A stretch of DNA of 59,146 bases, counting the filler, from Psammoneis japonica (lineage: Eukaryota), in assembly GCA_008632985.1 (NCBI GenBank). It is 2 parts of 2 records of this genome, joined end to end, with 100 filler letters (N's around TTAATTAATTAA, not from the genome) between each part and the next. Parts side by side here need not be neighbours in the genome. Positions count along the whole stretch, not along the records: positions 29,482 to 59,146 come from QPGO01000595.1; 1 more part is not named here. One strand, written 5' to 3'. How positions within the stretch are numbered: position 1 is the stretch's first letter; each line of letters begins with the position of its first letter. Positions 1 through 59,146 of the stretch are shown here, one piece after another. The notes under the pieces were generated by a model. The model ran no database searches and had not been told where the DNA came from. It saw only the letters and a program-made list of their open reading frames with translations. The translations under genes and the position numbers were made by a program.

Positions 1-889
1 AATCGCGTGTTGTTTGACATGAACTCACACGCAGCGCTCAAAGTTCCAATTGCGCTTTTCCCCGTGGCAGGACAAACTGGCAAGGCGCTTTTCAGCGGCG
101 TTTCGCCATGTCATCCACATCGCTGGGGCCCAAGAAATGGTTGCACAGGTTCAGGTGGGCCGTCCTGCCATCCTGACTCCTCTGGGCCGACTTGACACAG
201 GCCCAACTCGTGTGTTCTCGTGCAATGCCTGCAACAATTTCCCACACTTAGATGTCGTCGGCCGTGAACGTTTCGGCAGGTTGAGGGTCGTTCCCAGCAG
301 TGAAATGCGGGGCCCTCGCGATCATCTCCTCGATGGGATTGTTGCAGTTGGTGGCCGGATCATCGGCCTCGGGAGTTACTTCCTGGTTGTCATGGATGAC
401 GCACGCTAGCGGCATTTTCGTCTCGCCTCGGCATGCCCGCAGATGCTCCTGAATCGACTCGATCGTCTTCGGCCAGTCCTTCTCGATGATCGTTGGCAGC
501 GTTTCGGGCGGTGCGCAGGTCTCCTCTGTGGTGCAGAAGTGTCGGTGGCCTCGCACTGTGCAAGGTTGATGTCGACAGCTCGTGACGTCCGCAACATGCA
601 CTCGCAGTGACGAGCCGTGCACGCGGCGAGCTTGAGATTCGTCTCGGCTCGCAATGGGACTGACGTCCCCAGGTTGGGTTGGGCGTTCCCTCCTGCTCGG
701 CGGATTTCCTGCCGCAGCCCCTCTTGGGCGATGAATGACCTTGCACAAGGTCTCGACCTCGTGGTCGTCGAGATGACGCAGTTCATCGACTGAGTCGATT
801 CCCTGCTCATCGGTTAAAGCCGCGGCTGCTTGCGCGGCAAACCCCAGTCGGGTGTGGGCAGCACGCATTGCTGCAGCGGCTGCCGCCAT
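1..889 (-). pseudogene. gag: Ty1/copia (CoDi-like) element C, gag N-terminal part, degenerate
   Basis: ORF 248..991(-) from ATG 889 reads MAAAAAAMRAAHTRLGF..EQGIDSVDEL..DWPKTIESIQEHL..GETKMPLACVI. Frameshifted continuation to position 1 reads LASLSCHGEKRNWNFERCV..VHVKQHAI. These motifs resemble diatom copia gag. Lies downstream of an LTR and PBS. Confidence 0.85.
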
Positions 890-1547
890 GGTTGATGGTT
901 GCGAATGGTGCAATTTGATGTTCTCGCAAACTTTTGTGTGGTTGTGTGCGGAAAGTGAGTGAGGTGCATGAACTTCGCATCGCTTTTCCACCGTTGGATA
1001 AAAGCAATCAACGTGTCCACAGATGGCTGTTTGTGTTTAATCCACGTGGATCAATGTCTGCATGGGAATTCAGATGCAACGGCCACTGTTGCAATCTACG
1101 TGATCGAATGATGCATGTGCCGATCATCGGCAACATGCTCGTTCCCTGGTCTGCATTGACCAATGGTGAGGTTAAATGTGCATAATTTGTCAATCACATC
1201 GCGTCTACATGTTCAACTTGGATGTGTTCACATGCTCACTTGGCGATTTCAAATCGCCACGCAGTTGCCTCCGAGACAACTTCGGTGTGGAAATGGCGTC
1301 CCAGATCCAATTTTGCGCTCTGTGTCCGCTAATTTGCGCTCACAAAACACATCAGGACAGTCGATGCTTTTGTTGTCCACAAGCATTGCGGCCGAACTAG
1401 CCCTGGGAGTTACATGCTCGTCAAGCACGAACGTCGTCTCATGTTTGTCGATGTTTTCATGTCATCTCTGACAAGTTGGAACAAATGGTCGCATTGCGAA
1501 TCGTTCGCAAGCGCAGCAATCATTGCCGCTGTCGTCACATGTGGCGA

Positions 1548-1561
1548 TGGCTCTGACAAAG
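1548..1561 (-). promoter_or_regulatory. Primer-binding site of element C (CTTTGTCAGAGCCA; tRNA-iMet-like)
   Basis: Directly follows the LTR end at 1562. The same motif follows the LTRs at 6760 and 15271. Similar to the iMet PBS TGGTATCAGAGC. Confidence 0.75.
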
Positions 1562-2196
1562 TGAACAAATTACCCCGCAGTCGCTTGCCAGAAAACAAAG
1601 TCACAGAAAATCGTTGCAACATTGTGCCACTGTTTCTGAGATTGTGAGTAGATCTCGGATGGAGTCTTCCCATTCCGAATCGCCAAATGCACAGTTCCAA
1701 ACACTGTTTCCGACAAAACCAGTGTTTGGGAGGAACATGACAAGCTCGTCCACGGGCACGACGTGGAATCTCGTAAGTCTTCCAGCGGCGAAGGGTGGGA
1801 GGCCAAATTGACTGCGATTTGCAACAAACGTCAGGAGCATTTGGCGAAAGATGGAGGCGTGCTGCTTGACTCGGTCGAGGAACACCGCACATTTTCGACA
1901 ACGAGGATTCAAAATTGGATTTCAATGGTGCGACCAAGCCTCCAAGACAGCTTGAAAGAAGCCAAACGCCCAGCCAAACGTGGCACTCGCACCATTCGTA
2001 GCCACTTCCGTCGGGCGCCCCCTGCTGGGGGCGCCGGGTCAGGCTAATTGCACACAATTTCTGCCGCATCCTTTTAGGGTGCACTGGAAGTGTGGGTCAG
2101 CCGGCACCGGTGTTGCTGGGCAAAGGTGCAACGGCACTTAAAAATTGGAGTTTGGTTTTTTTTTGTTTCCGACAAAACCACATGGCAAATTCTTCG
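1562..2196 (-). repeat. 5' LTR of copia element C (176 bp, interrupted by a LINE fragment)
   Basis: 1562-1721 plus 2181-2196 align to 24235-24410. Removing the 443-bp insertion and its 16-bp TSD gives 176 bp, the same length as the 3' LTR. Confidence 0.85.
1722..2164 (+). mobile_element. 5'-truncated LINE (ORF2 C-terminus, 3' UTR, oligo-T tail) with a 16-bp TSD
   Basis: Flanked by the direct repeat GTTTCCGACAAAACCA (1706-1721 and 2165-2180). The + frame reads WEEHDKLVHGHD..EEH..RIQNW..GTRTIRSHF (stop at 2047), resembling a LINE ORF2 end. Terminates in GG followed by a T run. Confidence 0.8.
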
Positions 2197-4300
2197 TCAG
2201 ATCTCCGTCCTTTGTCTTGGCACAAGAATGAGCGTGGGAAGCATGCATGGCCTTCCAATGACCGAGGGGCAATCCTGGCTTCATGGGCGCAGAGGCAGTT
2301 TCCTTCCACGACTTCAACTTGCCCTCTAAATCATTGGCAGTGAGGCAAGAGGAGACAGCAACAGGGGAATGATGCTCGAGGTGCTGAACAAAGCAAGACA
2401 TGGCCTCATTGAGTTGGGCGGTGTTGCGCTCACCATCTGAGATTAGATCGGTGAAAATCGTGTCTGCCTCACAGCCGAGGTTGACGGACAATGGAGGAAC
2501 AGCAGGAGGAGTTCCGTGTGCTTGACCGAAATGATGCTGGCTGCGGTGGCAGATGGCGGAAGCCACATCATCTGGGGCGTCCATGGCAACCCAGTCCTCA
2601 CACTCTTTGGGATTCACCACGGGGTTCCGGGGCACCTGCACGCTGTTGACGCCATTGTCACTGTCAAGTTTGCAGCACTCAATCTTGCAGAAAATTTTCT
2701 TGGTTTCTTTGGCCTTGTGGACATTTTGTGTGATCTTTGCTTTCTGTTTTGACTCCTTTGTGCCTTCCACTTCTAGTGAGGCAATCTTCTTGGCCATTTC
2801 ATTTTTGCAGTGTGCAACGCTCTCAGCAGCAACTTGTCCACATTCAGCCTGGGAAGGCAAAAGAACCTTGCAGCTTGTCTCAGACAGTGTGTGGACATGG
2901 CTGACTTGATCCAGGCGGGTGTGCATCATTGAGACCACATGGCCAAGGACATGAACTCGGTGCCACAGTTGTGACAGTTCAACCGACCACTCTGGTTCTT
3001 GGTGGATCCGACACTTCTCAGCAGCAACCAAGGAGAACTGCAACATGCCTCAATCTGACCTTTCTGCTGGTTTGTGATCAGGGGCGTCTTGATCGGGCAG
3101 TGCCTGTGAGCAAGCCAAGATTTGTCTGCTGGCCAACATCTGTCCAATGGCATCTGAGCAGGTTGCAATTTGGGGTTGTGAAGAAGACTGGATGTCCCTG
3201 CAGCTGGCCTTGGGCAAGTCAACTGTGGGGTTCCCAGACAAGGCCATCGTGTCAAAGTCCACGAAGCAAGTGCGGTGGTCTGAAGTGATGCGACAACCGA
3301 ATGCTTCACATCCGCCAAACCTGGAAGCAGACAAGGCACCGGGGGCAGCAAGCACAAAGTCCAGGCATTTCCGTCCTGGCGTGCATGTGGAAAATTCAGT
3401 GCTGCCCATCAAATCATGTGACACATCCAAAAGGGTAAAACGCTGTGCAAGGGAGGCGAGAGTGTCCGCGTCAATCAAAAAATCAGTGATGAAATCTCTG
3501 CAAATGATGACTTCACGATTTGAGTTGACCAAGAACTCTTGCAGGCAACAAGATGAATCCGTGCAAAATTCATTCCTGGGGTCAATGGACTGTCCACCGT
3601 TTTGTCGTAAAAGGGCTGCTTGTTGTGCACATGCTGCAGTCTTTCCAGGGGTCCTTTGATTTTTTGCACAAACTCTGCAGCACGAAAGGAACATGACTTG
3701 CTTGCCATTGCACCCGTCAAAGATCTGAGCAGACCAACGGCCCAGTGGATCTGATTCTTGGCTTTGGCATCATGCTGAGATGGAGTTCCCCGACAAAAGG
3801 GCCGCACCACCAGGTTTGTGCTGAGTGGCAAAGGGGGCAGAGCTGCATGAGAAGGTGCTGCGTCTGTTGGAAATTGCACTGTGTGCAGCAGATCGACACA
3901 CTGACAAAATTTCACACTGTGCAGTGTCCAGACAGACTTCCGAAATGCCCATGACGTCTGCTTGGATCTCGTTTGCCATTTGACAACATTCACGAACGTC
4001 ACCACCTCTTTTGTCCAATTTACAACCATTGGCGTTGAATGCATGCAGTCGAGTGTGATGAGGCAGCTTCGGACGAAGGTCATCACCAACAGGATCATTG
4101 GATGCCAGCCAAGAAAAATCACTGCTTCGAGTGCTTGATGCGCTGTTGCTGGTGCCACTCAGGAGTGATTGCCATTTGTCAACGCAGGATGCACCAATGG
4201 AGTCACTGCTCATGTTGGGTCCACGCTCCTCCAAGGAGAAGACTGGGGCTTGGAGCTCTGACTGTCGGGTGATGCTGCGCTGCAGGAGAATTTGCGGCAC
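2197..4300 (-). pseudogene. LINE ORF2 N-terminal part (apurinic endonuclease and linker), degenerate
   Basis: Motifs VGDDL..TRLHAFNANG, ADVMGISEV, KPGG, EVIICRDF, GRKCLDFVL, SDHRTCFVDF, HFGQAHGTP and KSWKETAS..GLPLGHWKA, spread over frameshifted ORFs 3770..4300, 3050..3694 and 2138..3046. Confidence 0.85.
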
Positions 4301-4415
4301 TTGGCAGTGCGGTGGAACAAATGGAAGATGGCGAGGGAATCATTTGGAGGAGATGAGATGTCTGGTGGACGCCTGATGGTCTGATGGGGTGGAGGCGGTG
4401 AAGTCCAACCCCTGT

Positions 4416-6577
4416 CTAAAAATCCTTCTCCTTGTCACATGAGTCAGCCAAGCGATCTGTTGTGTCCATGTGATTTGGGCGTTTCCTTGCTGATGTTTGG
4501 ACTGGTTGATTCGCTTGGAGCAGTTGCACCATCTGATTCATCTGGTCCTGCATGCCCCCAAGTTGTTGAGAGTGCTGAGCCTGTGACACAGCGATGTCCT
4601 GCACAGGTTGTTGCATGAATGCATTGTCAATTGCCTCAACATCTCGCAAGTGTTGTGAACGTAGATCCTCCAAGGCTTTCTCAGCTTTCTCTTGCATCTG
4701 AGACATGTTGTGTTTGACATCAGCCAGCTGCACGGAGGTGATGGAATTGGCGGTCGACTGTGCAGCCTGTGCATGTGAGCGCGGAGGAGAATTCATGCCA
4801 GGGCAACTGGGACACACGGGTGGCAAGGGTGAGTTCTGGGAGCAGTGGGTGCAGATGTGGGGAGGAACAGCTGAGCCTGGTTGAGCACCACGGCCTGGGA
4901 AACCTTGACCTCTGCCATTGCAACTGTGGCCCGCCAATTTCAATGGTGGTGGTTGTTGGTGATTTCCTGAAGCTTGGTTGTCTGTCAAAGGCAAAACGTT
5001 GGAAAAGGTGAGAGATTCCAGGCTGTGGATGCCAGCCGACACAATGGACTTGCCAGTGTCCGACATCTCCTCTGGCATGCCAGAGACTTGAGGAGGATTC
5101 CTGAAGAGTGGGGTGGGGCAGGCTTCTTTCAAAATTGTTGGGACAAGGTTCATGATGCACGCAGAAATGGCAGCCCTGGCAGACTTGAACTCGAGAGGGT
5201 TGACGAGGACATTGTGTTGGCCGGCAGTGGCACTTGATGGGAAGATTGCTTTCATGTCTTTCAATGCCTTGAGTTGATTTTCAAAGCAGAGCATGATGTC
5301 CGGAGCAGTGCTCGACAGTGGAACAAAGAAAGCATCTTCATTCCAATGAGCCTGGATTTTGACCACATCACAAAAGGTGAGGGGGGAGATGTGCCGGGTC
5401 TTGGCCATGACGATGTGTGTCGGGAACTTTTCTGATGCACAAAGCAAGGCCTTTCCAGCCAAGCGACAGTCCTCCATCAATGCCTCAGTGGTGAAGGCAG
5501 CAGCATGGAGGGGAGGAGCAAGACCTTTGTCATCGGCATGAATTGAGATGGGCGCCAACCTGAACTTTGGTGTTTTGGTCTGGCATTTCCCAAGATCGCA
5601 GAGGAACATTTTTGCAGCTTCGTTGATGGGAGCATGTTTGGTCGTGGCAGCAATGTGGCATGCTGGGGAGGCCGTTTTGACATCTGATTCATTCCCAAAA
5701 TGACGTTTCATGCCCATGTTGTTAGAATCCAAAATGCTCTGGATGTGAGGATGAGAGCGAGTGTCACGCAGAGGAATTTTTGCAAAGATCCGGTGGCATG
5801 AGCGGTGAGTCAGAGGACACTTTTCACCTTTGCAAGTCGTTGAAATGACACAATGTTGTTCGTGTTGAAGAGAAGACACCCATTTGGCCATGCTGGGCAG
5901 CGCAAGAAGCAGTTTCCTGCCATGATGATTGTCTGGCTTAGAGTGCCACCTGTGCTGCTTCAAATGATGTTGAAAAGAGCAAGCTCTGTTGCCACATGGT
6001 TGGCACTGTGGTTGACAGCCACCCTGTTGAATCTGGCGGCAGTGTTGACATTGATGAGGCTTGGAACATGTGCAAAGCTGCGCAAGACCAGCATGCTCGA
6101 ACAACATGTTGGTGGCCATGGCGTGCATGGGCCAGCTGTTTTGCCACCTGCGCCATCCAAAAAAGCATGGTCTGAAAAAGGGCCTCAATTTTTTGCGTGA
6201 TGATGGCACGGTCTTCTTGCCCATGTGATGCAAGGAGCTGTGCTCTGTCACAGCAAGGGTGAGGATTCAAGCACTGGATCAAGCTCTTCTCAGACAACCA
6301 ATGCAAACAAACAAAAGGAAAAGGGTGTGCCAGAAGAAACTCAAAAAGCAGAGCAGCTGGGCAGCACAAGAAGCACATGCCTGCCCTGGGGATTGACTGG
6401 CTGAGAAAGCCACCTTCGCTGCTTCAAATGATGATGAAAAGAGCAGGCACTGTTGCCGCCTGGTTGGCACTGTGGTTGACAGCCACAACAGCCATCCTGT
6501 TGAATCTGGTGGCAGTGTTGACATTGACGATGCTTGGAGCGTGCTCCAATGATGCACTGGCAACCACGGCGTGCATG
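4416..6577 (-). pseudogene. LINE ORF1-like region (611-aa ORF 4416..6251), 5' end cut by copia A
   Basis: Long ORF directly upstream of the endonuclease ORF, with a Pro-rich and Gln-rich coiled-coil-like C-terminus. 6418-6577 repeats ~5953-6129. Confidence 0.6.
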
Positions 6578-6759
6578 CGAGTAAATCTGGATGGAGGGCT
6601 GTGCTGCAATTGGTGATTGGTTGAGACACATGGATCGAGTGGTGCTGCAGCAACACACTCACAATCTAATCAGGTTCAGGCTTGCATTGACAGTGTCACT
6701 GCTTTCCATTTAGACTCAAGGTGTCGTGCTTGTTCTTTCGTTGCATCGAGATTTATTCG
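6578..6759 (+). repeat. 5' LTR of copy A (182 bp, CGAGTAAAT...ATTTATTCG)
   Basis: Aligns with 13865-14014 and 15089-15270. Imperfect 9-bp terminal inverted repeat. Followed by a PBS at 6760-6773. Confidence 0.9.
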
Positions 6760-7219
6760 CTTTGTCAGAGCCAAGACGAAAAAGACAGAGCGAAATGGTT
6801 TCGAACACAATTCGTCATGGACGATTGTTTGTTGTGTTGTTTGCATGGAACGTGCAGCTGCAGAAACGGTGCTGAACTGTGCGCGATGCGTCAGAATTCG
6901 GATTGATGCGCACGATGATGTGTCTCGTGTCACTTGTTGTGACATCCACAAAAACAGCTTGCAATGGTGACACTCTCAAAGACAGTCACTGTCCTCACAC
7001 ATGTGACGGGTGTGAAGGGACTGCGGCATTGGGCGACATGCCCGAGCGTGTGCTCAACAATGTCGGTTGACATGAACGACACAGGACTGATCACCCTGAC
7101 GTCGGGTGGCTGTGTGAACCCGTCATCACAACACAGAGAAAGTGCAGCCATCATGACCATGCAGACTCACAGCTGTGTGTTCCCGGTGCGGGACCTTCAC
7201 ACCCTTTCTCTGTTGTGGG

Positions 7220-8735
7220 ATGGCAGCAGCGGCAGCACCAGCAGCAGCACTTGTGGCGTCAGCCGTGGCAGCTGACGTTGGTGCAGTTTTACAAGTTTGT
7301 GGCATTGCTGGCCAGAACGCAAGGGCAAGGTTGGTCTTCTGTGAAGGGTTCACAACTTTGGAAAACATCGCAGTGATGGAGAGTGATCACGATGTGGAAG
7401 ACATGGCGCATGGGGCATCTCGTCGCACGGTGGCCGACGGACGTGTGACTCTTGGGACTGTTCAGATCAAGAACTTGCAGGCGCTAGTGTGGTGGTGCCA
7501 GGATTTGCTCAAACCGAATCAGCCATTGGTTGCAGCAGACTTAAATGCAGCAGCTGTGGCTGCGGCCCGGAATGGCAGGCGTGTCGAAAAGGAGCGCATG
7601 GATTCGGACACGTTGGCAAGCAGTCTCATGAAGTTCAAGCCCGATGACTTCGATGTGTGCGAAGATGCTTTCCTGAATCTCTTGGCACAGAAATTTGGCG
7701 TGTTGAAAGAACCCCTTCGCTGTGTCGTAAGGACAATGCCAGCTCCGGCTGCATTCACGGATGCTCAACAACAGCGTGTGCACCAGATGCCATTGAATGG
7801 CGCCGCACATGACGAGGACAACCACAGCGTTTGCCGTGTGTTGAAGGAACACTTGGTCGACACAGCAGGGTGGGCATGGATCGAACCGTTTGACGCGACA
7901 GAAGACGGACGTGGAGCATTCAACGCATGGGTTGACCATTGCAGTGGACAGGGCGAGTTGAGCAAGTGCATCCATCTGGCTGCGGCAACTGTTGAAACCT
8001 TGTTTTGTGAAAAGGAAGAAACTTGCCAGTGCTTCAGCCACTTTGAACAAATCACCGGACGACTGCAAATCTGAACGACAGAAAGTTGACATTCTTCTAA
8101 AAGGGATCCGAACGGATGACACTCGTCTCATTGCAGCAACGGCTGTCATTGGCAGTCAGCACCCTCGTGACTTTGCGGGGGCATGTGCTCATTTCTCATC
8201 CGAAGTCTCTCGTTTGCATGCAGGTGCTCAGTTGGAAGCCCGGCGTTGGTCGAAGCGCAAGATTTCTGAAATGAGCCGTGGTTGCGGCAGTGGCCACGGT
8301 TTTTATCGAGGTCGCGGTCGCGGAGGAAGATTTGGACGTGGGGGTGGACGCAGACGTGGTGGTGGCCGTCAAGGCAGAGGTGGCGACCACACTGCAATGA
8401 TCAATGGAGTCAATGCATCCGACCCTGCAAGGAGCTTCAGTGCTCTAGAATGGGAAAAGTCACAGCACAATGGAGGCATGAGCTGCGTGTTCCAAGCTGG
8501 CGAACGAATGGGTCATGGACGCGGTGGTGGCCGTGGGTCTCCCGCAGGTCAACAAGGACGCGATGGGGGCAGCAGGCATGTGGCTGAAGCCCAAGTCTGT
8601 CAAGATGGCCAAGGCCAAACCCAACAACAGGATCAGGAGCAAAGGAGCAGCAGGCGTGGTCGCGGCGCTGACCGGGATCGCGGTGGATGCAATGGATGCG
8701 CCTTCGGTCGGGGAGCCTGCAATGGCTCCACCTGA
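7220..8735 (+). pseudogene. gag: copia gag, copy A (frameshifted near 8020)
   Basis: ORFs 7175..8074 and 7992..8735: EPLRCVVR, GWAWIEPF, DGRGAFNAW, KVDILLKGI, and an RGG-rich C-terminus. Paralogous to 15703-17213. Confidence 0.85.
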
Positions 8736-8744
8736 CTCCTTGGG

Positions 8745-11700
8745 GTGGCAACAGCCACTGGAGCATTGGCGCATTTGGCACACTTGTCTTTTTTGCTTGT
8801 GTTGCCCTTCTTGCTGTTGACCAAACCCCACCCAACATCTCATTTCAAAGGAAAGGCGACAAAGAGGCACATTGCCGTGACATCAAAGCGTGTGATCCGA
8901 TCGACGAGTTTTGCACAGATGACAAATTTGACGACACCTGGGTTTGTTGCTCGAAATGAATGTGACACTCACGCAGACACTTGTTGCGCTGGGGCGAACT
9001 GGAAGCTCATGGAGATGACAAATGAAGTGTGCGAGGTGCACCCATTGTCATGTGTCCCACCCAAAGTGCGAGCTGCGTGAATGGATGAGATGCCGTCATG
9101 CTGCCTGACGGTTGCCGGCAAGCCTCTTTGCCATCTCGCTCGCTCAGTGGGCACTTCAATGTCTTGACCATTGAATCAACTAGCACATCGCCTGCGTGGA
9201 CATGTCACCACACGCGACATCCTCCTTGCTGGTGACTTCAATGTTCTTCGTTCAACGGAGATCGACTCAGATTTCTTCGACACTCCTCGTTCCTTTGTCA
9301 AGTCGGTTCCCCTGAGATTCCTGATTCCCAGGTCAGAGAATCGGTCTGTGCACCGCTCCTTCTCATCCCTTCGAACAGAAAGTCTCTTTCGAGTTTCGAA
9401 CCTTCGACCTCTTTGACCTCACCGCCAATCGGAACTTTCAGCTGCGAAGACCTCGTCTTGCATCCGCTGTGTCAAGTGGACATGCAGGTGTCTCACCATG
9501 TCATGTATCCTGCCCAAAGTGCGAGCTGCATAAATGGATGAGATGCCGTCACACTGCCTGACGGTTGCCGGCAAGCCTCTTTGCCATCTCGCTCGCTCAG
9601 TGGGCACTTTAATGTCTCAACCATTGAATCAACTAGCACATCGCCTACGTGGACACATCACCACACGCGACAACCCATTTCTGGACTCTTGTGAGCCGAT
9701 CAAACAGATTCCTGTGGCACGTTGTTGCACCGCATGGACAGATCCGGAAACGACTCGTGAACATTCGCTGGTTGGTGATCAAATGCTCTGGTTTGGGACC
9801 AACATGTGACACTCACTTTTGAATCCCAACCAACTCCGTGCGCACAACATGCCCGCACATGACAACCCTTGCGACACCCGAAACGGATTTGGCATTGAAG
9901 CTGACGAAGCTTTCATCCCTTTCAATGCCACGGGGACAATTGTGTCTTTCAAGTCTCGTGTTCCGACGGATTGGGAAGCACAGAACTTGCCGGTTGTGCT
10001 GTTGACAGGCAACGCATGGGATCCAGCACAGATGGACATGGGCTTGCCAGAGTGCGCTAGAGAGCAGGCGGAGATGCGCGCCATTCAATCATCGACCTCT
10101 GGCATGCGACAAGAACAGGTCTCGGAATTGAGGAGCGAGAAGGCAAAGTCCCAAGCAGCACACTGGGGCGAGGTCGAAATGCAGCTGTCGTCCATGTCTC
10201 CCATCTGTCAACTTCAATCGTTTTGCGACAGGCTTGTCAGCTCAGTGAACGTGGCTTGTGCATGTCGCGATGACATGGACAAGAGGCAGAGGGCAGTCAA
10301 AGATTTGTGCAGCAAGGATCGGCACTCGAAGGTTGACGCTGAAGAGCTGGCCCGAAAATGGAGTGTCGGTTTAGAAACGGCAAGAGACACTCTCAATGTA
10401 ACAACTCAGCGCGGTGTGCAAACGGCGACCCAGCCGATGTCACGAAGAGTGAGGGTGGATCATCTTGACTTGCATCGGAAGCATCTGAAAGGAACATGGT
10501 TTGTGGACACTTTGACATCCAAGGTGAAGTCTTCACTCGGCAACACATGTGCCAATGTTTGTGCTCAGGGCAAATTCGTGAAGGTTGTGCCGATGACCGC
10601 CAGGTCGGAGGCAGGTTTGTCTCTTGTTGAATTCACAGACAACGTGGGTGCACCAGAATGTCTTGTGTCGGACGGGGCAGGAGAGTTCACAGGAAGGAGT
10701 GCCGAATTTGTGAGACATGCACGACGCATGAGAGTGCAATTGAGAACATCAGAGCAGGGTCGGAAGAACCAGAACCAGGCAGCGGAGCGTGAAATTGGTT
10801 TCTTGGCCAAACGTTGGCGGCTGCAGATGACAAAGAAGAAGGTGCCAAAGCGATTGTGGGATTTTGGTCTTGTTTGCGAGTCGGAATTAGTGTCGCGCAT
10901 GGCAAGAGGCAGGGACAAGAGGGCTGGATGTGAAGAGGTCACTGGGCAGACACCAGAGACAGGCCAGTGTTTGGATTTTGGTTTCTACGACATGGCATGG
11001 TGGTGGGACAGGCCCAACAAGCCGAGTGCAACTGACGATCCTCGAAGGCTTGGACGGTGGCTTGGCATCTCACACAAAGTTGGCTCGGACATGTGCCATT
11101 GGATTGTTGCGGAAAGTGGGGAGATTGTCTCCAAAACATCGGTCGAGCACGTGACACAGGCTGACATGGCACAACCGGACATTCGTGTTGAGGTTGACAA
11201 CTTTAACGAGCAGCTGGAGAAGCGATTGGATGATGCTGACTTTGTCTTAAAAGGTGATGAAGCTGTGCCCGCATTCGTGGTGGACGATCTTGCAATTGAC
11301 GGCAACCTTGGTGTGGAATGTGAGGGCGGCATCACGCCAGAGGACGAGGAGTGTGGCAACATGCTGTTGCCTGACGAGTGACCAGACGACGATGACGAGC
11401 AGGCAATCGATCAACACCTGGGAATGGAACTTGTGTTTGACATCGGAGCCAACGGCGAGCGACGTGGTGTTGTAACGAAACGTGCAAGAGGACAGGATGG
11501 GCGTCCAATTGGGACTCGGCATCAAAACCCATTGTTTGACACTCGCAAAAACGAAGTGGAACATGCCGATGGAACCACAGATGAGTGTGCAGCCAATGTC
11601 ATTGCCAAGAACATGTTTGCTCAGGTCAACAGCGAGGGCAACCAGCATTCCATCTCACACGAGATGCAGGACCACGAGAGGAGTGACGATGCGGTGTCGA

Positions 11701-13673
11701 TTGCTGACGGCACCATGCAAACCGCTGACAGGAAGGAGAAGAAGAAGATCACAACAAAAGGATGGAAGTCATTGGGCGGATGGAAGGATGGCAGCTCATC
11801 TTGGGTCAAACTCAAAGATCTAAAGGACTCCAACCCCATTGAAGTTGCTGAGCATGCTGTTGCAAACAGGTTGACGGAAGAACCTGCTTTTGCTTTGTGG
11901 GTCACACATGTCCTGCGTGAATGGAACCGCATTGTGTCCAAGGTCAAGAAGAAGCACTGGCGCACGACTCACAAGTTTGGGACCCGATTGCCCAAGTCCA
12001 CGGAGGATGCTTTGCGGGTTGATCAGGAAACGGGGACAGATTGTTGGGCTTGTGCAATCAATGAGGAGATGGCAAAGGTGAAGGTGGCATGGCGCGAGCA
12101 CGAAGCTGAAACCCCTCAAGTCGTCCAGGAAGGCAAGAGCACAACTTTGCGTGGTTGTCAGGAGATCAGGTGCCACATGGCATTTGGCATTAAAATGGAT
12201 TTCACCAGAAAGGCAAGGTTTGTAGCTGGCAGACACACGACAGAGGCCCTGGCATCGATCGCTTGCTCTGGCATGGTTTCCAGAGACAGTGCGCGACTTG
12301 GATTCTTGTCAGCAGCCTTGAATGGTGCCGACATTACGGCGATTGATCTGGAGAATGCTTGTCTCAATGCACCGTGTGCAGAAAAGATGTGGTTTGAAGG
12401 TGGAAAGGAATGTGGCGGGTACGAAGGAAAGGTGCTTGTTGTTGCTCGGGCGTTGCATGGCTCAAAGAGCTTGGGACACTCTTGGAGGTCTGCACTGTCA
12501 TCGATCTTACGTGACTCAGGCTTCGAATCGACGAGAGCGGACCCAGATGTCCACTTGCGTGCGGCGACTCGTGAGGATGGGCACGAGCATTGTGAAATGC
12601 TTTTGGTTTGCGTCGATGACATGCTGGTCATTTCCCATCAAGGGAAGTCCATTGTTGCTGCAATGGGTGAACACTGTGCCGTGAAGCCCGGCAGCAAAGG
12701 AGAACCAGAAGTTTGTCTTGGAGCTAATGTTGAGAAGGTTCAGACTCAGGATGGGCGCACAATCTGGGCGAGTTCACCGAGGTCACATGTCAAATCGGCG
12801 ATTGAGACTGTGGAAGGCCCATTGGATGAAGACGGCAATGGAGAGGTTCTGAAGAACAGTGCAAAGGATCCACCACCCCCAAAGCACAAACCGGAACTGG
12901 ACGTGACGGACGAGTTGGGCCCCGACTTGGTGGACAGGCATTTGCAGCTGACAGGGATTTGTCGTTGGGCGATCGAGTTGCGTCGCATCGATGTCTTGCA
13001 TGAGGTTTCAATCCCATCTCAACATCAAGCCAATCCAAGGAAAGGACATCTTGAGGCATTGCATCATGCATTTGCGCACATGAAGAAACACCAGAACATC
13101 GGATGCATCAGATTTGATCCAAAGGAACTGGTGATTGATGAATCTATTTTCAATTCGAACGCAGACTGGACCAAGTTTTACGGGGACGTCGAGGAGGAAC
13201 TGCCGCCACGGGCACCGAAGCCTCGTGGCAATCTGGCAAACATCCACGCATTTGTTGATGCTAACCATGCAGGGAATGTTGTCACTCGCAGGTCGCATGG
13301 CAGGACTCTGACATTCGTCAATGATGTGCCAGTGGTTTGGTTCAGCAAGCGGCAGAACACGGTGGAATCGGCAACGTTTGGAAGTGAATTGGTTGTGGTG
13401 CGGATTTGCAAGGAATTGATTGTTGCTTTGCGTCACAAGCTTCGCATGTTTGGGGTTCCCCTTGAAGGACCGGCAAGTGTCTTTTGTGACAATCGCGGTG
13501 TTGCAAAGAATGCAAGTGCACCCGAGTCGGTTTTGCACAAGAAGCACAATGCCATCAACTGCCATGTTGTGCGAGAAGTGGTCGCAGCGGGAATCATTCG
13601 TGTTGGCAAGGAGGATGTGGAAACGAACTTGGCCGATCCACTTGCAAAGGTGGTCACAGGAGAGCGGCGATGA
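8745..13673 (+). pseudogene. pol: copia pol (PR-INT-RT-RNase H), copy A, with stops and a TRIM insertion
   Basis: ECDTHADTCCAG; LVSDGAGEF and QNQAAEREIG; TTKGW..WVKLKDLKDSNP; RKARFVAG, DLENACLNA, LVCVDD; FVDANHAG, SKRQNTVES, FCDN, NLAD. Confidence 0.95.
9046..9672 (-). mobile_element. TRIM-like non-autonomous LTR element nested in copia A pol
   Basis: Two 174-bp TG...CA repeats (9046-9219, 9499-9672) around a 279-bp interior. Minus-strand PBS TGGTGAGACACC and PPT AAGGAGGA. 6-bp TSD ACCCAT (9040-9045, 9673-9678). Absent from copy B at ~17520. Confidence 0.9.
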
Positions 13674-13864
13674 AAGCTTTGCTTGTGCATTTTTTGGCAA
13701 TGTCCCGACACCAAGGCCAGGCACCTGTGGCTCGTGCCCACGCATCGTGGCCTCCCAAGCCAGTGTGTCTGGTGGTTTAATTTGGGTTCTTGTGGTTTGC
13801 CTCTCTGTGAGAGGATGTCACATGTTTGGACAAATCGGCGCTGTCATTGCCGTTTTGCAGGGAC

Positions 13865-14014
13865 CGAGTAAATCTGGATGGAGGGCCATGTCACAATTGG
13901 TGATTGGTTGAGACACATGGATCCAATGGTGCTGCAATGACATGCTCACAATCTAATCAGGTTCAGGTTCACAAGGTGTCATGCTTGTTCTTTCGTTGTA
14001 TCGAGATTTGTTCG
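13865..14014 (+). repeat. 3' LTR of copy A (about 32-bp internal deletion)
   Basis: Follows the PPT. Aligns to 6578-6759. Ends GATTTGTTCG. Confidence 0.85.
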
Positions 14015-14328
14015 TTCCAACTTTGCAATGTTCCAAGATGACTTGCTTCAGTGGAATGATCAGATCCAGTCAGAAGAAAAGAGTCACTCTGTTGCTGTGG
14101 TTTCAAGTGTTTTGAAGGTTGTGAATCAATTTGCTGCTGCTGTTCATGACACCATTCCCAGCTGTTCCCGAGGGGCGTCATTGTTTGGCAGTGACACCCA
14201 CCTTGGCCAACCACAACACATTCCTGCCGCGCCACTGGTGCACTGAGGGTGTGGGTCAGCTTGTTGCCAAAATTGCAGGGTGGAAGTGTGGCAGCACTTT
14301 AAACATGGAATTTTGGTTTTGTTTTTTT
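14015..14328 (+). mobile_element. Fragment ending in a LINE-type 3' terminal motif and T-rich tail
   Basis: CTGCCGC..GGTGCACTG..GTGTGGGTCAGC..GCACTTTAAA..GGTTTTGTTTTTT resembles 2060-2164. The 5' boundary is uncertain. Confidence 0.5.
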
Positions 14329-14640
14329 GCGTGGCAGCGCAGCATTGCCAACACGCACCCGGGAAGCATGGCCACAGGAGGGCGTGGCTCTCATGTCTCA
14401 GGCAATCTAGAAGGATGCTGCGAGAGCAAAGCACTCCAACCTGTTTGTCTGGCCCACAACAGTGGCATGATTCCACACAATGACATCACTCGTGCACAGC
14501 ACATGATGGCATGATTTGCACAATCCACAATGCGAGTGCACGATTGATTGGCGCGATCCAAAATGCAAGTGAGTGGGAATTTGACAAGATTCCCTGTTCT
14601 CGCGATTCCATTTCTCTGTGCATGAACTGGCTCACAATTT

Positions 14641-15088
14641 GGCAGAATGCGGTGGAATTGGCAATGTTTGGAAGTGAATTGGTTGTGATGCGGATTTGCA
14701 AGGAATTGATTGTTGCTTTGCGTCACAAGCTTCGCATGTTTGGGGTTCCCCTTGAAGGACCGGCAAGTGTCTTTTGTGACAATCGCGGTGTTGCAAAGGA
14801 TGCAAGTGCACCCGAGTCGGTTTTGCACAAGAAGCACAATGCCATCAACTGCCATGTTGTGCGAGAAGTGGTTGCAGTGGGAATCATTCGTGTTGGCAAG
14901 GAGGATGCGGAAACAAACTTGGCCGATCTACTTGCGAAGGTGGTCACAGGAGAGTGGCGATGGAAGCTTTGCTTGTGCATTTTTTGGCAATGTCCCGACA
15001 ACAAGGCCAGACACCTGTGGCTCGCGTCCACGCATCGTGGCCTCCCAAGCCAGCACATCTGGTGGTTTAATTTGGGTTCTTGTGGTTT
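14641..15088 (+). mobile_element. 3' fragment (RNase H end and 3' UTR) of a third A/B-family copia copy, into which copy B is inserted
   Basis: Aligns to 13351-13798 (FGSELV..LRHKLRMFGVP..FCDN..NLAD) and stops abruptly at the LTR starting at 15089. Confidence 0.85.
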
Positions 15089-15702
15089 CGAGTAAATCTG
15101 GATGGAGGGCCATGTTGCAATTGGTGATTGGTTGAGACATGTGGATCGAGTGGTGCTGCAGCAATGTGCTCACAATCCAATCAGGTTTGGGCTCGCATTG
15201 ACAGTGTCACTGCTTTCTGTTTGGACTTAAGGTGTCGTGCTTGTTCTTTCATTGCATTGAGATTTGTTTGCTTCATCAGAGCCAGGACGAAAAAGACAGA
15301 GCGAAATGGTTTTGAATGCAATTTGTCATGGACGATTGTTTGTTGTGTTGTTTGCATGGAATGTGCAGCTGTAGAAACGGCACTGAACTGTGCGCGATGC
15401 GTCAGAATTCGGATTGATGCGCACGATGATGCGTCTCGTGTCGCTTGCCATGATGTCCACAAAACAGCTTGCAATGGCAACACTCGCAAAGACAGTCGCT
15501 GTCCTCACACATGTGACGGGTGTGAAGAAACTGCTGCATTGGGCGACATGCCCGAGCGTGTGCTCAATGATGTCGGTTGACATGAATGACACAGGACTGA
15601 TCACCCTGACGTCGGGTGGCTGTGTGAACCCGTTGTCACAACACAGAGAAAGTGCAGCCATCATGACCATGCGGGACCTTTGTGCCCTTTCTCCATTGTG
15701 GG

Positions 15703-17213
15703 ATGGCAGCAGCAGCAGCACCAGCAGCAGCACTTGCGGCGTCAGCCGCGGCAGCTGACGTTGACGCAGTTTTACAAGTTTGTGGTGTTGCTGACCAGAA
15801 CGCAAGGGCGAGGTTGGTCTTCTGTGAAGGGTCCACGACTTTGGAAAACATCGCAGTGATGGAGAGTGATCACGATGTGGAATGCATGGCGCAGAGGGCG
15901 TCTCGTCACACAGTGGCCTACGGACGTGTGACTCTTGGGACTGTTCAGATCAAGAACTTGCAGGCACTAGCATGGTGGTGCCAGGATTTGCTCAAACGGA
16001 GTCAGCCATTGGTTGCGGCAGACTTTAATGCAGCAGCCATGGCTGCAGCCCGGGATGGCAGGCGTGTCGAAAAGGAGCGCACGGATTCGGATGCGTCGGC
16101 AAGCGGTCTCGTAAAGTTCAAGCCCGATGACTTCGATGTGTGCGAAGATGCTTTCCTGAATCTCTTGGCACAGAAATTTGGCGTGTTGAAAGAACCCCTT
16201 TGCCATGTCGCAAGCACAATGCCAGCTCCAGCTGCATTCACGGATGCTCAACAACAGCGCATGTGCCAGATGCCATTGAATGGCGCCACATGTGATGAGG
16301 ACAACCGCAGCGTTCACCGTGTGTTGAAGGAACACTTGGTCGACACGGCAGGATGGGCATGGATCGAACCGTTTGACGTGACAGAAGACGGACGTGGAGC
16401 ATTCAACGCATGGGTTGACCACTGCAATGGACAGGGCGAGTTGAGCAAGTGCATCCATCTGGCTGTGGCAACTGTTTCTTCGAAAAGTTCAATGAGAAAC
16501 TTGCCAGTGCTTTCGCCACTTTGAACAAATCACTGGACAACCGCAAATCTGAACGACAGAAAGTTGACATTCTTCTAAAAGGGATCCGAGTGGATGACAC
16601 TCGTCTCATTGCAGCAACGGCTGTCATTGGCAGTCAGCACCCTCGTGACTTCACGGGGGCATGTGCTTGTTTCTCATCCGAAGTCTCTCGTTTGCATGCA
16701 GGTGCTCAGTTGGAAGCCCGGCGTTGCTCGAAGCGCAAGATTTCTGAAATGAGCCGTGGTGGCGGCAGTGGCCACGGTTGTTGTTGAGGTTGCGGTCACG
16801 GAGGAAGATTTGGGCGTGGGGGTGGACGTGGACGTGGTGGTGGCCGTCAAGGTGGAGGTGGCGACCACACTACGATGATCAATGGAGTCGATGTGTCCGA
16901 CCCTGCAAGGAGCTTTGGCGCTCAAGAATGGGAAAAGTTGCGGCACAATGGGGGCATGAGCTGCGTGTTCCAAGCTCGCGAACGAATGGGTCATGGATGC
17001 GGTGGTGGCCGTGGGTCTCCCGCAGGTCAACAAGGACGCGATGGGGGTGGCAGGCATGCAGCTGAAGCCCAAGTCTGTCAAGATGGCCAGGGCCAAACCC
17101 AACAACAGGATCAGGAGCAAAGGAGCAGCAGGCGTGGTCGCGGCACTGACCAGGATCGCGGTGGATGCAATGGACGCGCCTTTGGTCGGGGAGCCCACAA
17201 TGGTTCCACCTGA
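15703..17213 (+). pseudogene. gag: copia gag, copy B
   Basis: ORFs 15682..16524, 16449..16787 and 16875..17213 are colinear with gag of copy A. Confidence 0.85.
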
Positions 17214-17222
17214 CTCCTTGGG

Positions 17223-20200
17223 GTGGCAACAGCTGCTGGAGCATTGGCGCATTTGGTGCACTTGTCATTTTTGCTTGTGTCGCTCTTCTTGCTGTTGACC
17301 AAACCCCACCCAACATCTTGTTTCAAAGGAAAGGCGACAAAGAGGCACATTGCCGTGACATCAAAACGTGTGATCCGTTCGACGAGTTCTGCACAGATGA
17401 CAAATTTGACGACACCTGGGTTTGTCGCTCGAAATGAATGTGATGCTCACGCGGACACTTGCTGCGCTGGGGTGAGCTGGAAGCTCATGGAGATGACAAA
17501 TGAAGTGTGCGAGGTACGTCCATTTCTGGACTCTTGTGAGCTGATCAAACAGATTCCTGTGGCACGTTGTTGCACCACATGGACAGATCCAGAAACGACT
17601 CGTGAACATTTGCTGGTTGGTGATCAAATGCTCTGGTTTGGGACCGACATGGAACACTCACTTTTGAATCCCAACCAACTCCGTGCGCACAACACACCCA
17701 CACACGACAACCCTTGCGACACCTGAAACGGATTTGGCACTGAAGCTGACAAAGCTTTCATCCCTTTCAATGCCACGGGGACAATTGTGTCTTTCAAGTC
17801 TCGTGTTCCAACGGATTGGGAAGCACAGAACTTGCCGGTTGTGCTGTTGACAGGTGACGCATGGGATCCAGCACAGACAGACATGGGCTTGCCGGAGCAC
17901 ACCAGAGAGCAGGCGGAGATGTGTGCTGTTCGATCATTGACCTCTGGCATGCAACAAGAACAGGTCTCGGAATTAAGGAGCGAGAAGGCAAAGTCCCAAG
18001 CAGCACGCTGGGGCGAGGTCGAAATGCAACTGTCGTCCATGTCTCCCATCTGTCAACTTCATTCGTTTTGCGACAGGCTTGTCAGCTCAGTGAACATGGC
18101 TTGTGCATGTCGCGACGACGTGGACAAGAGGCAGAGGGCAGTCAAAGATTTGTGCAGCAAGGATCGGCACTCGAAGGTTGACGCTGAAGAGCTGGCCCAA
18201 AAATGGAGTGTCGGTTTAGAAACAGCAAAAGATGCTCTCAATGCAGCAACTCAGCGCGGTGTGCGAACGGCGACCCAGTCGATGTCACGAAGAGTGAGGG
18301 TGGATCATCTTGACTTGCATCGGAAGCGTCTGAAAGGAACATGGTTTGTGGACACTTTGATGTCCAAGGTGAAGTCTTCACTCAGTGACACGTGTGCCAA
18401 TGTTTGTGCTCAGGGCAAATTCGTGAAGGTTGTGCCGATGACCGCCAGGTCGGAGGCAGGTTTGTCTCTTGTTGAATTCACAGACAATGTGGGTGCACCA
18501 GAATGTCTTGTGTCGGACGGGGCAGGAGAGTTCACAGGAAGGAGCACCGAATTTGTGAGACACACACGACGCATGAGAGTGCAATTGAGAACATCAGAGC
18601 AGGGTCGGAAGAACCAGAACCAGGCAGCGGAGCACGAAATTGGTTTCTTGGCCAAACGTTGGCGGCTGCGGATGACGAAGAAGAAGGCACCAAAGCGATT
18701 GTGGGATTTTGGTCTTGTTTGCGAGTCGGAATTAGTGTCGCGCATGGCAAGAGGCAGGGACAAGAGGGCTGGATGTGAAGAGGTCACTGGGCAGACACCA
18801 GAGATGGGCAAGCGTTTGGATTTTGGTTTCTGCGACATGGTGTGGTGGCGGGACAGGCCCAACAAGCCAAGTGCAACTGACGATCCTCGAAGGCTTGGAC
18901 GGTGGCTTGGTGTCTCACACAAAGTTGGCTCGGACATGTGCCATTGGATCATTGCGGAAAGCGGGAAGATTGTCTCCAAAACATCGGTCGAGCATGTGAC
19001 ACAGGCTGATGTGGCACAACCGGACATTCGCGTTGAGGTCGACAACTTTAATGAGCAGCTGGAGAAGCGATTGGACGATGCTGACTTTGTCTTAAAAGGC
19101 GATGAAGCTGTGCCCGCATTCGTGTTGGACAATCTTGCAATTGACGGCAACCTCGGTGTGGAACATGAGGGCGGCATCACGCCAGAGGATGAGGAATGTG
19201 GCAACATGCTGTCACCCGACAAGCGACCAGACAACGACGATGAGCGTTCAATCGATCAATGCCTGGGAATGGAGCTCATGTTTGACATCGGAACCAACGG
19301 CGAGCGACGTGGTGTTGCAACGAAATGTGCAAGAGGACAGGATGGGCGTCCAATTGGGGCTCGGCATCAAAACCCATTGTTTGACACTCGCGAGTGCAAA
19401 GTGGAACACACCGATGGAACCACAGACAAGCACACAGCCAATGTTGTTGCTGAGAACATGTTTGCTCAGGTCGACAGCGAGGGCAACCAGCACTCCATCT
19501 CACACGAGATGCAGGGCCACGAGAGGAGTGACGATGCGGTGTCGATTGCTGACGGCACCGCACGAACCGCTGACGGGAAGGAGAAGAAGAAGATCACAAC
19601 AAAAGGATGGAAGTTGTTGGTCAGATGGAAGGATGGCAGCTCATCTTGGGTCAAACTCAAAGATCTAAAGGACTCCAACCCCATTGAAGTTGCTGAGCAT
19701 GCTGTTGCGAACAGGTTGATGGAAGAGCCTGCTTTTGCTTGGTGGGTCACACATGTCCTGCGCAAACGGAATCGCATTGTGTCCAAGGTCAAGAAGAAGT
19801 GCTGGCGCATGACTCACAAGTTTGGGATCCGATTGCCCAAGTCCACGGAGGATGCTTTGTGAATTGATCAGGAAATGGGGACAGATTGTTGGGCTCGTGC
19901 AATCAACAAGGAGATGGCAAAGGCAAAGGTGGCATGGCACGAGCACGAAGCTGAAACCCCTCAAGTCGTCCGGGAAGGCAAGAGTGCAACTTTGCGTGGT
20001 TGTCAGGAGATCAGGTGCCACATGGTGTTTGACATCAAAATGGATTTCACCAGAAAGGCAAGGTTTGCAGCTGGCGGACACACAACAGAGGCCCTGGCAT
20101 CGATCACTTGCTCCAGCGTGGTTTCCAGAGACAGTGTGCGACTTGGATTCTTGTCAGCAGCCTTGAATGGTGTCGACATTACGGCGATTGATCTGGAGAA

Positions 20201-21446
20201 TGCTTGTCTCAATGCACCGTGCGCAGAAAAGATGTGGTTTGGAGGCGGAAAGGAATGCGGCGAGTGCGAAGGAAAGGCACTTGTTGTTGCTCGGGCGTTG
20301 TGTGGCTTAAAGAGCTCGGGATGCTCTTGGAGGTCTGCACTGTCATCGGTCTTACGTGACCCAGGCTTCGAATCGACGAGAGCGGACCCAGATGTCTGCT
20401 TGCATGCGGCGACTCGTGAGGATGGGCACGAGCATTGTGAAATGCTTTTGGTTCATGTCGACGATGCACCAATCATTTCCCATCAAGGGAAATCTGTTGT
20501 CACTGCAATGGGTGAACACCACACCGTGAAGCCCGGCAGCGAAGGAGAACCAGAAGTTCATCTTGGAGCTGATGTTGAGAAGGATCAGACTCAGGATGGG
20601 TGCACAATCTGGGCAAGTTCACTGAGGTCACATGTCAAATCGGCGATTGAGACTGTGGAAGGCCTGTTGGATGAAGACGGCAATGGAGAGGTTCTGAAGA
20701 ACAGTGCAAAGGATCCACTGCCCCCAAAGTGCAAACCGGAGCTGGACGTGACGGACGAGTTAGGCCCCAACTTGGTGGACAGGCATTTGCAGCTGACAGG
20801 GATTTGTCATTGGGCGATCGAGTTGGGTCGTGTCGACATCTTGCATGAGGTTTCAATCATGTCTCAATGTCAAGCTAATCTGAGGAAAGGACATCTTGAG
20901 GCATTGTGTCATGTGTTTGCGTGTGTGAAGAAACACCAGAACGTCGGACGCATCGGATTTGATCCAAAGGAACCGGTGAATGATGAATCTATTTTCAATT
21001 CAAATGCAGACTGGACTGAGTTTTACGGGGATGTCGAGGAGGAACTGCCGCCACGAGCACCGAAGCCTCGTGGTGATCCAGCAAACATCCGCGCATTTGT
21101 TGATGCCAACCATGCAGGGAATGTTGTCACTCGCAGGTCGCACAGCGGGATTCTGACATTCGTCAACAACGCACCAGTGGTGTGGTTCAGCAAGCGGCAG
21201 AACACAGTGGAATCGGCAATGTTTGGAAGTGAATTGGCTGCAATGCGGATTTGCAAAGAATTGATTGTTGCTTTGCGTTGCAAGCTTCGCATGTTTGGGG
21301 TTCCCCTTGAAGGACCGGCAAGCATCTTTTGTGACAATCGCAGTGTTGCAAAGAATGCAAGTGCACCCGAGTCAGTTTTGCACAAGAAGCACAATGCCAT
21401 CAATTGCCATGTTGTGCAAGAAGCGGTTGCAGCGGGAATTGTTCGT
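17223..21446 (+). pseudogene. pol: copia pol, copy B
   Basis: ORFs 17223..17726, 17787..19862 and 19875..21470: DAHADT, integrase core, LVHVDD, FVDANHAG. Confidence 0.95.
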
Positions 21447-21494
21447 GGGCAAAGGTGCAACAGCACTTAAAATTGGGGTTTGGTTTTTTTTTTT
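21447..21494 (+). mobile_element. 48-bp LINE 3' end with oligo-T tail
   Basis: GGGCAAAGGTGCAACAGCACTTAAAATTGGGGTTTGG followed by a T run; nearly identical to 2118-2164. Confidence 0.75.
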
Positions 21495-21863
21495 GTCGTG
21501 CAGCATCATGCCAACAAGGCAATCTCGCTTGATGCCACCGCACATGATCTTAGTCGCAAGATCGGCTGGATTGCATTCCGACATAATGTGTCCTGCAAGG
21601 GACTCACCCACAGCTGCCGACTCCCCAATGGCATGGCAGCATGTGGAGTTAGACTTCTTCTTCAAAGTCGACTCTGGGCTTTGGGTGTTGTGGACAACTG
21701 ACATGTTGTCCCCACAAATGCACGATGGTCCGCTGAGCGGGACTCCCATCATCCTGAGTTTGTGCCTCAGGCCTCGCAAAGCTTCCATGCCCTGCTTCAC
21801 AGCCACAAACTCAGCACCAAAGACTGAAGTCTTGATGGCACTCTGGCGATTGGAGAACCAGGC
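21495..21863 (-). mobile_element. RNase H fragment of a C-family copia element
   Basis: Aligns to ~24672-25041 (FGAEFVAVKQGMEALRGLRHKLRMMGVP..GDNMSV..NPADLATK). Confidence 0.85.
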
Positions 21864-21949
21864 TGACCCAATCTCCGGATGCTCTCCTCCACATCAGAAG
21901 GAAATTCCATGCCCCTGAGGTGCAAAGTGTGAGCTGCGCTCCATTGGAC

Positions 21950-24234
21950 GGCACCATTGACGGCGAGAGTCCAGCTGAAAGTTGCTGCATTTCTGATGAT
22001 GGAGCCATCGCTGCCAGCTGTTGACGGGTGTGTCTGCAAGCAGCGTGCAATCTCAAAGACGGGTGCATGCAAGTGCGCATCGGCAAAGAGGAATGACTCC
22101 CATTGCTGCAATGATGACAACCAAGCTTGAAAGTCTGAAGGAACCGGTGTGGCGGGAGGTGGGTCGAATGAAGAACCAGTGTGTCCAGCGCACCACCAGC
22201 CATCTCGATTGGCATCTGCCATCACTGGAGAAGCCCTCAGAGACAGATCAGGTGCAACCTTGAGAGGATCAACAGATTGGGCGGAGCCATGAGACATGGG
22301 GAAAACCTGAAATCCCGTGCCCGACTTTACACGCAAATGATCTTTGTCAGGTTCACAGTGCGCTGGAAAGGTCGCGTGCATCTCTGTTGCTGGAATTGCC
22401 CAAGAGCCAAGGGGGCCTTGAAGCTCTAAATCAACATTCTTGCAAAACAACCTGCAGACACATTGCCATTGTTTCCATGCTCTGGCAGATGGGGCTGCCT
22501 GTTCAACTTGGTTCAATGTCAAAATGCCACTGAGAACTGAGGTGTGTCAGCGGAACTTGTGCTTGTCAAGTGCTCTGCCATCAGGCAAGGTGACACCCAA
22601 AACTGTGAGGACGTTGAGAAACAGGCAACAGCAGTTGACCCACCTGACCTCTTTGTCAGAGAAAAGTCCTGAGTCAAGTGCTGTGTCCATGAGACATTGG
22701 TCGTTGTCTCGTTGAAGTGGAAGGACTCCAGGTTCGTCCAGGTCAAAGGAAGTGTTGATGCGGGAGAGAAAGGATCCAAGTGAGCTGAGCCATTTTGACT
22801 CAGAATGTGGTGGGCGGGGAGTGCACATCCTTCAAAAAGCTGACACCGGTGCCCAGATGGAACTGAACCCAAGATGCTGTGGTCCGTGAAAGGGCACGTG
22901 GTTGGCCAACACCTCTCCAGTGAGACATGAACTGCGTGACTTGGCTGACTCCTTGTTTGACATCCAAGGACCAGAAACCGCCGCCTCCAAGGGAATGTGG
23001 GCCAAATGAGGCATGTCGTTTCATGTTGCAATCACACCCACATTTTGCAAAGATCGTCCGCATGGCCTTCCTCTGGATCGCTGCCAAGCAGCACGCAAAG
23101 CAATGGGCTCATGCTTTGTGACAATCTAATGGGCATGAGCAAAGAAACAAGGCCACATCACAGCTCTTCTTCTTCAAGGCCTTGCAGTGCATCTTTTGCA
23201 TTCCAGCCGGAGCTTTGTGGTGGCCCAAAGTCTTGTGGGAGGTGCAAGGCGACAGTTGAGTGCTGGGCCTGCTGTTGGACCTGTCTGTGGAGGAAATGTC
23301 AATGACGATGTCGTCATTGCATGCGCGGAGGTGAGGTTCACCATCCTCCACAAAGTTCCATTCAATGACATGAAAGGAGCACTTCGGAAGTTCCAGCTTG
23401 TGTCCTGCTGCGTTCAGCGGGTCGCGCCAAAGTTGATCATCTTGCTGCGTTTTGAGTGCCAACTCCAAACCATCAGGCTGGGGGGATGCAGTGAAGTCGT
23501 TCACCTGCTTGGATGTGTCGTCTGCGCAGCCTCGGTCACAGATCTTGAGTGACACAGAATGACCAGGAGACTCAAAGAAGGCTCCGTGAGCTTTTTGGTT
23601 GAAGAGATCAAACAAACTGTTGCATGCCTGGTTCCAGCACAGTGGAGAGTTTTCACTGCCTTGTCCTGTGCCGCAGATGGGAATGTCCAATGAGTGGGAA
23701 CATGAGGTGGGAGACAATCCCATGGCTGTTTTTAGCCAGTGACGAGCTTGCAGGAGGGCAGATGTTGCTGACTTTGTCACGGTCTTAGGCACGCCATTGC
23801 TGCAACTTTCAAGAGCTGCCAGAGTGGGAATGTTCCCATCGCAGCAGGAGGCACAGTTGCCGTTGCCATGGATGGCTGTTTTCCGAGACACCCTGTTGAT
23901 TTCCAACATCAATTCTTCCAAACACAATGGGACGTTGGCATGCAGGAAAGGACGTGCACCACAAATGCCTGGGTTGCACAATTTGCGGTGCTTCACATTC
24001 TGAGCCAACAAATGCCACAGGACACTTGAGATGAGTTGGAAATCTGCCTTGCAGACATGAACAACGTGCAAACGATGGATCTTGTTGTTGCCAGCTTCCT
24101 TGAATGTCATCACATTTACAATGTCTCTCCATCGGTTGCAGGAGCATCCCCAGCACAAGGCGCAATTGAGCAGATTGAGCCAGATTTGTGTCAAGGTCTG
24201 CTGCACATTGTCCAGGTGGATGCAGGCCTCTGTC
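21950..24234 (-). pseudogene. LINE ORF2 reverse transcriptase and RNase H part (Ambal-like), continuation of 2197-4300
   Basis: RWRDIVNVM..KEAG..KIHRL, GTGQGSENSP, GCADD (YxDD position), KLELPKC, KTLG, and RNase H AGSDGS..ATFSW. The frame joins DGDL at 2197 to TEACIHL at 24234 across copia C. The Ambal assignment is inferred from domain content. Confidence 0.85.
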
Positions 24235-24410
24235 TGAACAAATTACCCCGCAGTCGCTTGCCAGAGAGCAAAGTCATAGAAAATTGTTGCAACATTGTGC
24301 TGCTGTTTCTAAGATTGTGAGCAGATCTCGGATGGAGTCTTCCCGTTCTGAATCGCCAAATGCACAGTTCTGAACACCATTTCCGATAAAACCACATGGC
24401 AAATTCTTCA
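24235..24410 (-). repeat. 3' LTR of copia element C (176 bp), preceded by PPT GAGGGGAC
   Basis: Aligns to the split LTR at 1562-2196 and lies about 240 bp after the pol stop at 24652. Confidence 0.9.
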
Positions 24411-24651
24411 GTCCCCTCAAGTCGTTGAAGTGGACACTGAATCGGCTTGATCCAATTTGCACTCCGACAGTGTTCAGCCACAACCAAGTGACAAGGAAAC
24501 CCCAACAACCTGCTGAAACCCAAATTGGGAAAGGGTGCCGGTCTAAAACTGTGCCGAGCCAACATGCCCGCCAGTGCAAGCTAACATGCTTGCCAGATGT
24601 GAGGAGAAACAGAAAAAGAGTCAGCCAAGGAAGCGACTGTTCATTCTTCAT

Positions 24652-27600
24652 TCATCCTTGATCATCACATGTGTCGTGCAGCATCACACAAACGAGGCCA
24701 TCTTGCTTGATGCCACCGCACATGATCCCAGTCGCAAGATCAGCCGGATTGCACTCCGATCTAATGTGTCCTGCAAGGGACTCACCCACAGCTGCCGACT
24801 CCCTGACAGCATGGCAGCACATGGAGTTAGACTTCTTCTTCAAAGTCGACTCTGGGCTTTGGGTGTTGTGGATGACTGACATGTTGTCCCCACAAATGCA
24901 CGATGGTCTGCTGAGCGGGACTCCCATCATCCTGAGTTTGTGCCTTGGGCCTCGCAAAGCTTCCATGCCCTGCTTCACAGCCACAAACTCAGCACCAAAG
25001 ACTGAAGTCTCGATGGCACTCTGGCGCTTGGAGAGCCAGGCAATTGATGCCATGTTCAAACAGATGAAATGACCAGTGCGAGAGCGTCTCGTCACTTTGT
25101 CATTCGCATGATCTGAGTCTACAAATGGGCGCAGATCAATGTCCTTGCCCAGAGCTTCTGGTGCATTCGGCGGAATTGCCTCCTTGGCATCCCCGCAAAA
25201 TGCCTGCCAATCACATTCCTTAAAGCCAGACATGTCGACATCCGGGTGCGTCGGATCGAACGCTGACGTGGCGTCATGTCTGTTCTTGAGGTGTCCACAC
25301 ACATGCAGGACTGCGCCGAGATGACCTTCTCTGGGCATGGCAAGGAATGAGGCAAGCTCGGACACCTCTGCTGTGAGGTTGACTCGTAAAAGTTCCACTG
25401 TCCAGCGCAGGACTCCTGCCTGCAACTGGTGAAATCGAGCCCGCTCTGCATCGAGCTTTGGTGCAATGTCGAGCTCCGGTCAACAGTCGCGCGGAAACGG
25501 AGCCGTTGCCTTGTGTGGTGACGTCCATCCGGGAGCAGACTCATCTAGATGCCCCTCGACATTTCCAACAGCCTGTTGGATGTGCTTGCTGGAGCTCATG
25601 CTCCACGCGCAGACACTGTTCGGCATTTGCACTTCACGGATCTTCACCCCGAGGTGCATCTCAGGGTCACCGATGGATCCGGGTTTCATCTTGAAGTGTC
25701 GGTCCAATTCCTTGAGCACCAATGTAGCATCGTGGTGCACCACAAGCACGTCGTCGACATGCAACAGTGCATGGGCACAGCAATGGAACCCATCATCTGG
25801 TCGAACTTGTGCCTTCATCCACACATTGGGATCAGCTGGACATGGTTCCCAACCAAGATGATGCATGCACGATGCCAAGTGGTTCCCAAAGGATGCACCT
25901 GCACTCTTCAATCCGTACAATGCGCGCTCAACTGTGGCACGCTTCCCAGCATTGGGTCCAAACTCAGGTCCTGGAGTTGTGGTGATCTTCTTGCTGTCAG
26001 GTGCAGTGATGTGGGCATTCTCAATGTCCGCAGCCTTAACCTCTGGGTCATTTAGAGCCGCTGGAGCGAAGGCAATCCTTGCACTTTCACGGGAGACGAC
26101 GCTTGCACACGTCAGGGTCGCTGGAGGTTCAGTGGCATGTCCCCCTGCAACACAACGAGCCTTCCGCTTGAAGTCTTGCAGTTTGACATCAAAGACCAAG
26201 TGGCAGCAGACACGCTGGCAACCCACAAGCTCCTCGTCATCGTCAACAATCTCAAAGGCTTTCGCAACGACTTCGATGTCCTCATCTACGGCGTCCTGCC
26301 ACAAGCGGTCGCCGTTGGCCTTGTCGATCTCGACTGCCTCTTCACAGGTCTTGGGAATGCACACCCCGCACTTGTGAGTGCGCTTGTGATGTCGCTTGTT
26401 CACAGCGGCTGTGATTTGCTGACGTTTCTTGAAGGCAAAGGGAACCCACCAGGCGAGTGCGGGTTCATCCTCTGTGGATCTAGCCCTGGCATGCTCTGCC
26501 ATTTCCACTGGGTTAGATTCCTTCAAGTCGGACAGTCGTTCCCAAGATGTGGGTCCGTCTTTCCATTGCACGCAAAGATGCCAGCCTTTGGCCGTCTTTT
26601 GCATGGATCGACGTCCTCGACTGTCTTGGATGAAGGCGTCCTCCTTCTTGACAGCATGCCCGTCAGTCTTGTGATCAACAATTGCATCTGGCAACAAGTG
26701 CTGGTTGCCTTCATTGTCACACTGTGCAAACATGTTCTCAGCGATGACATTCGCCGCGAATTCTGCTTCCTGTCCATCAGGAAACTCGACCTCACACACA
26801 CGAGTGTCAAGTGTTGGGTTTGGGTTGGCCCGTCCGGCAGGTGTGCCGTCCGGATTGAGCTTGCGTCGCTTCACTGTCCCAGTCTGTTCCATGTCCCCGT
26901 GAGGCAGCAGCACTTCTGCATTGACATGTTGATCGCAGGCTTCATCTGGCATGTCATCCTCATCGGAGGCACTGGATGGAACATCCTGTTCCTCGTCATC
27001 CTCGTGCGGTTCGAAGGTGGGAGCAATTGTGTCAGGGTCATCAAAGTCCCCGACGGTCATGCCAGGGCCTGGCTTGACCTCTGTCAACCTGTCAAACTTT
27101 TCACGTGACACCATGTGCGTCTTGTGTCCCTGCTCCTCGGGAGTCAGTGCCCTGCAAGATGAGCGATGGACTGCCTGTCCTTTCTCCTTGAGCACCCTGG
27201 CCGTCACAGCTGGGCCCACATCCCTGCTCGGACCTGGATGTCGCCCCAGGACTTCCTTGTCCTTGGGAAATGAGACTGCCGTGTCTCGAAACATGACCCA
27301 GTCGCACCAGCCTGGTTCGCATGTGTGCGAGATGTCAGCCGTCTGACCGGACACAACAGTTTCCGGGACTTCACCGTCAAGCTCATAGATGCTTCAAGCG
27401 GTGTCAGACCTGATGAGGCCTTCCAGATCCAGGCAATCATCCCACAGGCATTTTGGGGCCTGTGACTTGACCATCTTGCGCCCAACACCTCGCTTGAGTT
27501 CACGAATTGCGCCCTCTGCGGTGTCAGACCAAGGGGCACATGGTTCAGTTTGTCTTGCATGGCAATCAGCCTCCCTGGCTTTCTCACCAAACAGCCCCAT

Positions 27601-28787
27601 TGTCTCTTCTCTCGCCCCGTCCACTGGCACAGCATGGGGCATGCCTTCTTGCGCAAAGAGCAACCACAACGCCTCGTGCGCCAAACGTTTTGACTTCAAT
27701 GGATGAGCGCGTGCCCATCCATTGGACATTGCGAACACTTGCGCACACACATTCCCTCGCCTGGACTTGACAGAGGAGAACATGGCATCGGAGCACATCT
27801 CCTTTGAGATGCGCCTGCATCGCAGTTGTCGATCATTGGCACGGAAACGTCGCGACAGTGTGGGATGTAGAACCATCCTGGCTCCGCGCTGTGTCGCAAC
27901 CTTGAGAGTGTTCTGAGCATCCTTGAGGCTGATGGACCAATTCTTGGCCAAACGTTCAGCGTCAACCTTGAAGCCGCGCTTTGTCATCTTGAGCGAAGAC
28001 AGTTTCATGGATGCCAGCAGCAAACGGTCATCGTGTGCATTGGAAATGTCACGCAACGGCTGATTCCCCAGAGAGTCTGAGGTCTCTTGAGCTGCAGTGC
28101 GTGAGAGCTTTGTGCTCACAATGTGCACATGAGGACGCGCATCGTCCCCGGTCTCATGCACTCTGCCAAGAGCATCGGTCATGGCATCTTCCCCAGCGTG
28201 GAAATCAGAGGAGGCGGGGTCCCATTCCGGGGACTCATGCATGAGTTCGCACACGCTCCCATCTTGGGCCGCATCCTCGCACTGAGATGAGGTCGGGACA
28301 CTGGAGGGGAAGCAGCTCGAGACTCCCTCCAGGTCCAAAGGCACAGCCAATGAAGCCCATTTGCGTCCTTGGCACAATCGCATGTTCCTTGTCGTTGGGC
28401 TTTGTCAGTGGAAACTTCGGTTTTAATGAAAGTTCCACGTCATTCAGCCACAACTGCATTGGACACAGCAAGTCATGCTCAAGGTGTGGCACATGGACTG
28501 CTTGGTGGACAACCAAGACGTGTGGGTGGCCCGTCTGAGGATCGGCACAAGCAACAGCTCCACTGACGGTGCGCAGACGCTTGCTGGCACCCAATGTCGG
28601 GTCGCACCCTTCCATGTCTGCTGGCCTGTCATGGTCAAGTAAAATTAAAGCGTGCTTGCCTGGCACGCTTGTGTCTGCATGACTGTCGATGTCCGTGAGA
28701 CTCTTCGTTCGATGGTCCCTTGACCTTTGTCTGGGTCAAGCGCAAAGTCTGCAACGGACTGAGCCGCATGACAGCCACCATTGGCGG
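24652..28787 (-). pseudogene. pol: copia pol of element C (PR-INT-RT-RNase H), frameshifted
   Basis: IDSHADT, LLCPMQL, LHPTLSRRFRAND, AEGAIRELK, AKGWHLCVQWKDG, RKARCVAGGH, ALYGLKSAG, LLHVDD, FVDSDHA, NPADLAT. Confidence 0.95.
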
Positions 28788-29381
28788 TCACTCCTTGCGA
28801 CATCCAGCCTTGGGGATATGCTTGCGAGCAGCCTTGCGAATCAACGCCTTGTTCGTTTTGATCCTGCTTGGCAGCCGGAGGCTTCATTGGCTCTTCAGTT
28901 TCAGATTCACTGCTGCCTTCATCGGATGAATCGTCTGTCTGAGCTGAAACAGCAGCAGCCGTCTTGGTCAGAGCCTTGATCTGTTTGGCGTTGCCGGCCG
29001 CCGTGGCCTTGCCGGTTTTCGTGTCACCACGTGTGTCGCGTGGCGACTTGAGCTTCTTCCCAGCCTGGGTAGATGGCTTGCTGCACTCTTTGGGAGGGCA
29101 GCACTCATCCTCCACGTCATCGGCATGAATGACAGCCTCTCGTTTACGCTTCCCAGCCCTGAGAGCCGCAACATGAAGACGTTCGCACCATTGTCCGGCT
29201 GGACTGCTTGATGAAGTCCTTGAACAGAATGACGCAGGCATCAAAGTCGTTGCGCAACATTGCGCTAGACACAATCTGCGTCTTGACTGAGTCAAGCGAC
29301 GAGTCCTTGACACTTGCAAGGAGATGGCGGACCTTGGATCGTGCGTTGATCCGCACAACCATGCTGGGTTGAGCCATCCAG
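28788..29381 (-). pseudogene. gag: copia gag C-terminal part of element C
   Basis: LDGSTQHG..INARSKVRHLLASVKDSSLDSVKTQIVSSAMLRNDFDACV; directly continues ..KQHAI at position 1. Confidence 0.85.
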
Positions 29382-29481
29382 NNNNNNNNNNNNNNNNNNN
29401 NNNNNNNNNNNNNNNNNNNNNNNNNTTAATTAATTAANNNNNNNNNNNNNNNNNNNNNNNNNNNNNNNNNNNNNNNNNNNN
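29382..29481. other. Artificial contig spacer (Ns with TTAATTAATTAA at 29426-29437)
   Basis: 100-nt N block with a central linker containing stop codons in all six frames. Confidence 0.95.
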
Positions 29482-32169
29482 GTTGTGACTCTTGCAACAT
29501 TTTTGAATGATTTCTGTTGATCTTGAATCTGCGGCAAGTCATTGTGATTTGTGACAGATTCTTTCATCAGAAACACGCATGCGTCACACACACACTCTCC
29601 ATCGTGAGTCTGTGTGTCGACCATCACTTTTTGTTTTTGCATGTGTTTGCATGTTTTGGCCCTTTGGTCTTTGATCGCACTGGTGTCAATGGGAGTCATT
29701 GTGGCTCTCAGAGTCATTGTGCAGAAATTGTGCACAAGAGCGCCAGAAACAATTGTTGCCAGTCAGTCTGCCCTTCTGTGCTCGAATGTCAACTTCTCGG
29801 GAAATCAATTGAAATGTCATCTCTCCAAAGGTGTTGCTCTTCACCATGCAAATCAAAATGCCTTTGGTCAGATGACATTTTAATTGAGCTCCCAAAAAAT
29901 CACTGGCTCCAATCACCCTCTTGCATGACACTGTGTGCATTTCTGCATGATTTGTTGTTTTTCCTTGTGTGAAATGCTGGCTGTGACTCTTGCAACATTT
30001 TTGAATGACTCCCATTGATCTTGACATCTGCGGCATTGTGACGCACTCTCCTTCATGAGTCTGCACATCAACTGCAACTTTTTGTTTTCATTTGTGTTTG
30101 TGCGATGATGAAGAGCCTGGGTGATGACAGCGTCATTTGCCGTCTTCAGGAATGAATGAATCCGAGTGCACGATGCAAAAAATTCAAAATGTTGACGTTG
30201 GCAACTGACGATCTTTGAAGGTGGGTCCAGAGGTGCATGAATGATCTGTTGTCATTTTCACACTCGCACTCGCACACTCAGCATGCACACGAATGACAAA
30301 ACGATGAGGCGAATCACGCTGGCATGTTTGGCTGTAACAACTTGCGGTTTTGAGAGAATTTTTGTGGGGTGAGAAAAGCGGCTTTGATCGCCAAAACATC
30401 ACACAACAACATGACACATCAACAGCACTTTGGACAGCTCTCTTTCAAAAGCAGAGAAGCAACAGCTCAACTTGATGTTTCTTTCTGAGTCCATGGCATC
30501 CAACTCATTTGTGGCAGCAAGCAAAGTTGAGCATCACCATGGTCAATTGAGAAAATGTTTGACACAGACTTGCAGCCTCAGCATTGTTTTTTTTGTGTTT
30601 GCCGTCAGGTGTTTTGGCATTGGCGTCTCTCCGGATGCAATTCCCCCAGTGATGGTGCATTCCCGGCATCAGACATGTGCCAAGTGACATCATGTCAAAG
30701 AGGTCCTGCAGCATCTCTTGATTGGGTGAAGTTGCAAGGTTTGTTTTGGTTGTGAACGTGTCTGCCCCTGCTTGTTCATGCCATGACACTTGACACTTGT
30801 TGATCCTCTCACAGCATCTGTTTGTTTTGGCTTGTGTCATCATCACAGCACACACACAGNNNNNNNNNNNNNNNNNNNNNNNNNNNNNNNNNNNNNNNNN
30901 NNNNNNNNNNNNNNNNNNNNNNNNNNNNNNNNNNNNNNNNNNNNNNNNNNNNNNNNNNNNNNNNNNNNNNNNNNNNNNNNNNNNNNNNNNNNNNNNNNNN
31001 NNNNNNNNNNNNNNNNNNNNNNNNNNNNNNNNNNNNNNNNNNNNNNNNNNNNNNNNNNNNNNNNNNNNNNNNNNNNNNNNNNNNNNNNNNNNNNNNNNNN
31101 NNNNNNNNNNNNNNNNNNNNNNNNNNNNNNNNNNNNNNNNNNNNNNNNNCAATTGTCTCAGAGAGAGTGAGCTGGCCTTTGCTCACCCATTCTAGACTTC
31201 AATGGCGCTGTTGTGCTGAAATGCAAGCCACCCGCAGCAGCACATGATCTGTTTTTGAGCTTGGCTCTCATTGCCTGTCATCTCCACACATCGACTCGAC
31301 TGCTTGAAATGGAAGCAGCAGAGCCCTTTGGCCGCACTGGCGTCAGACGCGCTCCAGCTCCAGGCGGGACCTGGCACTGCCGAGCTGTGAGACATCGGCA
31401 GTTTTTTGGATTGCGCTGCATGTTGCACGTGCAGAAATGTGCGAGACTTTTGTGAAATTTTGTGTCATTTTGCGGTGAGCTAATTGAGCAATCTGTCCAA
31501 CAACTTTTGACATTTTTTGTTGCAGCGCGATTCCACAACGTCTTCAAAATCACGCAGGGCAGGCACGTTTGCAAAAACGTCAAGTGGCAAGAGGCCCAAT
31601 TGCCAAATTTTTGCACTGCTGAGCTTGCGCGCACAATTCTGTGGGCCCAATGTCACACGGAGTCCCGCCCAGGACTGGAGCCCATCGTCAATGGGAGTCA
31701 TCGTGGTTCTCAGAGTCGCCGCATGGAAATTGTGCAGAAGAGCGCCAGAGACAATTGTTGTCAGTCTGTCCGCCATTCTGCACTCAAATGTCAACTTCTC
31801 GGGAAATTGACTGAAGCATCATCTGACCAAAGGTGTTGCTCTTCACCATGCAAATCAAAATGCCTTTGGTCAGATGACATTTCAGCTGAGTTCCCAAAAA
31901 ATCACTGGCTCCAATCACCCTCTCACATGGCATTGTGTGCATTTCCACCTCATGCAAAATGCTGGTTGTGACTCTTGCAACATTTTCGAATGATTTCTGT
32001 TGATCTTGAATCTGTGGCAAGTCATTGTGATTTGTGAAGGATTTTTTCGTCAGAGAAACACGCACGCACGCACTCTCCGTCGTGAGTCTGTGCGTCGACC
32101 GTCGCTTTTTGTTTTTGTCCATGTTTCCATGTTTCAGCTACGATGATGTAGAATCCGGGCAATGACAAT

Positions 32170-33740
32170 GTCCTTTGCAGTGCTGCAAATTGCCAAACAC
32201 TTGGCAAAAATGCGCGTAAACCGCCTTCGTTCGCTTCTGAAGGGAAAATTTCCATTCGTTGCGATTTTGTGCCAGAGCCACGTAGAAATGCACAGCGCTG
32301 CATCTTGCTGCTTTCCAACTCCCGCCTCCGACCTCCGACGAAGACACGGTGAAGCACGAGGATGCACCCGACAATGGCGGTGCCCATTGTCATCGATTCT
32401 GCCAATTTTCACACTCTCCCGTGTTTCATTTAACTCCAAATGGCAATGAAAGAGAGCTTTGGTGCTTTGCATTTTTTCCATTGGCGGCTTCACTCACATT
32501 CATTCTCCGTCTGCACATTTTGACATCCCAGCCAGCGCAACGCGCAGTTTTTGCTTCCATTCAGGAGCATTGCAGCTCAAGCTGTCGTTCATCAACCAAC
32601 ACTGGTGAAATTCGTTCGATTGTTGAATGCCTCGTGTTGCTGTGCACACATTTGAGGCAATGGGAGGGCAAGAAATGGCTCTTGCAAGAGCGCACAACGC
32701 GTCATGTTGCTTGACAGATGCAACAGACATGGCAGAGTTGGATGTGACCAATGAAGAGGTTGAATTTGTGGTGCACAGGAGGGTGAACATCAACTTCTCT
32801 CTGTCGGCGGAGGGAGTGACTCACTTGCAACCAATCTTGGATTAGATTCCATGCTGCTCTGGGTTGTTTGTTCAACACTGCTCTAGATTCAATGCCACTC
32901 TCTAGAGGTTGTTTGTTCAACACCACTCTAGACAAGCCACTGCTCTAGGTTCTTTGTTCAATGCTACATCAGATTCGACACTCATCTGGGTTCTTTGTTC
33001 AATGCTGCTCTGGACTCGACACTGCTCCAGCATCAATGCAATCGGATCATGCAGCGGCACTGTTGATTCTAGATTGTCTGTTTTTTTTTCTACACTGCTG
33101 GTGTCCATCCCAATGAAGATCCACACACAATGGCACAGTGCAAATGCCGTCTTCTCTTTGGGCTTGGTCGGTCTACGAGACCAGGGCTTTCCTCCGGGTG
33201 AATGACATGGCACGCCATTCCTCTTGCAATTTGCAAACTCCTCGACCGAAGTTTGCCACTCATCGAGTTTGTTCTTGTTCCTCTGTGCAATGTTTCGAAT
33301 TTAGTTTGGCTCATCCACAGAAAAATGCCCACATCCAATGCATTGACGGTGCGCCTCATCGTCCAGAAGGTGTCCGCCGACCAGAAACTTCCTGTCGCGC
33401 TCTTCGGCACACCGCACCACAACTCGGTTCCCTCAGCTCGTCGAGCATTTTATCCCTCGTGGGACCATCTACATCATCATACTCGATAGTGTCATGTGGA
33501 GTTTCGGCGTTTGATTCCCGTGCACGGACACGGTTGTGCATGGCGTTTGTTTGCCATGGTTGAAGAGTGCGAGCGGTGTCATCTGTGTTGTTTCCAAAAA
33601 ATCACGCGCGGGAAGATTGTGTACTTTTCTACGTAGGCTGGTACAATCGAGCAACGAAGAGAAATTTTCCCTTCAGAGGCGAACGAAGGAGCTTTACGCG
33701 CGTTTTTGCCAAGTGTTCAGCAATTTGTAGTATACAGGAA
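32170..33740. repeat. ~125-bp inverted repeats (32170-32295 and 33620-33740) enclosing a degenerate segment
   Basis: AAACACTTGGCAAAAATGCGCGTAAA..CCTTCGTTCGCTTCTGAAGGGAAAATTT is an imperfect reverse complement of 33660-33720. Repeated at ~47183-48752. Confidence 0.8.
32850..33030. repeat. Minisatellite of ~40-45-bp units (GGTTGTTTGTTCAACACTGCTCTAGA core)
   Basis: Core recurs at ~32862, 32907, 32948 and 32988. Reads as SRAVLNKQP-like repeats on the minus strand. Confidence 0.7.
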
Positions 33741-34122
33741 CGGATAAATCCGAATGCACGCTGCAAAGAATTCAAAATGTTGACGTCGCTTGCGGCCTGC
33801 GGCCAGCGGCCATGGCCATGGAGGTCAAGGAACGATCATATCATACAGCATTGATGTGACGATGACACCACCACTGCCAATGACCAATTGAGGCAATATC
33901 CATCGCCGTGATAGTTACTATATGGTGACGCTCCGCCTGCAAAATCTGCAGTTTCAAGTTGAGAAGCCTTCCTCGGAAACATGGTTTGCATTTTAGAATT
34001 TGTCGAAAACCTTTTCAAATGTTTCTTTTTGGCGATGATTCGAAACACGTCGTGTTTCTTCCACGATACTCTCACAACGCCCACGATACTCACAACGTCG
34101 AGACAAACGCACTGCAACAACA

Positions 34123-35252
34123 ATGGCACCAAAGACTGGAGCTCAGCGCCAGAAGGAGTACAGGGACCGACAAAATGCAAAGGGACCGGAGTTTAGAGAA
34201 AGCGAGAATCTTCGACACCGGGAACGTCGAAAGAGGGAGAATGAACTGAAGAAGGCGACTCCAGAATCCTTAGACGCGATGCAGTTGCTTCTGAAAGACC
34301 GAAAGGAGGAGCGCCAAGACCTGCTGAAGCAAGGCAAGGCCAATCGAGAGCTGTGTGCCAAAGTGGTTGCTGCGACGCCTGGCAATCTAGTGGCAGATCC
34401 GAGCAGCGACGCCTCGAAAGCAACCGGAACAGAGAGCCACGAACGTTATCACGACGAGGACTTGTCGGATGGTGAGATTCTTGAGCAGGAGCACGAACCG
34501 GTTGCTGCGACGCCTGGCAATCTAGTGACAGATCCGAGCAGCGACGCCTCGAAAGCGACCGCAACAGAGAGCCACGGACGTTATCGCGATGGGTACTTGT
34601 CGGATGGTGAGATACCCGAGCACGAACCCGCCTTGGTGGACGAAGAGGAATGCTCGGACGACGAGGAAACTAGTGTCGGAAACATTGGTGTCCCAACAAG
34701 CACTGGAGAAAGGGTACTGGATAGTTCTGCCCTTGACCGAGGAGCCTCGAAGGTCTACCTTGACTTGGACAATGATGCGGACATCTCCACGAGAGGACCG
34801 AGCTTTGCCAGGAAGCGTTCGAAAAATACGTGCCGGTAGAGAAAGAGGAAGGTCTCGGTGAAATCTTAAAACAAGTCGCAGATGACTTGGATAGGAGTGT
34901 GCTTAGGAGTCTGCGGTACATTCTAAATCATCGCAACAAGGTTCAGCATAAAAAGTGGTCGTGCCGGTTGAACAACCGTGAGTTGTACGAGAAGGAGTTG
35001 GTGTACGCCCTGGGAAAACTCTGCCCGAAATGGGAATTGATACACGACAACCCCGAAGCGCAACGTCTACGAAAAGAGCGCGATGACGCATACGCAAAGC
35101 TTGATGTTGCAGAAGCAAAGCTTGATGCTGCAGAAGCAAAGCTTGACGGCGCATACGCAGAGATTCAGCGGCTCAGGCGAGAGCGATCCGGCCGCCAATA
35201 TGATGCCGAATACTACCGACCGACAAAGCGCACCCGCCGGGATTACCATTGA
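34123..35252 (+). CDS. Hypothetical protein, copy 1 (split by a frameshift near 34800)
   Basis: ORFs 34123..34839 and 34830..35252 with normal Tyr usage. Internal 135-bp duplication, RNKVQH motif, heptad repeats. The paralog at 49135 is a single ORF. Confidence 0.6.
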
Positions 35253-35429
35253 ATGATAATTCTCTGCAGATTCATCCTCTGCAACATCGCGCTTCCGATA
35301 GGATACTACTTCTATTATAATTAACTTCTATAACTAACGTCTCTGGAAGAATCAGTTGTAATACATGTACGGTGTGCATAGAAATACTACACGAGAGTGG
35401 CTTTACGACCTACTCCTTTGAGGCATCCG

Positions 35430-35721
35430 GTTGGACACTAGGATAACACCATTTCTCCAGCCACGGCTTTATCTACTGGGTCGGTGGGAAGGAGAGACTT
35501 GTGCTGAGAAAAGGCCTCCTCGAGAAATTTTCCAATAACGGAAATCGGCTGGCACGACCGAACGACAGTGCCAGAAACACCGTCTTTGCACTCCAGCACT
35601 GGCACTGGTCCCATGGGATTAATACAAAGAAAGTCTTTGCTTTTGTTTTCGCCTTGAATGGACTTTGCGGCAAGCTGACTCGCCAAGTGCATGACGACCT
35701 CCAGTAACCGTATAGCTTGAA
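35430..35721 (-). pseudogene. Maleylacetoacetate isomerase (GST zeta) N-terminal remnant, copy 1
   Basis: FKLYGYWRSSCTWRV (zeta-class SSC motif), then frameshifted GENKSKDFLCINPMGPVPVL..KFLEE..LLPTDP. Confidence 0.8.
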
Positions 35722-35774
35722 ATCGACGGATCAGCCATCTTGCACCAGAGAGGAATCATCAGGAGTGCCGTCGG

Positions 35775-37024
35775 TTCTGGCTGGCAAAATGGTGCCTTCA
35801 CATTCACCAAAGCCCACGCGAGTTCCATCATGACGGACACATTGTCCATTCATTATTACGGCATCACAGTCTATCATTTGCGCACTTTGTCACCCATTCC
35901 ATGGCACCCTTCCACCTCAATTCGAGCGCACTGCCATAGTATCACGGTTATGTTCCAGAGATGGTTCCACTCCCCATCAACTCGCCTGCTTGCATCACGT
36001 AACCCGTTACCGAATGATGCATAAGTTGTCGAGCAGCGTTCCAATGCATGTGCTTCAAGTTGGATCGATCAACCCCTGTGGGCTCTGACTGGTCAAAAGC
36101 CTTTACTCCAACCGATACTTTGGCATCAAATGAATTGAGGGCTGGGTCTTGGAGATAGGGTAGCGGCATTGGATCGACTTGCTCTGGTTCAGCCGAACTG
36201 ATGGCACGAAAGTCATCAAGAGCGTTCATGGTGACAATCCACGGAGAAATAGTAGTGGCAAAATTCTTCGCCGTAAAGGGACCCAACGGAACATATTCCC
36301 ACTTTTGAACATCTCGCCGACCAATCATTCATGGGACATATCCAAAGATGCGATCGTTGGCTTGTTCGAGTGACATGGGAGCCGTAATGGCAGGTCCGCC
36401 AACTACCGCTGCCTCATCCAATTCATAATCCAGCAGTCGGCAAGGACCATAGATGCTGCCTTGTTTGGGATCGTCCCTGTCTGTTTGCAGCTGTCCAGAT
36501 GGACGATGAGCGGGCTTTCCCCAAAGAAATTTAGTGGGTGACCGTCCGTAATAACCGACGGGTAAATGCAGCCAATCGGGCTGCACGGCGTTTTCCTCGC
36601 CACGAAACATGATACCCAAACTCGTTGCATGCTTTCGGCTTGAATAAAAGTCGGTATATTCGCCCACAATGATAGGCATACCCTTTTCTACTCTTTCAAC
36701 AGGGTACAAAGCTGCTTGCTGAAGCTTTCTGTTTGTAGCAAGTCGATTGTCAGTACCCGTCAAGAGATTCAAAAGAGGTTCTCGGGTGACCGTCCACACT
36801 GGTTATGGGTGTCGCAGAAACGAATTGAGCATTGGCTTTGTAAAGACATTGGGACCTAGATTGGGAATACCAACCAAGAGTCCCGCTTCTTACAAGACTT
36901 GTCAACCGTGTCACCGGCAAATATCGTATGAAATAGCACATCTTTGTAGTTTCGAGCAAAGTGACACCACACCAAAAGGTAAAAAGTCCAAGTCTTAGCG
37001 AACCGGCAACCACGACGACGCCAT
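35775..37024 (-). pseudogene. FAH: Fumarylacetoacetase pseudogene, copy 1
   Basis: MASSWLPV..LPFGV; GEYTDFYSSRKHAT..GIMFRG..WLHLPVGY; MNDWSAR/DVQKWEYVPLGPF; HHSVTG..GSGTISG; RVGFGECEG. Several stops and frameshifts are shared by both copies. Confidence 0.9.
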
Positions 37025-37728
37025 TGTCGACAAGAGAACGATGAATACGAAAATCTTGCGTCTTTCCAGGACAACTTCTGTTAAGCAATCAAAGATGATC
37101 ATGATGGTTGTTGCTGTAAGTAGTGTCAGAATCTTTTGTTTTTGTTCAGACCGGAAAATGACTTGCTTTTCAGAGAGAACCGTCACATCATCGCCCAATG
37201 ACACCACAACATACTGTAGTCCATGCGCGGTAATTACGTTTCCGGTGTATATGCTTGCAGCTGTGGTCGTTCTTGATAGTGCTGAAGGAGTTCCGCGTTC
37301 CGCCGCATGCTCGGGTGTGTTGTATTCCGCCTCGAGCAACGCATTCATCGACGACAGCACCAGCGGTAGGGATTGCAAGCATGCGGTCTATTGTCTTGTC
37401 TAGTCTTGAGCGTTTAACAAGTCGTCGTCATGAAAGGACCAATCGTTGTTATCGTTGCTATGTTGAGTAGTGTCGTTTTGTTTCCCAGAGAGGTGTTGTA
37501 GTTGCAGGTTGATGCATGACTTCTGCTTCTGCTTTGATTGCGATTCTCTGTCAAGAGACTGTCGTCATCGAACGACCATGCATCGAGTCTTCGTCGTTGT
37601 TGTCGTCAAGGGTGGGTGGAAAGCAAGTCATCTACGTCATCGTTCCAACTGTCTCCTAGCGACGCCATGGTGACAGCGAGAGAGCGAGCGAGGGTTCTGT
37701 CAGTGACGGTCTGTCACCGTCGGGTTGT

Positions 37729-37841
37729 GAGCATCACGTGCGCACGTGACGAGCGTCCCGTGCGCACGTGTCGAGCGTCCCGTGCGCACGTGTCGAGCGT
37801 CCCGTGCGCACGTGTCGGGGTCTGTCACGTGCGCACGTGAC
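37729..37841. repeat. 22-bp tandem repeat (4 units) plus a perfect 18-bp palindrome GTCACGTGCGCACGTGAC
   Basis: Units of GAGCGTCCCGTGCGCACGTGTC start at 37729 (variant), 37751, 37773 and 37795. Palindrome at 37824-37841. Confidence 0.9.
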
Positions 37842-37845
37842 GGTC

Positions 37846-40800
37846 TTAAGGGGGACCGCCGACCTATTTTTTCCGCGTTTATCCTAAAATTAGCAATGTG
37901 TTTGAATGCGTTTATTCATAATTGTCAATTTTAAATGCAAGAGTTGTTCGATCGCCCACGAAAACGAGAACATCAGGCACCGCGATCGAAGCACGACGAT
38001 GACGGCAATTGCGCTGTCTCTCAAAATTGGCCCAGTGGCACGAGGGACGAAAGCACACAAATCAATCTGAACTGCATGACGACAATGAAGCCAATGAGTG
38101 TCCCTCGTGAGGTGGCACTTTGCAGCTCACCGCTCGTCGCGAACATCGTCATTGTCGCTCGTCCTTTTGTCGTGTTGTTTTCTGTCGCGACCCGTCAAAA
38201 ATGTGTAAAAACCCGGAAAAGACATGCAAAAAAAAAGAGCCGACGGCCCGCCTTAAAAGATCGCAAAGAAAAAAAGAAAGGCTCATGTTGGCACAAACAT
38301 TGTGTGTGCTGGATGTTCGCGCACTTTTCCATGCTGGCACAAAAAAAGCACCCCTGCGAAGCCAGCAGCGCAGCTTTGAATTGCTCTGTGAGCTGCTGCA
38401 AGACAGAGCTTGGCTTGGTTTTGCCCATTTGGGGATTCCCCAAAATGGCAAGGGGGGCGTGCTCCAGCTCTGGGTGGGACCTCGCACCACTGAGCTGTGG
38501 CACAATTGTTTTTTGTCATCCGTCGCATGTTTCGCACGTGCATTTCTGCGTGTTCCATCACAAAAAATTGTCCCACACTGCCTGATTTGCGAAGCCAAAC
38601 GCTTTCTGTCATCTGCGCTTGTGCCAACAAAAGACGCAACTGTGACATCGACAGTTTTTTGAATCGCGTCGCATGTTGCGCACGTAGATTTCTGCGTGGT
38701 TTTTGCGACATTTTGTGTCATTTTACGGTGCACTTGTTGAGCGATCCGTCCAGCAACTTTTGACATTTTTTGTTGCAGCGCGATTCTATGATGTCTTAAG
38801 AATCGCGCAGGGTGGGCGCTTTGCAAAAACGTTGAGTGTCAAGTGGCACAATTGCAGACGCGTTCCAGGTCTGGGTGGGACCTCGTGCTGCTGAACTGTG
38901 ACATCGACAGTTTTTTGAATCGCGCCGCATGTCGCGCACGTGCATTTCTACGTGATTTTGGCAAAATTTTGCATCATTTATAGCGCAATCATCAGGCGAT
39001 CCATTCAACAACTTTTAACATTTTTTTCTTCTACGCCATTCTCGAGTGTCTTAAGAATGGCGCAGGGCAGGTGCATTGTCCAAAACTTTGAGTGCAAACA
39101 GAGACACATGTGCTGCAAACTTGGCCATTTGTTTCATGTCGAAGACAAATGTGTCCATCAACCAGAGTACGAACCACAGAGCTCGCAGGCAGAATTCTGC
39201 GGGGCAAATGTCACAAAAAGCCCCACCTGGGACTGGAACCCATCTGCACCACAAACTTGGCCGTTCATTTGATGTTGAAGATGAACACACCCGTTGATTA
39301 AATTCTCGTGCTGCGGAGCTCGCACATGAATTCTGCGGGCCGAATGTCACACGGAGTCCCACCCAGGGCTGGAACGCATCAAAAGTGCGCTGGGCATGTT
39401 CTTTGATGTCCAAAGAACACACCCGGGCATGCTGCAAAGAATGCACTTCAAGTGTGGAGGAGGAGACACGCTTGCAAAATTGCCTCTTTTTCTGTGGCGA
39501 TCATTCGCACAACCATTGCTTGACAATTTTTCTGCGAGCTCGCACGCAGAATTCTGCGGGCCCAACATCACAAAAAGTCCCACTTGGGGCTGGAACCCAT
39601 CAATGGCAAGGGGGAGCTGCCTTGGCCTTTTGGGGAACACCCGGGAAATGAGGGTGATTTGGCGGGAAGGAACGGCTGAAAGGGGTCAGGGGAAGGAACA
39701 AAAAATGAGTGCAGCGCGGCAGCTCCCGCCTTGTTTTGTGTGGGCGGGTGTGCTTTTTGCCACATTCAACCAGAAAGCCGCGCTCTGCCGCCGCCGACCA
39801 TGATGGATGCATCGACAAATCGACACAAAGCGGCCCCTCATGGTGCAGCAAAGGAAGAATGAACTTCGCCATTGAATCACACACATCGACGTTGCTCATG
39901 TGCGGCTCTGTTTTTGCCTTGGCATTTGCTCTGGAGCCGCTGTGGCTTGCATTTGTGACCGCGCGACACAAGAGGGGAAAAATGACACACCGCATTCTGC
40001 ACATTAGACAGGTCAAAGGGAAGAAGAAACATCGTCAATCAATCAGCCACATTTTTGTCAACCACGCGCGACTCCACTTTTGCCTTGTCCTTCACACTGG
40101 ACGCCTCGTGGCTTGCCTTTCTGAGTGCACGACAAAAGAGTGATCTGAGCAACTCCCTTCATTCTGCACACAAGATGTGCAAATTGGAAGAATGAGAGTG
40201 ACCATTCAATCCACCACATTGTTGTTGTTGGCCATGTGTGGCTCTGCTTTTGCCCTGGCCTTTGCCACATGCTTTGTGGCTTGCATTTGTGGCTGCACAA
40301 CAAAAAAACAACTGACGCCCAACGATCAATTGCGCTGGTGTTCTGCACATGTGCAACCACATTTCATCTTGTGTTTTGTGCCATGGATCCCGTTCAATCA
40401 ATGTTGTCGAATGCATTGAGCGGCGTCGTGATTGACGGGCAACAGCCATCACAAATGGGACGCGAGCGCGCCATGGCGTGTTGCCCATTTTTGTTGTGGT
40501 CGGTCGATTGTCTGGCTCATGCGTGGAACGCGCAGAAATGCATGAGAGGGAAAGCACGGGGAATTTCCAATGCACCATTTTTCATTCACGCATTGAGGGC
40601 ACATGTGACGAACGGCAATTCGCGGCGATTCTCCGGGAACTCACCCTTCCCGCGGAAAAACAGGGTGAAAGGTGGCAGCCCCGGGGAATTTTGAGAAAAT
40701 GCACGGCAAAACCAAACTGAGAGACAGAGCAGTCTGGCCGTCAGCTTTCTTGGTTGACCAGCCTTTGACCCCCCCCTGTTGACCAACAACTTTGATGGTG

Positions 40801-43800
40801 GAAATGACCCCTTGGCTCAAGCTTGGCTTCTCGCCAAAATCGTTGGCTTTGCCGTCAAGGGTGTTGAAGGTGTCGCAGCCCCTGGTGTGTTGGCAAGGGG
40901 ACTGCGGCTGATGGGCTCCAGCCCTGGGTGGGACTTTTTGTGACGCTGGGCCCGCAGAATTCTGCACGCAAGCTCTGCAGCAAAATTGTGCAGCAATGAA
41001 CATGCCAACAATCGCCAACAGAAAAAGAGGCAATTTTGCGAACGCACCTCGTCCTCCTCCACACTTGAAGCACATTCTTTGCAGCATGCCCGGGTGTGTT
41101 CTTCAGTCATTGAAGAGCGCACCCACCAGCGTGCTTTTGTTGCCAAAATGACAGCAACAGAAGATTGGGCATGTGGGGCTCTGCCACACATCATTGTGAG
41201 TGAGAAATGGGATTTTTGAGTCAGAGCGGCGTGTGAGTCATCAACCCTCTGTTTCAAGAAACGAGGGTGTGTGGCTGCAGCGGGAGCTCCATCCAGCCCA
41301 AGCCCAAGAAATGCATGGTTCTCAGGCCTGGACCCAGAGCAACTTCAAGTGGTTTTTGAAGGCAAAATTCCCAAATGATCTGCGCATGCAACATCTGAAT
41401 GGATTGCTCCAACAAACAGAAGATGGTCACATGAACATGTCAGCTGCAACAAAAGTTGGGGCCACAGTGCAAAAGCCACTTTTGTCTCACATGAAGTGCT
41501 TGCAGACAGGGCTGCTGCTGGTGGCAGGAGCATGAAGCATCAAACAATGTTGCTCAAGCTCAATTTGTTGTTGTGTGCGTTGATTGAATTTTCTCACTGG
41601 AAGGGCCCAAGTCACGCTGCTGAGACAAAAAAAGTGCTGGGATTGTGCGAAGAGGATGACACTGATGATGCACGTGCTGAAGCTTTTTTGATCTTGAGGC
41701 TTTTCTGCCCAAGGCTTGGGATCAGCTCTGGCAACAAACAGCAAACTCCAGGCCTTTCTTGCATCATGAAAAAGGTTTGCATTGCTGGGTCAAGGCGCCA
41801 CTTGGTCAGCTCTCCATCATTGCACGTGCGTCAGATGTGTCAGAATGCTGTCCTCCAGCGCAAAAGACAACTCTGCCTCCCATGCCATTGACTGCAAATT
41901 GGCCAAAGGATGGGACACCTTGGCACTTGGATGTTTCTTTTGTCAGCTGGAATGGCGGGAAAGCAACAAACATTGGGAATCCACACCACATTTGAGTTTG
42001 TCACAATCCAAAAAACTTGAAATGTGACCCCAGCGACTTGGGCACTTGAGGGGCGGTGTTGTCATGGTGGGGTCAAAATGAAAAAGCTGGGTGCCTCAGC
42101 ATTTTTTTTGTTTTGGAACAAACTTGGAACAAGCAGCTCAAGAGGTGCACTTGTGAGCCTGCTGGGGGCTGCCACACATGTCCCACAGTGTCTGGCACTT
42201 GGCCACCCAGTGGGCTTCTTGATGCGGGGCCGACATTGCTGTCATTGAAATGTTGGTCAATGGGAGTGACTTGTGGAATTGTTGAAGTGCATTGCCAAGG
42301 GAAACAAACAGAGTTGTGTTGCAAGTGAAAACAACAAAGAACCCATTTTTGACATCCTCTTTCCAGGCCGCTGGGATTCTTTGTCATGGAACACCTTGAA
42401 AAGCTGCTTGCTTGCCAAGTTGATGTTCTTGTTGCACCAGTGCTTTGTCGTGCTTGGGCACACTCAATTCCTCTGTGTCAAAAAACTTCACCATGTTTCT
42501 TGATTCCTGCGTCAATTTGGCAAGATGATGTTCATTCTCTCGCTTTTGCTTTTTCAATGGCGGCACATGAAAGTGCTGGTGACTGTTGCAGCTTTCTGCC
42601 AGCTGAACATTTGCAACTAAATCAGATTCTTTGAGTGATTGTCGCGCCTTTGCCGCTCCATCCAGAGCCATCTCACCAGCTCTCTTGGGTTTTGCCACAA
42701 AAGAAAAAAAGTCAAAAGGAGGTGGCAAGTGGTGCCAACAGCACAATGCCACAGAAACACACAATCAACACACATTGCATGCACAAATCATCAAGCTGTG
42801 CATGCCAGACAACTCTTTCAGCAGGGTTGCTTTCAAGCTGCGGGCTGTCTGCCTGCATGTTGGACATCCCAGAAAACAATGTCCGCTGTGTGGATCAAGA
42901 ACATTGGATGCAAACAATGTGCGACTGAGCAAGCAATGCAACTTTGGGCACAAGATGAGTGCAAATGATCCTCTCTCCACTTCTCTGCTCAACTCTCGCC
43001 ACAGCAATTTTCTTGGAAACTCTCATCCATCCAGTCATCTGCTGCCCCGCTGCAACATCAATTTGGCTGACATTGAAGAAAATGAGAAAAGAAGCTGCAG
43101 CTGATGAGAGCACAAAAGAGCCCAAGTTGCGGAGTTGTTTTTAAGTGCGTCACCAAGGGAAACAAACAGAGTTGTGTTGGGAGTGAAGACAACAAAGAGC
43201 CCATTTTTGACGTCCTTTTCCCAGGCCGCTGGGCTTCTTTGTCACAGAACACCTTGAAAAGCTGCTTGCTTGCCAAGTTGATGTTCTTGTTGCACCAGTG
43301 CTTTGTTGTGCTTGGGCACACTCAACTCCTTTGTGTCAAAAAACTTCGCCATGTTTCTTGGTTCCTGTGTCAATTTGGCAAGATGATGTTCATTCTCTTG
43401 CTTTTGCTTTTTTTCAATGGCGGTGGCACATGAAAGTGCTGGTGTCTGTTGCAGCTTTCCAGCCAAACATTCGCAACTAAATCAGATTCTTTGAGTGCTT
43501 GTTGTGCCTTTGCCTCTCCATCCAGAACCATCTCACCAGTTCTCTTGGGTTTTGCTGCAAAAGAAAAAAGTTAAAAGGAGGTGGCAAGTGGTGCCAACAG
43601 CACAATGCCACAGAAACACACAATCAAAGCACGTTGCATGCACGAATCATCAAGCTTTGCATGCCAGGCAACTCTTTCAGCAGGACTGCCATCAAGCTGC
43701 GGGCCATCTGCCTGCACACTGGACAACCCAGAAAACAATGTCTGCTGTGTGGATCAAGAACATTGGGTGCAAACAATGTGAGACTGAGCAAGCAATGCAA

Positions 43801-46800
43801 CTTTGGGCACAAGACAAGATGAGCACAAATGATCCTCTCCACTTCTCTGCTCAGCTCTCACCACAGCAATTTTCTTGGAAACTCTCATCCATCCAGTCAT
43901 CTGCTGCCCCACTGCAATGTCAATTTGCTGACATTGAAGAAAACAAGAAAAGAAGCTGCAGCTGATGAGAACACAAAAGAGCCCAAGGGGAGTCAAACAA
44001 CACACCACATTGCTCACACAAGATGCACTTGCACTCAGTTTGGTGCCCCAAATGTCACACAATTTTGATTGAAGAGCAGCCAGAGGGATTGGCTCCTCTT
44101 TTTAAGAGGAGCTGCCCTGTGGCCAGTGGCGAGCTGCACTTCATTCATTGTCATTTTGTGTTTGGCATGCAAGTGCTTGCAATGGAAGCAGCAGAGCCCT
44201 TCGGTCTTTGGTTGCACTGGCATCAATGGGAGTCATTGCGGCTCTCAGAGTCGCTGCACAGAAACTGTGCAAAAGAGCACCAGAAACAATCGCTGCCAGT
44301 CTGTCCACCCTTCCACACTCAAGTGTCGACTTCTCAGGAAATCAATTGAAATGTCATCTCTCCAAAGGTGTTGCTCTTCACCATGCAAGTCAAAATGCCT
44401 TTGGTCAGATGACATTTCAGCTGAGTTCCTGAAAAGTCACTGGCTCCAACCACCCTCTCGCGTGACATTGTGCGCATTTCCACCTCGTGCAAAATGCTGG
44501 TTGTGACTCTTGCAACATTTTTGAATGATTTCTGTTGATCTTGAATCTGCGGCAAGTCATTGTGATTTGTGACAGATTCTTTCATCAGAAACACGCATGC
44601 GCACACACACACTCTCCATCGTGAGTCTGTGTGTCGACCATCACTTTTTGTTTTTGCATGTGTTTGCATGTTTTGGCCCTTTGGTCTTTGATCGCACTGG
44701 TGTCAATGGGAGTCATTGTGGCTCTCAGAGTCATTGTGCAGAAATTGTGCACAAGAGCGCCAGAAACAATTGTTGCCAGTCAGTCTGCCCTTCTGTGCTC
44801 GAATGTCAACTTCTCGGGAAATCAATTGAAATGTCATCTCTCCAAAGGTGTTGCTCTTCACCATGCAAATCAAAATGCCTTTGGTCAGATGACATTTTAA
44901 TTGAGCTCCCAAAAAATCACTGGCTCCAATCACCCTCTTGCATGACACTGTGTGCATTTCTGCATGATTTGTTGTTTTTCCTTGTGTGAAATGCTGGCTG
45001 TGACTCTTGCAACATTTTTGAATGACTCCCATTGATCTTGACATCTGCGGCATTGTGACGCACTCTCCTTCATGAGTCTGCACATCAACTGCAACTTTTT
45101 GTTTTCATTTGTGTTTGTGCGATGATGAAGAGCCTGGGTGATGACAGCGTCATTTGCCGTCTTCAGGAATGAATGAATCCGAGTGCACGATGCAAAAAAT
45201 TCAAAATGTTGACGTTGGCAACTGACGATCTTTGAAGGTGGGTCCAGAGGTGCATGAATGATCTGTTGTCATTTCACACTCGCACTCGCACACTCAGCAT
45301 GCACACGAATGACAAAACGATGAGGCGAATCACGCTGGCATGTTTGGCTGTAACAACTTGCGGTTTTGAGAGAATTTTTGTGGGGTGAGAAAAGCGGCTT
45401 TGATCGCCAAACATCACACAACAACATGACACATCAACAGCACTTTGGACAGCTCTCTTTCAAAAGCAGAGAAGCAACAGCTCAACTTGATGTTTCTTTC
45501 TGAGTCCATGGCATCCAACTCATTGGTGGCAGCAAGCAAAGTTGAGCATCACCATGGTCAATTGAGAAAATGTTTGACACAGACTTGCAGCCTCAGCATT
45601 GTTTTTTTTGTGTTTGCCGTCAGGTGTTTTGGCATTGGCGTCTCTCCGGATGCAATTCCCCCAGTGATGGTGCATTCCCGGCATCAGACATGTGCCAAGT
45701 GACATCATGTCAAAGAGGTCCTGCAGCATCTCTTGATTGGGTGAAGTTGCAAGGTTTGTTTTGGTTGTGAACGTGTCTGCCCCTGCTTGTTCATGCCATG
45801 ACACTTGACACTTGTTGATCCTCTCACAGCATCTGTTTGTTTTGGCTTGTGTCATCATCACAGCACACACACAGAAAGCCAACGCAGCCAAATGGGCTTT
45901 CTTGTGTCTCTGACGTCAGCGCAGTTGCATGGCATGTGTTGCTTTGGAGCTCGCCCATCTCCGAATTTTTGTTGGCTCATCTCCATGTTGTCAACAGGGG
46001 CAACAATGATGGTGACAAGTGGCGGCAACTGCGCTTCCACTCCATGCAGTCATCCTGCTCAGCCCAAGCAGCTCACAGACAGCACCGCTGGCTTTTTGGT
46101 GAGAGGTGAGCTTCTGGTCTCTCATCAGTTTCGCGCCCCATTGGCCAAGCTGCTCTTGTTCTTGCAATTGTCTCAGAGAGTGAGCTGGCCTTTGCTCACC
46201 CATTCTAGACTTCAATGGCGCTGTTGTGCTGAAATGCAAGCCACCCGCAGCAGCACATGATCTGTTTTTGAGCTTGGCTCTCATTGCCTGTCATCTCCAC
46301 ACATCGACTCGACTGCTTGAAATGGAAGCAGCAGAGCCCTTTGGCCGCACTGGCGTCAGACGCGCTCCAGCTCCAGGCGGGACCTGGCACTGCCGAGCTG
46401 TGAGACATCGGCAGTTTTTTGGATTGCGCTGCATGTTGCACGTGCAGAAATGTGCGAGACTTTTGTGAAATTTTGTGTCATTTTGCGGTGAGCTAATTGA
46501 GCAATCTGTCCAACAACTTTTGACATTTTTTGTTGCAGCGCGATTCCACAACGTCTTCAAAATCACGCAGGGCAGGCACGTTTGCAAAAACGTCAAGTGG
46601 CAAGAGGCCCAATTGCCAAATTTTTGCACTGCTGAGCTTGCGCGCACAATTCTGTGGGCCCAATGTCACACGGAGTCCCGCCCAGGACTGGAGCCCATCG
46701 TCAATGGGAGTCATCGTGGTTCTCAGAGTCGCCGCATGGAAATTGTGCAGAAGAGCGCCAGAGACAATTGTTGTCAGTCTGTCCGCCATTCTGCACTCAA

Positions 46801-48790
46801 ATGTCAACTTCTCGGGAAATTGACTGAAGCATCATCTGACCAAAGGTGTTGCTCTTCACCATGCAAATCAAAATGCCTTTGGTCAGATGACATTTCAGCT
46901 GAGTTCCCAAAAAATCACTGGCTCCAATCACCCTCTCACATGGCATTGTGTGCATTTCCACCTCATGCAAAATGCTGGTTGTGACTCTTGCAACATTTTC
47001 GAATGATTTCTGTTGATCTTGAATCTGTGGCAAGTCATTGTGATTTGTGAAGGATTTTTTCGTCAGAGAAACACGCACGCACGCACTCTCCGTCGTGAGT
47101 CTGTGCGTCGACCGTCGCTTTTTGTTTTTGTCCATGTTTCCATGTTTCAGCTACGATGATGTAGAATCCGGGCAATGACAATGTCCTTTGCAGTGCTGCA
47201 AATTGCCAAACACTTGGCAAAAATGCGCGTAAACCGCCTTCGTTCGCTTCTGAAGGGAAAATTTCCATTCGTTGCGATTTTGTGCCAGAGCCACGTAGAA
47301 ATGCACAGCGCTGCATCTTGCTGCTTTCCAACTCCCGCCTCCGACCTCCGACGAAGACACGGTGAAGCACGAGGATGCACCCGACAATGGCGGTGCCCAT
47401 TGTCATCGATTCTGCCAATTTTCACACTCTCCCGTGTTTCATTTAACTCCAAATGGCAATGAAAGAGAGCTTTGGTGCTTTGCATTTTTTCCATTGGCGG
47501 CTTCACTCACATTCATTCTCCGTCTGCACATTTTGACATCCCAGCCAGCGCAACGCGCAGTTTTTGCTTCCATTCAGGAGCATTGCAGCTCAAGCTGTCG
47601 TTCATCAACCAACACTGGTGAAATTCGTTCGATTGTTGAATGCCTGGTGTTGCTGTGCACACATTTGAGGCAATGGGAGGGCAAGAAATGGCTCTTGCAA
47701 GAGCGCACAATGCGTCATGTTGCTTGACAGATGCAACAGACATGGCAGAGTTGGATGTGACCAATGAAGAGGTTGAATTTGTGGTGCACAGGAGGGTGAA
47801 CATCAACTTCTCTCTGTCGGCGGAGGGAGTGACTCGCTTGCAACCAATCTTGGATTAGATTCCATGCTGCTCTGGGTTGTTTGTTCAACACTGCTCTAGA
47901 TTCAATGCCACTCTCTAGAGGTTGTTTGTTCAACACCACTCTAGACAAGCCACTGCTCTAGGTTCTTTGTTCAATGCTACATCAGATTCGACACTCATCT
48001 GGGTTCTTTGTTCAATGCTGCTCTGGACTCGACACTGCTCCAGCATCAATGCAATCGGATCATGCAGCGGCACTGTTGATTCTAGATTGTCTGTTTTTTT
48101 TCTACACTGCTGGTGTCCATCCCAATGAAGATCCACACACAATGGCACAGTGCAAATGCCGTCTTCTCTTTGGGCTTGGTCGGTCTACGAGACCAGGGCT
48201 TTCCTCCGGGTGAATGACATGGCACGCCATTCCTCTTGCAATTTGCAAACTCCTCGACCGAAGTTTGCCACTCATCGAGTTTGTTCTTGTTCCTCTGTGC
48301 AATGTTTCGAATTTAGTTTGGCTCATCCACAGAAAAATGCCCACATCCAATGCATTGACGGTGCGCCTCATCGTCCAGAAGGTGTCCGCCGACCAGAAAC
48401 TTCCTGTCGCGCTCTTCGGCACACCGCACCACAACTCGGTTCCCTCAGCTCGTCGAGCATTTTATCCCTCGTGGGACCATCTACATCATCATACTCGATA
48501 GTGTCATGTGGAGTTTCGGCGTTTGATTCCCGTGCACGGACACGGTTGTGCATGGCGTTTGTTTGCCATGGTTGAAGAGTGCGAGCGGTGTCATCTGTGT
48601 TGTTTCCAAAAAATCACGCGCGGGAAGATTGTGTACTTTTCTACGTAGGCTGGTACAATCGAGCAACGAAGAGAAATTTTCCCTTCAGAGGCGAACGAAG
48701 GAGCTTTACGCGCGTTTTTGCCAAGTGTTCAGCAATTTGTAGTATACAGGAACGGATAAATCCGAATGCACGCTGCAAAGAATTCAAAAT
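37846..48790. repeat. TpA-depleted composite repeat block, possibly a degenerate DNA transposon starting TTAA-GGGGGACC
   Basis: Reiterated modules: ~330-bp GTCAATGGGAGTCA...TTGCAACATTTT at ~44220, 44700 and 46700; inverted pair 39380-39603 / 40908-41139; ~860-bp tandem. No recognisable protein domain. Confidence 0.5.
42279..43985. repeat. ~860-bp direct tandem duplication (also ~56933-58630)
   Basis: CAAGGGAAACAAACAGAGTTGTG occurs at 42296 and ~43154, with colinear downstream sequence. Confidence 0.85.
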
Positions 48791-49134
48791 GTTGACGTCG
48801 CTTGCGGCCTGCGGCCAGCGGCCATGGCCATGGAGGTCAAGGAACGATCATATCATACAGCATTGATGTGACGATGACACCACCACTGCCAATGACCAAT
48901 TGAGGCAATATCCATCGCCGTGATAGTTACTATATGGTGACGCTCCGCCTGCAAAATCTGCAGTTTCAAGTTGAGAAGCCTTCCTCGGAAACATGGTTTG
49001 CATTTTAGAATTTGTCGAAAACCTTTTCAAATGTTTCTTTTTGGCGATGATTCGAAACACGTCGTGTTTCTTCCACGATACTCTCACAACGCCCACGATA
49101 CTCACAACGTCGAGACAAACGCACTGCAACAACA

Positions 49135-50268
49135 ATGGCACCAAAGACTGGAGCTGAGCGCCAGAAGGGTTACAGGGACCGACAAAATGCAAAGGGACCG
49201 GAGTTTAGAGAAAGCGAGAATCTTCGACACCGGGAACGTCGAAAGAGGGAGAAGGAACTGAAGAAGGCGACTCCAGAATCCTTAGACGCGATGCAGTTGC
49301 TTTTGAAAAACCAAAACGAGGAGCGCCAAGACCTGCTGAAGCAAGGCAAGGCCAATCGAGAGCTGTGTGTCAAAGTGGTTGCTGCGACGCCTGGCAATCT
49401 AGTGACAGATCCGAGCAGCGACGCCTTGAAAGCGACCGGAACAGAGAGCCACGAACGTTATCACGACGAGGACTTGTCGGATGGTGAGATTCTTGAGCAG
49501 GAGCACGAACCGGTTGCTGCGACGCCTGGCAATCTAGTGACAGATCCGAGCAGCGACGCCTCGAAAGCGACCGCAACAGAGAGCCACGGACGTTATCGCG
49601 ATGGGTACTTGTCGGATGGTGAGATACCCGAGCACGAACCCGCCTTGGTGGACGAAGAGGAATGCTCGGACGACGAGGAAACTAGTGTCGGAAACATTGG
49701 TTGTCCCAACAAGCACTGGAGAAAGGGTTACTGGATAGTTCTGCCCTTGACCGAGGAGCCTCGAGAGGTCTACCTTGACTTGGACAATGATGCGGACATC
49801 TCCACGAGAGGACCGAAGCTTTGCCAGGAAGCGTTCGAAAATTACGTGCCGGTAGAGAAAACGGATGGTCTCGGTAAAACCTTAGGACAAGTCGCAGATG
49901 ACTTGGATAGGAGTGTGCTTAGGAGCCTGCGGTACATTCTAAATCATCGCAACAAGGTTCAGCATAAAAAGTGGTCGTGCCGGTTGAACAACCGTGAGTT
50001 GTACGAGAAGGAGTTGGTGTACGCCCTGGGAAAACTCTGCCCGAAATGGGAATTGATACACGACAACCCCGAAGCGCAACGTCTACGAAAAGAGCGCGAT
50101 GACGCATACGCAAAGCTTGATGTTGCAGAAGCAAAGCTTGATGCTGCAGAAGCAAAGCTTGACGGCGCATACGCAGAGATTCAGCGGCTCAGGCGAGAGC
50201 GATCCGGCCGCCAATATGATGCCGAATACTACCGACCGACAAAGCGCACCCGCCGGGATTACCATTGA
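49135..50268 (+). CDS. Hypothetical 377-aa protein: basic N-terminus, acidic 45-aa repeat, HEPN-like RNxxxH helix, coiled coil
   Basis: Single ORF with normal TpA and Tyr usage, followed by AT-rich 3' UTR-like sequence. LRYILNHRNKVQH ends at 49965. AEAKLD heptads. Confidence 0.7.
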   Translation: MAPKTGAERQKGYRDRQNAKGPEFRESENLRHRERRKREKELKKATPESLDAMQLLLKNQNEERQDLLKQGKANRELCVKVVAATPGNLVTDPSSDALKATGTESHERYHDEDLSDGEILEQEHEPVAATPGNLVTDPSSDASKATATESHGRYRDGYLSDGEIPEHEPALVDEEECSDDEETSVGNIGCPNKHWRKGYWIVLPLTEEPREVYLDLDNDADISTRGPKLCQEAFENYVPVEKTDGLGKTLGQVADDLDRSVLRSLRYILNHRNKVQHKKWSCRLNNRELYEKELVYALGKLCPKWELIHDNPEAQRLRKERDDAYAKLDVAEAKLDAAEAKLDGAYAEIQRLRRERSGRQYDAEYYRPTKRTRRDYH

Positions 50269-50439
50269 ATGATAATTCTCTGCAGATTCATCCTCTGCAA
50301 CATCGCGCTTCCGATAGGATACTACTTCTATTATAATTAACTTCTATAACTAACGTCTCTGGAAGAATCAGCTGTAATACATGTATGCATAGAAATACTA
50401 CACGAGAGTGGCTTTAGCGACCTACTCCTTTGAGGCATC

Positions 50440-52035
50440 CGGTTGGACACTAGGATAACACCATTTCTCCAGCCACGGCTTTATCTACTGGGTCGGTGGG
50501 AAGGAGAGACTTGTGCTGAGAAAAGGCCTCCTCGAGAAATTTTCCAATAACGGAAATCGGCTGGCACGACCGAACGACAGTGCCAGAAACACCGTCTTTG
50601 CACTCCAGCACTGGCACTGGTCCCATGGGATTAATACAAAGAAAGTCTTTGCTTTTGTTTTCGCCTTTGAATGGACTTTGCGGCAAGCTGACTCGCCAAG
50701 TGCATGACGACCTCCAGTAACCGTATAGCTTGAAATCGACGGATCAGCCATCTTGCACCAGAGAGGAATCATCAGGAGTGCCGTCGGTTCTGGCTGGCAA
50801 AATGGTGCCTTCACATTCACCAAAGCCACGCGAGTTCCATCATGACGGACACATTGTCCATTCATTATTACGGCATCACAGTCTATCATTTGCGCACTTT
50901 GTCACCCATTCCATGGCACCCTTCCACCTCAATTCGAGCGCACTGCCATAGTATCACGGTTATGTTCCAGAGATGGTTCCACTCCCCATCAACTCGCCTG
51001 CTTGCATCACGTAACCCGTTACCGAATGATGCATAAGTTGTCGAGCAGCGTTCCAATGCATGTGCTTCAAGTTGGATCGATCAACCCCTGTGGGCTCTGA
51101 CTGGTCAAAAGCCTTTACTCCAACCGATACTTTGGCATCAAATGAATTGAGGGCTGGGTCTTGGAGATAGGGTAGCGGCATTGGATCGACTTGCTCTGGT
51201 TCAGCCGAACTGATGGCACGAAAGTCATCAAGAGCGTTCATGGTGACAATCCACGGAGAAATAGTAGTGGCAAAATTCTTCGCCGTAAAGGGACCCAACG
51301 GAACATATTCCCACTTTTGAACATCTCGCCGACCAATCATTCATGGGACATATCCAAAGATGCGATCGTTGGCTTGTTCGAGTGACATGGGAGCCGTAAT
51401 GGCAGGTCCGCCAACTACCGCTGCCTCATCCAATTCATAATCCAGCAGTCGGCAAGGACCATAGATGCTGCCTTGTTTGGGATCGTCCCTGTCTGTTTGC
51501 AGCTGTCCAGATGGACGATGAGCGGGCTTTCCCCAAAGAAATTTAGTGGGTGACCGTCCGTAATAACCGACGGGTAAATGCAGCCAATCGGGCTGCACGG
51601 CGTTTTCCTCGCCACGAAACATGATACCCAAACTCGTTGCATGCTTTCGGCTTGAATAAAAGTCGGTATATTCGCCCACAATGATAGGCATACCCTTTTC
51701 TACTCTTTCAACAGGGTACAAAGCTGCTTGCTGAAGCTTTCTGTTTGTAGCAAGTCGATTGTCAGTACCCGTCAAGAGATTCAAAAGAGGTTCTCGGGTG
51801 ACCGTCCACACTGTTATGGGTGTCGCAGAAACGAATTGAGCATTGGCTTTGTAAAGACATTGGGACCTAGATTGGGAATACCAACCAAGAGTCCCGCTTC
51901 TTACAAGACTTGTCAACCGTGTCACCGGCAAATATCGTATGAAATAGCACATCTTTGTAGTTTCGAGCAAAGTGACACCACACCAAAAGGTAAAAAGTCC
52001 AAGTCTTAGCGAACCGGCAACCACGACGACGCCAT
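50440..52035 (-). pseudogene. FAH: FAH and MAAI (GST zeta) pseudogene, copy 2
   Basis: Colinear with 35430-37024 (ORFs 51341..52099, 50960..51340, 50450..50686). Confidence 0.9.
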
Positions 52036-52738
52036 TGTCGACAAGAGAACGATGAATACGAAAATCTTGCGTCTTTCCAGGACAACTTCTGTTAAGCAAT
52101 CAAAGATGATCATGATGGTTGTTGCTGTAAGTAGTGTCAGAATCTTTGTTTTTGTTCAGACCGGAAAATGACTTGCTTTTCAGAGAGAACCGTCACATCA
52201 TCGCCCAATGACACCACAACATACTGTAGTCCATGCGCGGTAATTACGTTTCCGGTGTATATGCTTGCAGCTGTGGTCGTTCTTGATAGTGCTGAAGGAG
52301 TTCCGCGTTCCGCCGCATGCTCGGGTGTGTTGTATTCCGCCTCGAGCAACGCATTCATCGACGACAGCACCAGCGGTAGGGATTGCAAGCATGCGGTCTA
52401 TTGTCTTGTCTAGTCTTGAGCGTTTAACAAGTCGTCGTCATGAAAGGACCAATCGTTGTTATCGTTGCTATGTTGAGTAGTGTCGTTTTGTTTCCCAGAG
52501 AGGTGTTGTAGTTGCAGGTTGATGCATGACTTCTGCTTCTGCTTTGATTGCGATTCTCTGTCAAGAGACTGTCGTCATCGAACGACCATGCATCGAGTCT
52601 TCGTCGTTGTTGTCGTCAAGGGTGGGTGGAAAGCAAGTCATCTACGTCATCGTTCCAACTGTCTCCTAGCGACGCCATGGTGACAGCGAGAGAGCGAGCG
52701 AGGGTTCTGTCAGTGACGGTCTGTCACCGTCGGGTTGT

Positions 52739-52851
52739 GAGCATCACGTGCGCACGTGACGAGCGTCCCGTGCGCACGTGTCGAGCGTCCCGTGCGCACG
52801 TGTCGAGCGTCCCGTGCGCACGTGTCGGGGTCTGTCACGTGCGCACGTGAC
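52739..52851. repeat. 22-bp palindromic-core tandem repeat, copy 2
   Basis: Same sequence as 37729-37841. Confidence 0.9.
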
Positions 52852-55800
52852 GGTCTTAAGGGGGACCGCCGACCTATTTTTTCCGCGTTTATCCTAAAAT
52901 TAGCAATGTGTTTGAATGCGTTTATTCATAATTGTCAATTTTAAATGCAAGAGTTGTTCGATCGCCCACGAAAACGAGAACATCAGGCACCGCGATCGAA
53001 GCACGACGATGACGGCAATTGCGCTGTCTCTCAAAATTGGCCCAGTGGCACGAGGGACGAAAGCACACAAATCAATCTGAACTGCATGACGACAATGAAG
53101 CCAATGAGTGTCCCTCGTGAGGTGGCACTTTGCAGCTCACCGCTCGTCGCGAACATCGTCATTGTCGCTCGTCCTTTTGTCGTGTTGTTTTCTGTCGCGA
53201 CCCGTCAAAAATGCGTAAAAACCCAGAAAAGACGTGCAAAAAAAAAGAGCCGACGGCCCGCCTTAAAAGATCGCAAAGAAAAAAAGAAAGGCTCATGTTG
53301 GCACAAACATTGTGTGTGCTGGATGTTCGCGGCACTTTCCATGCTGGCACAAAAAAAGCACCCCTGCGAAGCCAGCAGCACAGCTTTGAATTGCTCTGTG
53401 AGCTGCTGCAAGACAGAGCTTGGCTTGGTTTTGCCCGTTTGGGGATTCCCCAAAATGGCAAGGGGAGCGTGCTCCAGCTCTGGGTGGGACCTCGCACCAC
53501 TGAACTGTGGCATTATTTTTTTTTTTCATCCGTCGCATGTTTCGCACGTGCATTCCTGCGTGTTCCATTACAAAAAATTGCTCCACACTGCCTGATTTGC
53601 GAAGCCAAAGGCTTTCTGTCATCTGCGCTTGTGCCAACAAAAGATGCGTTCCAGGTCTGGGTGGGACCTCGCACTGCTGAACTGTGACATCGACAGTTTT
53701 TTGAATCGCGTCGCATGTTGCGCACGCAGATTTCTGCGTGATTTTTGCGACATTTTGTGTCATTTTACGGTGCACTTGTTGAGCGATCCGTCCAGCAACT
53801 TTTGACATTTTTTGTCACAGCACGATTCTATGATGTCTTGAGAATCGCGCAGGGTGGGCGCTTTTGCAAAAACGTCGAGTGTCAAGTGGCATGATTGCAC
53901 CACAAACTTGGCCGTTTATTTGATGTTGAAGATGAACACACCCGTCAATTAAATTCTCGCACTGCGGAGCTTGCACGTAGAATTCCACGGGCCGAATGTC
54001 ACATGGAGTCCCACCCAGGGCTGGAACGCGTCAAAAGTGCGCTGGGCATGTTCTTTGATGTCCAAAGAACACACCCGGGCACGCTGCAAAGAATGCACTT
54101 CAAGTGTGGAGGAGGAGACACGCTCGCAAAATTGCCTCTTTTTCTGTTGGCGATCATTCGCACAACCATTGCTTGACAATTTTTCTGCGGAGCTCGCGTG
54201 CAGAATTCTGCGGGCCCAACATCACAAAAAGTCCCACACCTGGGGCTGGAACCCATCAAGGGCAAGGGGGAGCTGCCTTGCCCTTTTGGGGAACACCCGG
54301 GAAATGAGGGTGATTTGGCAGGAAGGAACGGCTGAAAGGGGTCAGGGGAAGGAACAAAAAATGAGCACAGCGCGGCAGCTCCCGCCTTGTTTTGTGTGAA
54401 CGGGTGTGCTTTTTGCCACATTCAACCAGAAAGCCGCGCTCTGCCGCCGCCGACCATGACGGATGCATCAACAAATCGACACAAAGCGGCCCCTCATGGC
54501 GCAGCAAAGGAAGAATGAACTTCGCCATTGAATCACACACATCGACGTTGCTCATGTGCGGCTCTGTTTTTGCCTTGATTTGCTCTGGAGCCGCTGTGGC
54601 TTGCATTTGTGACCGCGCAACACAAGAGGGAAAAAATGACACACCGCATTCTGCACATTAGACAGGTCAAAGGGAAGAAGAAACATCGTCAATCAATCAG
54701 CCACATTTTTGTCAACCACGCGTGACTCCACTTTTGCCTTGTCCTTCACACTGGACGCCTCGTGGCTTGCCTTTCTGAGTGCACGACAAAAGAGTGATCT
54801 GAGCGACTCCCTTCATTCTGCACACAAGATGTGCAAATTGGAAGAATGAGAGTGACCATTCAATCCGCCACATTGCTGTTGTTGGCCATGTGTGGCTCTG
54901 CTTTTGCCCTGGCCTTTGCCACATGCTTTGTGGCTTGCATTTGTGGCTGCACAACAAAAAAACAACTGACACCCAACGATCAATTGCGCTGGTGTTCTGC
55001 ACATGTGCAACCACATTTCATCTTGTGTTTTGTGCCATGGATCCCGTTCAATCGATGTTGTCGAATGCATTGAACGGCGTCGTGATTGACGGGCAACAGC
55101 CGTCACAAATGGGACGCGAGCACGCCATGGCGTGTTGCCCATTTTTGTTGTGGTCGGTCGATTGTCTGGCTCATGCGTGGAACGCGCAGAAATGCATGAG
55201 AGGGAAAGCACGGGGAATTTCCAATGCACCATTTTTCATTCACGCATTGAGGGCACATGTGACGAACGGCAATTCGCGGCGATTCTCCGGGAACTCACCC
55301 TTCCCGCGGAAAAACAGGGTGAAAGGTGGCAGCCCCGGGGAATTTTGAGAAAATGCACGGCAAAACCAAACTGAGAGACAGAGCAGTCTGGCCGTCAGCT
55401 TTCTTGGTTGACCAGCCTTTGACCCCCCCCTGTTGACCAACAACTTTGATGGTGGAAATGACCCCTTGGCTCAAGCTTGGCTTCTCGCCAAAATCGTTGG
55501 CTTTGCCGTCAAGGGTGTTGAAGGTGTCGCAGCCCCTGGTGTGTTGGCAAGGGGACTGCGGCTGATGGGCTCCAGCCCTGGGGGACTTTTTGTGACGCTG
55601 GGCCCGCAGAATTCTGCACGCAAGCTCTGCAGCAAAATTGTGCAGCAATGAACATGCCAACAATCGCCAACAGAAAAAGAGGCAATTTTGCGAACGCACC
55701 TCGTCCTCCTCCACACTTGAAGCACATTCTTTGCAGCATGCCCGGGTGTGTTCTTCAGTCATTGAAGAGCGCACCCACCAGCGTGCTTTTGTTGCCAAAA

Positions 55801-58800
55801 TGACAGCAACAGAAGATTGGGCATGTGGGGCTCTGCCACACATCATTGTGAGTGAGAAATGGGATTTTTGAGTCAGAGCGGCGTGTGAGTCATCAAACCC
55901 TCTGTTTCAAGAAACGAGGGTGTGTGGCTGCAGCGGGAGCTCCATCCAGCCCAAGCCCAAGAAATGCATGGTTCTCAGGCCTGGACCCAGAGCAACTTCA
56001 AGTGGTTTTTGAAGGCAAAATTCCCAAATGATCTGCGCATGCAACATCTGAATGGATTGCTCCAACAAACAGAAGATGGTCACATGAACATGTCAGCTGC
56101 AACAAAAGTTGGGGCCACAGTGCAAAAGCCACTTTTTGTCTCACATGAAGTGCTTGCAAGACAGGGCTGCTGCTGGTGGCAGGAGCATGAAGCATCAAAC
56201 AATGTTGCTCAAGCTCAATTTGTTGTTGTGTGCGTTGATTGAATTTTCTCACTGGAAGGGCCCAAGTCACGCTGCTGAGACAAAAAAAGTGCTGGGATTG
56301 TGCGAAGAGGATGACACTGATGATGCACGTGCTGAAGCTTTTTTGATCTTGAGGCTTTTCTGCCCAAGGCTTGGGATCAGCTCTGGCAACAAACAGCAAA
56401 CTCCAGGCCTTTCTTGCATCATGAAAAAGGTTTGCATTGCTGGGTCAAGGCGCCACTTGGTCAGCTCTCCATCATTGCACGTGCGTCAGATGTGTCAGAA
56501 TGCTGTCCTCCAGCGCAAAAGACAACTCTGCCTCCCATGCCATTGACTGCAAATTGGCCAAAGGATGGGACACCTTGGCACTTGGATGTTTCTTTTGTCA
56601 GCTGGAATGGCGGGAAAGCAACAAACATTGGGAATCCACACCACATTTGAGTTTGTCACAATCCAAAAAACTTGAAATGTGACCCCAGCGACTTGGGCAC
56701 TTGAGGGGCGGTGTTGTCATGGTGGGGTCAAAATGAAAAAGCTGGGTGCCTCAGCATTTTTTTTGTTTTGGAACAAACTTGGAACAAGCAGCTCAAGAGG
56801 TGCACTTGTGAGCCTGCTGCGGGGCTGCCACACATGTCCCACAGTGTCTGGCACTTGGCCACCCAGTGGGCTTCTTGATGCGGGGCCGACATTGCTGTCA
56901 TTGAAATNTGGTCAATGGAGTGACTTGTGGAATTGTTGAAGTGCATTGCCAAGGGAAACAAACAGAGTTGTGTTGCAAGTGAAAACAACAAAGAACCCAT
57001 TTTTGACATCCTCTTTCCAGGCCGCTGGGATTCTTTGTCATGGAACACCTTGAAAAGCTGCTTGCTTGCCAAGTTGATGTTCTTGTTGCACCAGTGCTTT
57101 GTCGTGCTTGGGCACACTCAATTCCTCTGTGTCAAAAAACTTCACCATGTTTCTTGATTCCTGCGTCAATTTGGCAAGATGATGTTCATTCTCTCGCTTT
57201 TGCTTTTTTCAATGGCGGCACATGAAAGTGCTGGTGACTGTTGCAGCTTTCTGCCAGCTGAACATTTGCAACTAAATCAGATTCTTTGAGTGATTGTCGC
57301 GCCTTTGCCGCTCCATCCAGAGCCATCTCACCAGCTCTCTTGGGTTTTGCCACAAAAGAAAAAAAGTCAAAAGGAGGTGGCAAGTGGTGCCAACAGCACA
57401 ATGCCACAGAAACACACAATCAACACACATTGCATGCACAAATCATCAAGCTGTGCATGCCAGACAACTCTTTCAGCAGGGTTGCTTTCAAGCTGCGGGC
57501 TGTCTGCCTGCATGTTGGACATCCCAGAAAACAATGTCCGCTGTGTGGATCAAGAACATTGGATGCAAACAATGTGCGACTGAGCAAGCAATGCAACTTT
57601 GGGCACAAGATGAGTGCAAATGATCCTCTCTCCACTTCTCTGCTCAACTCTCGCCACAGCAATTTTCTTGGAAACTCTCATCCATCCAGTCATCTGCTGN
57701 NNNNNNNNNNNNNNNNNNNNNNNNNNNNNNNNNNNNNNNNNNNNNNNNNNNNNNNNNNNNNNNNNNNNNNNNNNNNNNNNGGAGTTGTTTTTAATGCGTC
57801 ACCAAGGGAAACAAACAGAGTTGTGTTGGGAGTGAAGACAACAAAGAGCCCATTTTTGACGTCCTTTTCCCAGGCCGCTGGGCTTCTTTGTCACAGAACA
57901 CCTTGAAAAGCTGCTTGCTTGCCAAGTTGATGTTCTTGTTGCACCAGTGCTTTGTTGTGCTTGGGCACACTCAACTCCTTTGGTGTCAAAAAACTTCGCC
58001 ATGTTTCTTGGTTCCTGTGTCAATTTGGCAAGATGATGTTCATTCTCTCGCTTTTGCTTTTTTTCAATGGCGGCGGCACATGAAAGTGCTGGTGTCTGTT
58101 GCAGCTTTCCAGCCGAACATTCGCAACTAAATCAGATTCTTTGAGTGCTTGTTGTGCCTTTGCCTCTCCATCCAGAACCATCTCACCAGTTCTCTTGGGT
58201 TTTGCTGCAAAAGAAAAAAGTTAAAAGGAGGTGGCAAGTGGTGCAACAGCACAATGCCACAGAAACACACAATCAAAGCACGTTGCATGCACGAATCATC
58301 AAGCTTTGCATGCCAGGCAACTCTTTCAGCAGGACTGCCATCAAGCTGCGGGCCATCTGCCTGCACACTGGACAACCCAGAAAACAATGTCTGCTGTGTG
58401 GATCAAGAACATTGGGTGCAAACAATGTGAGACTGAGCAAGCAATGCAACTTTGGGCACAAGACAAGATGAGCACAAATGATCCTCTCCACTTCTCTGCT
58501 CAGCTCTCCCACAGCAATTTTCTTGGAAACTCTCGTCCATCCAGTCATCTGCTCCCCACTGCAATGTCATATTTGCTGACATTGAAGAAAACAAGAAAAG
58601 AAGCTGCAGCTGATGAGAACACAAAAGAGCCCAAGGGGAGTCAAACAACACACCACATTGCTCACACAAGATGCACTTGCACTCAGTTTGGTGCCCCAAA
58701 TGTCACACAATTTTGATTGAAGAGCAGCCAGAGGGATTGGCTCCTCTTTTTAAGAGGAGCTGCCCTGTGGCCAGTGGCGAGCTGCACTTCATTCATTGTC

Positions 58801-59146
58801 ATTTTGTGTTTGGCATGCAAATGCTTGCAATGGAAGCAGCAGAGCCCTTCGGTCTTTGGTTGCACTGGCGTCAATGGGAGTCATTGCGGCTCTCAGAGTC
58901 GCTGCACAGAAACGTGCAAAAGAGCACCAAGAAACAATCGCTGCCAGTCTGTCCACCCTTCCACACTCAAGTGTCGACTTCTCAGGAAATCAATTGAAAT
59001 TCATCTCTCCAAAGGTGTTGCTCTTCACCATGCAAGTCAAAATGCCTTTGGTCAGATGACATTTCAGCTGAGTTCCTGAAAAGTCACTGGCTCCAACCAC
59101 CCTCTCGCGTGACATTGTGCGCATTTCCACCTCGTGCAAAATGCTG

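Follow-up and report, generated by a model that had tools for sequence, protein, structure and literature searches.

The window analysed here is a 59146-nt stretch of the genome of the diatom Psammoneis japonica (GCA_008632985.1), two parts joined with filler, and consists of three tracts of repeat DNA almost devoid of the dinucleotide TA, separated by two copies of a TA-normal island. Its features are given below, with the strand where one is assigned and with dinucleotide frequencies as the ratio of observed to expected (O/E).

1-32800: TA-depleted tract 1, of copia, RVT_1-type and unclassified repeat DNA; TA O/E 0.083 (1-29381) and 0.048 (29482-32500)
29382-29425, 29438-29481 and 30860-31149: N gaps inside tract 1
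6578-9037, plus strand: upstream part of unit A, with a second copy at 15089-17515, 90.7% identical
9810-13673, plus strand: copia pol copy A, a read-through frame; Pfam RVT_2 E 1e-07; CVDD (codon TGC) at 12609
17727-21470, plus strand: copia pol copy B, 92% identical to copy A; Pfam RVT_2 E 1.1e-08; HVDD (codon CAT) at 20454
23109-24242, minus strand: RVT_1-type reverse-transcriptase ORF; CADD (codon TGC) at 23528
25480-28404, minus strand: copia pol copy C; Pfam RVT_2 E 2.8e-12; HVDD (codon CAT) at 25761
29482-44499 (plus strand) and 44500-59146: first and second copies of a tandem duplication of ~15 kb, 98.6-99.7% identical
32801-37999: TA-normal island copy 1; over 33001-37500, TA 154 vs 286 expected (0.54) and CG O/E 1.03
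35767-36901, minus strand: fumarylacetoacetase (FAH) pseudogene copy 1; Pfam FAA_hydrolase E 2.8e-11; tblastn with three full-length homologues
38000-47500: TA-depleted tract 2, of unclassified repeats; over 38001-47000, TA 24 vs 587 expected (0.041) and CG O/E 0.55
38000-40500: zone of TA- and CG-type differences between the 15-kb copies; 2107 aligned nt
42271-43987: 860-nt tandem pair, within tract 2
47800-52999: TA-normal island copy 2; over 48001-52500, TA 154 vs 286 expected (0.54)
50780-51919, minus strand: fumarylacetoacetase pseudogene copy 2
53000-59146: TA-depleted tract 3, a copy of tract 2; over 53001-59146, TA 16 vs 386 expected (0.041)

Over positions 1-29381, TA occurs 135 times where base composition predicts 1635 (O/E 0.083), with TG (3065 vs 1983 expected, O/E 1.55) and CA (2739 vs 1678 expected, O/E 1.63) in excess and CG reduced (1420 vs 2036 expected, O/E 0.70). 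A sequence-only reading that preceded this work had described many 60-nt lines without TA and very abundant TG and CA; both descriptions are borne out, the 135 TA falling across 490 lines such that at least 355 of these are TA-free. Each 500-nt bin of tract 1 holds 0-8 TA where 14-39 are expected. The boundary at 29381 is an N gap only, with the depletion running on beyond it at an O/E of 0.048 (29482-32500) and 0.041 (38001-47000 and 53001-59146). Pfam assigned no family at E<=0.001 to 13 of the 17 ORFs tried in the window, and returned sub-threshold matches only for 16 ORFs at E<=1, hence most of the TA-depleted DNA is unclassified.

The reverse-transcriptase motifs CVDD (12609), HVDD (20454, and 25761 on the minus strand) and CADD (23528) stand at exactly these coordinates, as do NACL (12354 and 20199), LRHKLR (13428) and LRCKLR (21273). 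The frame of copy A is interrupted by TGA at codon 524 and closes with a further TGA. The best relatives of copy C are 57% identical to it, the named ones coming from Fragilaria crotonensis and Nitzschia inconspicua. The ORF at 23109-24242 had been called a LINE, a label which draws some support from the three of its 54 relatives that carry PF00078 (the named relatives being from Fragilaria crotonensis and Ditylum brightwellii), although its own Pfam RVT_1 match (E 0.064) falls below the cut-off.

The direction of change is established by columns in which 60 outgroup copia proteins conserve Tyr. Tyr makes up 4.0% of these proteins compared with 0.1-0.2% of the three copia pol translations, consistent with the near-absence first described, and the conserved residue is kept in 2 of 22 columns in copy A, 1 of 22 in copy B, and 1 of 15 in copy C, against 255 of 427, 262 of 418, and 254 of 290 other conserved columns respectively. 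His (CAY) or Cys (TGY) stands in its place in 16/22, 18/22, and 14/15 columns, with TAY converted to CAY or TGY in 48 of the 59 conserved-column cells of the three copies. The His:Cys counts of copies A, B, and C (10:6, 6:12, and 9:5) place both products on the sense strand of each element. The RVT_1-type ORF has 0 Tyr in 377 aa, keeping none of five conserved Tyr columns (4 Cys, 1 His) but 87 of 117 other conserved columns. The outgroup columns of the copia copies and the RVT_1-type ORF therefore uphold the TpA to TpG/CpA direction (A:T to G:C) originally proposed.

Sister copies A and B, compared over 3928 aligned nt, show 70 CA|TG doublets (CA in one copy, TG in the other), whereas no other kind of adjacent double mismatch occurs more than 4 times; the copies were therefore hit independently, each having been mutated after the two split. 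The same alignment contains 13 TA half-sites, 104 CG half-sites, and 152 CG|CG, with 49 of 306 mismatches of other kinds; ~9 of the doublets would be expected by the CpG route, as calculated from the CG|CG and CG half-site counts. The upstream part of unit A differs from its copy by 191 mismatches, comprising 40 CA|TG doublets, 9 TA-type, 56 CG-type, and 46 other differences, and the products at Tyr columns common to copies A and B are discordant in eight cases and concordant in eight. The calculated conversion per copy is ~95% of TA sites and ~25% of CpG sites, with other sites differing by 1.2% between copies, figures to be taken as approximations given site saturation and heterogeneity; TpA conversion lies about two orders of magnitude above background and, per site, about tenfold above CpG decay in the same DNA. 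The proposal that the A of TpA becomes G on either strand within repeats thus stands in its core, though part of the TG and CA excess is attributable to CpG decay, as seen in the 104 CG-type differences between copies A and B. Across the tracts, CpG O/E ranges from 0.25 to 0.8. Nine TA|TA sites are shared between copies A and B, above the single-rate prediction, a surplus that the third-base context rule described below would explain.

Both strands are used equally and without strand-coordinated patches, with no strand-coordinated runs found by runs tests (z -0.96 and -0.42) and a TG-CA imbalance per 500-nt bin that is binomial-like (sd 0.97). A search for periodic spacing among surviving TA gave a negative result. 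CpG pairs are over-represented at every distance to ~500 nt, with z highest at 160-200 nt.

The island between the depleted tracts contains a fumarylacetoacetase pseudogene with several in-frame stops common to both copies and ~55 N-terminal residues absent, which keeps Tyr in 5 of 6 conserved columns and 115 of 173 other conserved columns. A 405-aa island ORF (49051-50268) gave no Pfam family and no usable ESM Atlas match. The pseudogene island keeps a TA O/E of 0.54, and the process is therefore targeted rather than acting on all dead DNA. Within the window TpA is accordingly not equally low everywhere (0.54 in the island, 0.04-0.08 in the tracts), in agreement with the earlier claim of a process acting within repeats: depletion is restricted to transposon-derived DNA and spares neighbouring low-copy DNA. 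The edge of island copy 1 is gradual on the left (~32.8-33.6 kb) and lies within ~200 nt of 38000 on the right.

A bias of base composition or selective pressure against TA acting on the genome at large, from which selection shields the genes, would draw on the mild under-representation of TpA in most genomes, visible here in the islands (0.54) and in metagenome loci of related copia elements (median TA O/E 0.69 and minimum 0.47 for the best 80 of 519). It is exceedingly improbable given a pseudogene with in-frame stops that retains both TA and Tyr, the fall of TA O/E to 0.04-0.08 within a few hundred bases, and sister copies hit independently after their split. None of the best 80 of 519 metagenome loci has a TA O/E <0.3, the lowest 600-nt window reaching 0.2; this sample is biased to intact elements and therefore tells little about the spread of the process.

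The ~15-kb tandem duplication may be an assembly product, since scaffold gaps border it. Between its copies, the island has 170 TA|TA sites and 1 TA half-site, with 1 of 171 TA lost, and 4 CG half-sites. The zone at 38.0-40.5 kb has 6 TA|TA sites, 4 TA half-sites, 6 CA|TG doublets, 28 CG half-sites, and 23 other differences, and these new TA-type differences inside a segmental duplication show activity in place. As to duplication as a trigger, copies A and B are both mutated, and the island, in a ~99% duplication that is perhaps recent or an assembly product, is nearly intact.

How readily a TA site was lost is governed by the nucleotide immediately 3' of the converted A, T being the most favourable, followed by C, G and A (T>C>G>A), and the effects of the two strands of the site add up (additive model R2 0.96 against an independent reference of metagenome elements, which are a different set of elements). 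Among surviving TA, the A is followed by T in 4-7% of cases in each of the four sub-regions with 24-57 TA, compared with 28% in the island, a reference of 154 TA only; a fifth sub-region, with just 4 TA, has T on none of its 8 sides. The 5' flanks of converted and surviving TA sites differ (chi-square p 1e-10). Tyr codons preceded by a purine became Cys in 9 cases and His in 20, while those preceded by a pyrimidine became Cys in 14 and His in 5 (Fisher p 0.007); the assignment of the effect to the +1 rather than the -2 flank draws on these 48 Tyr sites, of which those of copies A and B do not count as independent, and on a single asymmetry among tetranucleotides.

Hyper-editing of retrotransposon RNA or cDNA by an ADAR- or ADAT-like enzyme in each round of retrotransposition, with copies born mutated, would give independent hits in every new copy, as seen between copies A and B. 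Such pre-integration editing is nevertheless scarcely credible, as each element has both products on its sense strand, repeat DNA without a reverse-transcriptase match (Pfam on two ORFs) is equally depleted (O/E 0.041, 38-47 kb), and new TA-type differences have arisen in place in the segmental duplication. Furthermore, G 3' of A is disfavoured, unlike with ADAR, whose neighbour preference is a 3' G.

If sequencing misread a base that is modified at TpA in silent chromatin, TA would really be present, and the platforms of the assembly and of run X1, probably the source sample of the window, are not on record. X1 is the one run in which the stretch occurs; X2 and X3, from the same sample, yielded no sequence of it, and no RNA run is on record as containing it. 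X1 unitigs with a word depth of 68-82 match the TA-free stretch 21863-24171, however, with 0-1 differences over 169-415 nt, and under a symmetric misread the reads at each site would be divided between TG and CA. The same assembly has TA-normal islands, and of the 366 differences among related copies in X1, 335 are transitions. Additionally, a preprint on another alga, Bigelowiella natans, describes the signature arising de novo in Illumina data (Mettrop et al., bioRxiv 10.64898/2026.01.13.699255), and an artefact of this kind is highly improbable.

A DNA-level TpA to TpG/CpA mutation process, acting in place on resident transposon and repeat DNA, is thus very probable. The process would convert the A of 5'-TA on either strand in an A:T to G:C transition, and its chemistry may be that of an enzyme deaminating DNA adenine at 5'-TA(Y) to hypoxanthine, which is subsequently copied as G. 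Deamination by a putative enzyme is our leading inference as to the chemistry, though a tentative one, with the signature of a 5' T and a 3' pyrimidine compatible with a TadA/ADAT2-like DNA adenine deaminase. Pol eta-type error-prone synthesis (WA to WG), another candidate put forward by the sequence-only reading, was rejected: Pol eta mutates A to G after A or T, and does not fit because ApA is not lost (AA O/E 1.23 and AG O/E 0.92 over the whole window).

The same phenomenon could arise from thymine, with the T of 5'-(R)TA modified or oxidised by a TET/JBP-type dioxygenase to 5-hydroxymethyl- or 5-formyl-uracil, which mispairs with G and leads to a T to C change. T at TpA is modified in some protists, and 5-formyluracil mispairs with G. 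All results presented here are symmetric between A to G and T to C, TpA being its own complement, and the flank rule reads equally well with a purine preceding the T that mutates; as TpA is palindromic, adenine deamination and thymine-directed chemistry are indistinguishable by sequence alone. We regard thymine chemistry as unlikely, as it has no positive evidence in its favour and the only paper on the signature argues for adenine deamination, itself without proof (bioRxiv 10.64898/2026.01.13.699255).

Biased repair offers a further route, in which a T:G-mismatch activity restoring deaminated 5-methylcytosine in methylated chromatin would also "correct" replication errors at TpA to C:G, much as in the very-short-patch repair of E. 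coli. The co-clustering of TA- and CG-type changes is in keeping with this, the 38.0-40.5 kb zone having 28 CG half-sites and 10 TA-derived events compared with 4 and 1 in the island. However, the rate of loss per site within these copies is ~10 times higher for TpA than for CpG, and as polymerase errors are rare, biased repair is hardly fast enough. In addition, TA is almost gone from the bins at 1-1000, where CpG is not depleted (O/E near 1), and the ~6e-7 changes per site per generation given for B. natans is high for a repair bias (bioRxiv 10.64898/2026.01.13.699255), leaving biased repair very unlikely.

Returning to the putative deaminase, dead DNA as such is not a target, and therefore some mark must guide the process; the enzyme may be recruited to silenced, CpG-methylated chromatin, a link that is one of co-occurrence only and does not extend to the bins at 1-1000, nearly TA-free at a CpG O/E near 1. 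The outcome would be permanent inactivation of transposons, with Tyr lost and TAA and TAG stops turned into TGA or sense codons. Stop triplets in 1-29381 number 1252 for TGA, 118 for TAA, and 84 for TAG, and 77 ORFs of at least 150 aa occur in 59 kb, long false ORFs appearing in all frames because TAA and TAG are lost. Such ORFs and Tyr-free transposon proteins will mislead gene callers and family searches in genomes of this kind.

If the process is as proposed, P. japonica would represent a second, independent lineage with a TpA-specific A:T to G:C mutator directed against mobile DNA. What a preprint observed in a single organism would then become a genome defence more widespread among algae, its chemistry the reverse of that of repeat-induced point mutation (RIP). 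The order T>C>G>A after 5'-TA, additive over both strands, provides a fingerprint against which candidate enzymes can be matched, and a natural DNA adenine editor, if real, would be of interest to genome engineers. It is conceivable, albeit doubtful, that diatoms and chlorarachniophytes share a chromatin-guided enzyme deaminating nuclear-DNA adenine at 5'-TA(Y), a natural A to G editor serving as a heritable defence. Such a shared enzyme would be ten times faster than methyl-CpG decay and would have remodelled a large share of the repeats in a diatom genome, and the T>C>G>A rule would be its fingerprint, expected among the 231 de novo mutations reported for B. natans.

RIP is premeiotic and RID-dependent. 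As described for Neurospora and other ascomycetes (PMC2621366, PMC7296669), RIP resembles the process seen here in riddling transposons with dinucleotide-specific transitions, hitting sister copies independently, killing reading frames, and working as a permanent genome defence. In contrast, RIP turns C:G into T:A, chiefly at CpA, and thereby gives rise to TpA, the dinucleotide destroyed here. A duplication trigger is not evident from the island, which lost 1 of 171 TA in a 99% duplicate that may be recent or an assembly product. A Phaeodactylum methylation paper relates diatom DNMT4 to RID and attributes transposon methylation to DNMT5a, with TpA not mentioned in its text (PMC9998398). Methylated-CpG decay in diatom transposons affects the same DNA here and yields the same products, TG and CA, but starts from CG rather than TA, cannot remove Tyr codons, and is ~10 times slower per site.

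ADAR-type dsRNA editing coupled to retrotransposition is not matched, given the use of both strands, the depletion of repeats with no reverse-transcriptase match (Pfam on two ORFs), the in-place changes, and the disfavoured 3' G. TadA/ADAT2 deaminases and the base editors derived from them share with the proposed chemistry an A to I change read as G and a T or U immediately 5' of A. Their natural substrates are tRNA loops, the bacterial tRNA target having a pyrimidine 3' of A, as opposed to the putative nuclear DNA target here, and we know of no chromatin-region targeting by deaminases of this type.

TpA-specific hypermutation had seemed without precedent to the sequence-only reading, but a description exists for another alga. 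The B. natans preprint was the only report found in our literature search, which covered journals outside subscription and returned no diatom report. According to this preprint, integrated giant-virus and virophage DNA undergoes TpA-only hypermutation, with de novo TpA to TpG/CpA changes at ~6e-7 per site per generation in Illumina-sequenced mutation-accumulation lines, seen in some cultured lines only; reverse-transcriptase and DDE domains are enriched among TpA-poor coding sequences, and ADAT2 candidates are discussed (Mettrop et al., bioRxiv 10.64898/2026.01.13.699255). As none of the words trinucleotide, flanking, context and diatom occurs in the preprint text, both the T>C>G>A rule and the contrast with CpG decay are novel relative to it. 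Unlike B. natans, a chlorarachniophyte, the host here is a stramenopile, the targets are retrotransposons and unclassified repeats, the phenomenon is known from sequence data only, and depletion is near saturation (O/E 0.04-0.08 compared with 0.45 in the viral region of B. natans). The two systems are nevertheless alike in acting on TpA only, with TpG and CpA produced on either strand, in affecting only stretches of foreign or mobile origin while adjacent DNA stays at baseline (here 0.04-0.08 vs 0.54), and in a rate orders of magnitude above background, which is approximate here, being derived from saturated sites.

TpA has been converted to TpG or CpA in this DNA in place, at the DNA level, on both strands, within restricted regions and with a third-base preference, and is accompanied by a slower decay of CpG. 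The whole window (59,146 bases) holds 533 TA, with observed/expected ratios (O/E) of 0.152 for TA, 1.53 for TG and 1.59 for CA, and ApA, with an O/E of 1.23, shows no depletion, contrary to what Pol eta, a candidate listed by the sequence-only reading, would give. That reading placed the process at 1–29,381, where the TA loss stands (135 observed vs 1,635 expected, O/E 0.083; TG 1.55, CA 1.63, CG 0.70) and where all of its motif coordinates proved exact on re-check; the end at 29,381 is an N gap only, with the depleted state continuing at 29,482–32,500 (TA O/E 0.048), 38,001–47,000 (0.041) and 53,001–59,146 (0.041). The islands at 33,001–37,500 and 48,001–52,500 hold 154 TA apiece (TA O/E 0.54), with a CpG O/E of 1.03. 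Because TAA and TAG are nearly absent (118 and 84 in 1–29,381 on both strands; TGA 1,252), the window contains 77 stop-to-stop frames of at least 150 aa, the majority of which are surely not genes. CpG pairs in 1–29,381 are in excess at every distance to ~500 nt (top z 6.2 at 160–200 nt), possibly reflecting just patchy CpG content.

The elements and repeats compared are the following:
9,675–13,602: copia A, 92% identical to copia B
17,520–21,447: copia B, 92% identical to copia A
23,109–24,242, minus strand: RVT_1-type ORF, 54 relatives, 3 with PF00078
29,482–44,499 and 44,500–59,146: ~15-kb tandem duplication, copies 98.6–99.7% identical
35,767–36,901 and 50,780–51,919, minus strand: fumarylacetoacetase pseudogene (Pfam E 2.8e-11)

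Pfam RVT_2 is found in three frames, copia A, B and C, with the closest relatives of copia C 57% identical and the named ones belonging to two diatoms, Fragilaria crotonensis and Nitzschia inconspicua. Copia A and B lie in two adjacent units, to both of which 2.4 kb upstream is also common. The RVT_1-type ORF, whose named relatives come from Fragilaria and Ditylum, had been called a LINE, a label favoured by the 3 of 54 relatives with PF00078 and weakened by the sub-threshold RVT_1 match of the ORF itself. Judged from these transposon relatives, the host is likely a diatom. The description “transposon-directed” is established only for the copia and RVT_1-type elements, the other depleted DNA being unclassified. 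Scaffold gaps lie at the borders of the 15-kb duplication and inside it (N runs at 29,382–31,149, 56,908 and 57,700–57,780), and a ~360-nt indel at 38,854–39,244 separates its copies, which may not be a true duplication but a pair of haplotypes, a mis-join or an assembly product.

A sequencing run of 2019, X1, contains 53% of sampled window words and is probably the source sample of the window. The six X1 unitigs listed, all in the RVT_1-type region (0–1 differences, depth about 68–82), match the TA-free 21,863–24,171 over 169–415 nt each; these speak against a modified base having been misread at random, while coming from the same probable sample and not an independent platform. Summed X1 word depth is ~1,900 over copia B (17,500–21,500), ~600 over copia C (25,000–29,000) and ~200 over the RVT_1-type element (21,900–24,200), and comparison with the unitig depth shows these families to be multi-copy. 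Their copies in X1 differ almost only by transitions, with 335 of the 366 differences between related copies and the window being of this type.

The sequence-only reading had Tyr replaced by Cys or His at conserved transposon-protein positions, and an alignment of the translated pol frames of copia A, B and C against 60 outgroup proteins bears this out. At columns with one residue in at least 80% of outgroups, Tyr is kept at 2/22 (copia A), 1/22 (B) and 1/15 (C) positions, with 16/22, 18/22 and 14/15 now His (CAY) or Cys (TGY), compared with 255/427, 262/418 and 254/290 non-Tyr columns kept. The RVT_1-type ORF keeps none of five Tyr columns (at least 70% Tyr among 36 outgroups; four Cys, one His) and 87/117 others. 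These columns show TA as the ancestral state, with TG and CA its products. Two predicted copia proteins from other public ENA assemblies likewise have Cys or His in place of conserved Tyr, one (P0031) at 12/15 conserved Tyr with the last two columns Tyr, suggesting a tract edge inside the element, and the other (P0013) at 7/23, at the protein level only.

Copia A and B differ at 306 of 3,928 aligned nt, with 292 transitions. The mismatches comprise 70 CA|TG doublets (CA in one copy, TG in the other), 13 half-sites with TA in one copy and TG or CA in the other, 104 equivalent CG half-sites and 49 others, any other adjacent double mismatch occurring at most 4 times. A CA|TG doublet requires TA or CG as intermediate, and since ~25% of CpG sites have changed per copy (estimated from 152 CG|CG and the 104 half-sites), ~9 doublets would have come via CpG, leaving ~61 from TA. 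Together with the 13 half-sites, these imply roughly 140 TA at the split, ~95% of them converted per copy, in agreement with unmutated relatives (median TA O/E 0.69 in 80 metagenome loci, the best of 519). At Tyr columns common to A and B the products differ 8 times and agree 8 times, as independent random-strand hits would give. Per site, the loss of TpA outpaces that of CpG ~10-fold and change at other bases some hundreds of times, ratios that are rough as sites are saturated and rates heterogeneous, 9 TA|TA sites being common to both copies. Repair bias, which would also yield TpA loss, looks too slow. A copia relative on a 4,250-nt metagenome contig (L007) has a CpG O/E of 0.01 with a TA O/E of 0.47, and this near-complete CpG decay without TA loss shows that the two processes can uncouple in other hosts.

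The surviving TA are a non-random sample. On both strands, T follows the A in 4–7% of survivors in each of four sub-regions with 24–57 TA and on 0/8 sides in a fifth sub-region, which has just 4 TA, compared with 28% in the island, and A follows it in 38–54% (island 19%). At 107 doublet sites whose flanks are unchanged, the symmetrised 5' flank has A in 34%, G in 32%, C in 16% and T in 17% of cases; at 16 survivors common to copies and 22 half-sites, A makes up 3–5% and T 45–53% (converted vs surviving, chi-square p 1e-10). Survival of NTAN classes ranges from ~0.01 (ATAT, ATAC) to 0.3–0.7 (CTAA, TTAA), and is fitted by an additive model in which the loss contributed by each strand depends on which base lies 3' of its A (2.5 for T, 1.7 for C, 0.75 for G and 0.5 for A), with R2 of 0.96 with the best 80 of 519 metagenome loci as reference and 0.93 with the island. 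Tyr codons after a pyrimidine became Cys 14 and His 5 times, and after a purine 9 and 20 times (Fisher p 0.007, copies A and B not being independent), and RTAR sites show a gain of +7.6 RCAR vs +4.3 RTGR per 1000. Both indicate that the base 3' of the A matters, not the base two positions 5', giving the motif 5'-TA(Y), or equally (R)TA if T is the target. Adenine at 5'-TA(Y) would be deaminated to hypoxanthine, plausibly by a polynucleotide deaminase that silenced chromatin would recruit; sequence cannot separate this from a thymine-directed modification. The strands are used equally, with no strand-coordinated patches in runs tests (z -0.96 and -0.42) or in TG-CA imbalance (sd 0.97, 58 bins).

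The fumarylacetoacetase frame lacks its N-terminus and has several in-frame stops common to both copies, yet TA O/E stays 0.54 in its island. Conserved columns kept there are 115/173 non-Tyr and 5/6 Tyr, against 254/290 and 1/15 in copia C, so DNA does not become TA-depleted simply by being long dead, and the process targets particular DNA. General composition fails to account for the TA-normal pseudogene island. Between the 15-kb copies, the island (5,190 nt) has 170 TA|TA, 1 half-site, 4 CG half-sites and 18 other mismatches, so near-identical duplication did not expose it. Beside it, at 38.0–40.5 kb (2,107 nt), 6 TA|TA, 4 half-sites, 6 doublets, 28 CG half-sites and 23 others show TA-type changes to have arisen in situ alongside CG-type ones; 40.5–44.5 kb has 5 TA|TA, 0 TA-type changes and 5 CG half-sites. 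On its right the island ends sharply (within ~200 nt of 38,000), on its left gradually (32.8–33.6 kb). RNA editing before integration fails against these in-place changes, the strand symmetry of hits and the equal TA depletion of repeat DNA without a reverse-transcriptase match in the two of its ORFs searched with Pfam.

The pseudogene adjoins a frame with a weak GST_N_2 match (Pfam E 0.0058; 35.4–35.9 kb and 50,450–50,743), which would be a GST-zeta/maleylacetoacetate isomerase; if so, the two, both duplicated with the 15-kb unit, would be a decayed tyrosine-catabolism gene pair. A 405-aa open frame at 49,051–50,268 (plus strand; split in copy 1, 34,039–35,252) contains a repeat of ~45 residues and has a coiled C-terminus. 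It matches neither a Pfam family nor an Atlas entry, and most “other” differences between the island copies cluster in it (34,144–34,910).

Transposons of the diatom Phaeodactylum are CpG-methylated through DNMT5a, and diatom DNMT4 is RID-related, in a paper whose accessible text nowhere mentions TpA (PMC9998398). The sole description of TpA-specific hypermutation found in the literature is that of Mettrop et al., whose preprint, in the text available, contains no word on diatoms or on a preference for flanking bases (bioRxiv 10.64898/2026.01.13.699255). In their Bigelowiella natans mutation-accumulation lines, 231 of 302 new single-nucleotide mutations fell in two regions of integrated viral DNA; with a single exception these were A->G or T->C changes, every one of which lay at TpA. 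The rate was ~6e-7 per site per generation, in some lines only, and an ADAT2-like deaminase is proposed.

Follow-up and report, generated by a model that had tools for sequence, protein, structure and literature searches.

Two neighbouring retrotransposon copies in a diatom chromosome raise an unusual question: why should one copy encode cysteine where its sister encodes histidine, and the reverse, at site after site? An earlier note had proposed that both residues descend from tyrosine codons hit independently in each copy, on either strand. We examined this in a window of 59,146 nt from Psammoneis japonica (two records of assembly GCA_008632985.1, positions 1-29,381 being QPGO01000593.1), and the evidence is accordingly a fossil pattern read from one 59-kb window of one assembly.

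Two dead copia copies and their differences

Both A and B are LTR retrotransposons of the Ty1/copia type, and both are dead (Table 1). Copy A spans 6578-13798, split by the 628-bp insertion, and copy B occupies the stretch between 15089 and ~21452. The true LTR is a 182-bp block starting at 6578, 13865 and 15089; a 448-bp repeat (13351-13798, 14641-15088, 21196-21452) was rejected as an LTR, being the 3′ end of pol. The reported contrast between the primer-binding sites lies directly after the two 5′ LTRs, where the PBS-like word is CTTTGTCAGAGCC in copy A (6760-6772) and CTTCATCAGAGCC in copy B (15271-15283). The gag-like ORFs of copy A (7175-8074 and 7992-8735) gave no Pfam match, and its pol starts at 8814-9044 (tblastn, P0005 residues 1-77). 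The TRIM-like insertion ends in direct repeats of ~175-187 bp, with CCATT as the duplicated target, and copy B provides the empty site at 17520-17524. Fragment F adjoins the LTR at 15089 and is 95% identical to A 13351-13798. Element C served as an independent replicate, and the gene island contains a minus-strand gene (~35.4-36.8 kb) in which fumarylacetoacetase and GST are fused; its exon at 36329-36802(-) shares 55-61% identity with diatom fumarylacetoacetase-GST proteins.

Table 1. Positions of the features discussed, counted along the whole window
Feature	Positions	Strand	Basis
5′ LTR of copy A, 182 bp	6578..6759	+	three-way block in common with 13865-14014 and 15089-15270
Copy A internal region, 5′ part	6760..9046	+	90.6% alignment to B 15089-17524
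Small LTR element (TRIM-like) inside copy A, 628 bp	9047..9674	+	
Copy A pol frame, integrase to RT/RNase H, 3 stops	9675..13697	+	tblastn P0005 residues 77-1418; RVT_2 match
3′ LTR of copy A, with 32-bp deletion	13865..14014	+	three-way LTR block
Fragment F, pol 3′ end of third copy	14628..15088	+	tblastn P0005 residues 1299-1418
5′ LTR of copy B	15089..15270	+	three-way LTR block
Copy B internal region, 5′ part, gag-like	15271..17291	+	alignment to A 6578-9046; gag peptide pairs found
Copy B pol, single frame with 2 stops	17292..21446	+	tblastn P0005 residues 1-1386, one HSP; RVT_2
Element C, more distant copia-type pol, same Tyr-to-Cys/His erosion	24700..28053	-	tblastn
Host-gene island, internal control, ordinary TpA content	33500..38000	.	

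All 14 peptide pairs listed in the earlier note were found in place as TGY versus CAY codons (for example, CVDD at 12609 in copy A pol and HVDD at 20454 in that of copy B), and the ALYG said to be retained in element C lies at 25923 on the minus strand. Alignment of copy A, with the TRIM-like insertion taken out, to copy B gave 6545 aligned columns with 588 mismatches, 515 of them transitions. The count of TG/CA mismatch pairs that had been proposed as a check came to 113 adjacent double differences (A=TG 49, A=CA 64), and randomly scattered transitions would give only ~40 adjacent doubles with all classes summed. The other double-transition classes were small (AC/GT 11, CC/TT 4, AA/GG 4, AT/GC 4, CT/TC 2), and no CG/TA double difference occurred in the alignment.

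The dinucleotide that is all but missing from both copies is TA: copy A keeps 30 in 6593 nt, copy B 28 in 6812 nt. Throughout the repeats the TpA observed/expected ratio is 0.01-0.16, depleted DNA holding 0-5 TpA per 500 nt versus 24-33 expected, and the depletion extends into the DNA between elements; the gene island has 7-32 per 500 nt versus 26-35 expected. Whole repeat-rich domains are affected and the host genes next to them spared.

Tyrosine, not arginine, as the ancestral residue

The ancestral state decides between loss of TA and ordinary methylated-CpG decay, in which CG ancestors (arginine CGY codons) undergo C-to-T change on either strand and leave TG or CA in each copy. For each of the 15 in-frame Cys/His discordances we asked which residue is in the majority among 40 intact homologues: it was tyrosine at 11 and arginine at none, the reverse of what an arginine ancestor would predict. 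All 15 are TGY/CAY and none is TGR/CAR, an outcome with P = 1.2e-4 under CG ancestors given that CGR makes up 51 of 113 CGN codons (45%). When the discordant pairs were reverted to TA, the mean blastp score against the 40 homologues rose from 1414 to 1469 bits for copy A and from 1441 to 1487 bits for copy B, with no extra stops in either; reversion to CG lowered it to 1396 and 1414, respectively. Tyrosine, which makes up 3.1% of the homologues and 0-0.27% of the copy A and B ORFs, rose from 0.1-0.2% to 1.3-1.4% on TA reversion.

CpG decay is nevertheless real in these copies. Single differences of the CG/TG and CG/CA types number 82 and 85-86, each copy has lost about 7 of 38 CGN codons at conserved arginine columns to CA or TG, and CpG observed/expected is low in the repeats (0.25-0.8 versus about 1.1 in the gene island). 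Among 69 in-ORF discordances, 32 were assigned a TA ancestor and 5 a CG ancestor, with 32 left unassigned, so that CpG ancestry covers 5 of the 37 resolvable sites (~1 in 7). The yield per site and copy is ~18% for CpG decay as compared with ~90-95% for TpA; at ~18% one would expect a handful of double hits, not 113, and CpG decay does not account for the shortage of TpA or of tyrosine. As sole cause it is refuted by the homologue residues, the reversion test and the ancestor assignment, and we give it almost no credence. It forms instead a second, weaker layer in the same copies, contributing a minority of the TG/CA discordances.

Independent hits, strand and flanking bases

Near saturation, as the earlier note had surmised, is evident from conserved tyrosine codons: 65 of 75 in A, B, C and one fragment are now TG (37) or CA (28), and none of the 75 is CG. 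The breakdown is TG 11, CA 10, TA 2 and AA 1 in copy A, TG 16, CA 7 and TA 1 in copy B, and TG 9, CA 10, TA 1 and other 5 among 25 codons in element C. At tyrosine columns present in both A and B the outcomes were concordant at 9 and discordant at 10, in agreement with independent hits, although a test of 19 sites leaves room for up to roughly 40% shared hits that predate the split. We consider it very probable that a TpA to TpG/CpA mutational process acted on chromosomal DNA, after integration and on each copy separately. Such a process, acting on integrated copies, would turn nearly every TpA into TpG or CpA: within the palindrome, the A on one strand or the other undergoes an A:T to G:C transition. 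If every site was struck separately in each copy, sisters should differ as Cys versus His at about half of their former tyrosine codons; and because an altered site is no longer TpA and receives no second hit, CG would never arise from TA.

The claim of strand symmetry is supported, with one refinement. There is no sense-strand bias in the pooled TG:CA ratio (37:28, p = 0.32), nor do the per-copy ratios depart clearly from 1:1 (A 11:10; B 16:7, p = 0.09; C 9:10), copy B alone leaning to TG. Strand-coordinated runs of outcomes were also absent (52 runs seen versus 56.5 expected, p = 0.39). The choice of strand is not a pure coin toss, however, since it depends on the base 3′ of the A. A pyrimidine follows the edited A at 42 of 55 informative sites, comprising 24 of 32 tyrosine codons having a preceding pyrimidine and 18 of 23 paralogue-polarised sites. 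Strand choice is unlinked to the coding strand and follows local sequence, with 5′-T-A-Y preferred about 3:1. Under a preference of this size RTAY sites should be wiped out and YTAR sites be the main survivors, and this is what the surviving TAs resemble: of 173 in depleted DNA, 96 are YTAR and 7 RTAY, whereas the corresponding figures among 121 TAs of the gene island are 15 and 36 (chi-square p = 3e-16). When tetranucleotides across the whole window were used to test the T-A-Y rule, the result leaned the predicted way and was not significant (ratio 1.33 versus 1.17, p = 0.37).

Timing, chemistry and known systems

The two LTRs of the TRIM-like insertion differ at nine places: four TG/CA doubles, four cases of TA versus TG or CA, and one CpG, with no difference of any other type between them. 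Because these LTRs differ only at TA-type sites and one CpG, the changes post-date integration. The copy A LTR pair (6578-6680 versus 13865-13967, 103 nt) has four TG/CA doubles, three other transitions and one transversion. The LTR-pair differences back the proposal that the target was double-stranded chromosomal DNA rather than RNA or the product of reverse transcriptase error. ADARs act on RNA and prefer a 3′ G, as opposed to the pyrimidine seen here, and to our knowledge they are known only in animals. Editing before integration (A-to-I conversion of retrotransposon RNA by an ADAR- or ADAT-like enzyme, or reverse transcriptase errors, followed by retrotransposition) would suit retroelement targets and the preference of RNA adenosine deaminases, which change A to G, for a 5′ U or T (bioRxiv 10.64898/2026.01.13.699255), but it is scarcely tenable given near-equal A-to-G and T-to-C on the sense strand, LTRs that derive from one template yet differ at TA sites, and depletion in non-retroelement repeats and inter-element DNA. 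TG/CA pairs were found, for example, in an 859-bp tandem repeat.

One could also envision a read or assembly artefact in which a modified base at TpA of silenced DNA is miscalled and the true sequence is still TA; strand-specific miscalls of modified A or T at the palindrome would yield both TG and CA. We compared copy B with the public run X1, whose library type is not on record and which may be the assembly's own sample. Only 42% of sampled copy B words occur in X1, and copy B's own base lacks X1 contig support at 36 of the 40 places listed, gaps that we tentatively attribute to contig building losing rare variants of a multi-copy family. Against the artefact, 322 of the 1809 X1 contigs aligned to copy B match it at 99% or more, some exactly at a word depth of ~38, and just 4 of the 40 differences with the best support turn TG/CA into TA. 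Both the length of the X1 contigs (up to 315 kb) and their even word depth are as accurate reads would give. The TG/CA states are moreover inherited: 15-kb duplicates (98.6% identical) hold them in common, with only 6 discordant pairs across 11.5 kb of DNA free of TA, and of the 5 sites informative in a three-way comparison, fragment F agrees with copy A at 4. The environmental homologue P0019 likewise shows Cys or His in place of tyrosine at 7 of 24 conserved tyrosine columns. We thus regard miscalling as very improbable, if marginally less so than CpG decay or editing before integration.

The direction of the change, its TpA specificity, its use of both strands, its independence between copies, its timing, its flanking preference and its sparing of genes are read from the data, whereas chemistry and purpose are inferred. 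As to the chemistry of the targeted hypermutation, we rate adenine deamination at about an even chance. A targeted deaminase would convert adenine to hypoxanthine enzymatically in DNA, and polynucleotide adenine deaminases with U or T at -1 exist (TadA/ADAT). The same hypermutation could instead be thymine-directed, a modified T in R-T-A mispairing with G to give T-to-C; since T-A-Y is R-T-A on the opposite strand, the two routes would leave an identical signature and cannot be told apart by sequence. Thymine hypermodification at TpA occurs in other protists, but we know of no thymine modification that gives near-exclusive T-to-C, and we consider this route unlikely, though considerably less so than the alternatives above. 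The hypermutation may serve to disable mobile DNA.

Known systems resemble this one in part. RIP in ascomycete fungi likewise introduces dense transitions limited to repeated or mobile DNA at a specific dinucleotide, on both strands, with sister copies decaying independently and coding capacity lost. Its direction is the exact opposite, C:G to T:A and mostly CpA to TpA, creating TpA and removing CpA/TpG (PMC2621366). In methylated transposons, 5-methylcytosine that is deaminated at CpG also gives TpG and CpA on either strand, but this decay, unlike the process here, is unable to remove TpA or to make Cys/His from tyrosine codons. ADAR hyperediting and APOBEC editing of retroelements and viruses in animals likewise leave clusters of deaminase-type transitions, by which mobile or viral sequences are disabled; APOBECs, however, make C-to-T changes during reverse transcription in strand-coordinated clusters (PMC4866542). 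The changes here are post-integration, A:T to G:C, and on both strands without runs.

The closest match is the chlorarachniophyte Bigelowiella natans (Rhizaria), in whose mutation-accumulation lines de novo TpA to TpG/CpA change was measured (Mettrop et al., 2026 preprint, bioRxiv 10.64898/2026.01.13.699255); ours is a rare signature of DNA editing with a single earlier report, from an unrelated alga. The main text of that source does not contain the words "diatom", "LTR", "retrotransposon", "trinucleotide", "context" or "flanking". Its described targets are integrated giant-virus and virophage DNA, and reverse transcriptase and DDE domains are overrepresented among the TpA-poor coding sequences there. 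As here, the changes are described as almost exclusively A-to-G and T-to-C, all at TpA with a strand-dependent outcome, restricted to foreign or silent DNA in an otherwise normal genome, with a long-term footprint in which TpA is low and CpA+TpG is high. The two cases differ in that mutations were measured as they arose in B. natans and are known here from the fossil pattern alone, and in that viral insertions are affected there, as opposed to LTR retrotransposons and other repeats in a diatom. The depletion of TpA is mild in B. natans (rho 0.45, NCLDV region), whereas in the repeats studied here it is near saturation.

Ancestral state of the TG/CA differences

All 14 peptide pairs listed in the earlier note for copies A and B, two dead Ty1/copia-type sister copies, are present, each pairing a TGY codon of one copy with a CAY codon of its sister, and the PBS-like words of the two copies, both directly after LTRs, differ as that note stated. 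Alignment of copy A (insertion removed) with copy B over 6545 columns yields 588 mismatches, including 515 transitions, and 226 of these transitions make up 113 adjacent TG/CA doubles (the mismatch count the note had called for). Randomly scattered transitions would be expected to give about 40 adjacent doubles, all classes together; the second commonest class here numbers 11, and there are no CG/TA doubles. The remaining differences comprise 167 CpG-type singles, 24 singles of TA versus TG or CA, about 93 other transitions, and 73 transversions. With 14/14 pairs and 113 doubles, the original observation is confirmed.

The relatives used to determine the ancestral dinucleotide share 49–65% identity over the RT/RNase H half of pol (618 matches at E 0.001 or better, best 120 listed), and the best 40 were aligned with the ORFs of A and B. 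Among the 15 in-frame Cys/His discordances (sites with TG in one copy and CA in the other), Tyr is the majority residue at 11 (in 24–40 of the 40 homologues), and the other four fall in variable columns or at other residues; Arg (CGN), which the earlier note had named as the residue that would contradict its reading, is the majority at none. All 15 are TGY/CAY, with no TGG/CAG or TGA/CAA pairs. CGR ancestors would yield such pairs and TAR ancestors, being stops, cannot, so this uniformity argues against CG (P = 1.2e-4 under CG ancestry, with 51/113 CGN codons purine-ending). When all three codon phases are taken (69 in-ORF discordances), a TA ancestor is assigned at 32, a CG ancestor at 5, and neither at 32, i.e., TA at 32 of the 37 resolvable sites. 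With the discordant pairs reverted to TA, no new stop arises and the 40 homologues are matched at a higher mean blastp score (A, from 1414 to 1469 bits; B, from 1441 to 1487 bits), as predicted; with CG in their place, the mean falls to 1396 and 1414, respectively. The accompanying prediction that Tyr frequency would normalize holds in part: it rises from 0.1–0.2% to 1.3–1.4%, about half way to the homologues' 3.1%, which would be expected of a reversion that covers only the discordant half of the mutated sites.

Decay of methylated CpG, under which both TG and CA would descend from CG, is ruled out as the cause of the Cys/His pairs by the lack of any Arg majority, the absence of TGR/CAR pairs, and the loss of similarity upon CG reversion. 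Ordinary CpG decay has nevertheless taken place in the same copies, at roughly 18% per copy, as indicated by the 167 CpG-type singles, the five discordances with CpG ancestors, and 53 conserved Arg columns, where CGN is kept in 31 (A) and 30 (B) and replaced by CA or TG in 7 (A) and 6 (B). The derivation of TG/CA pairs from TA thus stands for most pairs but not for a CpG minority (5/37 resolvable) that the earlier note did not separate. Conversely, we considered whether the CG/TG and CG/CA singles could be double events leading from TA to CG; this was rejected, since no conserved Tyr codon has become CGY and the conserved Arg columns show decay starting from CGN.

Element layout and timing of the changes

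Self-comparison of the window and tblastn with intact homologues establish the layout of the elements and correct the boundaries of the earlier note.

Coordinates of copia-type elements and their parts in the window
Feature	Position	Basis	Remark
Copy A 5' LTR, 182 bp	6578-6759	self-comparison of window	
Copy A gag-like ORFs and pol start	pol start 8814-9044	self-comparison and tblastn with intact homologues	
Insertion in copy A, 628 bp	9047-9674		interrupts pol
Copy A pol, resumed	9675-13697	tblastn	
Copy A 3' LTR	13865-14014		
F, pol 3' end of third copy	14628-15088		adjoins LTR at 15089
Copy B 5' LTR	15089-15270		opens copy B
Copy B pol	17292-21446		single frame with 2 stops
Element C, more distant copia-type	24700-28053		minus strand

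The 182-bp LTR block occurs three times, starting at 6578, 13865, and 15089. LTRs flank the internal region, and a PBS-like word directly follows the 5' LTR in both A and B; with TA restored this word is ...TATCAGAGC, which would correspond to the tRNA-iMet-type PBS of copia elements. A 448-bp repeat (13351-13798, 14641-15088, 21196-21452) was rejected as an LTR because tblastn identifies it as the C-terminal part of pol, and the LTR arguments resting on it were dropped. Between A and B (13865-15270) lie the A 3' LTR, about 600 nt of unassigned DNA, the pol fragment F, and the B 5' LTR; the resulting LTR-internal-LTR-internal order points to unequal recombination or nested insertion. RVT_2 (PF07727) matches in A and B score 32–35 bits, barely above the 31.6 cut-off, as compared to 63–64 bits in intact homologues. 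The integrase domain was seen only as a sub-threshold rve_3 match at residues 382-419 of the pol homologue P0042, upstream of RT (866-1040), and as precomputed PF00665 annotation in some homologues; the Pfam search gave no integrase match in A or B themselves and no match in their gag-like ORFs. Among the best 120 of the 618 pol matches, one relative alone is named, a reverse transcriptase of Fragilaria crotonensis (57% identity).

The two LTRs of a single insertion are copied from one template, so TA-type differences between them must have arisen in the chromosome, at far above the background rate. The insertion in A, which has a CCATT target duplication and whose site is empty in B, has LTRs differing at nine places (4 TG/CA doubles, 4 TA singles, 1 CpG, and no others); at the four TA singles, TA is kept in the 3' LTR and the 5' LTR has TG or CA. 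Over 103 nt, the LTR pair of copy A differs by 4 TG/CA doubles, 3 other transitions, and 1 transversion. Sequences duplicated at the DNA level, by comparison, have most states in common. The 15-kb tandem duplicates, with 98.6% identity, have no more than 6 TG/CA pairs between them over 11.5 kb of DNA devoid of TA, and fragment F, 95% identical to A and 91% to B, has the state of A and not that of B at 4 of the 5 TG/CA sites that are informative across the three. Together these results bear out the proposal of a DNA-level change in the chromosome after integration.

The duplication itself spans about 15 kb (29482-44499 and 44500-59146, 98.6–99.7% identity). Its halves differ mainly at CpG (33 CpG singles versus 6 TG/CA doubles and 5 TA singles). 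TG/CA doubles also separate copies of non-retroelement repeats, e.g., a tandem repeat with an approximately 859-bp unit. The repeat lies at 42271-43987 and 56925-58635, and its units are about 90% identical. They differ by TG/CA doubles (5–9 per pair) and CpG singles, with 0–2 TpA per 500 nt.

Saturation, independence, and strand choice

At conserved Tyr codons (15 or more homologues aligned, 80% or more of them with Tyr), A has 11 TG, 10 CA, 2 TA, and 1 AA; B has 16 TG, 7 CA, and 1 TA; C has 9 TG, 10 CA, 1 TA, and 5 other; and F has one TG and one CA. Pooled, 65 of 75 such TAY codons have turned into TGY or CAY, with no CGY among them, indicating that a mutated TpA was not changed a second time. 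This accords with the near saturation claimed earlier, and both outcomes are seen in A and in B. The events were also held to be independent in each copy: at 24 Tyr columns of a MAFFT alignment, A and B agree at 9 (6 TG/TG, 3 CA/CA) and disagree at 10, the approximately 1:1 ratio that fully independent events give, the other five columns having retained TA, an AAC codon, or gaps. A shared fraction of up to roughly 40% is compatible with this 19-site count.

No sense-strand bias was found when TG:CA was compared to 1:1 (pooled 37:28, p = 0.32; B alone 16:7, p = 0.09). Processive action on one strand would leave strand-coordinated clusters, but the order of outcomes along the 113 discordant sites (52 runs versus 56.5 expected, p = 0.39) shows no long one-strand tracts.

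The choice of strand does, however, depend on flanking bases. Among TAs surviving in depleted DNA (one copy of the 15-kb duplicate counted), YTAR accounts for 96/173 and RTAY for 7/173, as compared to 15/121 and 36/121 in the host-gene island at approximately 33.5-38 kb, which has ordinary TpA (chi-square p = 3e-16). Tyr codons after a pyrimidine, where the sense strand reads Y-TA-Y and its complement R-TA-R, became TG 24 times and CA 8 times (p = 0.007), whereas those after a purine, which read RTAY on both strands, split 13:20. A paralogue still has TA at 44 sites, of which 23 are asymmetric; 18 of these follow the same preference and 5 go against it (p = 0.011), for a pooled agreement of 42/55, with the caveat that the Tyr-codon and paralogue sets may overlap at a few sites. 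A window-wide tetranucleotide test went in the predicted direction and was not significant, the control island being small. Most simply put, the preference is about 3:1 for the A of 5'-T-A-Y over that of 5'-T-A-R. The strand symmetry claimed in the earlier note therefore survives as an absence of coding-strand bias and of runs, but not as a pure coin toss.

On the sense strand of A and B, GC skew is positive (0.11–0.19 over 10001-21000) and TG exceeds CA (681 vs 604 in A; 714 vs 629 in B); element C, on the opposite strand, has negative skew. These asymmetries may go back to the initial composition of the elements, or the T-A-Y rule may have produced them as a side effect in coding sequence.

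Extent in the window and relation to known systems

TpA observed/expected is 0.01–0.16 across the window, except in the gene island and its duplicate (0.3–0.65); in TpA-poor DNA, TpG and CpA stand at 1.5–1.9 and TpA at about 0.05. Within this one window, the host gene is thus spared as compared to the repeats. The spared gene (35438-36802, minus strand) encodes a fumarylacetoacetase fused to a GST-type domain; because the 15-kb duplication includes the island, it is present twice. The host is a diatom. Homologues of the spared gene contain PF01557, PF09298, PF13417, PF02798, and PF13409, and its named relatives are all from diatoms (Fistulifera, Seminavis, Amphora, and Skeletonema; 39–61% identity), other matches being unnamed proteins. 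The left edge of the TA-poor domain (32000-33500) is graded, at 5, 6, 8, then 17 TA per 500 nt, and the right edge of the island (38000-39500) is sharper, falling from 10 to 2 TA per 500 nt at 38 kb.

An assembly artefact hiding true TAs would give mostly differences with TA where the assembly has TG or CA. X1, a public run of unrecorded library type that may derive from the source sample, contains 42% of copy B's sampled words, with contigs up to 315 kb; 1809 short contigs align on copy B, 322 at 99% identity or better, some matching it exactly at a word depth of about 38, and the summed depth of 1000–2600 points to a multi-copy family. Variable places among these family copies are transitions at 247/263. 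Only 4 of the 40 best-supported differences change TG or CA to TA, which speaks against an artefact, and at 19 B has TG or CA against CG in the family, a sign of CpG decay private to B. No X1 contig has B's own base at 36 of these 40 places, an absence that probably reflects the loss of rare variants during contig building. Two further runs, X2 and X3, contain next to none of the stretch, and no RNA run was among those listed as containing copy B.

In mutation-accumulation lines of Bigelowiella natans, 231 of 302 nuclear single-nucleotide mutations fell in two integrated viral regions; those in the viral regions were almost all A-to-G or T-to-C, all on TpA, and were seen in some lines only, and the authors proposed an ADAT2-like adenine deaminase (bioRxiv 10.64898/2026.01.13.699255). 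The main text of that preprint mentions neither diatoms nor LTR elements and makes no statement on flanking bases. The diatom changes are of the same type, being A-to-G or T-to-C on TpA as polarized by Tyr (giving TpG or CpA), confined to foreign or silent DNA with host genes of normal composition (in one window), and made on chromosomal DNA after integration. They are unlike RIP, which is set off before meiosis by duplicated sequence, depends on a RID-type cytosine methyltransferase homologue, and converts C:G to T:A, raising TpA and lowering CpA and TpG; here TpA is depleted, TpG and CpA are elevated, and the ancestor is TA. GC-biased gene conversion, selection against TpA, and UV photoproducts at TpA were set aside on inferential grounds, since they leave unexplained the strict TpA specificity, the restriction to dead repeats, and the independent TG and CA outcomes.

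The present case is thus a further instance of TpA hypermutation, a process described once before. A literature search for a TpA signature in diatoms or in transposons generally returned only the RIP literature and the Bigelowiella preprint; in the one diatom paper containing "TpA" (PMC4504042), the string occurs inside "Tpase" and not as a dinucleotide. The process being otherwise documented in one 2026 preprint on one alga, a saturated signature in diatom retrotransposons shows that it is not peculiar to one lineage or to viral inserts. New here are the polarity drawn from conserved Tyr, the independence of sister copies, the absence of second events and of strand runs, the timing from LTR pairs, and the T-A-Y preference. 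Sister copies yield mechanistic constraints beyond the reach of a composition scan: the change is post-integration, independent per site and per copy, never made twice, not strand-coordinated, and directed to a strand by the base 3' of the A.

The mutational process in A and B is well supported, as is, in general terms, the interpretation given in the earlier note with three refinements (the CpG minority, context-guided strand choice, and corrected boundaries); behind the TpA change we infer an enzyme and a targeting signal. U-A-C is the anticodon-loop substrate context of TadA/ADAT, and a T-A-Y target would, by analogy, present the same local context. One could envision, although we consider it rather unlikely, that a T-A-Y-targeting adenine deaminase acts on DNA as a chromatin-domain-directed genome defence in diatoms (Stramenopila) and chlorarachniophytes (Rhizaria) alike. 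Such a defence would be an old equivalent of fungal RIP across SAR, opposite in chemistry, and would erase Tyr codons and TAA/TAG stops of mobile DNA before two LTRs gain any other difference. The search for an enzyme is narrowed in any case: a candidate would be expected to target T-A-Y in DNA, and algae without the signature should lack it or have it in an inactive form. The rule also supplies simple assay substrates (RTAY versus YTAR oligonucleotides).

Because TAA and TAG are lost with other TAs, long false ORFs appear in all six frames; between 6000 and 30000 there are 61 ORFs of at least 120 aa in 24 kb, in all six frames and most overlapping, and these are surely for the most part not genes. 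Such ORFs, together with weakened domain searches (RVT_2 at 32–35 vs 64 bits), will mislead annotation of such genomes. The environmental homologue P0019 (metagenome contig, 1405 aa, otherwise intact) has Cys at 5 and His at 2 of 24 conserved Tyr columns (Tyr in at least 30 of 40 homologues), and its overall Tyr content is 1.7% versus a median of 3.5%; judged by its protein sequence, it resembles a copy from another sample in which the same loss of Tyr is at an early stage.

Follow-up and report, generated by a model that had tools for sequence, protein, structure and literature searches.

The element at positions 9046-9672 is most probably a 627-bp non-coding LTR element of the TRIM type that lies inside a copia-like retrotransposon, and its two LTRs have been driven apart by a context-specific A:T>G:C process that acts on repeats after their integration and converts TpA to TpG or CpA. 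Together, the TRIM insertion and the post-integration conversion are, with high confidence, the best explanation of the sequence analysed here, a stretch of 59,146 nucleotides (filler included) from Psammoneis japonica (GenBank assembly GCA_008632985.1; hereafter the window). The changes run from TA to TG or CA, postdate integration, are specific to this dinucleotide, keep to particular regions of the window and carry no strand bias.

A short LTR element inserted into a copia-like retrotransposon

That the element is a real insertion is evident from its target duplication and from an empty site in the paralogous copy. The same six bases flank it on either side, the paralogous copia copy carries the site uninterrupted (Table 1), and three contigs from a public sequencing run join position 9039 to 9673, skipping exactly 633 bases. 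Both LTRs measure 174 bp and have TG...CA ends, which places them within the short-repeat range of TRIM elements (~100-250 bp), and they enclose a short non-coding core of 279 bp, with a polypurine-tract-like run beside the putative 3′ LTR, as found in TRIMs. In its short LTRs, short non-coding core, TG...CA ends, target duplication and candidate primer-binding and polypurine motifs adjoining the LTRs, the element thus resembles a TRIM; it is unlike one in that its target duplication is 6 bp long. The usual target duplication of such elements is 5 bp. Within the window, we detected neither a tRNA gene to match the primer-binding-site-like stretch nor a third copy of the element. Blastn against a phage collection gave no match for it, and comparison with the surrounding copia element revealed no similarity.

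Table 1. Features of the window, with positions counted along the whole stretch (o/e, observed/expected)
Feature	Position	Strand	Observations
TA-depleted domain	1-32000		TA o/e 0.02-0.19 per kb; 38500-47000 and 53500-59146 alike
Copia-like retrotransposon copy A, host of the insertion	6578-13602	+	RT ORF 11424-13673; RVT_2 match, E = 9.9e-8; homologs up to 66% identity
Left target-site duplication, ACCCAT	9040-9045		Identical to 9673-9678; single in the paralogous empty site and in the skipping contigs
LTR (3′ LTR if the element is minus-strand)	9046-9219	-	TG...CA ends; 1 TA left, at 9181; ~13/14 inferred ancestral TA converted
Internal region, 279 bp	9220-9498	-	0 TA; too short for reverse transcriptase coding
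Polypurine-tract-like run (putative)	9220-9230	-	Minus strand reads AGCAAGGAGGA; adjoins LTR; 9/11 purines; function suggested by sequence
Primer-binding-site-like stretch (putative)	9481-9498	-	Minus strand: TGG at start, immediately past LTR
LTR (5′ LTR in minus orientation)	9499-9672	-	5 TA left: 9506, 9531, 9610, 9634, 9646; ~9/14 inferred ancestral TA converted
Right target-site duplication, ACCCAT	9673-9678		Identical to left copy
Paralogous copia copy B	15089-21447	+	~92% identical to copy A; empty site ~17515-17523
Near-normal TA island, fumarylacetoacetase/GST-like host gene	33000-38000		TA o/e 0.39-0.70; duplicated at 48000-53000

Divergence of the two LTRs

Ungapped alignment of 9046-9219 with 9499-9672 spans 174 positions with 13 mismatches, no gaps and 92.5% identity. 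All 13 mismatches are transitions and they fall at nine dinucleotide sites, exactly as the initial annotation had read them by eye, including the absence of indels. Its division of these sites is reproduced by the same alignment: at four (9054, 9079, 9157 and 9194, by left-LTR position), TG or CA in the left LTR stands opposite TA in the right, four are reciprocal, with TG in one LTR facing CA in the other (9058/59, 9099/100, 9165/66 and 9203/04), and one pairs CG with CA (9077). Every mismatch lies in a pyrimidine-purine step—steps that span 102 of the 174 positions—which would happen by chance with a probability of ~1e-3, and the probability of obtaining transitions only is ~5e-3 at a 2:1 transition bias. 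The annotation had further held that conversion is far faster than background mutation; in line with this, the ~124 LTR positions that are neither TA-type nor CpG contain no difference at all. Ten CpGs are intact in both LTRs.

How did the two LTRs come to differ? They were identical when the element integrated and would now be caught midway through conversion, the left having lost ~13/14 and the right ~9/14 of their ancestral TAs (difference not significant; Fisher p = 0.16). The reciprocal sites would then represent TAs that were converted on one strand in the left LTR and on the other strand in the right. Doubly converted sites split into four discordant and five concordant ones, a ratio that fits independent conversion after integration. 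In the right LTR, retained and converted sites are interleaved and do not form a conversion tract.

Other copies of the family in a public sequencing run

Further copies of the element are represented in a public run (X1/X2). Of the 40 variant places listed for them, 22 have TA in these copies against TG or CA in the window, and one has the opposite. Relative to the window, the other copies in run X1 show C>T 32 times, G>A 23 times, T>C nine times and A>G 13 times. Among the 40 variant places listed, they have TA at three of the four reciprocal LTR sites and at three of the four sites that are TA only in the right LTR (9079, 9157 and 9194); two of the eight TA-type sites, 9054 and 9058/59, lie outside these 40 places, beyond which there were 63 more. 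In the internal region, other copies show TA at 9329, 9478, 9481, 9485 and 9490. At the LTR site that pairs CG with CA, the sole other copy covering it reads CA.

TA depletion across the repeats of the window

The signature extends well beyond the TRIM element. Over the whole window, TA o/e is 0.15, with TG at 1.52, CA at 1.59 and CG at 0.73. TA o/e is at or below 0.2 in 49 of 59 1-kb bins and ranges from 0.00 to 0.12 in most bins, and 40 of the 59 pass the cut-offs of a preprint on Bigelowiella natans (TA <= 0.43 and CA+TG >= 1.52). Across bins, TA o/e is correlated negatively with CA+TG (Spearman -0.72) and positively with CG (+0.77); CpG o/e in the depleted domain ranges from 0.2 to 0.9. 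No aligned repeat pair has TA opposite CG, which indicates that TG and CA are end states.

The only parts of the window with normal TA are two host-gene islands, namely the fumarylacetoacetase/GST-like gene, whose best named relatives are diatoms, and its duplicate. TA o/e in the flanks of this island is 0.02-0.17. In the window, 32 ORFs reach 200 aa or more; a retroelement domain was recognized in only three ORFs of the depleted domain, and 15 further ORFs from depleted parts gave nothing above Pfam curated cut-offs. In a 15-kb duplicate at 99% identity, 179 sites are TA in both copies and two differ; since the TAs have been kept, duplication alone is seemingly no trigger.

Young duplicates also bear on the reliability of the sequence itself. 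If a modified base at TpA of silenced DNA were misread in sequencing or assembly, TG and CA would be miscalls, and a regional pattern tied strictly to one dinucleotide is indeed what base-modification miscalls look like. Random miscalls, however, predict that young duplicates differ at about half of their former TA sites, and we find no reciprocal site in 7474 bp of 99.4% identity and four in 3794 bp of 99.0%; copies that are 92% identical, by contrast, do differ at about half of these sites. Moreover, 31-letter words of run X1 yielded 26 contigs with >=99% identity to the window, although X1 and X2 stem from one sample that is possibly the source of the assembly and are not independent evidence for the window sequence. 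The same run also contains TA-bearing copies of the element's family, and host genes on the same contig are normal in TA. An artefact of this kind is thus hardly credible.

Ancestral states in the copia open reading frame

The reverse transcriptase ORF of copia copy A offers a reading of the ancestral state through its codons. Tyr accounts for two of its 749 residues (0.3%), as against 2.75-4.64% in all 120 homologs listed. At the 20 conserved Tyr columns (defined as >=70% Tyr in 40 homologs), copy A has His (CAY) at ten, Cys (TGY) at eight, and Tyr and Asn at one each. Copies A and B differ in the choice between Cys and His at 10 of the 18 columns converted in both, which argues that reciprocal TG/CA sites derive from ancestral TA through separate conversions in the two copies. 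Sense-strand outcomes at the Tyr columns number 19 TG and 18 CA. The ORF has 47 reciprocal TG/CA sites; TA is the favoured ancestral state at 26 of them and CG at seven, with 14 undecided. Conserved Tyr codons, reciprocal ORF sites and other family copies provide three independent polarisations in support of the post-integration TpA conversion that the annotation had proposed. The comparison of LTR pairs across dinucleotide contexts, which it had suggested as a genome-wide check, was carried out here on those pairs of repeats that the window contains.

Polarisation of single TA differences in the ORF gave nine changes from TG or CA to TA (six TG>TA, three CA>TA) and four from TA to TG or CA, so that in this saturated pair a TA present in one copy is not always ancestral. 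The polarised spectrum contains three true transversions, and homology ends at 13602. When metagenomes were scanned with the copia protein, two related loci emerged among 56 candidate stretches, both with normal TA o/e (0.62 and 0.89).

Might the TAs, then, be the derived state? Under a RIP-like scenario, the TAs of the right LTR would have been created by C>T at CpA/TpG; this would suit the confinement of all four TA-only sites to one LTR, as well as the new TAs that do arise in the copia ORF. RIP, however, raises TA and lowers CA and TG, and the repeats of RIP-affected fungi are TpA-rich and AT-rich, whereas here TA is nearly gone, CA and TG reach 1.5-1.6 times their expectation and the repeats have a GC content of ~0.52. 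Nor does it explain the four reciprocal LTR sites, or agree with the TA that other family copies carry at 9079, 9157 and 9194. We give this reading very little credence.

The first reading of the pattern was methyl-CpG decay, in which the variable sites start out as CG in the newly integrated element and deamination of 5-methylcytosine on either strand yields TG or CA. Like TpA conversion, such decay generates TG and CA after integration and inflates LTR divergence, and several observations point its way: CG against TG or CA is the commonest single-site difference in the copia pair (57 sites in 2430 bp, 104 in 3930 bp), CpG is reduced in the depleted domain, seven of the reciprocal ORF sites favour CG, and one LTR site pairs CG with CA. 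Unlike TpA conversion, it starts from CG, and it explains seven reciprocal ORF sites versus 26; of the nine LTR sites, it accounts for one at most. Four LTR sites would need decay in both LTRs, yet ten CpGs stand intact in both; homogeneous decay predicts ~9 reciprocal sites in the 3930-bp pair as opposed to the 70 observed; and the clearest reciprocal sites are conserved Tyr codons, which are possible only from TA. Methyl-CpG decay also leaves the TA o/e of the window unexplained, and at three of the four reciprocal LTR sites the other family copies have TA rather than CG. The TA deficit, the Tyr codons, the TA in other copies and the ratio of reciprocal sites led to its rejection; it is refuted as the main cause and very unlikely to account for the pattern. 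Nevertheless, methyl-CpG decay appears to co-occur here with TA conversion.

Finally, the differences could have arisen before, or apart from, this locus—through RNA editing, reverse-transcription errors, or gene conversion or recombination with family members. ADAR-type RNA editing favours a U preceding the edited A, according to the Discussion of the B. natans preprint (bioRxiv 10.64898/2026.01.13.699255), and the many diverged family copies are potential donors for gene conversion. Changes that preceded integration, however, would be shared by two LTRs made from one template rather than discordant, and the strand symmetry of the outcomes at the Tyr columns is unlike single-strand RNA editing. 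The target duplication is intact. Transversions that distinguish family members (e.g. 9080 and 9528) are the same in both LTRs, and the interleaving of retained and converted sites in the right LTR argues against a conversion tract. Of the readings considered, these origins are the least probable.

Discussion

What kind of process might leave such a signature? We propose that TpA is rewritten to TpG or CpA throughout the repeat-rich part of the window, with the integrated double-stranded copy as substrate, both strands being struck equally and at a rate far above that of other substitutions. The product—TpG or CpA—would be set by which strand's adenine is altered. Older elements have in this way been almost emptied of TA, with the adjacent host-gene island left untouched. 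The leading candidate for the underlying chemistry is adenine-to-inosine deamination at TpA in DNA, as proposed for B. natans; a mispairing modified thymine would alternatively leave an identical signature. Since TA loss tracks CpG loss, the process may be guided to silenced or methylated chromatin.

Within the literature searched, one other publication describes the same signature, a 2026 preprint on hypermutation at TpA in viral DNA integrated into the genome of the chlorarachniophyte B. natans (Mettrop et al., bioRxiv 10.64898/2026.01.13.699255, 2026). In that preprint, a mutation-accumulation study found changes of TpA>TpG/CpA only, arising de novo; the targets are giant-virus and virophage insertions, which are partly depleted (Rho TpA 0.45), and an ADAT2-like protein is put forward as the candidate enzyme. 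The two systems are alike in the exclusive conversion of TpA to TpG or CpA, the limitation to regions, the coupling of TpA loss to CpA+TpG gain, a rate far over background, and an abundance of reverse-transcriptase and endonuclease domains among low-TpA coding sequences. The features by which the B. natans system is recognized recur in the window: polarity from TA to TG or CA, clustered TpA depletion with CpA+TpG enrichment, and a spared host-gene island. The present case is unlike B. natans in that LTR retrotransposons are the targets, depletion is near-total and the host gene is diatom-like; in the preprint text, diatoms, LTRs and retrotransposons have zero occurrences each. A report of such a process in diatoms was not encountered in the literature searched, which included passages of PMC2806351.

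RIP converts C to T at CpA and thereby produces TpA-rich, AT-rich DNA (PMC2621366, abstract). Both RIP and TpA conversion are regional, context-specific transition storms that disable integrated mobile DNA, spare neighbouring genes and distort LTR dating, but they are opposite in direction and product, as TpA is here destroyed and GC goes up. The chances seem about even that diatoms, or a close relative, possess a heritable DNA-editing defence, a mirror image of RIP in which an enzyme would convert adenine at TpA, on both strands of silenced, integrated mobile DNA, until it is TA-free, either shared or convergent with the chlorarachniophyte system and maybe SAR-wide. If enzymatic and directed at transposons, it would join RIP as a second type of genome defence by mutation in eukaryotes; if true, it would be present in two algal lineages that are far apart, of which one is ecologically dominant.

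TpA conversion also has practical consequences. The initial annotation had warned that LTR-divergence dating would overestimate ages, and the data support this: the LTR pair diverges by 7.5% over all sites as against 0/~124 at other positions, and the copia pair by 7.8% overall as against ~1.7%. Such editing would erase Tyr codons together with TAA and TAG stops. In TA-free DNA, gene finders will accordingly report long false ORFs, because TGA is the only stop remaining, and homology searches become less sensitive, since codons for Tyr, Ile and Leu are altered. LTR pairs of this kind, in turn, represent a built-in clock of the process that can be read without experiment.

There may also be a second, weaker activity at CpA, given that the LTR site pairing CG with CA is CA in another copy and that 16 polarised changes in the copia ORF are CA/TG>CG.

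A minor observation concerns the sequence context of the TAs that survive. Because many of them are newly made, we do not read this context as enzyme specificity. An A precedes 6% of surviving TAs, as compared to 34% in the islands, and 39 of 178 surviving TAs lie within TTAA, as compared to 13 of 329 in the islands.

The LTR pair of a nested element

An initial annotation of the 627-bp element had described 13 mismatches between its LTRs, at nine dinucleotides, all transitions and without indels. Ungapped alignment of 9046-9219 with 9499-9672 bears this out, with 13 mismatches over 174 positions, 13 of 13 being transitions, and no gaps; the site classes match the earlier list exactly (Table). 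Pyrimidine-purine steps, which make up 102 of the 174 positions, contain all 13 mismatches.

Table. Dinucleotide pairings in the LTR pair and in the pair of copia copies (3930 bp aligned).
Comparison	Pairing	Sites	Positions
LTR pair	TA in right LTR, TG or CA in left	4	9054, 9079, 9157, 9194
LTR pair	reciprocal TG vs CA	4	9058/59, 9099/100, 9165/66, 9203/04
LTR pair	CG vs CA	1	9077
Copia pair	CG/CG	152	
Copia pair	CG vs TG or CA	104	
Copia pair	reciprocal TG vs CA	70	
Copia pair	TA vs TG or CA	13	
Copia pair	TA/TA	9	
Copia pair	TA vs CG	0	

The direct repeat and the LTR-type insertion are genuine: a repeat search of the window pairs 9046-9222 with 9499-9675 at 92% identity, the LTRs start with TG and end with CA, and ACCCAT flanks the element on both sides (9040-9045 and 9673-9678). 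The element is nested inside a copia-like retrotransposon (copy A), whose segments 6578-9037 and 9675-13602 match 15089-17515 and 17520-21447 of a paralog (copy B) at 91-92% identity. The uninterrupted target site is present in that paralog, and three contigs from a public sequencing run join 9039 to 9673, lacking 633 bases that correspond to the element and one ACCCAT copy. On the minus strand, a PBS-like TGG adjoins one LTR and a PPT-like purine run, AGCAAGGAGGA, the other; because of where these lie relative to the LTRs, the element is probably oriented on that strand, making the window's right LTR the 5′ LTR. The window contains no tRNA gene with which the PBS-like stretch could be matched. 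By size (627 bp with a 279-bp core), the element fits the TRIM type.

Could TG and CA at these sites be sequencing miscalls rather than mutations? We reject this, as random miscalls would also hit young copies, yet duplicates at 99.4% and 99.0% identity carry 0 reciprocal sites in 7474 bp and 4 in 3794 bp, respectively, while copies at 92% identity are discordant at about half of their former TA sites. Moreover, run X1 contains converted copies of the family alongside TA-bearing ones, and TA content is normal in the host genes of the same contig.

Direction of change in the LTRs

Other copies of the element family were compared over 8800-9900 at 80% likeness in the public sequencing runs X1-X3, which share a single sample and possibly underlie the assembly. 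In X1, 173 contigs match, of which 26 reach 99% likeness or more; with the window as reference, the other copies show 32 C>T and 23 G>A differences, versus 9 T>C and 13 A>G. Among the 40 variants listed (besides 63 further ones), window TG or CA faces TA in other copies in 22, the reverse occurring in 1 of 40. Within that list, other copies carry TA at three of the four reciprocal sites (9100 with 9552; 9166 with 9618; 9204) and at three of the four sites with TA in the right LTR only (9079, 9157, 9194). A further five positions, at which the two LTRs agree on TG or CA (9083, 9114, 9119, 9130, 9184), are also TA in other copies; the ancestral LTR thus had ~14 TA. The left LTR retains one of these and the right five, a difference in conversion that is not significant (p = 0.16); the internal region retains none of at least five. 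Doubly converted LTR sites are discordant in four cases and concordant in five, matching the prediction of independent post-integration conversion. Since the single other-copy contig spanning 9077 carries CA, the CG/CA site may reflect A>G at CpA in the left LTR, not CpG decay.

Direction of change in the copia pair

Methyl-CpG decay in both copies was considered as a source of the reciprocal sites. As the main source, it is contradicted by the window's composition and by number, homogeneous CpG decay computed from the copia-pair counts predicting ~9 such sites against the 70 seen.

The copia ORF (11424-13673) encodes an RVT_2 domain and matches 402 homologs at E <= 1e-5, with identities of up to 66%; those that are named belong to the diatom Fragilaria crotonensis. 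Tyrosine makes up 2.75-4.64% of residues in all of the 120 homologs listed out of these 402, versus 2 of 749 in the window ORF. When aligned with 40 homologs, the ORF shows 20 columns in which at least 70% of residues are Tyr; there, copy A has Tyr at 1, His (CAY) at 10, Cys (TGY) at 8 and Asn at 1. The paralog likewise carries Cys or His, differing from copy A at 10 of the 18 columns converted in both, and sense-strand outcomes summed over both copies are 19 TG and 18 CA. Together, this indicates that TA was ancestral, that conversion proceeded independently in each copy after their separation, and that both strands were hit equally. The ORF has 47 reciprocal sites, of which 26 point to TA as the ancestral state and 7 to CG, with 14 undecided; CpG decay is therefore real, but a minor contributor.

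Polarised single-copy changes between 11424-13602 and 19269-21447 comprise 10 CA>CG, 6 TG>CG, 13 CG>CA and 12 CG>TG. The changes towards CG may point to A>G activity also acting, less strongly, at CpA, or else to imperfect polarisation.

Rate and timing

The LTRs differ at 12 or 13 TA-type positions and at none of ~124 others. In the copia pair, the 308 mismatched bases divide into 153 TA-type, 104 CpG-type and ~51 other, and masking the first two classes lowers divergence from 7.8% to ~1.7%. These figures, with the polarisation, support the earlier interpretation that TA is converted to TG or CA after integration and far faster than background, inflating LTR dating. The process is close to saturation here: the maximum-likelihood conversion fraction is 0.90 for copia pairs and 0.76 for the LTRs, the element being less converted than its host copia, as expected of a later arrival while the process continued. 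Four TA versus TG/CA sites in 174 bp of LTR are more than the 0.68 predicted from the saturated copia pair (P = 0.005). The LTR pair is direct evidence that conversion follows integration.

Relation to a known process

In mutation-accumulation lines of Bigelowiella natans, new mutations in two regions of integrated viral DNA were almost exclusively TpA>TpG/CpA, arising at ~6e-7 per site per generation, and reverse-transcriptase and endonuclease domains are enriched among its low-TpA coding sequences (bioRxiv 10.64898/2026.01.13.699255). The available text of that preprint contains no occurrence of diatoms, LTRs or retrotransposons, and no report of TpA conversion in diatoms was found in the literature searched, including passages of PMC2806351, a classic paper on diatom retrotransposons. 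Our finding is a new instance of this very recently described process in another lineage and target class, differing from B. natans in that LTR retrotransposons are hit, conversion is near saturation and an LTR pair documents post-integration change. An ADAT2-like adenine deaminase is the agent proposed for B. natans (bioRxiv 10.64898/2026.01.13.699255); here, both the enzyme and the targeting signal of TA conversion remain putative.

Window composition and host-gene islands

Across the window, TA observed/expected (o/e) is 0.15 (533 TA in 59,146 bp), with TG at 1.52, CA at 1.59 and CG at 0.73. TA o/e is at most 0.2 in 49 of 59 1-kb bins, near-normal values (0.39-0.71) occurring only at 33-38 kb and its duplicate, 48-53 kb. 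TA and CpG o/e correlate across bins (rho = +0.77), and the TA-erasing domain therefore coincides with the CpG-decaying one, presumably methylated and silenced. Among the TA-free segments surveyed (2001-6000, 22001-25000, 41001-45000, 56001-59146, and both copia copies), CpG o/e is 0.21-0.53 in some and 0.7-0.9 in others, including the copia copies; the two losses therefore overlap, unequally advanced.

Island ORFs carry an FAA_hydrolase domain (E = 2.8e-11); among named proteins, those most similar to them are the fumarylacetoacetase-GST fusions of three raphid diatoms, Fistulifera solaris, Seminavis robusta and Amphora coffeiformis (55-61% identity), with a GST-like ORF next in the order of the fusions. 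On this homology, the host is probably a diatom or close relative. At 35948-36802 (minus strand), two contiguous fumarylacetoacetase-homologous ORFs share one frame, separated by a single stop codon (36329-36331), and may be a pseudogene or reflect an unrecognised intron or sequence error; the GST-like ORF (35438-35755, minus strand) follows, as in diatom FAH-GST fusions.

The islands belong to a 15-kb unit present twice in tandem (29482-44499 and 44500-59146, the second extending past the window end) at ~99% identity, which also contains TA-free repeats. The duplicates share 179 TA sites and differ at 2; duplication has therefore not triggered island TA loss.

GC skew is positive throughout the nested retroelements of 4001-24000 (0.10-0.19) and flat beyond; TA conversion being strand-symmetric, this skew should have another cause. 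The window holds 32 ORFs of 200 aa or longer, many of which overlap another on the opposite strand (e.g., 13008-13745, minus, within 11424-13673, plus). With TA near-absent, TAA and TAG are impossible and stops are TGA only, so that long ORFs there are no evidence of genes. Finally, a ~857-bp unit is tandemly repeated at 42271-43987 and 56925-58635 with ~90% identity, CpG o/e of 0.2-0.3 and almost no TA, its two copies differing by 10 reciprocal TG/CA sites.

Follow-up and report, generated by a model that had tools for sequence, protein, structure and literature searches.

Over most of the window (the whole 59,146-nucleotide stretch of Psammoneis japonica DNA that was analysed) the dinucleotide TpA is strongly depleted, while one island, present in two copies, keeps it. 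The question raised by this locus is why the island retained its TAs when the repeats around it did not. The answer that we favour, with a probability of roughly 0.7, is that the island is untargeted host DNA amid repeats that underwent TpA hypermutation in place.

TpA is common in the island, as the first-pass annotation had proposed: TpA o/e is 0.57 in copy 1 (33450..37940; 35.6 TA per kb and CpG o/e 1.10) vs 0.05-0.09 in six flank blocks, and the block 1-2000 gives 0.16. Calculated in 500-bp windows, the values range between 0.27 and 1.0 in the island and are mostly 0-0.2 elsewhere in the window. The three TA-bearing strings quoted in that annotation were located at 33727, 33916 and 35312 and again approximately 15 kb downstream, where its second TA-normal island was also recovered (copy 2, 48462..52950, offset by about +15010, with a composition that matches copy 1). 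The RTAY density is 10.7 per kb in the island vs 0.09-0.20 outside, with only eight such sites outside both islands in the whole window. CpA and TpG o/e are both 1.5-1.8 in the flanks vs 1.16 and 1.18, respectively, in the island, and every flank, whichever the copia orientation, has a CA o/e of 1.5-1.83 and a TG o/e of 1.36-1.71. In five flank blocks, CpG o/e lies at 0.45-0.77.

The two islands belong to an apparent tandem duplication of a unit of approximately 15 kb (29482..59146; 29482-44499 vs 44500-59146, with the junction at 44499/44500). The island copies differ by one substitution across 35000-38000, and of their approximately 160 TAs a single one shows a TA/TG difference, which makes the duplication very recent. 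The earlier argument that a two-copy duplication has not triggered conversion consequently has almost no power. Between the unit copies, 33 of the 39 indel events are one-base indels, suggesting long-read error, and together with the N runs in the window and with borders that are not bridged by any contig among the matches listed, this could point to an artefact (assembly chimera, contaminant, or systematic miscalling of TA in repeats). We regard such an artefact as hardly credible, since the junction and both islands lie within one gap-free stretch (31150-56907), independently built X1 and X2 contigs reproduce the island and its flanks, and diatom-type sequence is present on both sides of the border (copia in the flanks, FAH-MAAI in the island). 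Moreover, a calling error would yield neither CA opposite TG at the same site of two copies nor the multiplicative context rule described below.

The island carries two convergent genes, each with approximately 0.7-0.9 kb of upstream sequence. One is a fumarylacetoacetase and GST-zeta (FAH-MAAI) fusion pseudogene without introns on the minus strand (35280..37033), which corresponds to the ~670-aa diatom fusion proteins from residue 1 to about residue 646. It is dead, as had been stated, being interrupted by at least eight in-frame stops, both TAA and TGA, and by a pair of deletions (-1/-2), all common to both copies. The other, on the plus strand, is an ORF of an unknown family (34123..35252), which a frameshift divides in copy 1 but which is intact in copy 2 (377 aa, 49135-50268). 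It has a 135-bp internal tandem repeat and 34 relatives (best E 4.9e-31), among which no Pfam domain was found, and the 112 ORFs of the 15-kb unit gave no convincing Pfam match besides FAH. All five named FAH-GST fusion matches are diatoms, and the island is most likely ordinary, diatom-like host DNA, an affinity read from named homologues only, at 53-61% identity.

Could selection have kept the TAs of the island while all unconstrained DNA drifted TA-free? The intact 377-aa ORF with its relatives suggests that part of the island may function. However, FAH-MAAI is dead and yet its TA content is normal, with conserved Tyr kept at five of the six positions in FAH, so selection is no explanation for the retained TAs. 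The densest TA stretch, 20 TAs in 200 bp (35200-35400), is non-coding and occupies the gap between the 3' ends of the convergent genes, and sequence beside other copies of the high-copy repeat that begins at 37847 has ordinary TA (at contig ends). With the dead gene and this spacer both keeping their TAs, the view that retention is not selective held up, and we see next to no chance that selection accounts for the island.

The flanks contain relics of copia (RVT_2) elements: relic A on the plus strand (6578..13609; TpA o/e about 0.08), relic B on the same strand (15089..21452; 90-92% identical to A) and a third on the minus strand (25480..28383), whose pol ORF shares 53-59% identity with diatom-type copia proteins. 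The named copia matches, four of four among the 120 matches listed, are from Fragilaria crotonensis. Two tandem units of approximately 860 bp (42271..43987) are TA-free. The region 41209-44082 is also TA-free at the contig depth of the island and is without recognisable transposon homology, which means that "transposon" is not the sole possible definition of the target.

Alignment of the paralogues reveals how the TAs were lost. Relics A and B show 110 CA-versus-TG double differences: CA stands opposite TG at 70 sites in copia pair A (140 of the 306 substitutions) and at 40 sites in copia pair B. The 860-bp tandem units have 10, and any other adjacent double difference between paralogues occurs at most five times. 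CA vs TG at the same site implies that ancestral TAs were converted independently, and on both strands. A two-lineage model reconstructs 39.0 and 37.2 ancestral TA per kb for the time of the split (the island has 35.6 today), with a TA conversion of 94-96% per lineage. With CA and TG outcomes taken as equal and sites as uniform, the model puts the rate of TA conversion in the three paralogue pairs, from fixed differences, at 500, 293 and 197 times that of other substitutions. At the protein level, conserved Tyr was replaced by His or Cys at 14/16, 16/21 and 13/17 positions in the three copia ORFs, in contrast to the island, where Tyr codons are kept as had been claimed. The total is 43 of 54, and the split between 23 His and 20 Cys indicates that the two strands were struck equally. 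The dinucleotide values are likewise similar for plus-strand (CA 1.66, TG 1.54) and minus-strand copia (CA 1.63, TG 1.48).

The loss depends on the neighbouring bases. Relative to the island density, TA survival is 0.39-0.47 for YTAR, 0.08-0.10 where one strand reads T-A-Y and 0.009-0.019 for RTAY, computed in two separate partitions. These values fit independent per-strand hits (0.66 squared, 0.66 x 0.135 and 0.135 squared). The preferred target is thus the adenine in 5'-T-A-pyrimidine-3', and YTAR survives best.

Two other routes to such changes were weighed against this pattern. ADAR-like A-to-I editing of transposon RNA, fixed via reverse transcription and reinsertion, would suit the retrotransposons that are the best-recognised targets here, and the accessible part of a recent preprint has ADAR-type enzymes favouring U before the edited A (bioRxiv 10.64898/2026.01.13.699255). 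This route predicts sense-strand TA-to-TG changes only, but the observed CA/TG and His/Cys outcomes are symmetric, and the 860-bp tandem units and DNA without transposon homology were also converted. ADARs prefer a G on the 3' side, whereas a pyrimidine is favoured 3' of the target here, and overall we consider RNA editing very unlikely. The second route is an agent that acts on thymine, where the T in TpA is modified (e.g. by oxidation of the 5-hydroxymethyluracil type) and, in silenced DNA, misread or misrepaired as C. Since T-to-C on one strand is A-to-G on the other, symmetric CA/TG fits both a thymine and an adenine agent, and on the complementary strand the T-A-Y rule would amount to a purine preceding the modified T. 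In the literature searched, however, a system of this kind is not documented for diatoms, and the sole described case of TpA hypermutation is, in the accessible text of that report, ascribed by its authors to adenine deamination, as a hypothesis. We therefore take a thymine agent to be unlikely.

A CpG deficit in the flanks, with frequent CG versus TG/CA differences between paralogues (104, 57 and 17 sites in the paralogue pairs), resembles CpG-methylation decay of silenced transposons, which in diatoms is reportedly known from methylome and histone-mark studies of Phaeodactylum tricornutum. TA was lost even where CpG o/e is 1.0-1.4 (1-2000, 32001-32500 and 38501-39000), and related copia loci have a TA o/e of about 0.45 despite a CpG o/e of 0.01-0.10. 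CpG-methylation decay is a second, separate process on top of the TA loss; it accounts for part of the CA/TG excess and for none of the TA loss.

The borders of the island are steps at or near repeat ends and not gradients, contrary to the graded edge described in the first-pass annotation. When TAs that read T-A-Y on one or both strands are considered, maximum likelihood puts the left change points of the two copies at 33450 and 48455 (likelihood-ratio 34.5) and the right ones at 37500 and 52510 (likelihood-ratio 63-67); the last TA of this class in copy 1 is at 37919. The border intervals are 33302-33451 and 37932-38206, i.e., steps 150-270 bp wide. The left flank (32000..33449) holds 15 residual TAs, nine in the best-surviving contexts and six in CTAC/GTAG, and none of the 15 (32000-33450) is in the most sensitive contexts vs 56-67% within the island; six of them are within or adjoin a 41-45-bp tandem repeat with CTAG (32854-33023). 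On the right, a CpG-rich 22-bp tandem repeat of 4.9 copies (37729..37839) lies upstream of FAH-MAAI just inside the border. It is followed by a high-copy repeat whose end adjoins the island (37847..40500, the right limit being approximate). The first approximately 90 bp of this repeat keep 7-8 TAs, the last of them at 37932, and no further TA occurs until 38206; the step is thus within the high-copy repeat and not at its end. The residual TAs that had been noted at 38.9-39.3 kb are real (11 at 38685-39168, four of them in sensitive contexts), but they constitute an isolated cluster within a very high-copy repeat and not the tail of a fade.

It can also be asked whether the island arrived late, i.e., whether host DNA was placed between converted repeats after hypermutation had ended. 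Contig depth is uniform across the left border (about 550-650 over 32108-34023), with no visible repeat end there, and the near-identical island copies point to recent rearrangement at the locus; both would agree with such an insertion. However, 37846/7 is a genuine repeat end, joined to other left neighbours in four contigs of run X1 and three of X2. As new transposon copies start TA-normal (the 37-39 per kb at the copia split), this repeat was converted beside the island. The stops and two deletions of FAH-MAAI indicate a long unconstrained evolution. An inverted repeat is also informative in this respect: the arm inside the island (33620..33730) has nine TAs intact, while its partner 1.3 kb outside the island (32183..32294) reads TG or CA at 6-7 of the nine, and the arms differ mostly at TA sites. 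Taken together, these data make late arrival unlikely.

The opposite TA fates of the two arms show that position, and not sequence, decides, in keeping with the earlier suggestion that retention is positional. A dead gene, a spacer and one repeat arm escaped while their neighbours were saturated, which excludes selection and simple homology as the guide. That TA retention has a basis in chromatin, as had also been put forward, is a reasonable inference, and the leading candidate for the targeting guide is a domain of the chromatin type whose edges are step-like. "Not targeted" fits better than "protection", in that normal TA is the default and the flanks carry the added, directed mutation.

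On the reading of untargeted host DNA amid converted repeats, transposons and repeats would have been struck in place by directed hypermutation of TpA to TpG or CpA (A:T to G:C), which would work on both DNA strands and favour the adenine in 5'-T-A-pyrimidine-3'. The island would lie outside the targeted domains and would have kept its TAs through neither selection nor a shield. The agent may be a TadA/ADAT-type deaminase that acts on DNA adenine and is brought to transposon heterochromatin, as has been proposed for Bigelowiella natans, and the border may be fixed by active-gene chromatin. We put forward tentatively, at somewhat less than even odds, that a diatom runs the "reverse-RIP" defence first seen in a distant rhizarian alga, deaminase-type and directed at T-A-pyrimidine on both strands of double-stranded transposon DNA, in place and at several hundred times the background rate. 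The edges of its domains would be one to two nucleosomes wide and set by the chromatin of adjacent genes, with no role for sequence, copy number or coding function. If true, TpA hypermutation would be an ancient eukaryotic defence of the SAR lineages, and possibly a widespread one.

The locus, whose island is bounded at 33.3-33.45 kb and 37.85-38.2 kb, is a natural experiment on targeting, and it supplies a sequence rule for the agent, namely the adenine in T-A-pyrimidine with strands struck independently. For annotation, converted transposons lose TAA/TAG stops and Tyr codons, which produces spuriously long ORFs and weak homology, with Pfam bit scores close to the threshold.

How does this compare with known systems? 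In RIP of ascomycete fungi, duplication triggers CpA to TpA transitions and the DNA turns AT-rich. The likeness is that of a mutational genome defence in which one class of transitions in a dinucleotide context riddles transposons, wrecks their ORFs and imprints a dinucleotide signature while neighbouring unique DNA is largely spared; unlike RIP, TpA is here destroyed, CpA/TpG are gained and the DNA becomes GC-richer. Fungal RIP was rejected because of this opposite direction. The contrast with RIP drawn in the first-pass annotation stands on this opposite direction of mutation and on 33450-34000, which has approximately 3-4 times the contig depth of the island yet retains its sensitive TAs. 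Animal ADAR hyper-editing shares the change of adenine to inosine (read as G), the U/T before the target and the aim at repeats; it works on RNA, however, and is heritable only via the retrotransposed sense strand, unlike the events here, which affect both DNA strands and also DNA that is not from retroelements. Editing of the ADAR type was rejected on strand symmetry and on the TA-free state of the 860-bp tandem units and of DNA without transposon homology, since it would be restricted to sequences that pass through an RNA intermediate.

To our knowledge, a single description of targeted TpA hypermutation of invading DNA exists, a 2026 preprint that deals with one alga; the present locus probably comes from a second, distant host. 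According to the accessible text of the preprint, mutation-accumulation lines of Bigelowiella natans show A-to-G/T-to-C changes only at TpA, at a rate ~1000-fold over baseline in integrated viral regions, and TpA-poor, CpA/TpG-rich clusters, which occur genome-wide, show an enrichment of coding sequences for reverse transcriptase and DDE proteins (Mettrop et al., bioRxiv 10.64898/2026.01.13.699255). A single-copy region was affected, so that copy number is not the trigger, and a TadA/ADAT-type adenine deaminase was proposed as the agent, as a hypothesis (bioRxiv 10.64898/2026.01.13.699255). As far as that text extends, the systems share A:T to G:C changes at TpA, TpG or CpA products depending on the strand, and confinement to blocks of foreign DNA. 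They differ in host, B. natans being a rhizarian and the present one an apparent diatom (Stramenopiles) as judged from homologues, and in targets, which are viral inserts there and copia relics and repeats here. The mutations arose de novo in lines of B. natans, whereas ours are deduced from fixed differences, with rates of ~1000 times the baseline and about 300-500 times (197 times for the third pair), respectively. Conversion is near-saturated here (o/e 0.05) vs a Rho of 0.45 in the B. natans NCLDV region, and, within the accessible text, the T-A-pyrimidine rule, the step borders around a pseudogene-bearing island and the CpG decay are features of the present locus only.

The window is near 50% GC with a marked dinucleotide bias. 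In 500-bp windows the TpA observed-to-expected ratio (o/e) is 0-0.2 nearly throughout, while CpA and TpG o/e, averaged together, come to 1.4-1.9 in most windows and to more next to N gaps. TpA o/e rises to 0.27-1.0 in two islands, one at 33.5-38.0 kb and the other at 48.5-53.0 kb. The first-pass annotation had described an island of normal TpA amid TA-poor DNA; this island is real and well above chance. The block 33450-37940 has o/e values of 0.57 (TA), 1.16 (CA), 1.18 (TG) and 1.10 (CG) vs 0.05-0.09, 1.59-1.83, 1.48-1.71 and 0.45-0.77 in six flanking blocks. The TA-rich strings that it quoted were located at 33727, 33916 and 35312, and are repeated about 15 kb downstream. TA o/e is 0.16 in block 1-2000; here, as in 32001-32500 and 38501-39000, it is already 0.1-0.2 where CpG o/e is still 1.0-1.4, which suggests that the TA process reaches saturation long before CpG decay does and may be independent of it. 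Outside the islands, where TAA and TAG stops have been lost, either strand has long open frames, e.g. overlapping ORFs of 245-750 amino acids at 11424-13745 and 17787-19862, and false genes are to be expected there from gene callers.

Comparison of aligned paralogues shows TA loss to be a mutational process that struck each copy on its own. The commonest adjacent double difference is CA opposite TG. It occurs at 70 sites in copia pair A, where it accounts for 140 of 306 substitutions, at 40 in copia pair B and at 10 in a pair of 860-bp tandem units, and any other adjacent double difference occurs at most five times. Such a site is the trace expected of an ancestral TA converted separately in each copy, once per strand. 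A two-lineage model presupposing that CA and TG arise equally often puts ancestral TA at 39.0 and 37.2 per kb at the copy split vs 35.6 in the island today. It gives a conversion of 94-96% per lineage, and, with substitutions outside TA/CpG contexts as the reference, TA conversion is 500, 293 and 197 times as fast in the three pairs. At the protein level, conserved Tyr positions (Tyr in at least 70% of 20 relatives) have become His or Cys at 14/16, 16/21 and 13/17 positions in three copia ORFs (23 His and 20 Cys in all), and Tyr is kept at five of six in the reading frame of a fumarylacetoacetase (FAH) pseudogene inside the island, in agreement with the paralogue evidence. CA and TG outcomes are symmetric regardless of element orientation, which speaks against a process that edits sense RNA or a single cDNA strand; ADAR-type editing is likewise excluded by strand symmetry. 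Conversion also extends to the 860-bp units and to DNA without transposon homology, and this points to action on DNA in place. CpG decay is a second process beside TA loss, with 104, 57 and 17 CG-versus-TG/CA sites in the three pairs.

The residual TAs outside the island are non-random by context (chi-square against the island, p = 2e-14 for positions 1-29380 and 4e-8 for the flanks within the 15-kb unit described below). We expressed survival in these two separate partitions as residual density relative to island density, a measure that presumes that the island's context mix is like that of unconverted transposons: it is 0.47 and 0.39 for YTAR (CTAA, CTAG, TTAA, TTAG), where TA is followed by a pyrimidine (T-A-Y) on neither strand, 0.10 and 0.08 where it is so on one strand, and 0.019 and 0.009 for RTAY, where it is so on both. 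These values fit a model in which the strands would be struck independently, a T-A-purine strand surviving with a probability of about 0.66 and a T-A-pyrimidine strand with one of about 0.135 (predicted 0.44, 0.09 and 0.018), and T-A-Y would be roughly five times more mutable. The products gained per kb (TGC 17.8 and TGT 15.8 vs TGG 11.3 and TGA 9.5) agree with a T-A-Y preference; the product tetranucleotides are only suggestive in telling a -2 from a +1 context effect, and the argument is carried by the per-strand model.

Three long ORFs in the flanks match the copia reverse transcriptase (RVT_2), with bit scores barely over threshold. Two adjacent copia relics (6578-13609 and 15089-21452) share 90-92% identity. 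The third relic is on the minus strand at 25480-28383; its pol ORF has 53-59% identity to many metagenomic proteins, and the diatom Fragilaria crotonensis is the source of all four named relatives among the 120 matches listed. Two 448-bp repeats, at 13351 and 14641, were considered as LTRs for dating, but they are the 3' portion of the pol region. Except for FAH, none of 112 ORFs of at least 75 amino acids in the 15-kb unit has a convincing Pfam match, and Rfam and tRNA scans gave no match. The two tandem units of about 860 bp (42271-43987) are 90% identical, TA-free and CpG-poor (o/e 0.1-0.4), without recognisable coding homology. A dinoflagellate reading, with 5-hydroxymethyluracil at TpA and spliced-leader relics beside retrocopies, was rejected: no spliced-leader match was found at up to three mismatches, and the matches are of diatom type. 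Contigs from three DNA runs were placed on 31150-45500 and their depth summed per stretch. As a hint of repeat families, and not a copy number, the summed depth is about 150-200 in the island (34024-37376), 118-240 at 41209-44082, 550-650 at 32108-34023, 3,900-6,700 at 31150-32107 and 14,000-38,000 at 38335-39771. A CpG-rich stretch at 37377-37855, which has a 22-bp tandem repeat (37729-37839), falls to about 15 vs 150-200 on its island side.

Within the island itself two units converge, each preceded by 0.7-0.9 kb of sequence, and TAs are densest in 35200-35400 (20 TAs), between the 3' ends of the two genes. On the minus strand, from 37033 to about 35280, an intron-free alignment covers residues 1 to about 646 of fusions of about 670 amino acids, in which fumarylacetoacetase is joined to a GST-zeta (maleylacetoacetate isomerase, MAAI) domain in one reading frame. 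The FAH-GST fusion is present in 37 of 45 longer relatives, and all five named fusions are from diatoms: Fistulifera solaris (61% identity), Seminavis robusta, Amphora coffeiformis and Skeletonema menzelii have both domains, and the fifth, of Skeletonema type, has a partial domain set. Both island copies have in common at least eight in-frame stops (TAA and TGA) and -1 and -2 deletions ten codons apart; as judged from its sequence, the FAH-MAAI gene is dead. A frameshift splits the convergent ORF (34123-35252) in copy 1, and copy 2 has it intact (377 amino acids). A representative library yielded 34 relatives of it (best E 4.9e-31), no Pfam domain was found in the 12 relatives examined, and an ESM Atlas search gave no usable match. 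The island is thus a short segment of ordinary gene space of diatom type.

Fitting a change point to TAs with at least one T-A-Y strand places the left step at 33450 (48455 in copy 2). Among the 15 residual TAs in 32000-33450, nine are in the best-surviving contexts (CTAG, TTAG, TTAA, GTAA), six in CTAC/GTAG and none in the most sensitive class, which makes up 56-67% of TAs inside the island; a 41-45-bp tandem repeat bearing CTAG contains or adjoins six of the 15. This argues that the left flank is fully exposed and that its leftovers reflect context, not a fading shield. On the right, TAs, sensitive ones included, run to 37932, and the next is at 38206. Seven contigs (four from run X1, three from X2) match the window rightward from 37845-37873 and have different sequence leftward, which suggests that a repeat ends at about 37846/7; the first approximately 90 bp of this repeat copy are unconverted, and neither a partner terminal inverted repeat nor a target-site duplication was found for it. 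No contig among the listed records could be shown to span 33.4 kb or 37.85 kb, which is not evidence either way. A patch at 38685-39168, with 11 TAs of which four are in sensitive contexts, lies within units of a very high-copy family and is best read as partly converted, younger copies. The graded edge noticed earlier is thus unsupported, given context-driven leftovers on the left, a gap from 37932 to 38206 on the right and a separate patch beyond it.

An inverted repeat gives the window's best evidence that like sequences have different fates on either side of the border: its arm inside the island (33620-33730) has nine TAs, six or seven of which read TG or CA in the outside partner (32183-32294), and those surviving in both arms are GTAA and GTAG. 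The core of the first-pass annotation, that TA retention is positional rather than selective, is supported. Since the repeat end at 37847 also adjoins other sequences, and new repeat copies begin with normal TA according to the two-lineage model, this copy was probably converted after coming to adjoin the island. Conversion beside the island, together with the heavy decay of the pseudogene, argues against a late arrival of the island, and leaves the left junction undated.

Self-comparison shows that the unit of about 15 kb is present in tandem (29482-44499 and 44500-59146), the copies being 99 substitutions and 39 indel events apart, 33 of the latter single-base. The substitutions are clustered, with one in 35000-38000, 21 in 34000-35000, 30 in 38000-39000 and 28 in 39000-40000. 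The duplication junction and both islands lie within a single gap-free stretch (31150-56907), the ends of the unit fall within members of one repeat family, and a very recent, genuine unequal exchange is plausible. The island copies have one TA/TG difference among about 160 TAs. It had been argued that, if the duplication is real, two copies alone triggered no conversion, unlike in RIP; this argument is unsupported, because a duplication so recent says little about a copy-number trigger. Between the unit copies 38204-40468 and 53214-55122 are about 3% diverged and adjoining stretches nearly identical, with approximately 390 extra bases in copy 1 (38856-39245), and six TG-versus-CA doubles, many CpG changes and about 1% difference of other types. 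Hypermutation after the duplication was set aside as the explanation, given these ordinary-type differences and the very high-copy family, and paralogue mixing (ectopic conversion or polishing) is as likely. The copies of the 377-amino-acid ORF (34144-34910 and 49156-49926) have 25 differences, which cluster within two short tracts and include many transversions outside TA/CpG contexts. X1 contigs have only the copy-2 letter at about a dozen of the differing sites, and the differences may stem from misassembly of copy 1 or from conversion by a further member of the family.

Among related copia loci on metagenome contigs, none of 80 has TA o/e below 0.3 (minimum 0.45, median 0.69), so the TA purge is not general to this copia family. 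Those with high CA/TG have CpG o/e 0.01-0.10 and would represent heavy methylation decay without TA purge; contigs L010, L011 and L060, for example, combine CpG o/e 0.01-0.10 and CA/TG of about 1.5-1.6 with TA o/e of about 0.45.

The one description of the signature that full-text searches yielded is a 2026 preprint on Bigelowiella natans (10.64898/2026.01.13.699255), referred to here from its available part. In mutation-accumulation lines 231 of 302 mutations fell within two integrated viral regions, where nearly all were A-to-G or T-to-C and all were at TpA; the rate there was about 6e-7 per site and generation vs 3.5e-10 elsewhere (10.64898/2026.01.13.699255). Older events are marked by 124 TpA-poor, CpA/TpG-rich clusters and RT/DDE coding sequences, and an ADAT2-like deaminase is put forward as an untested proposal; the available text mentions neither copia nor boundaries (10.64898/2026.01.13.699255). 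As far as that part goes, the two systems are alike in chemistry, strand symmetry, regional confinement and rate, but differ in host, the present one probably being a diatom, and in saturation (TA o/e 0.05 in the window vs 0.45 in the B. natans viral region). Fungal RIP is a functional analogue, although it is triggered by duplication and its direction is opposite to the TA loss seen here. For TA conversion we infer an enzyme and a chromatin basis. The phenomenon is of the kind first described in 2026; what this locus contributes is a context rule, a natural control with sharp bounds and, probably, a new lineage of hosts.
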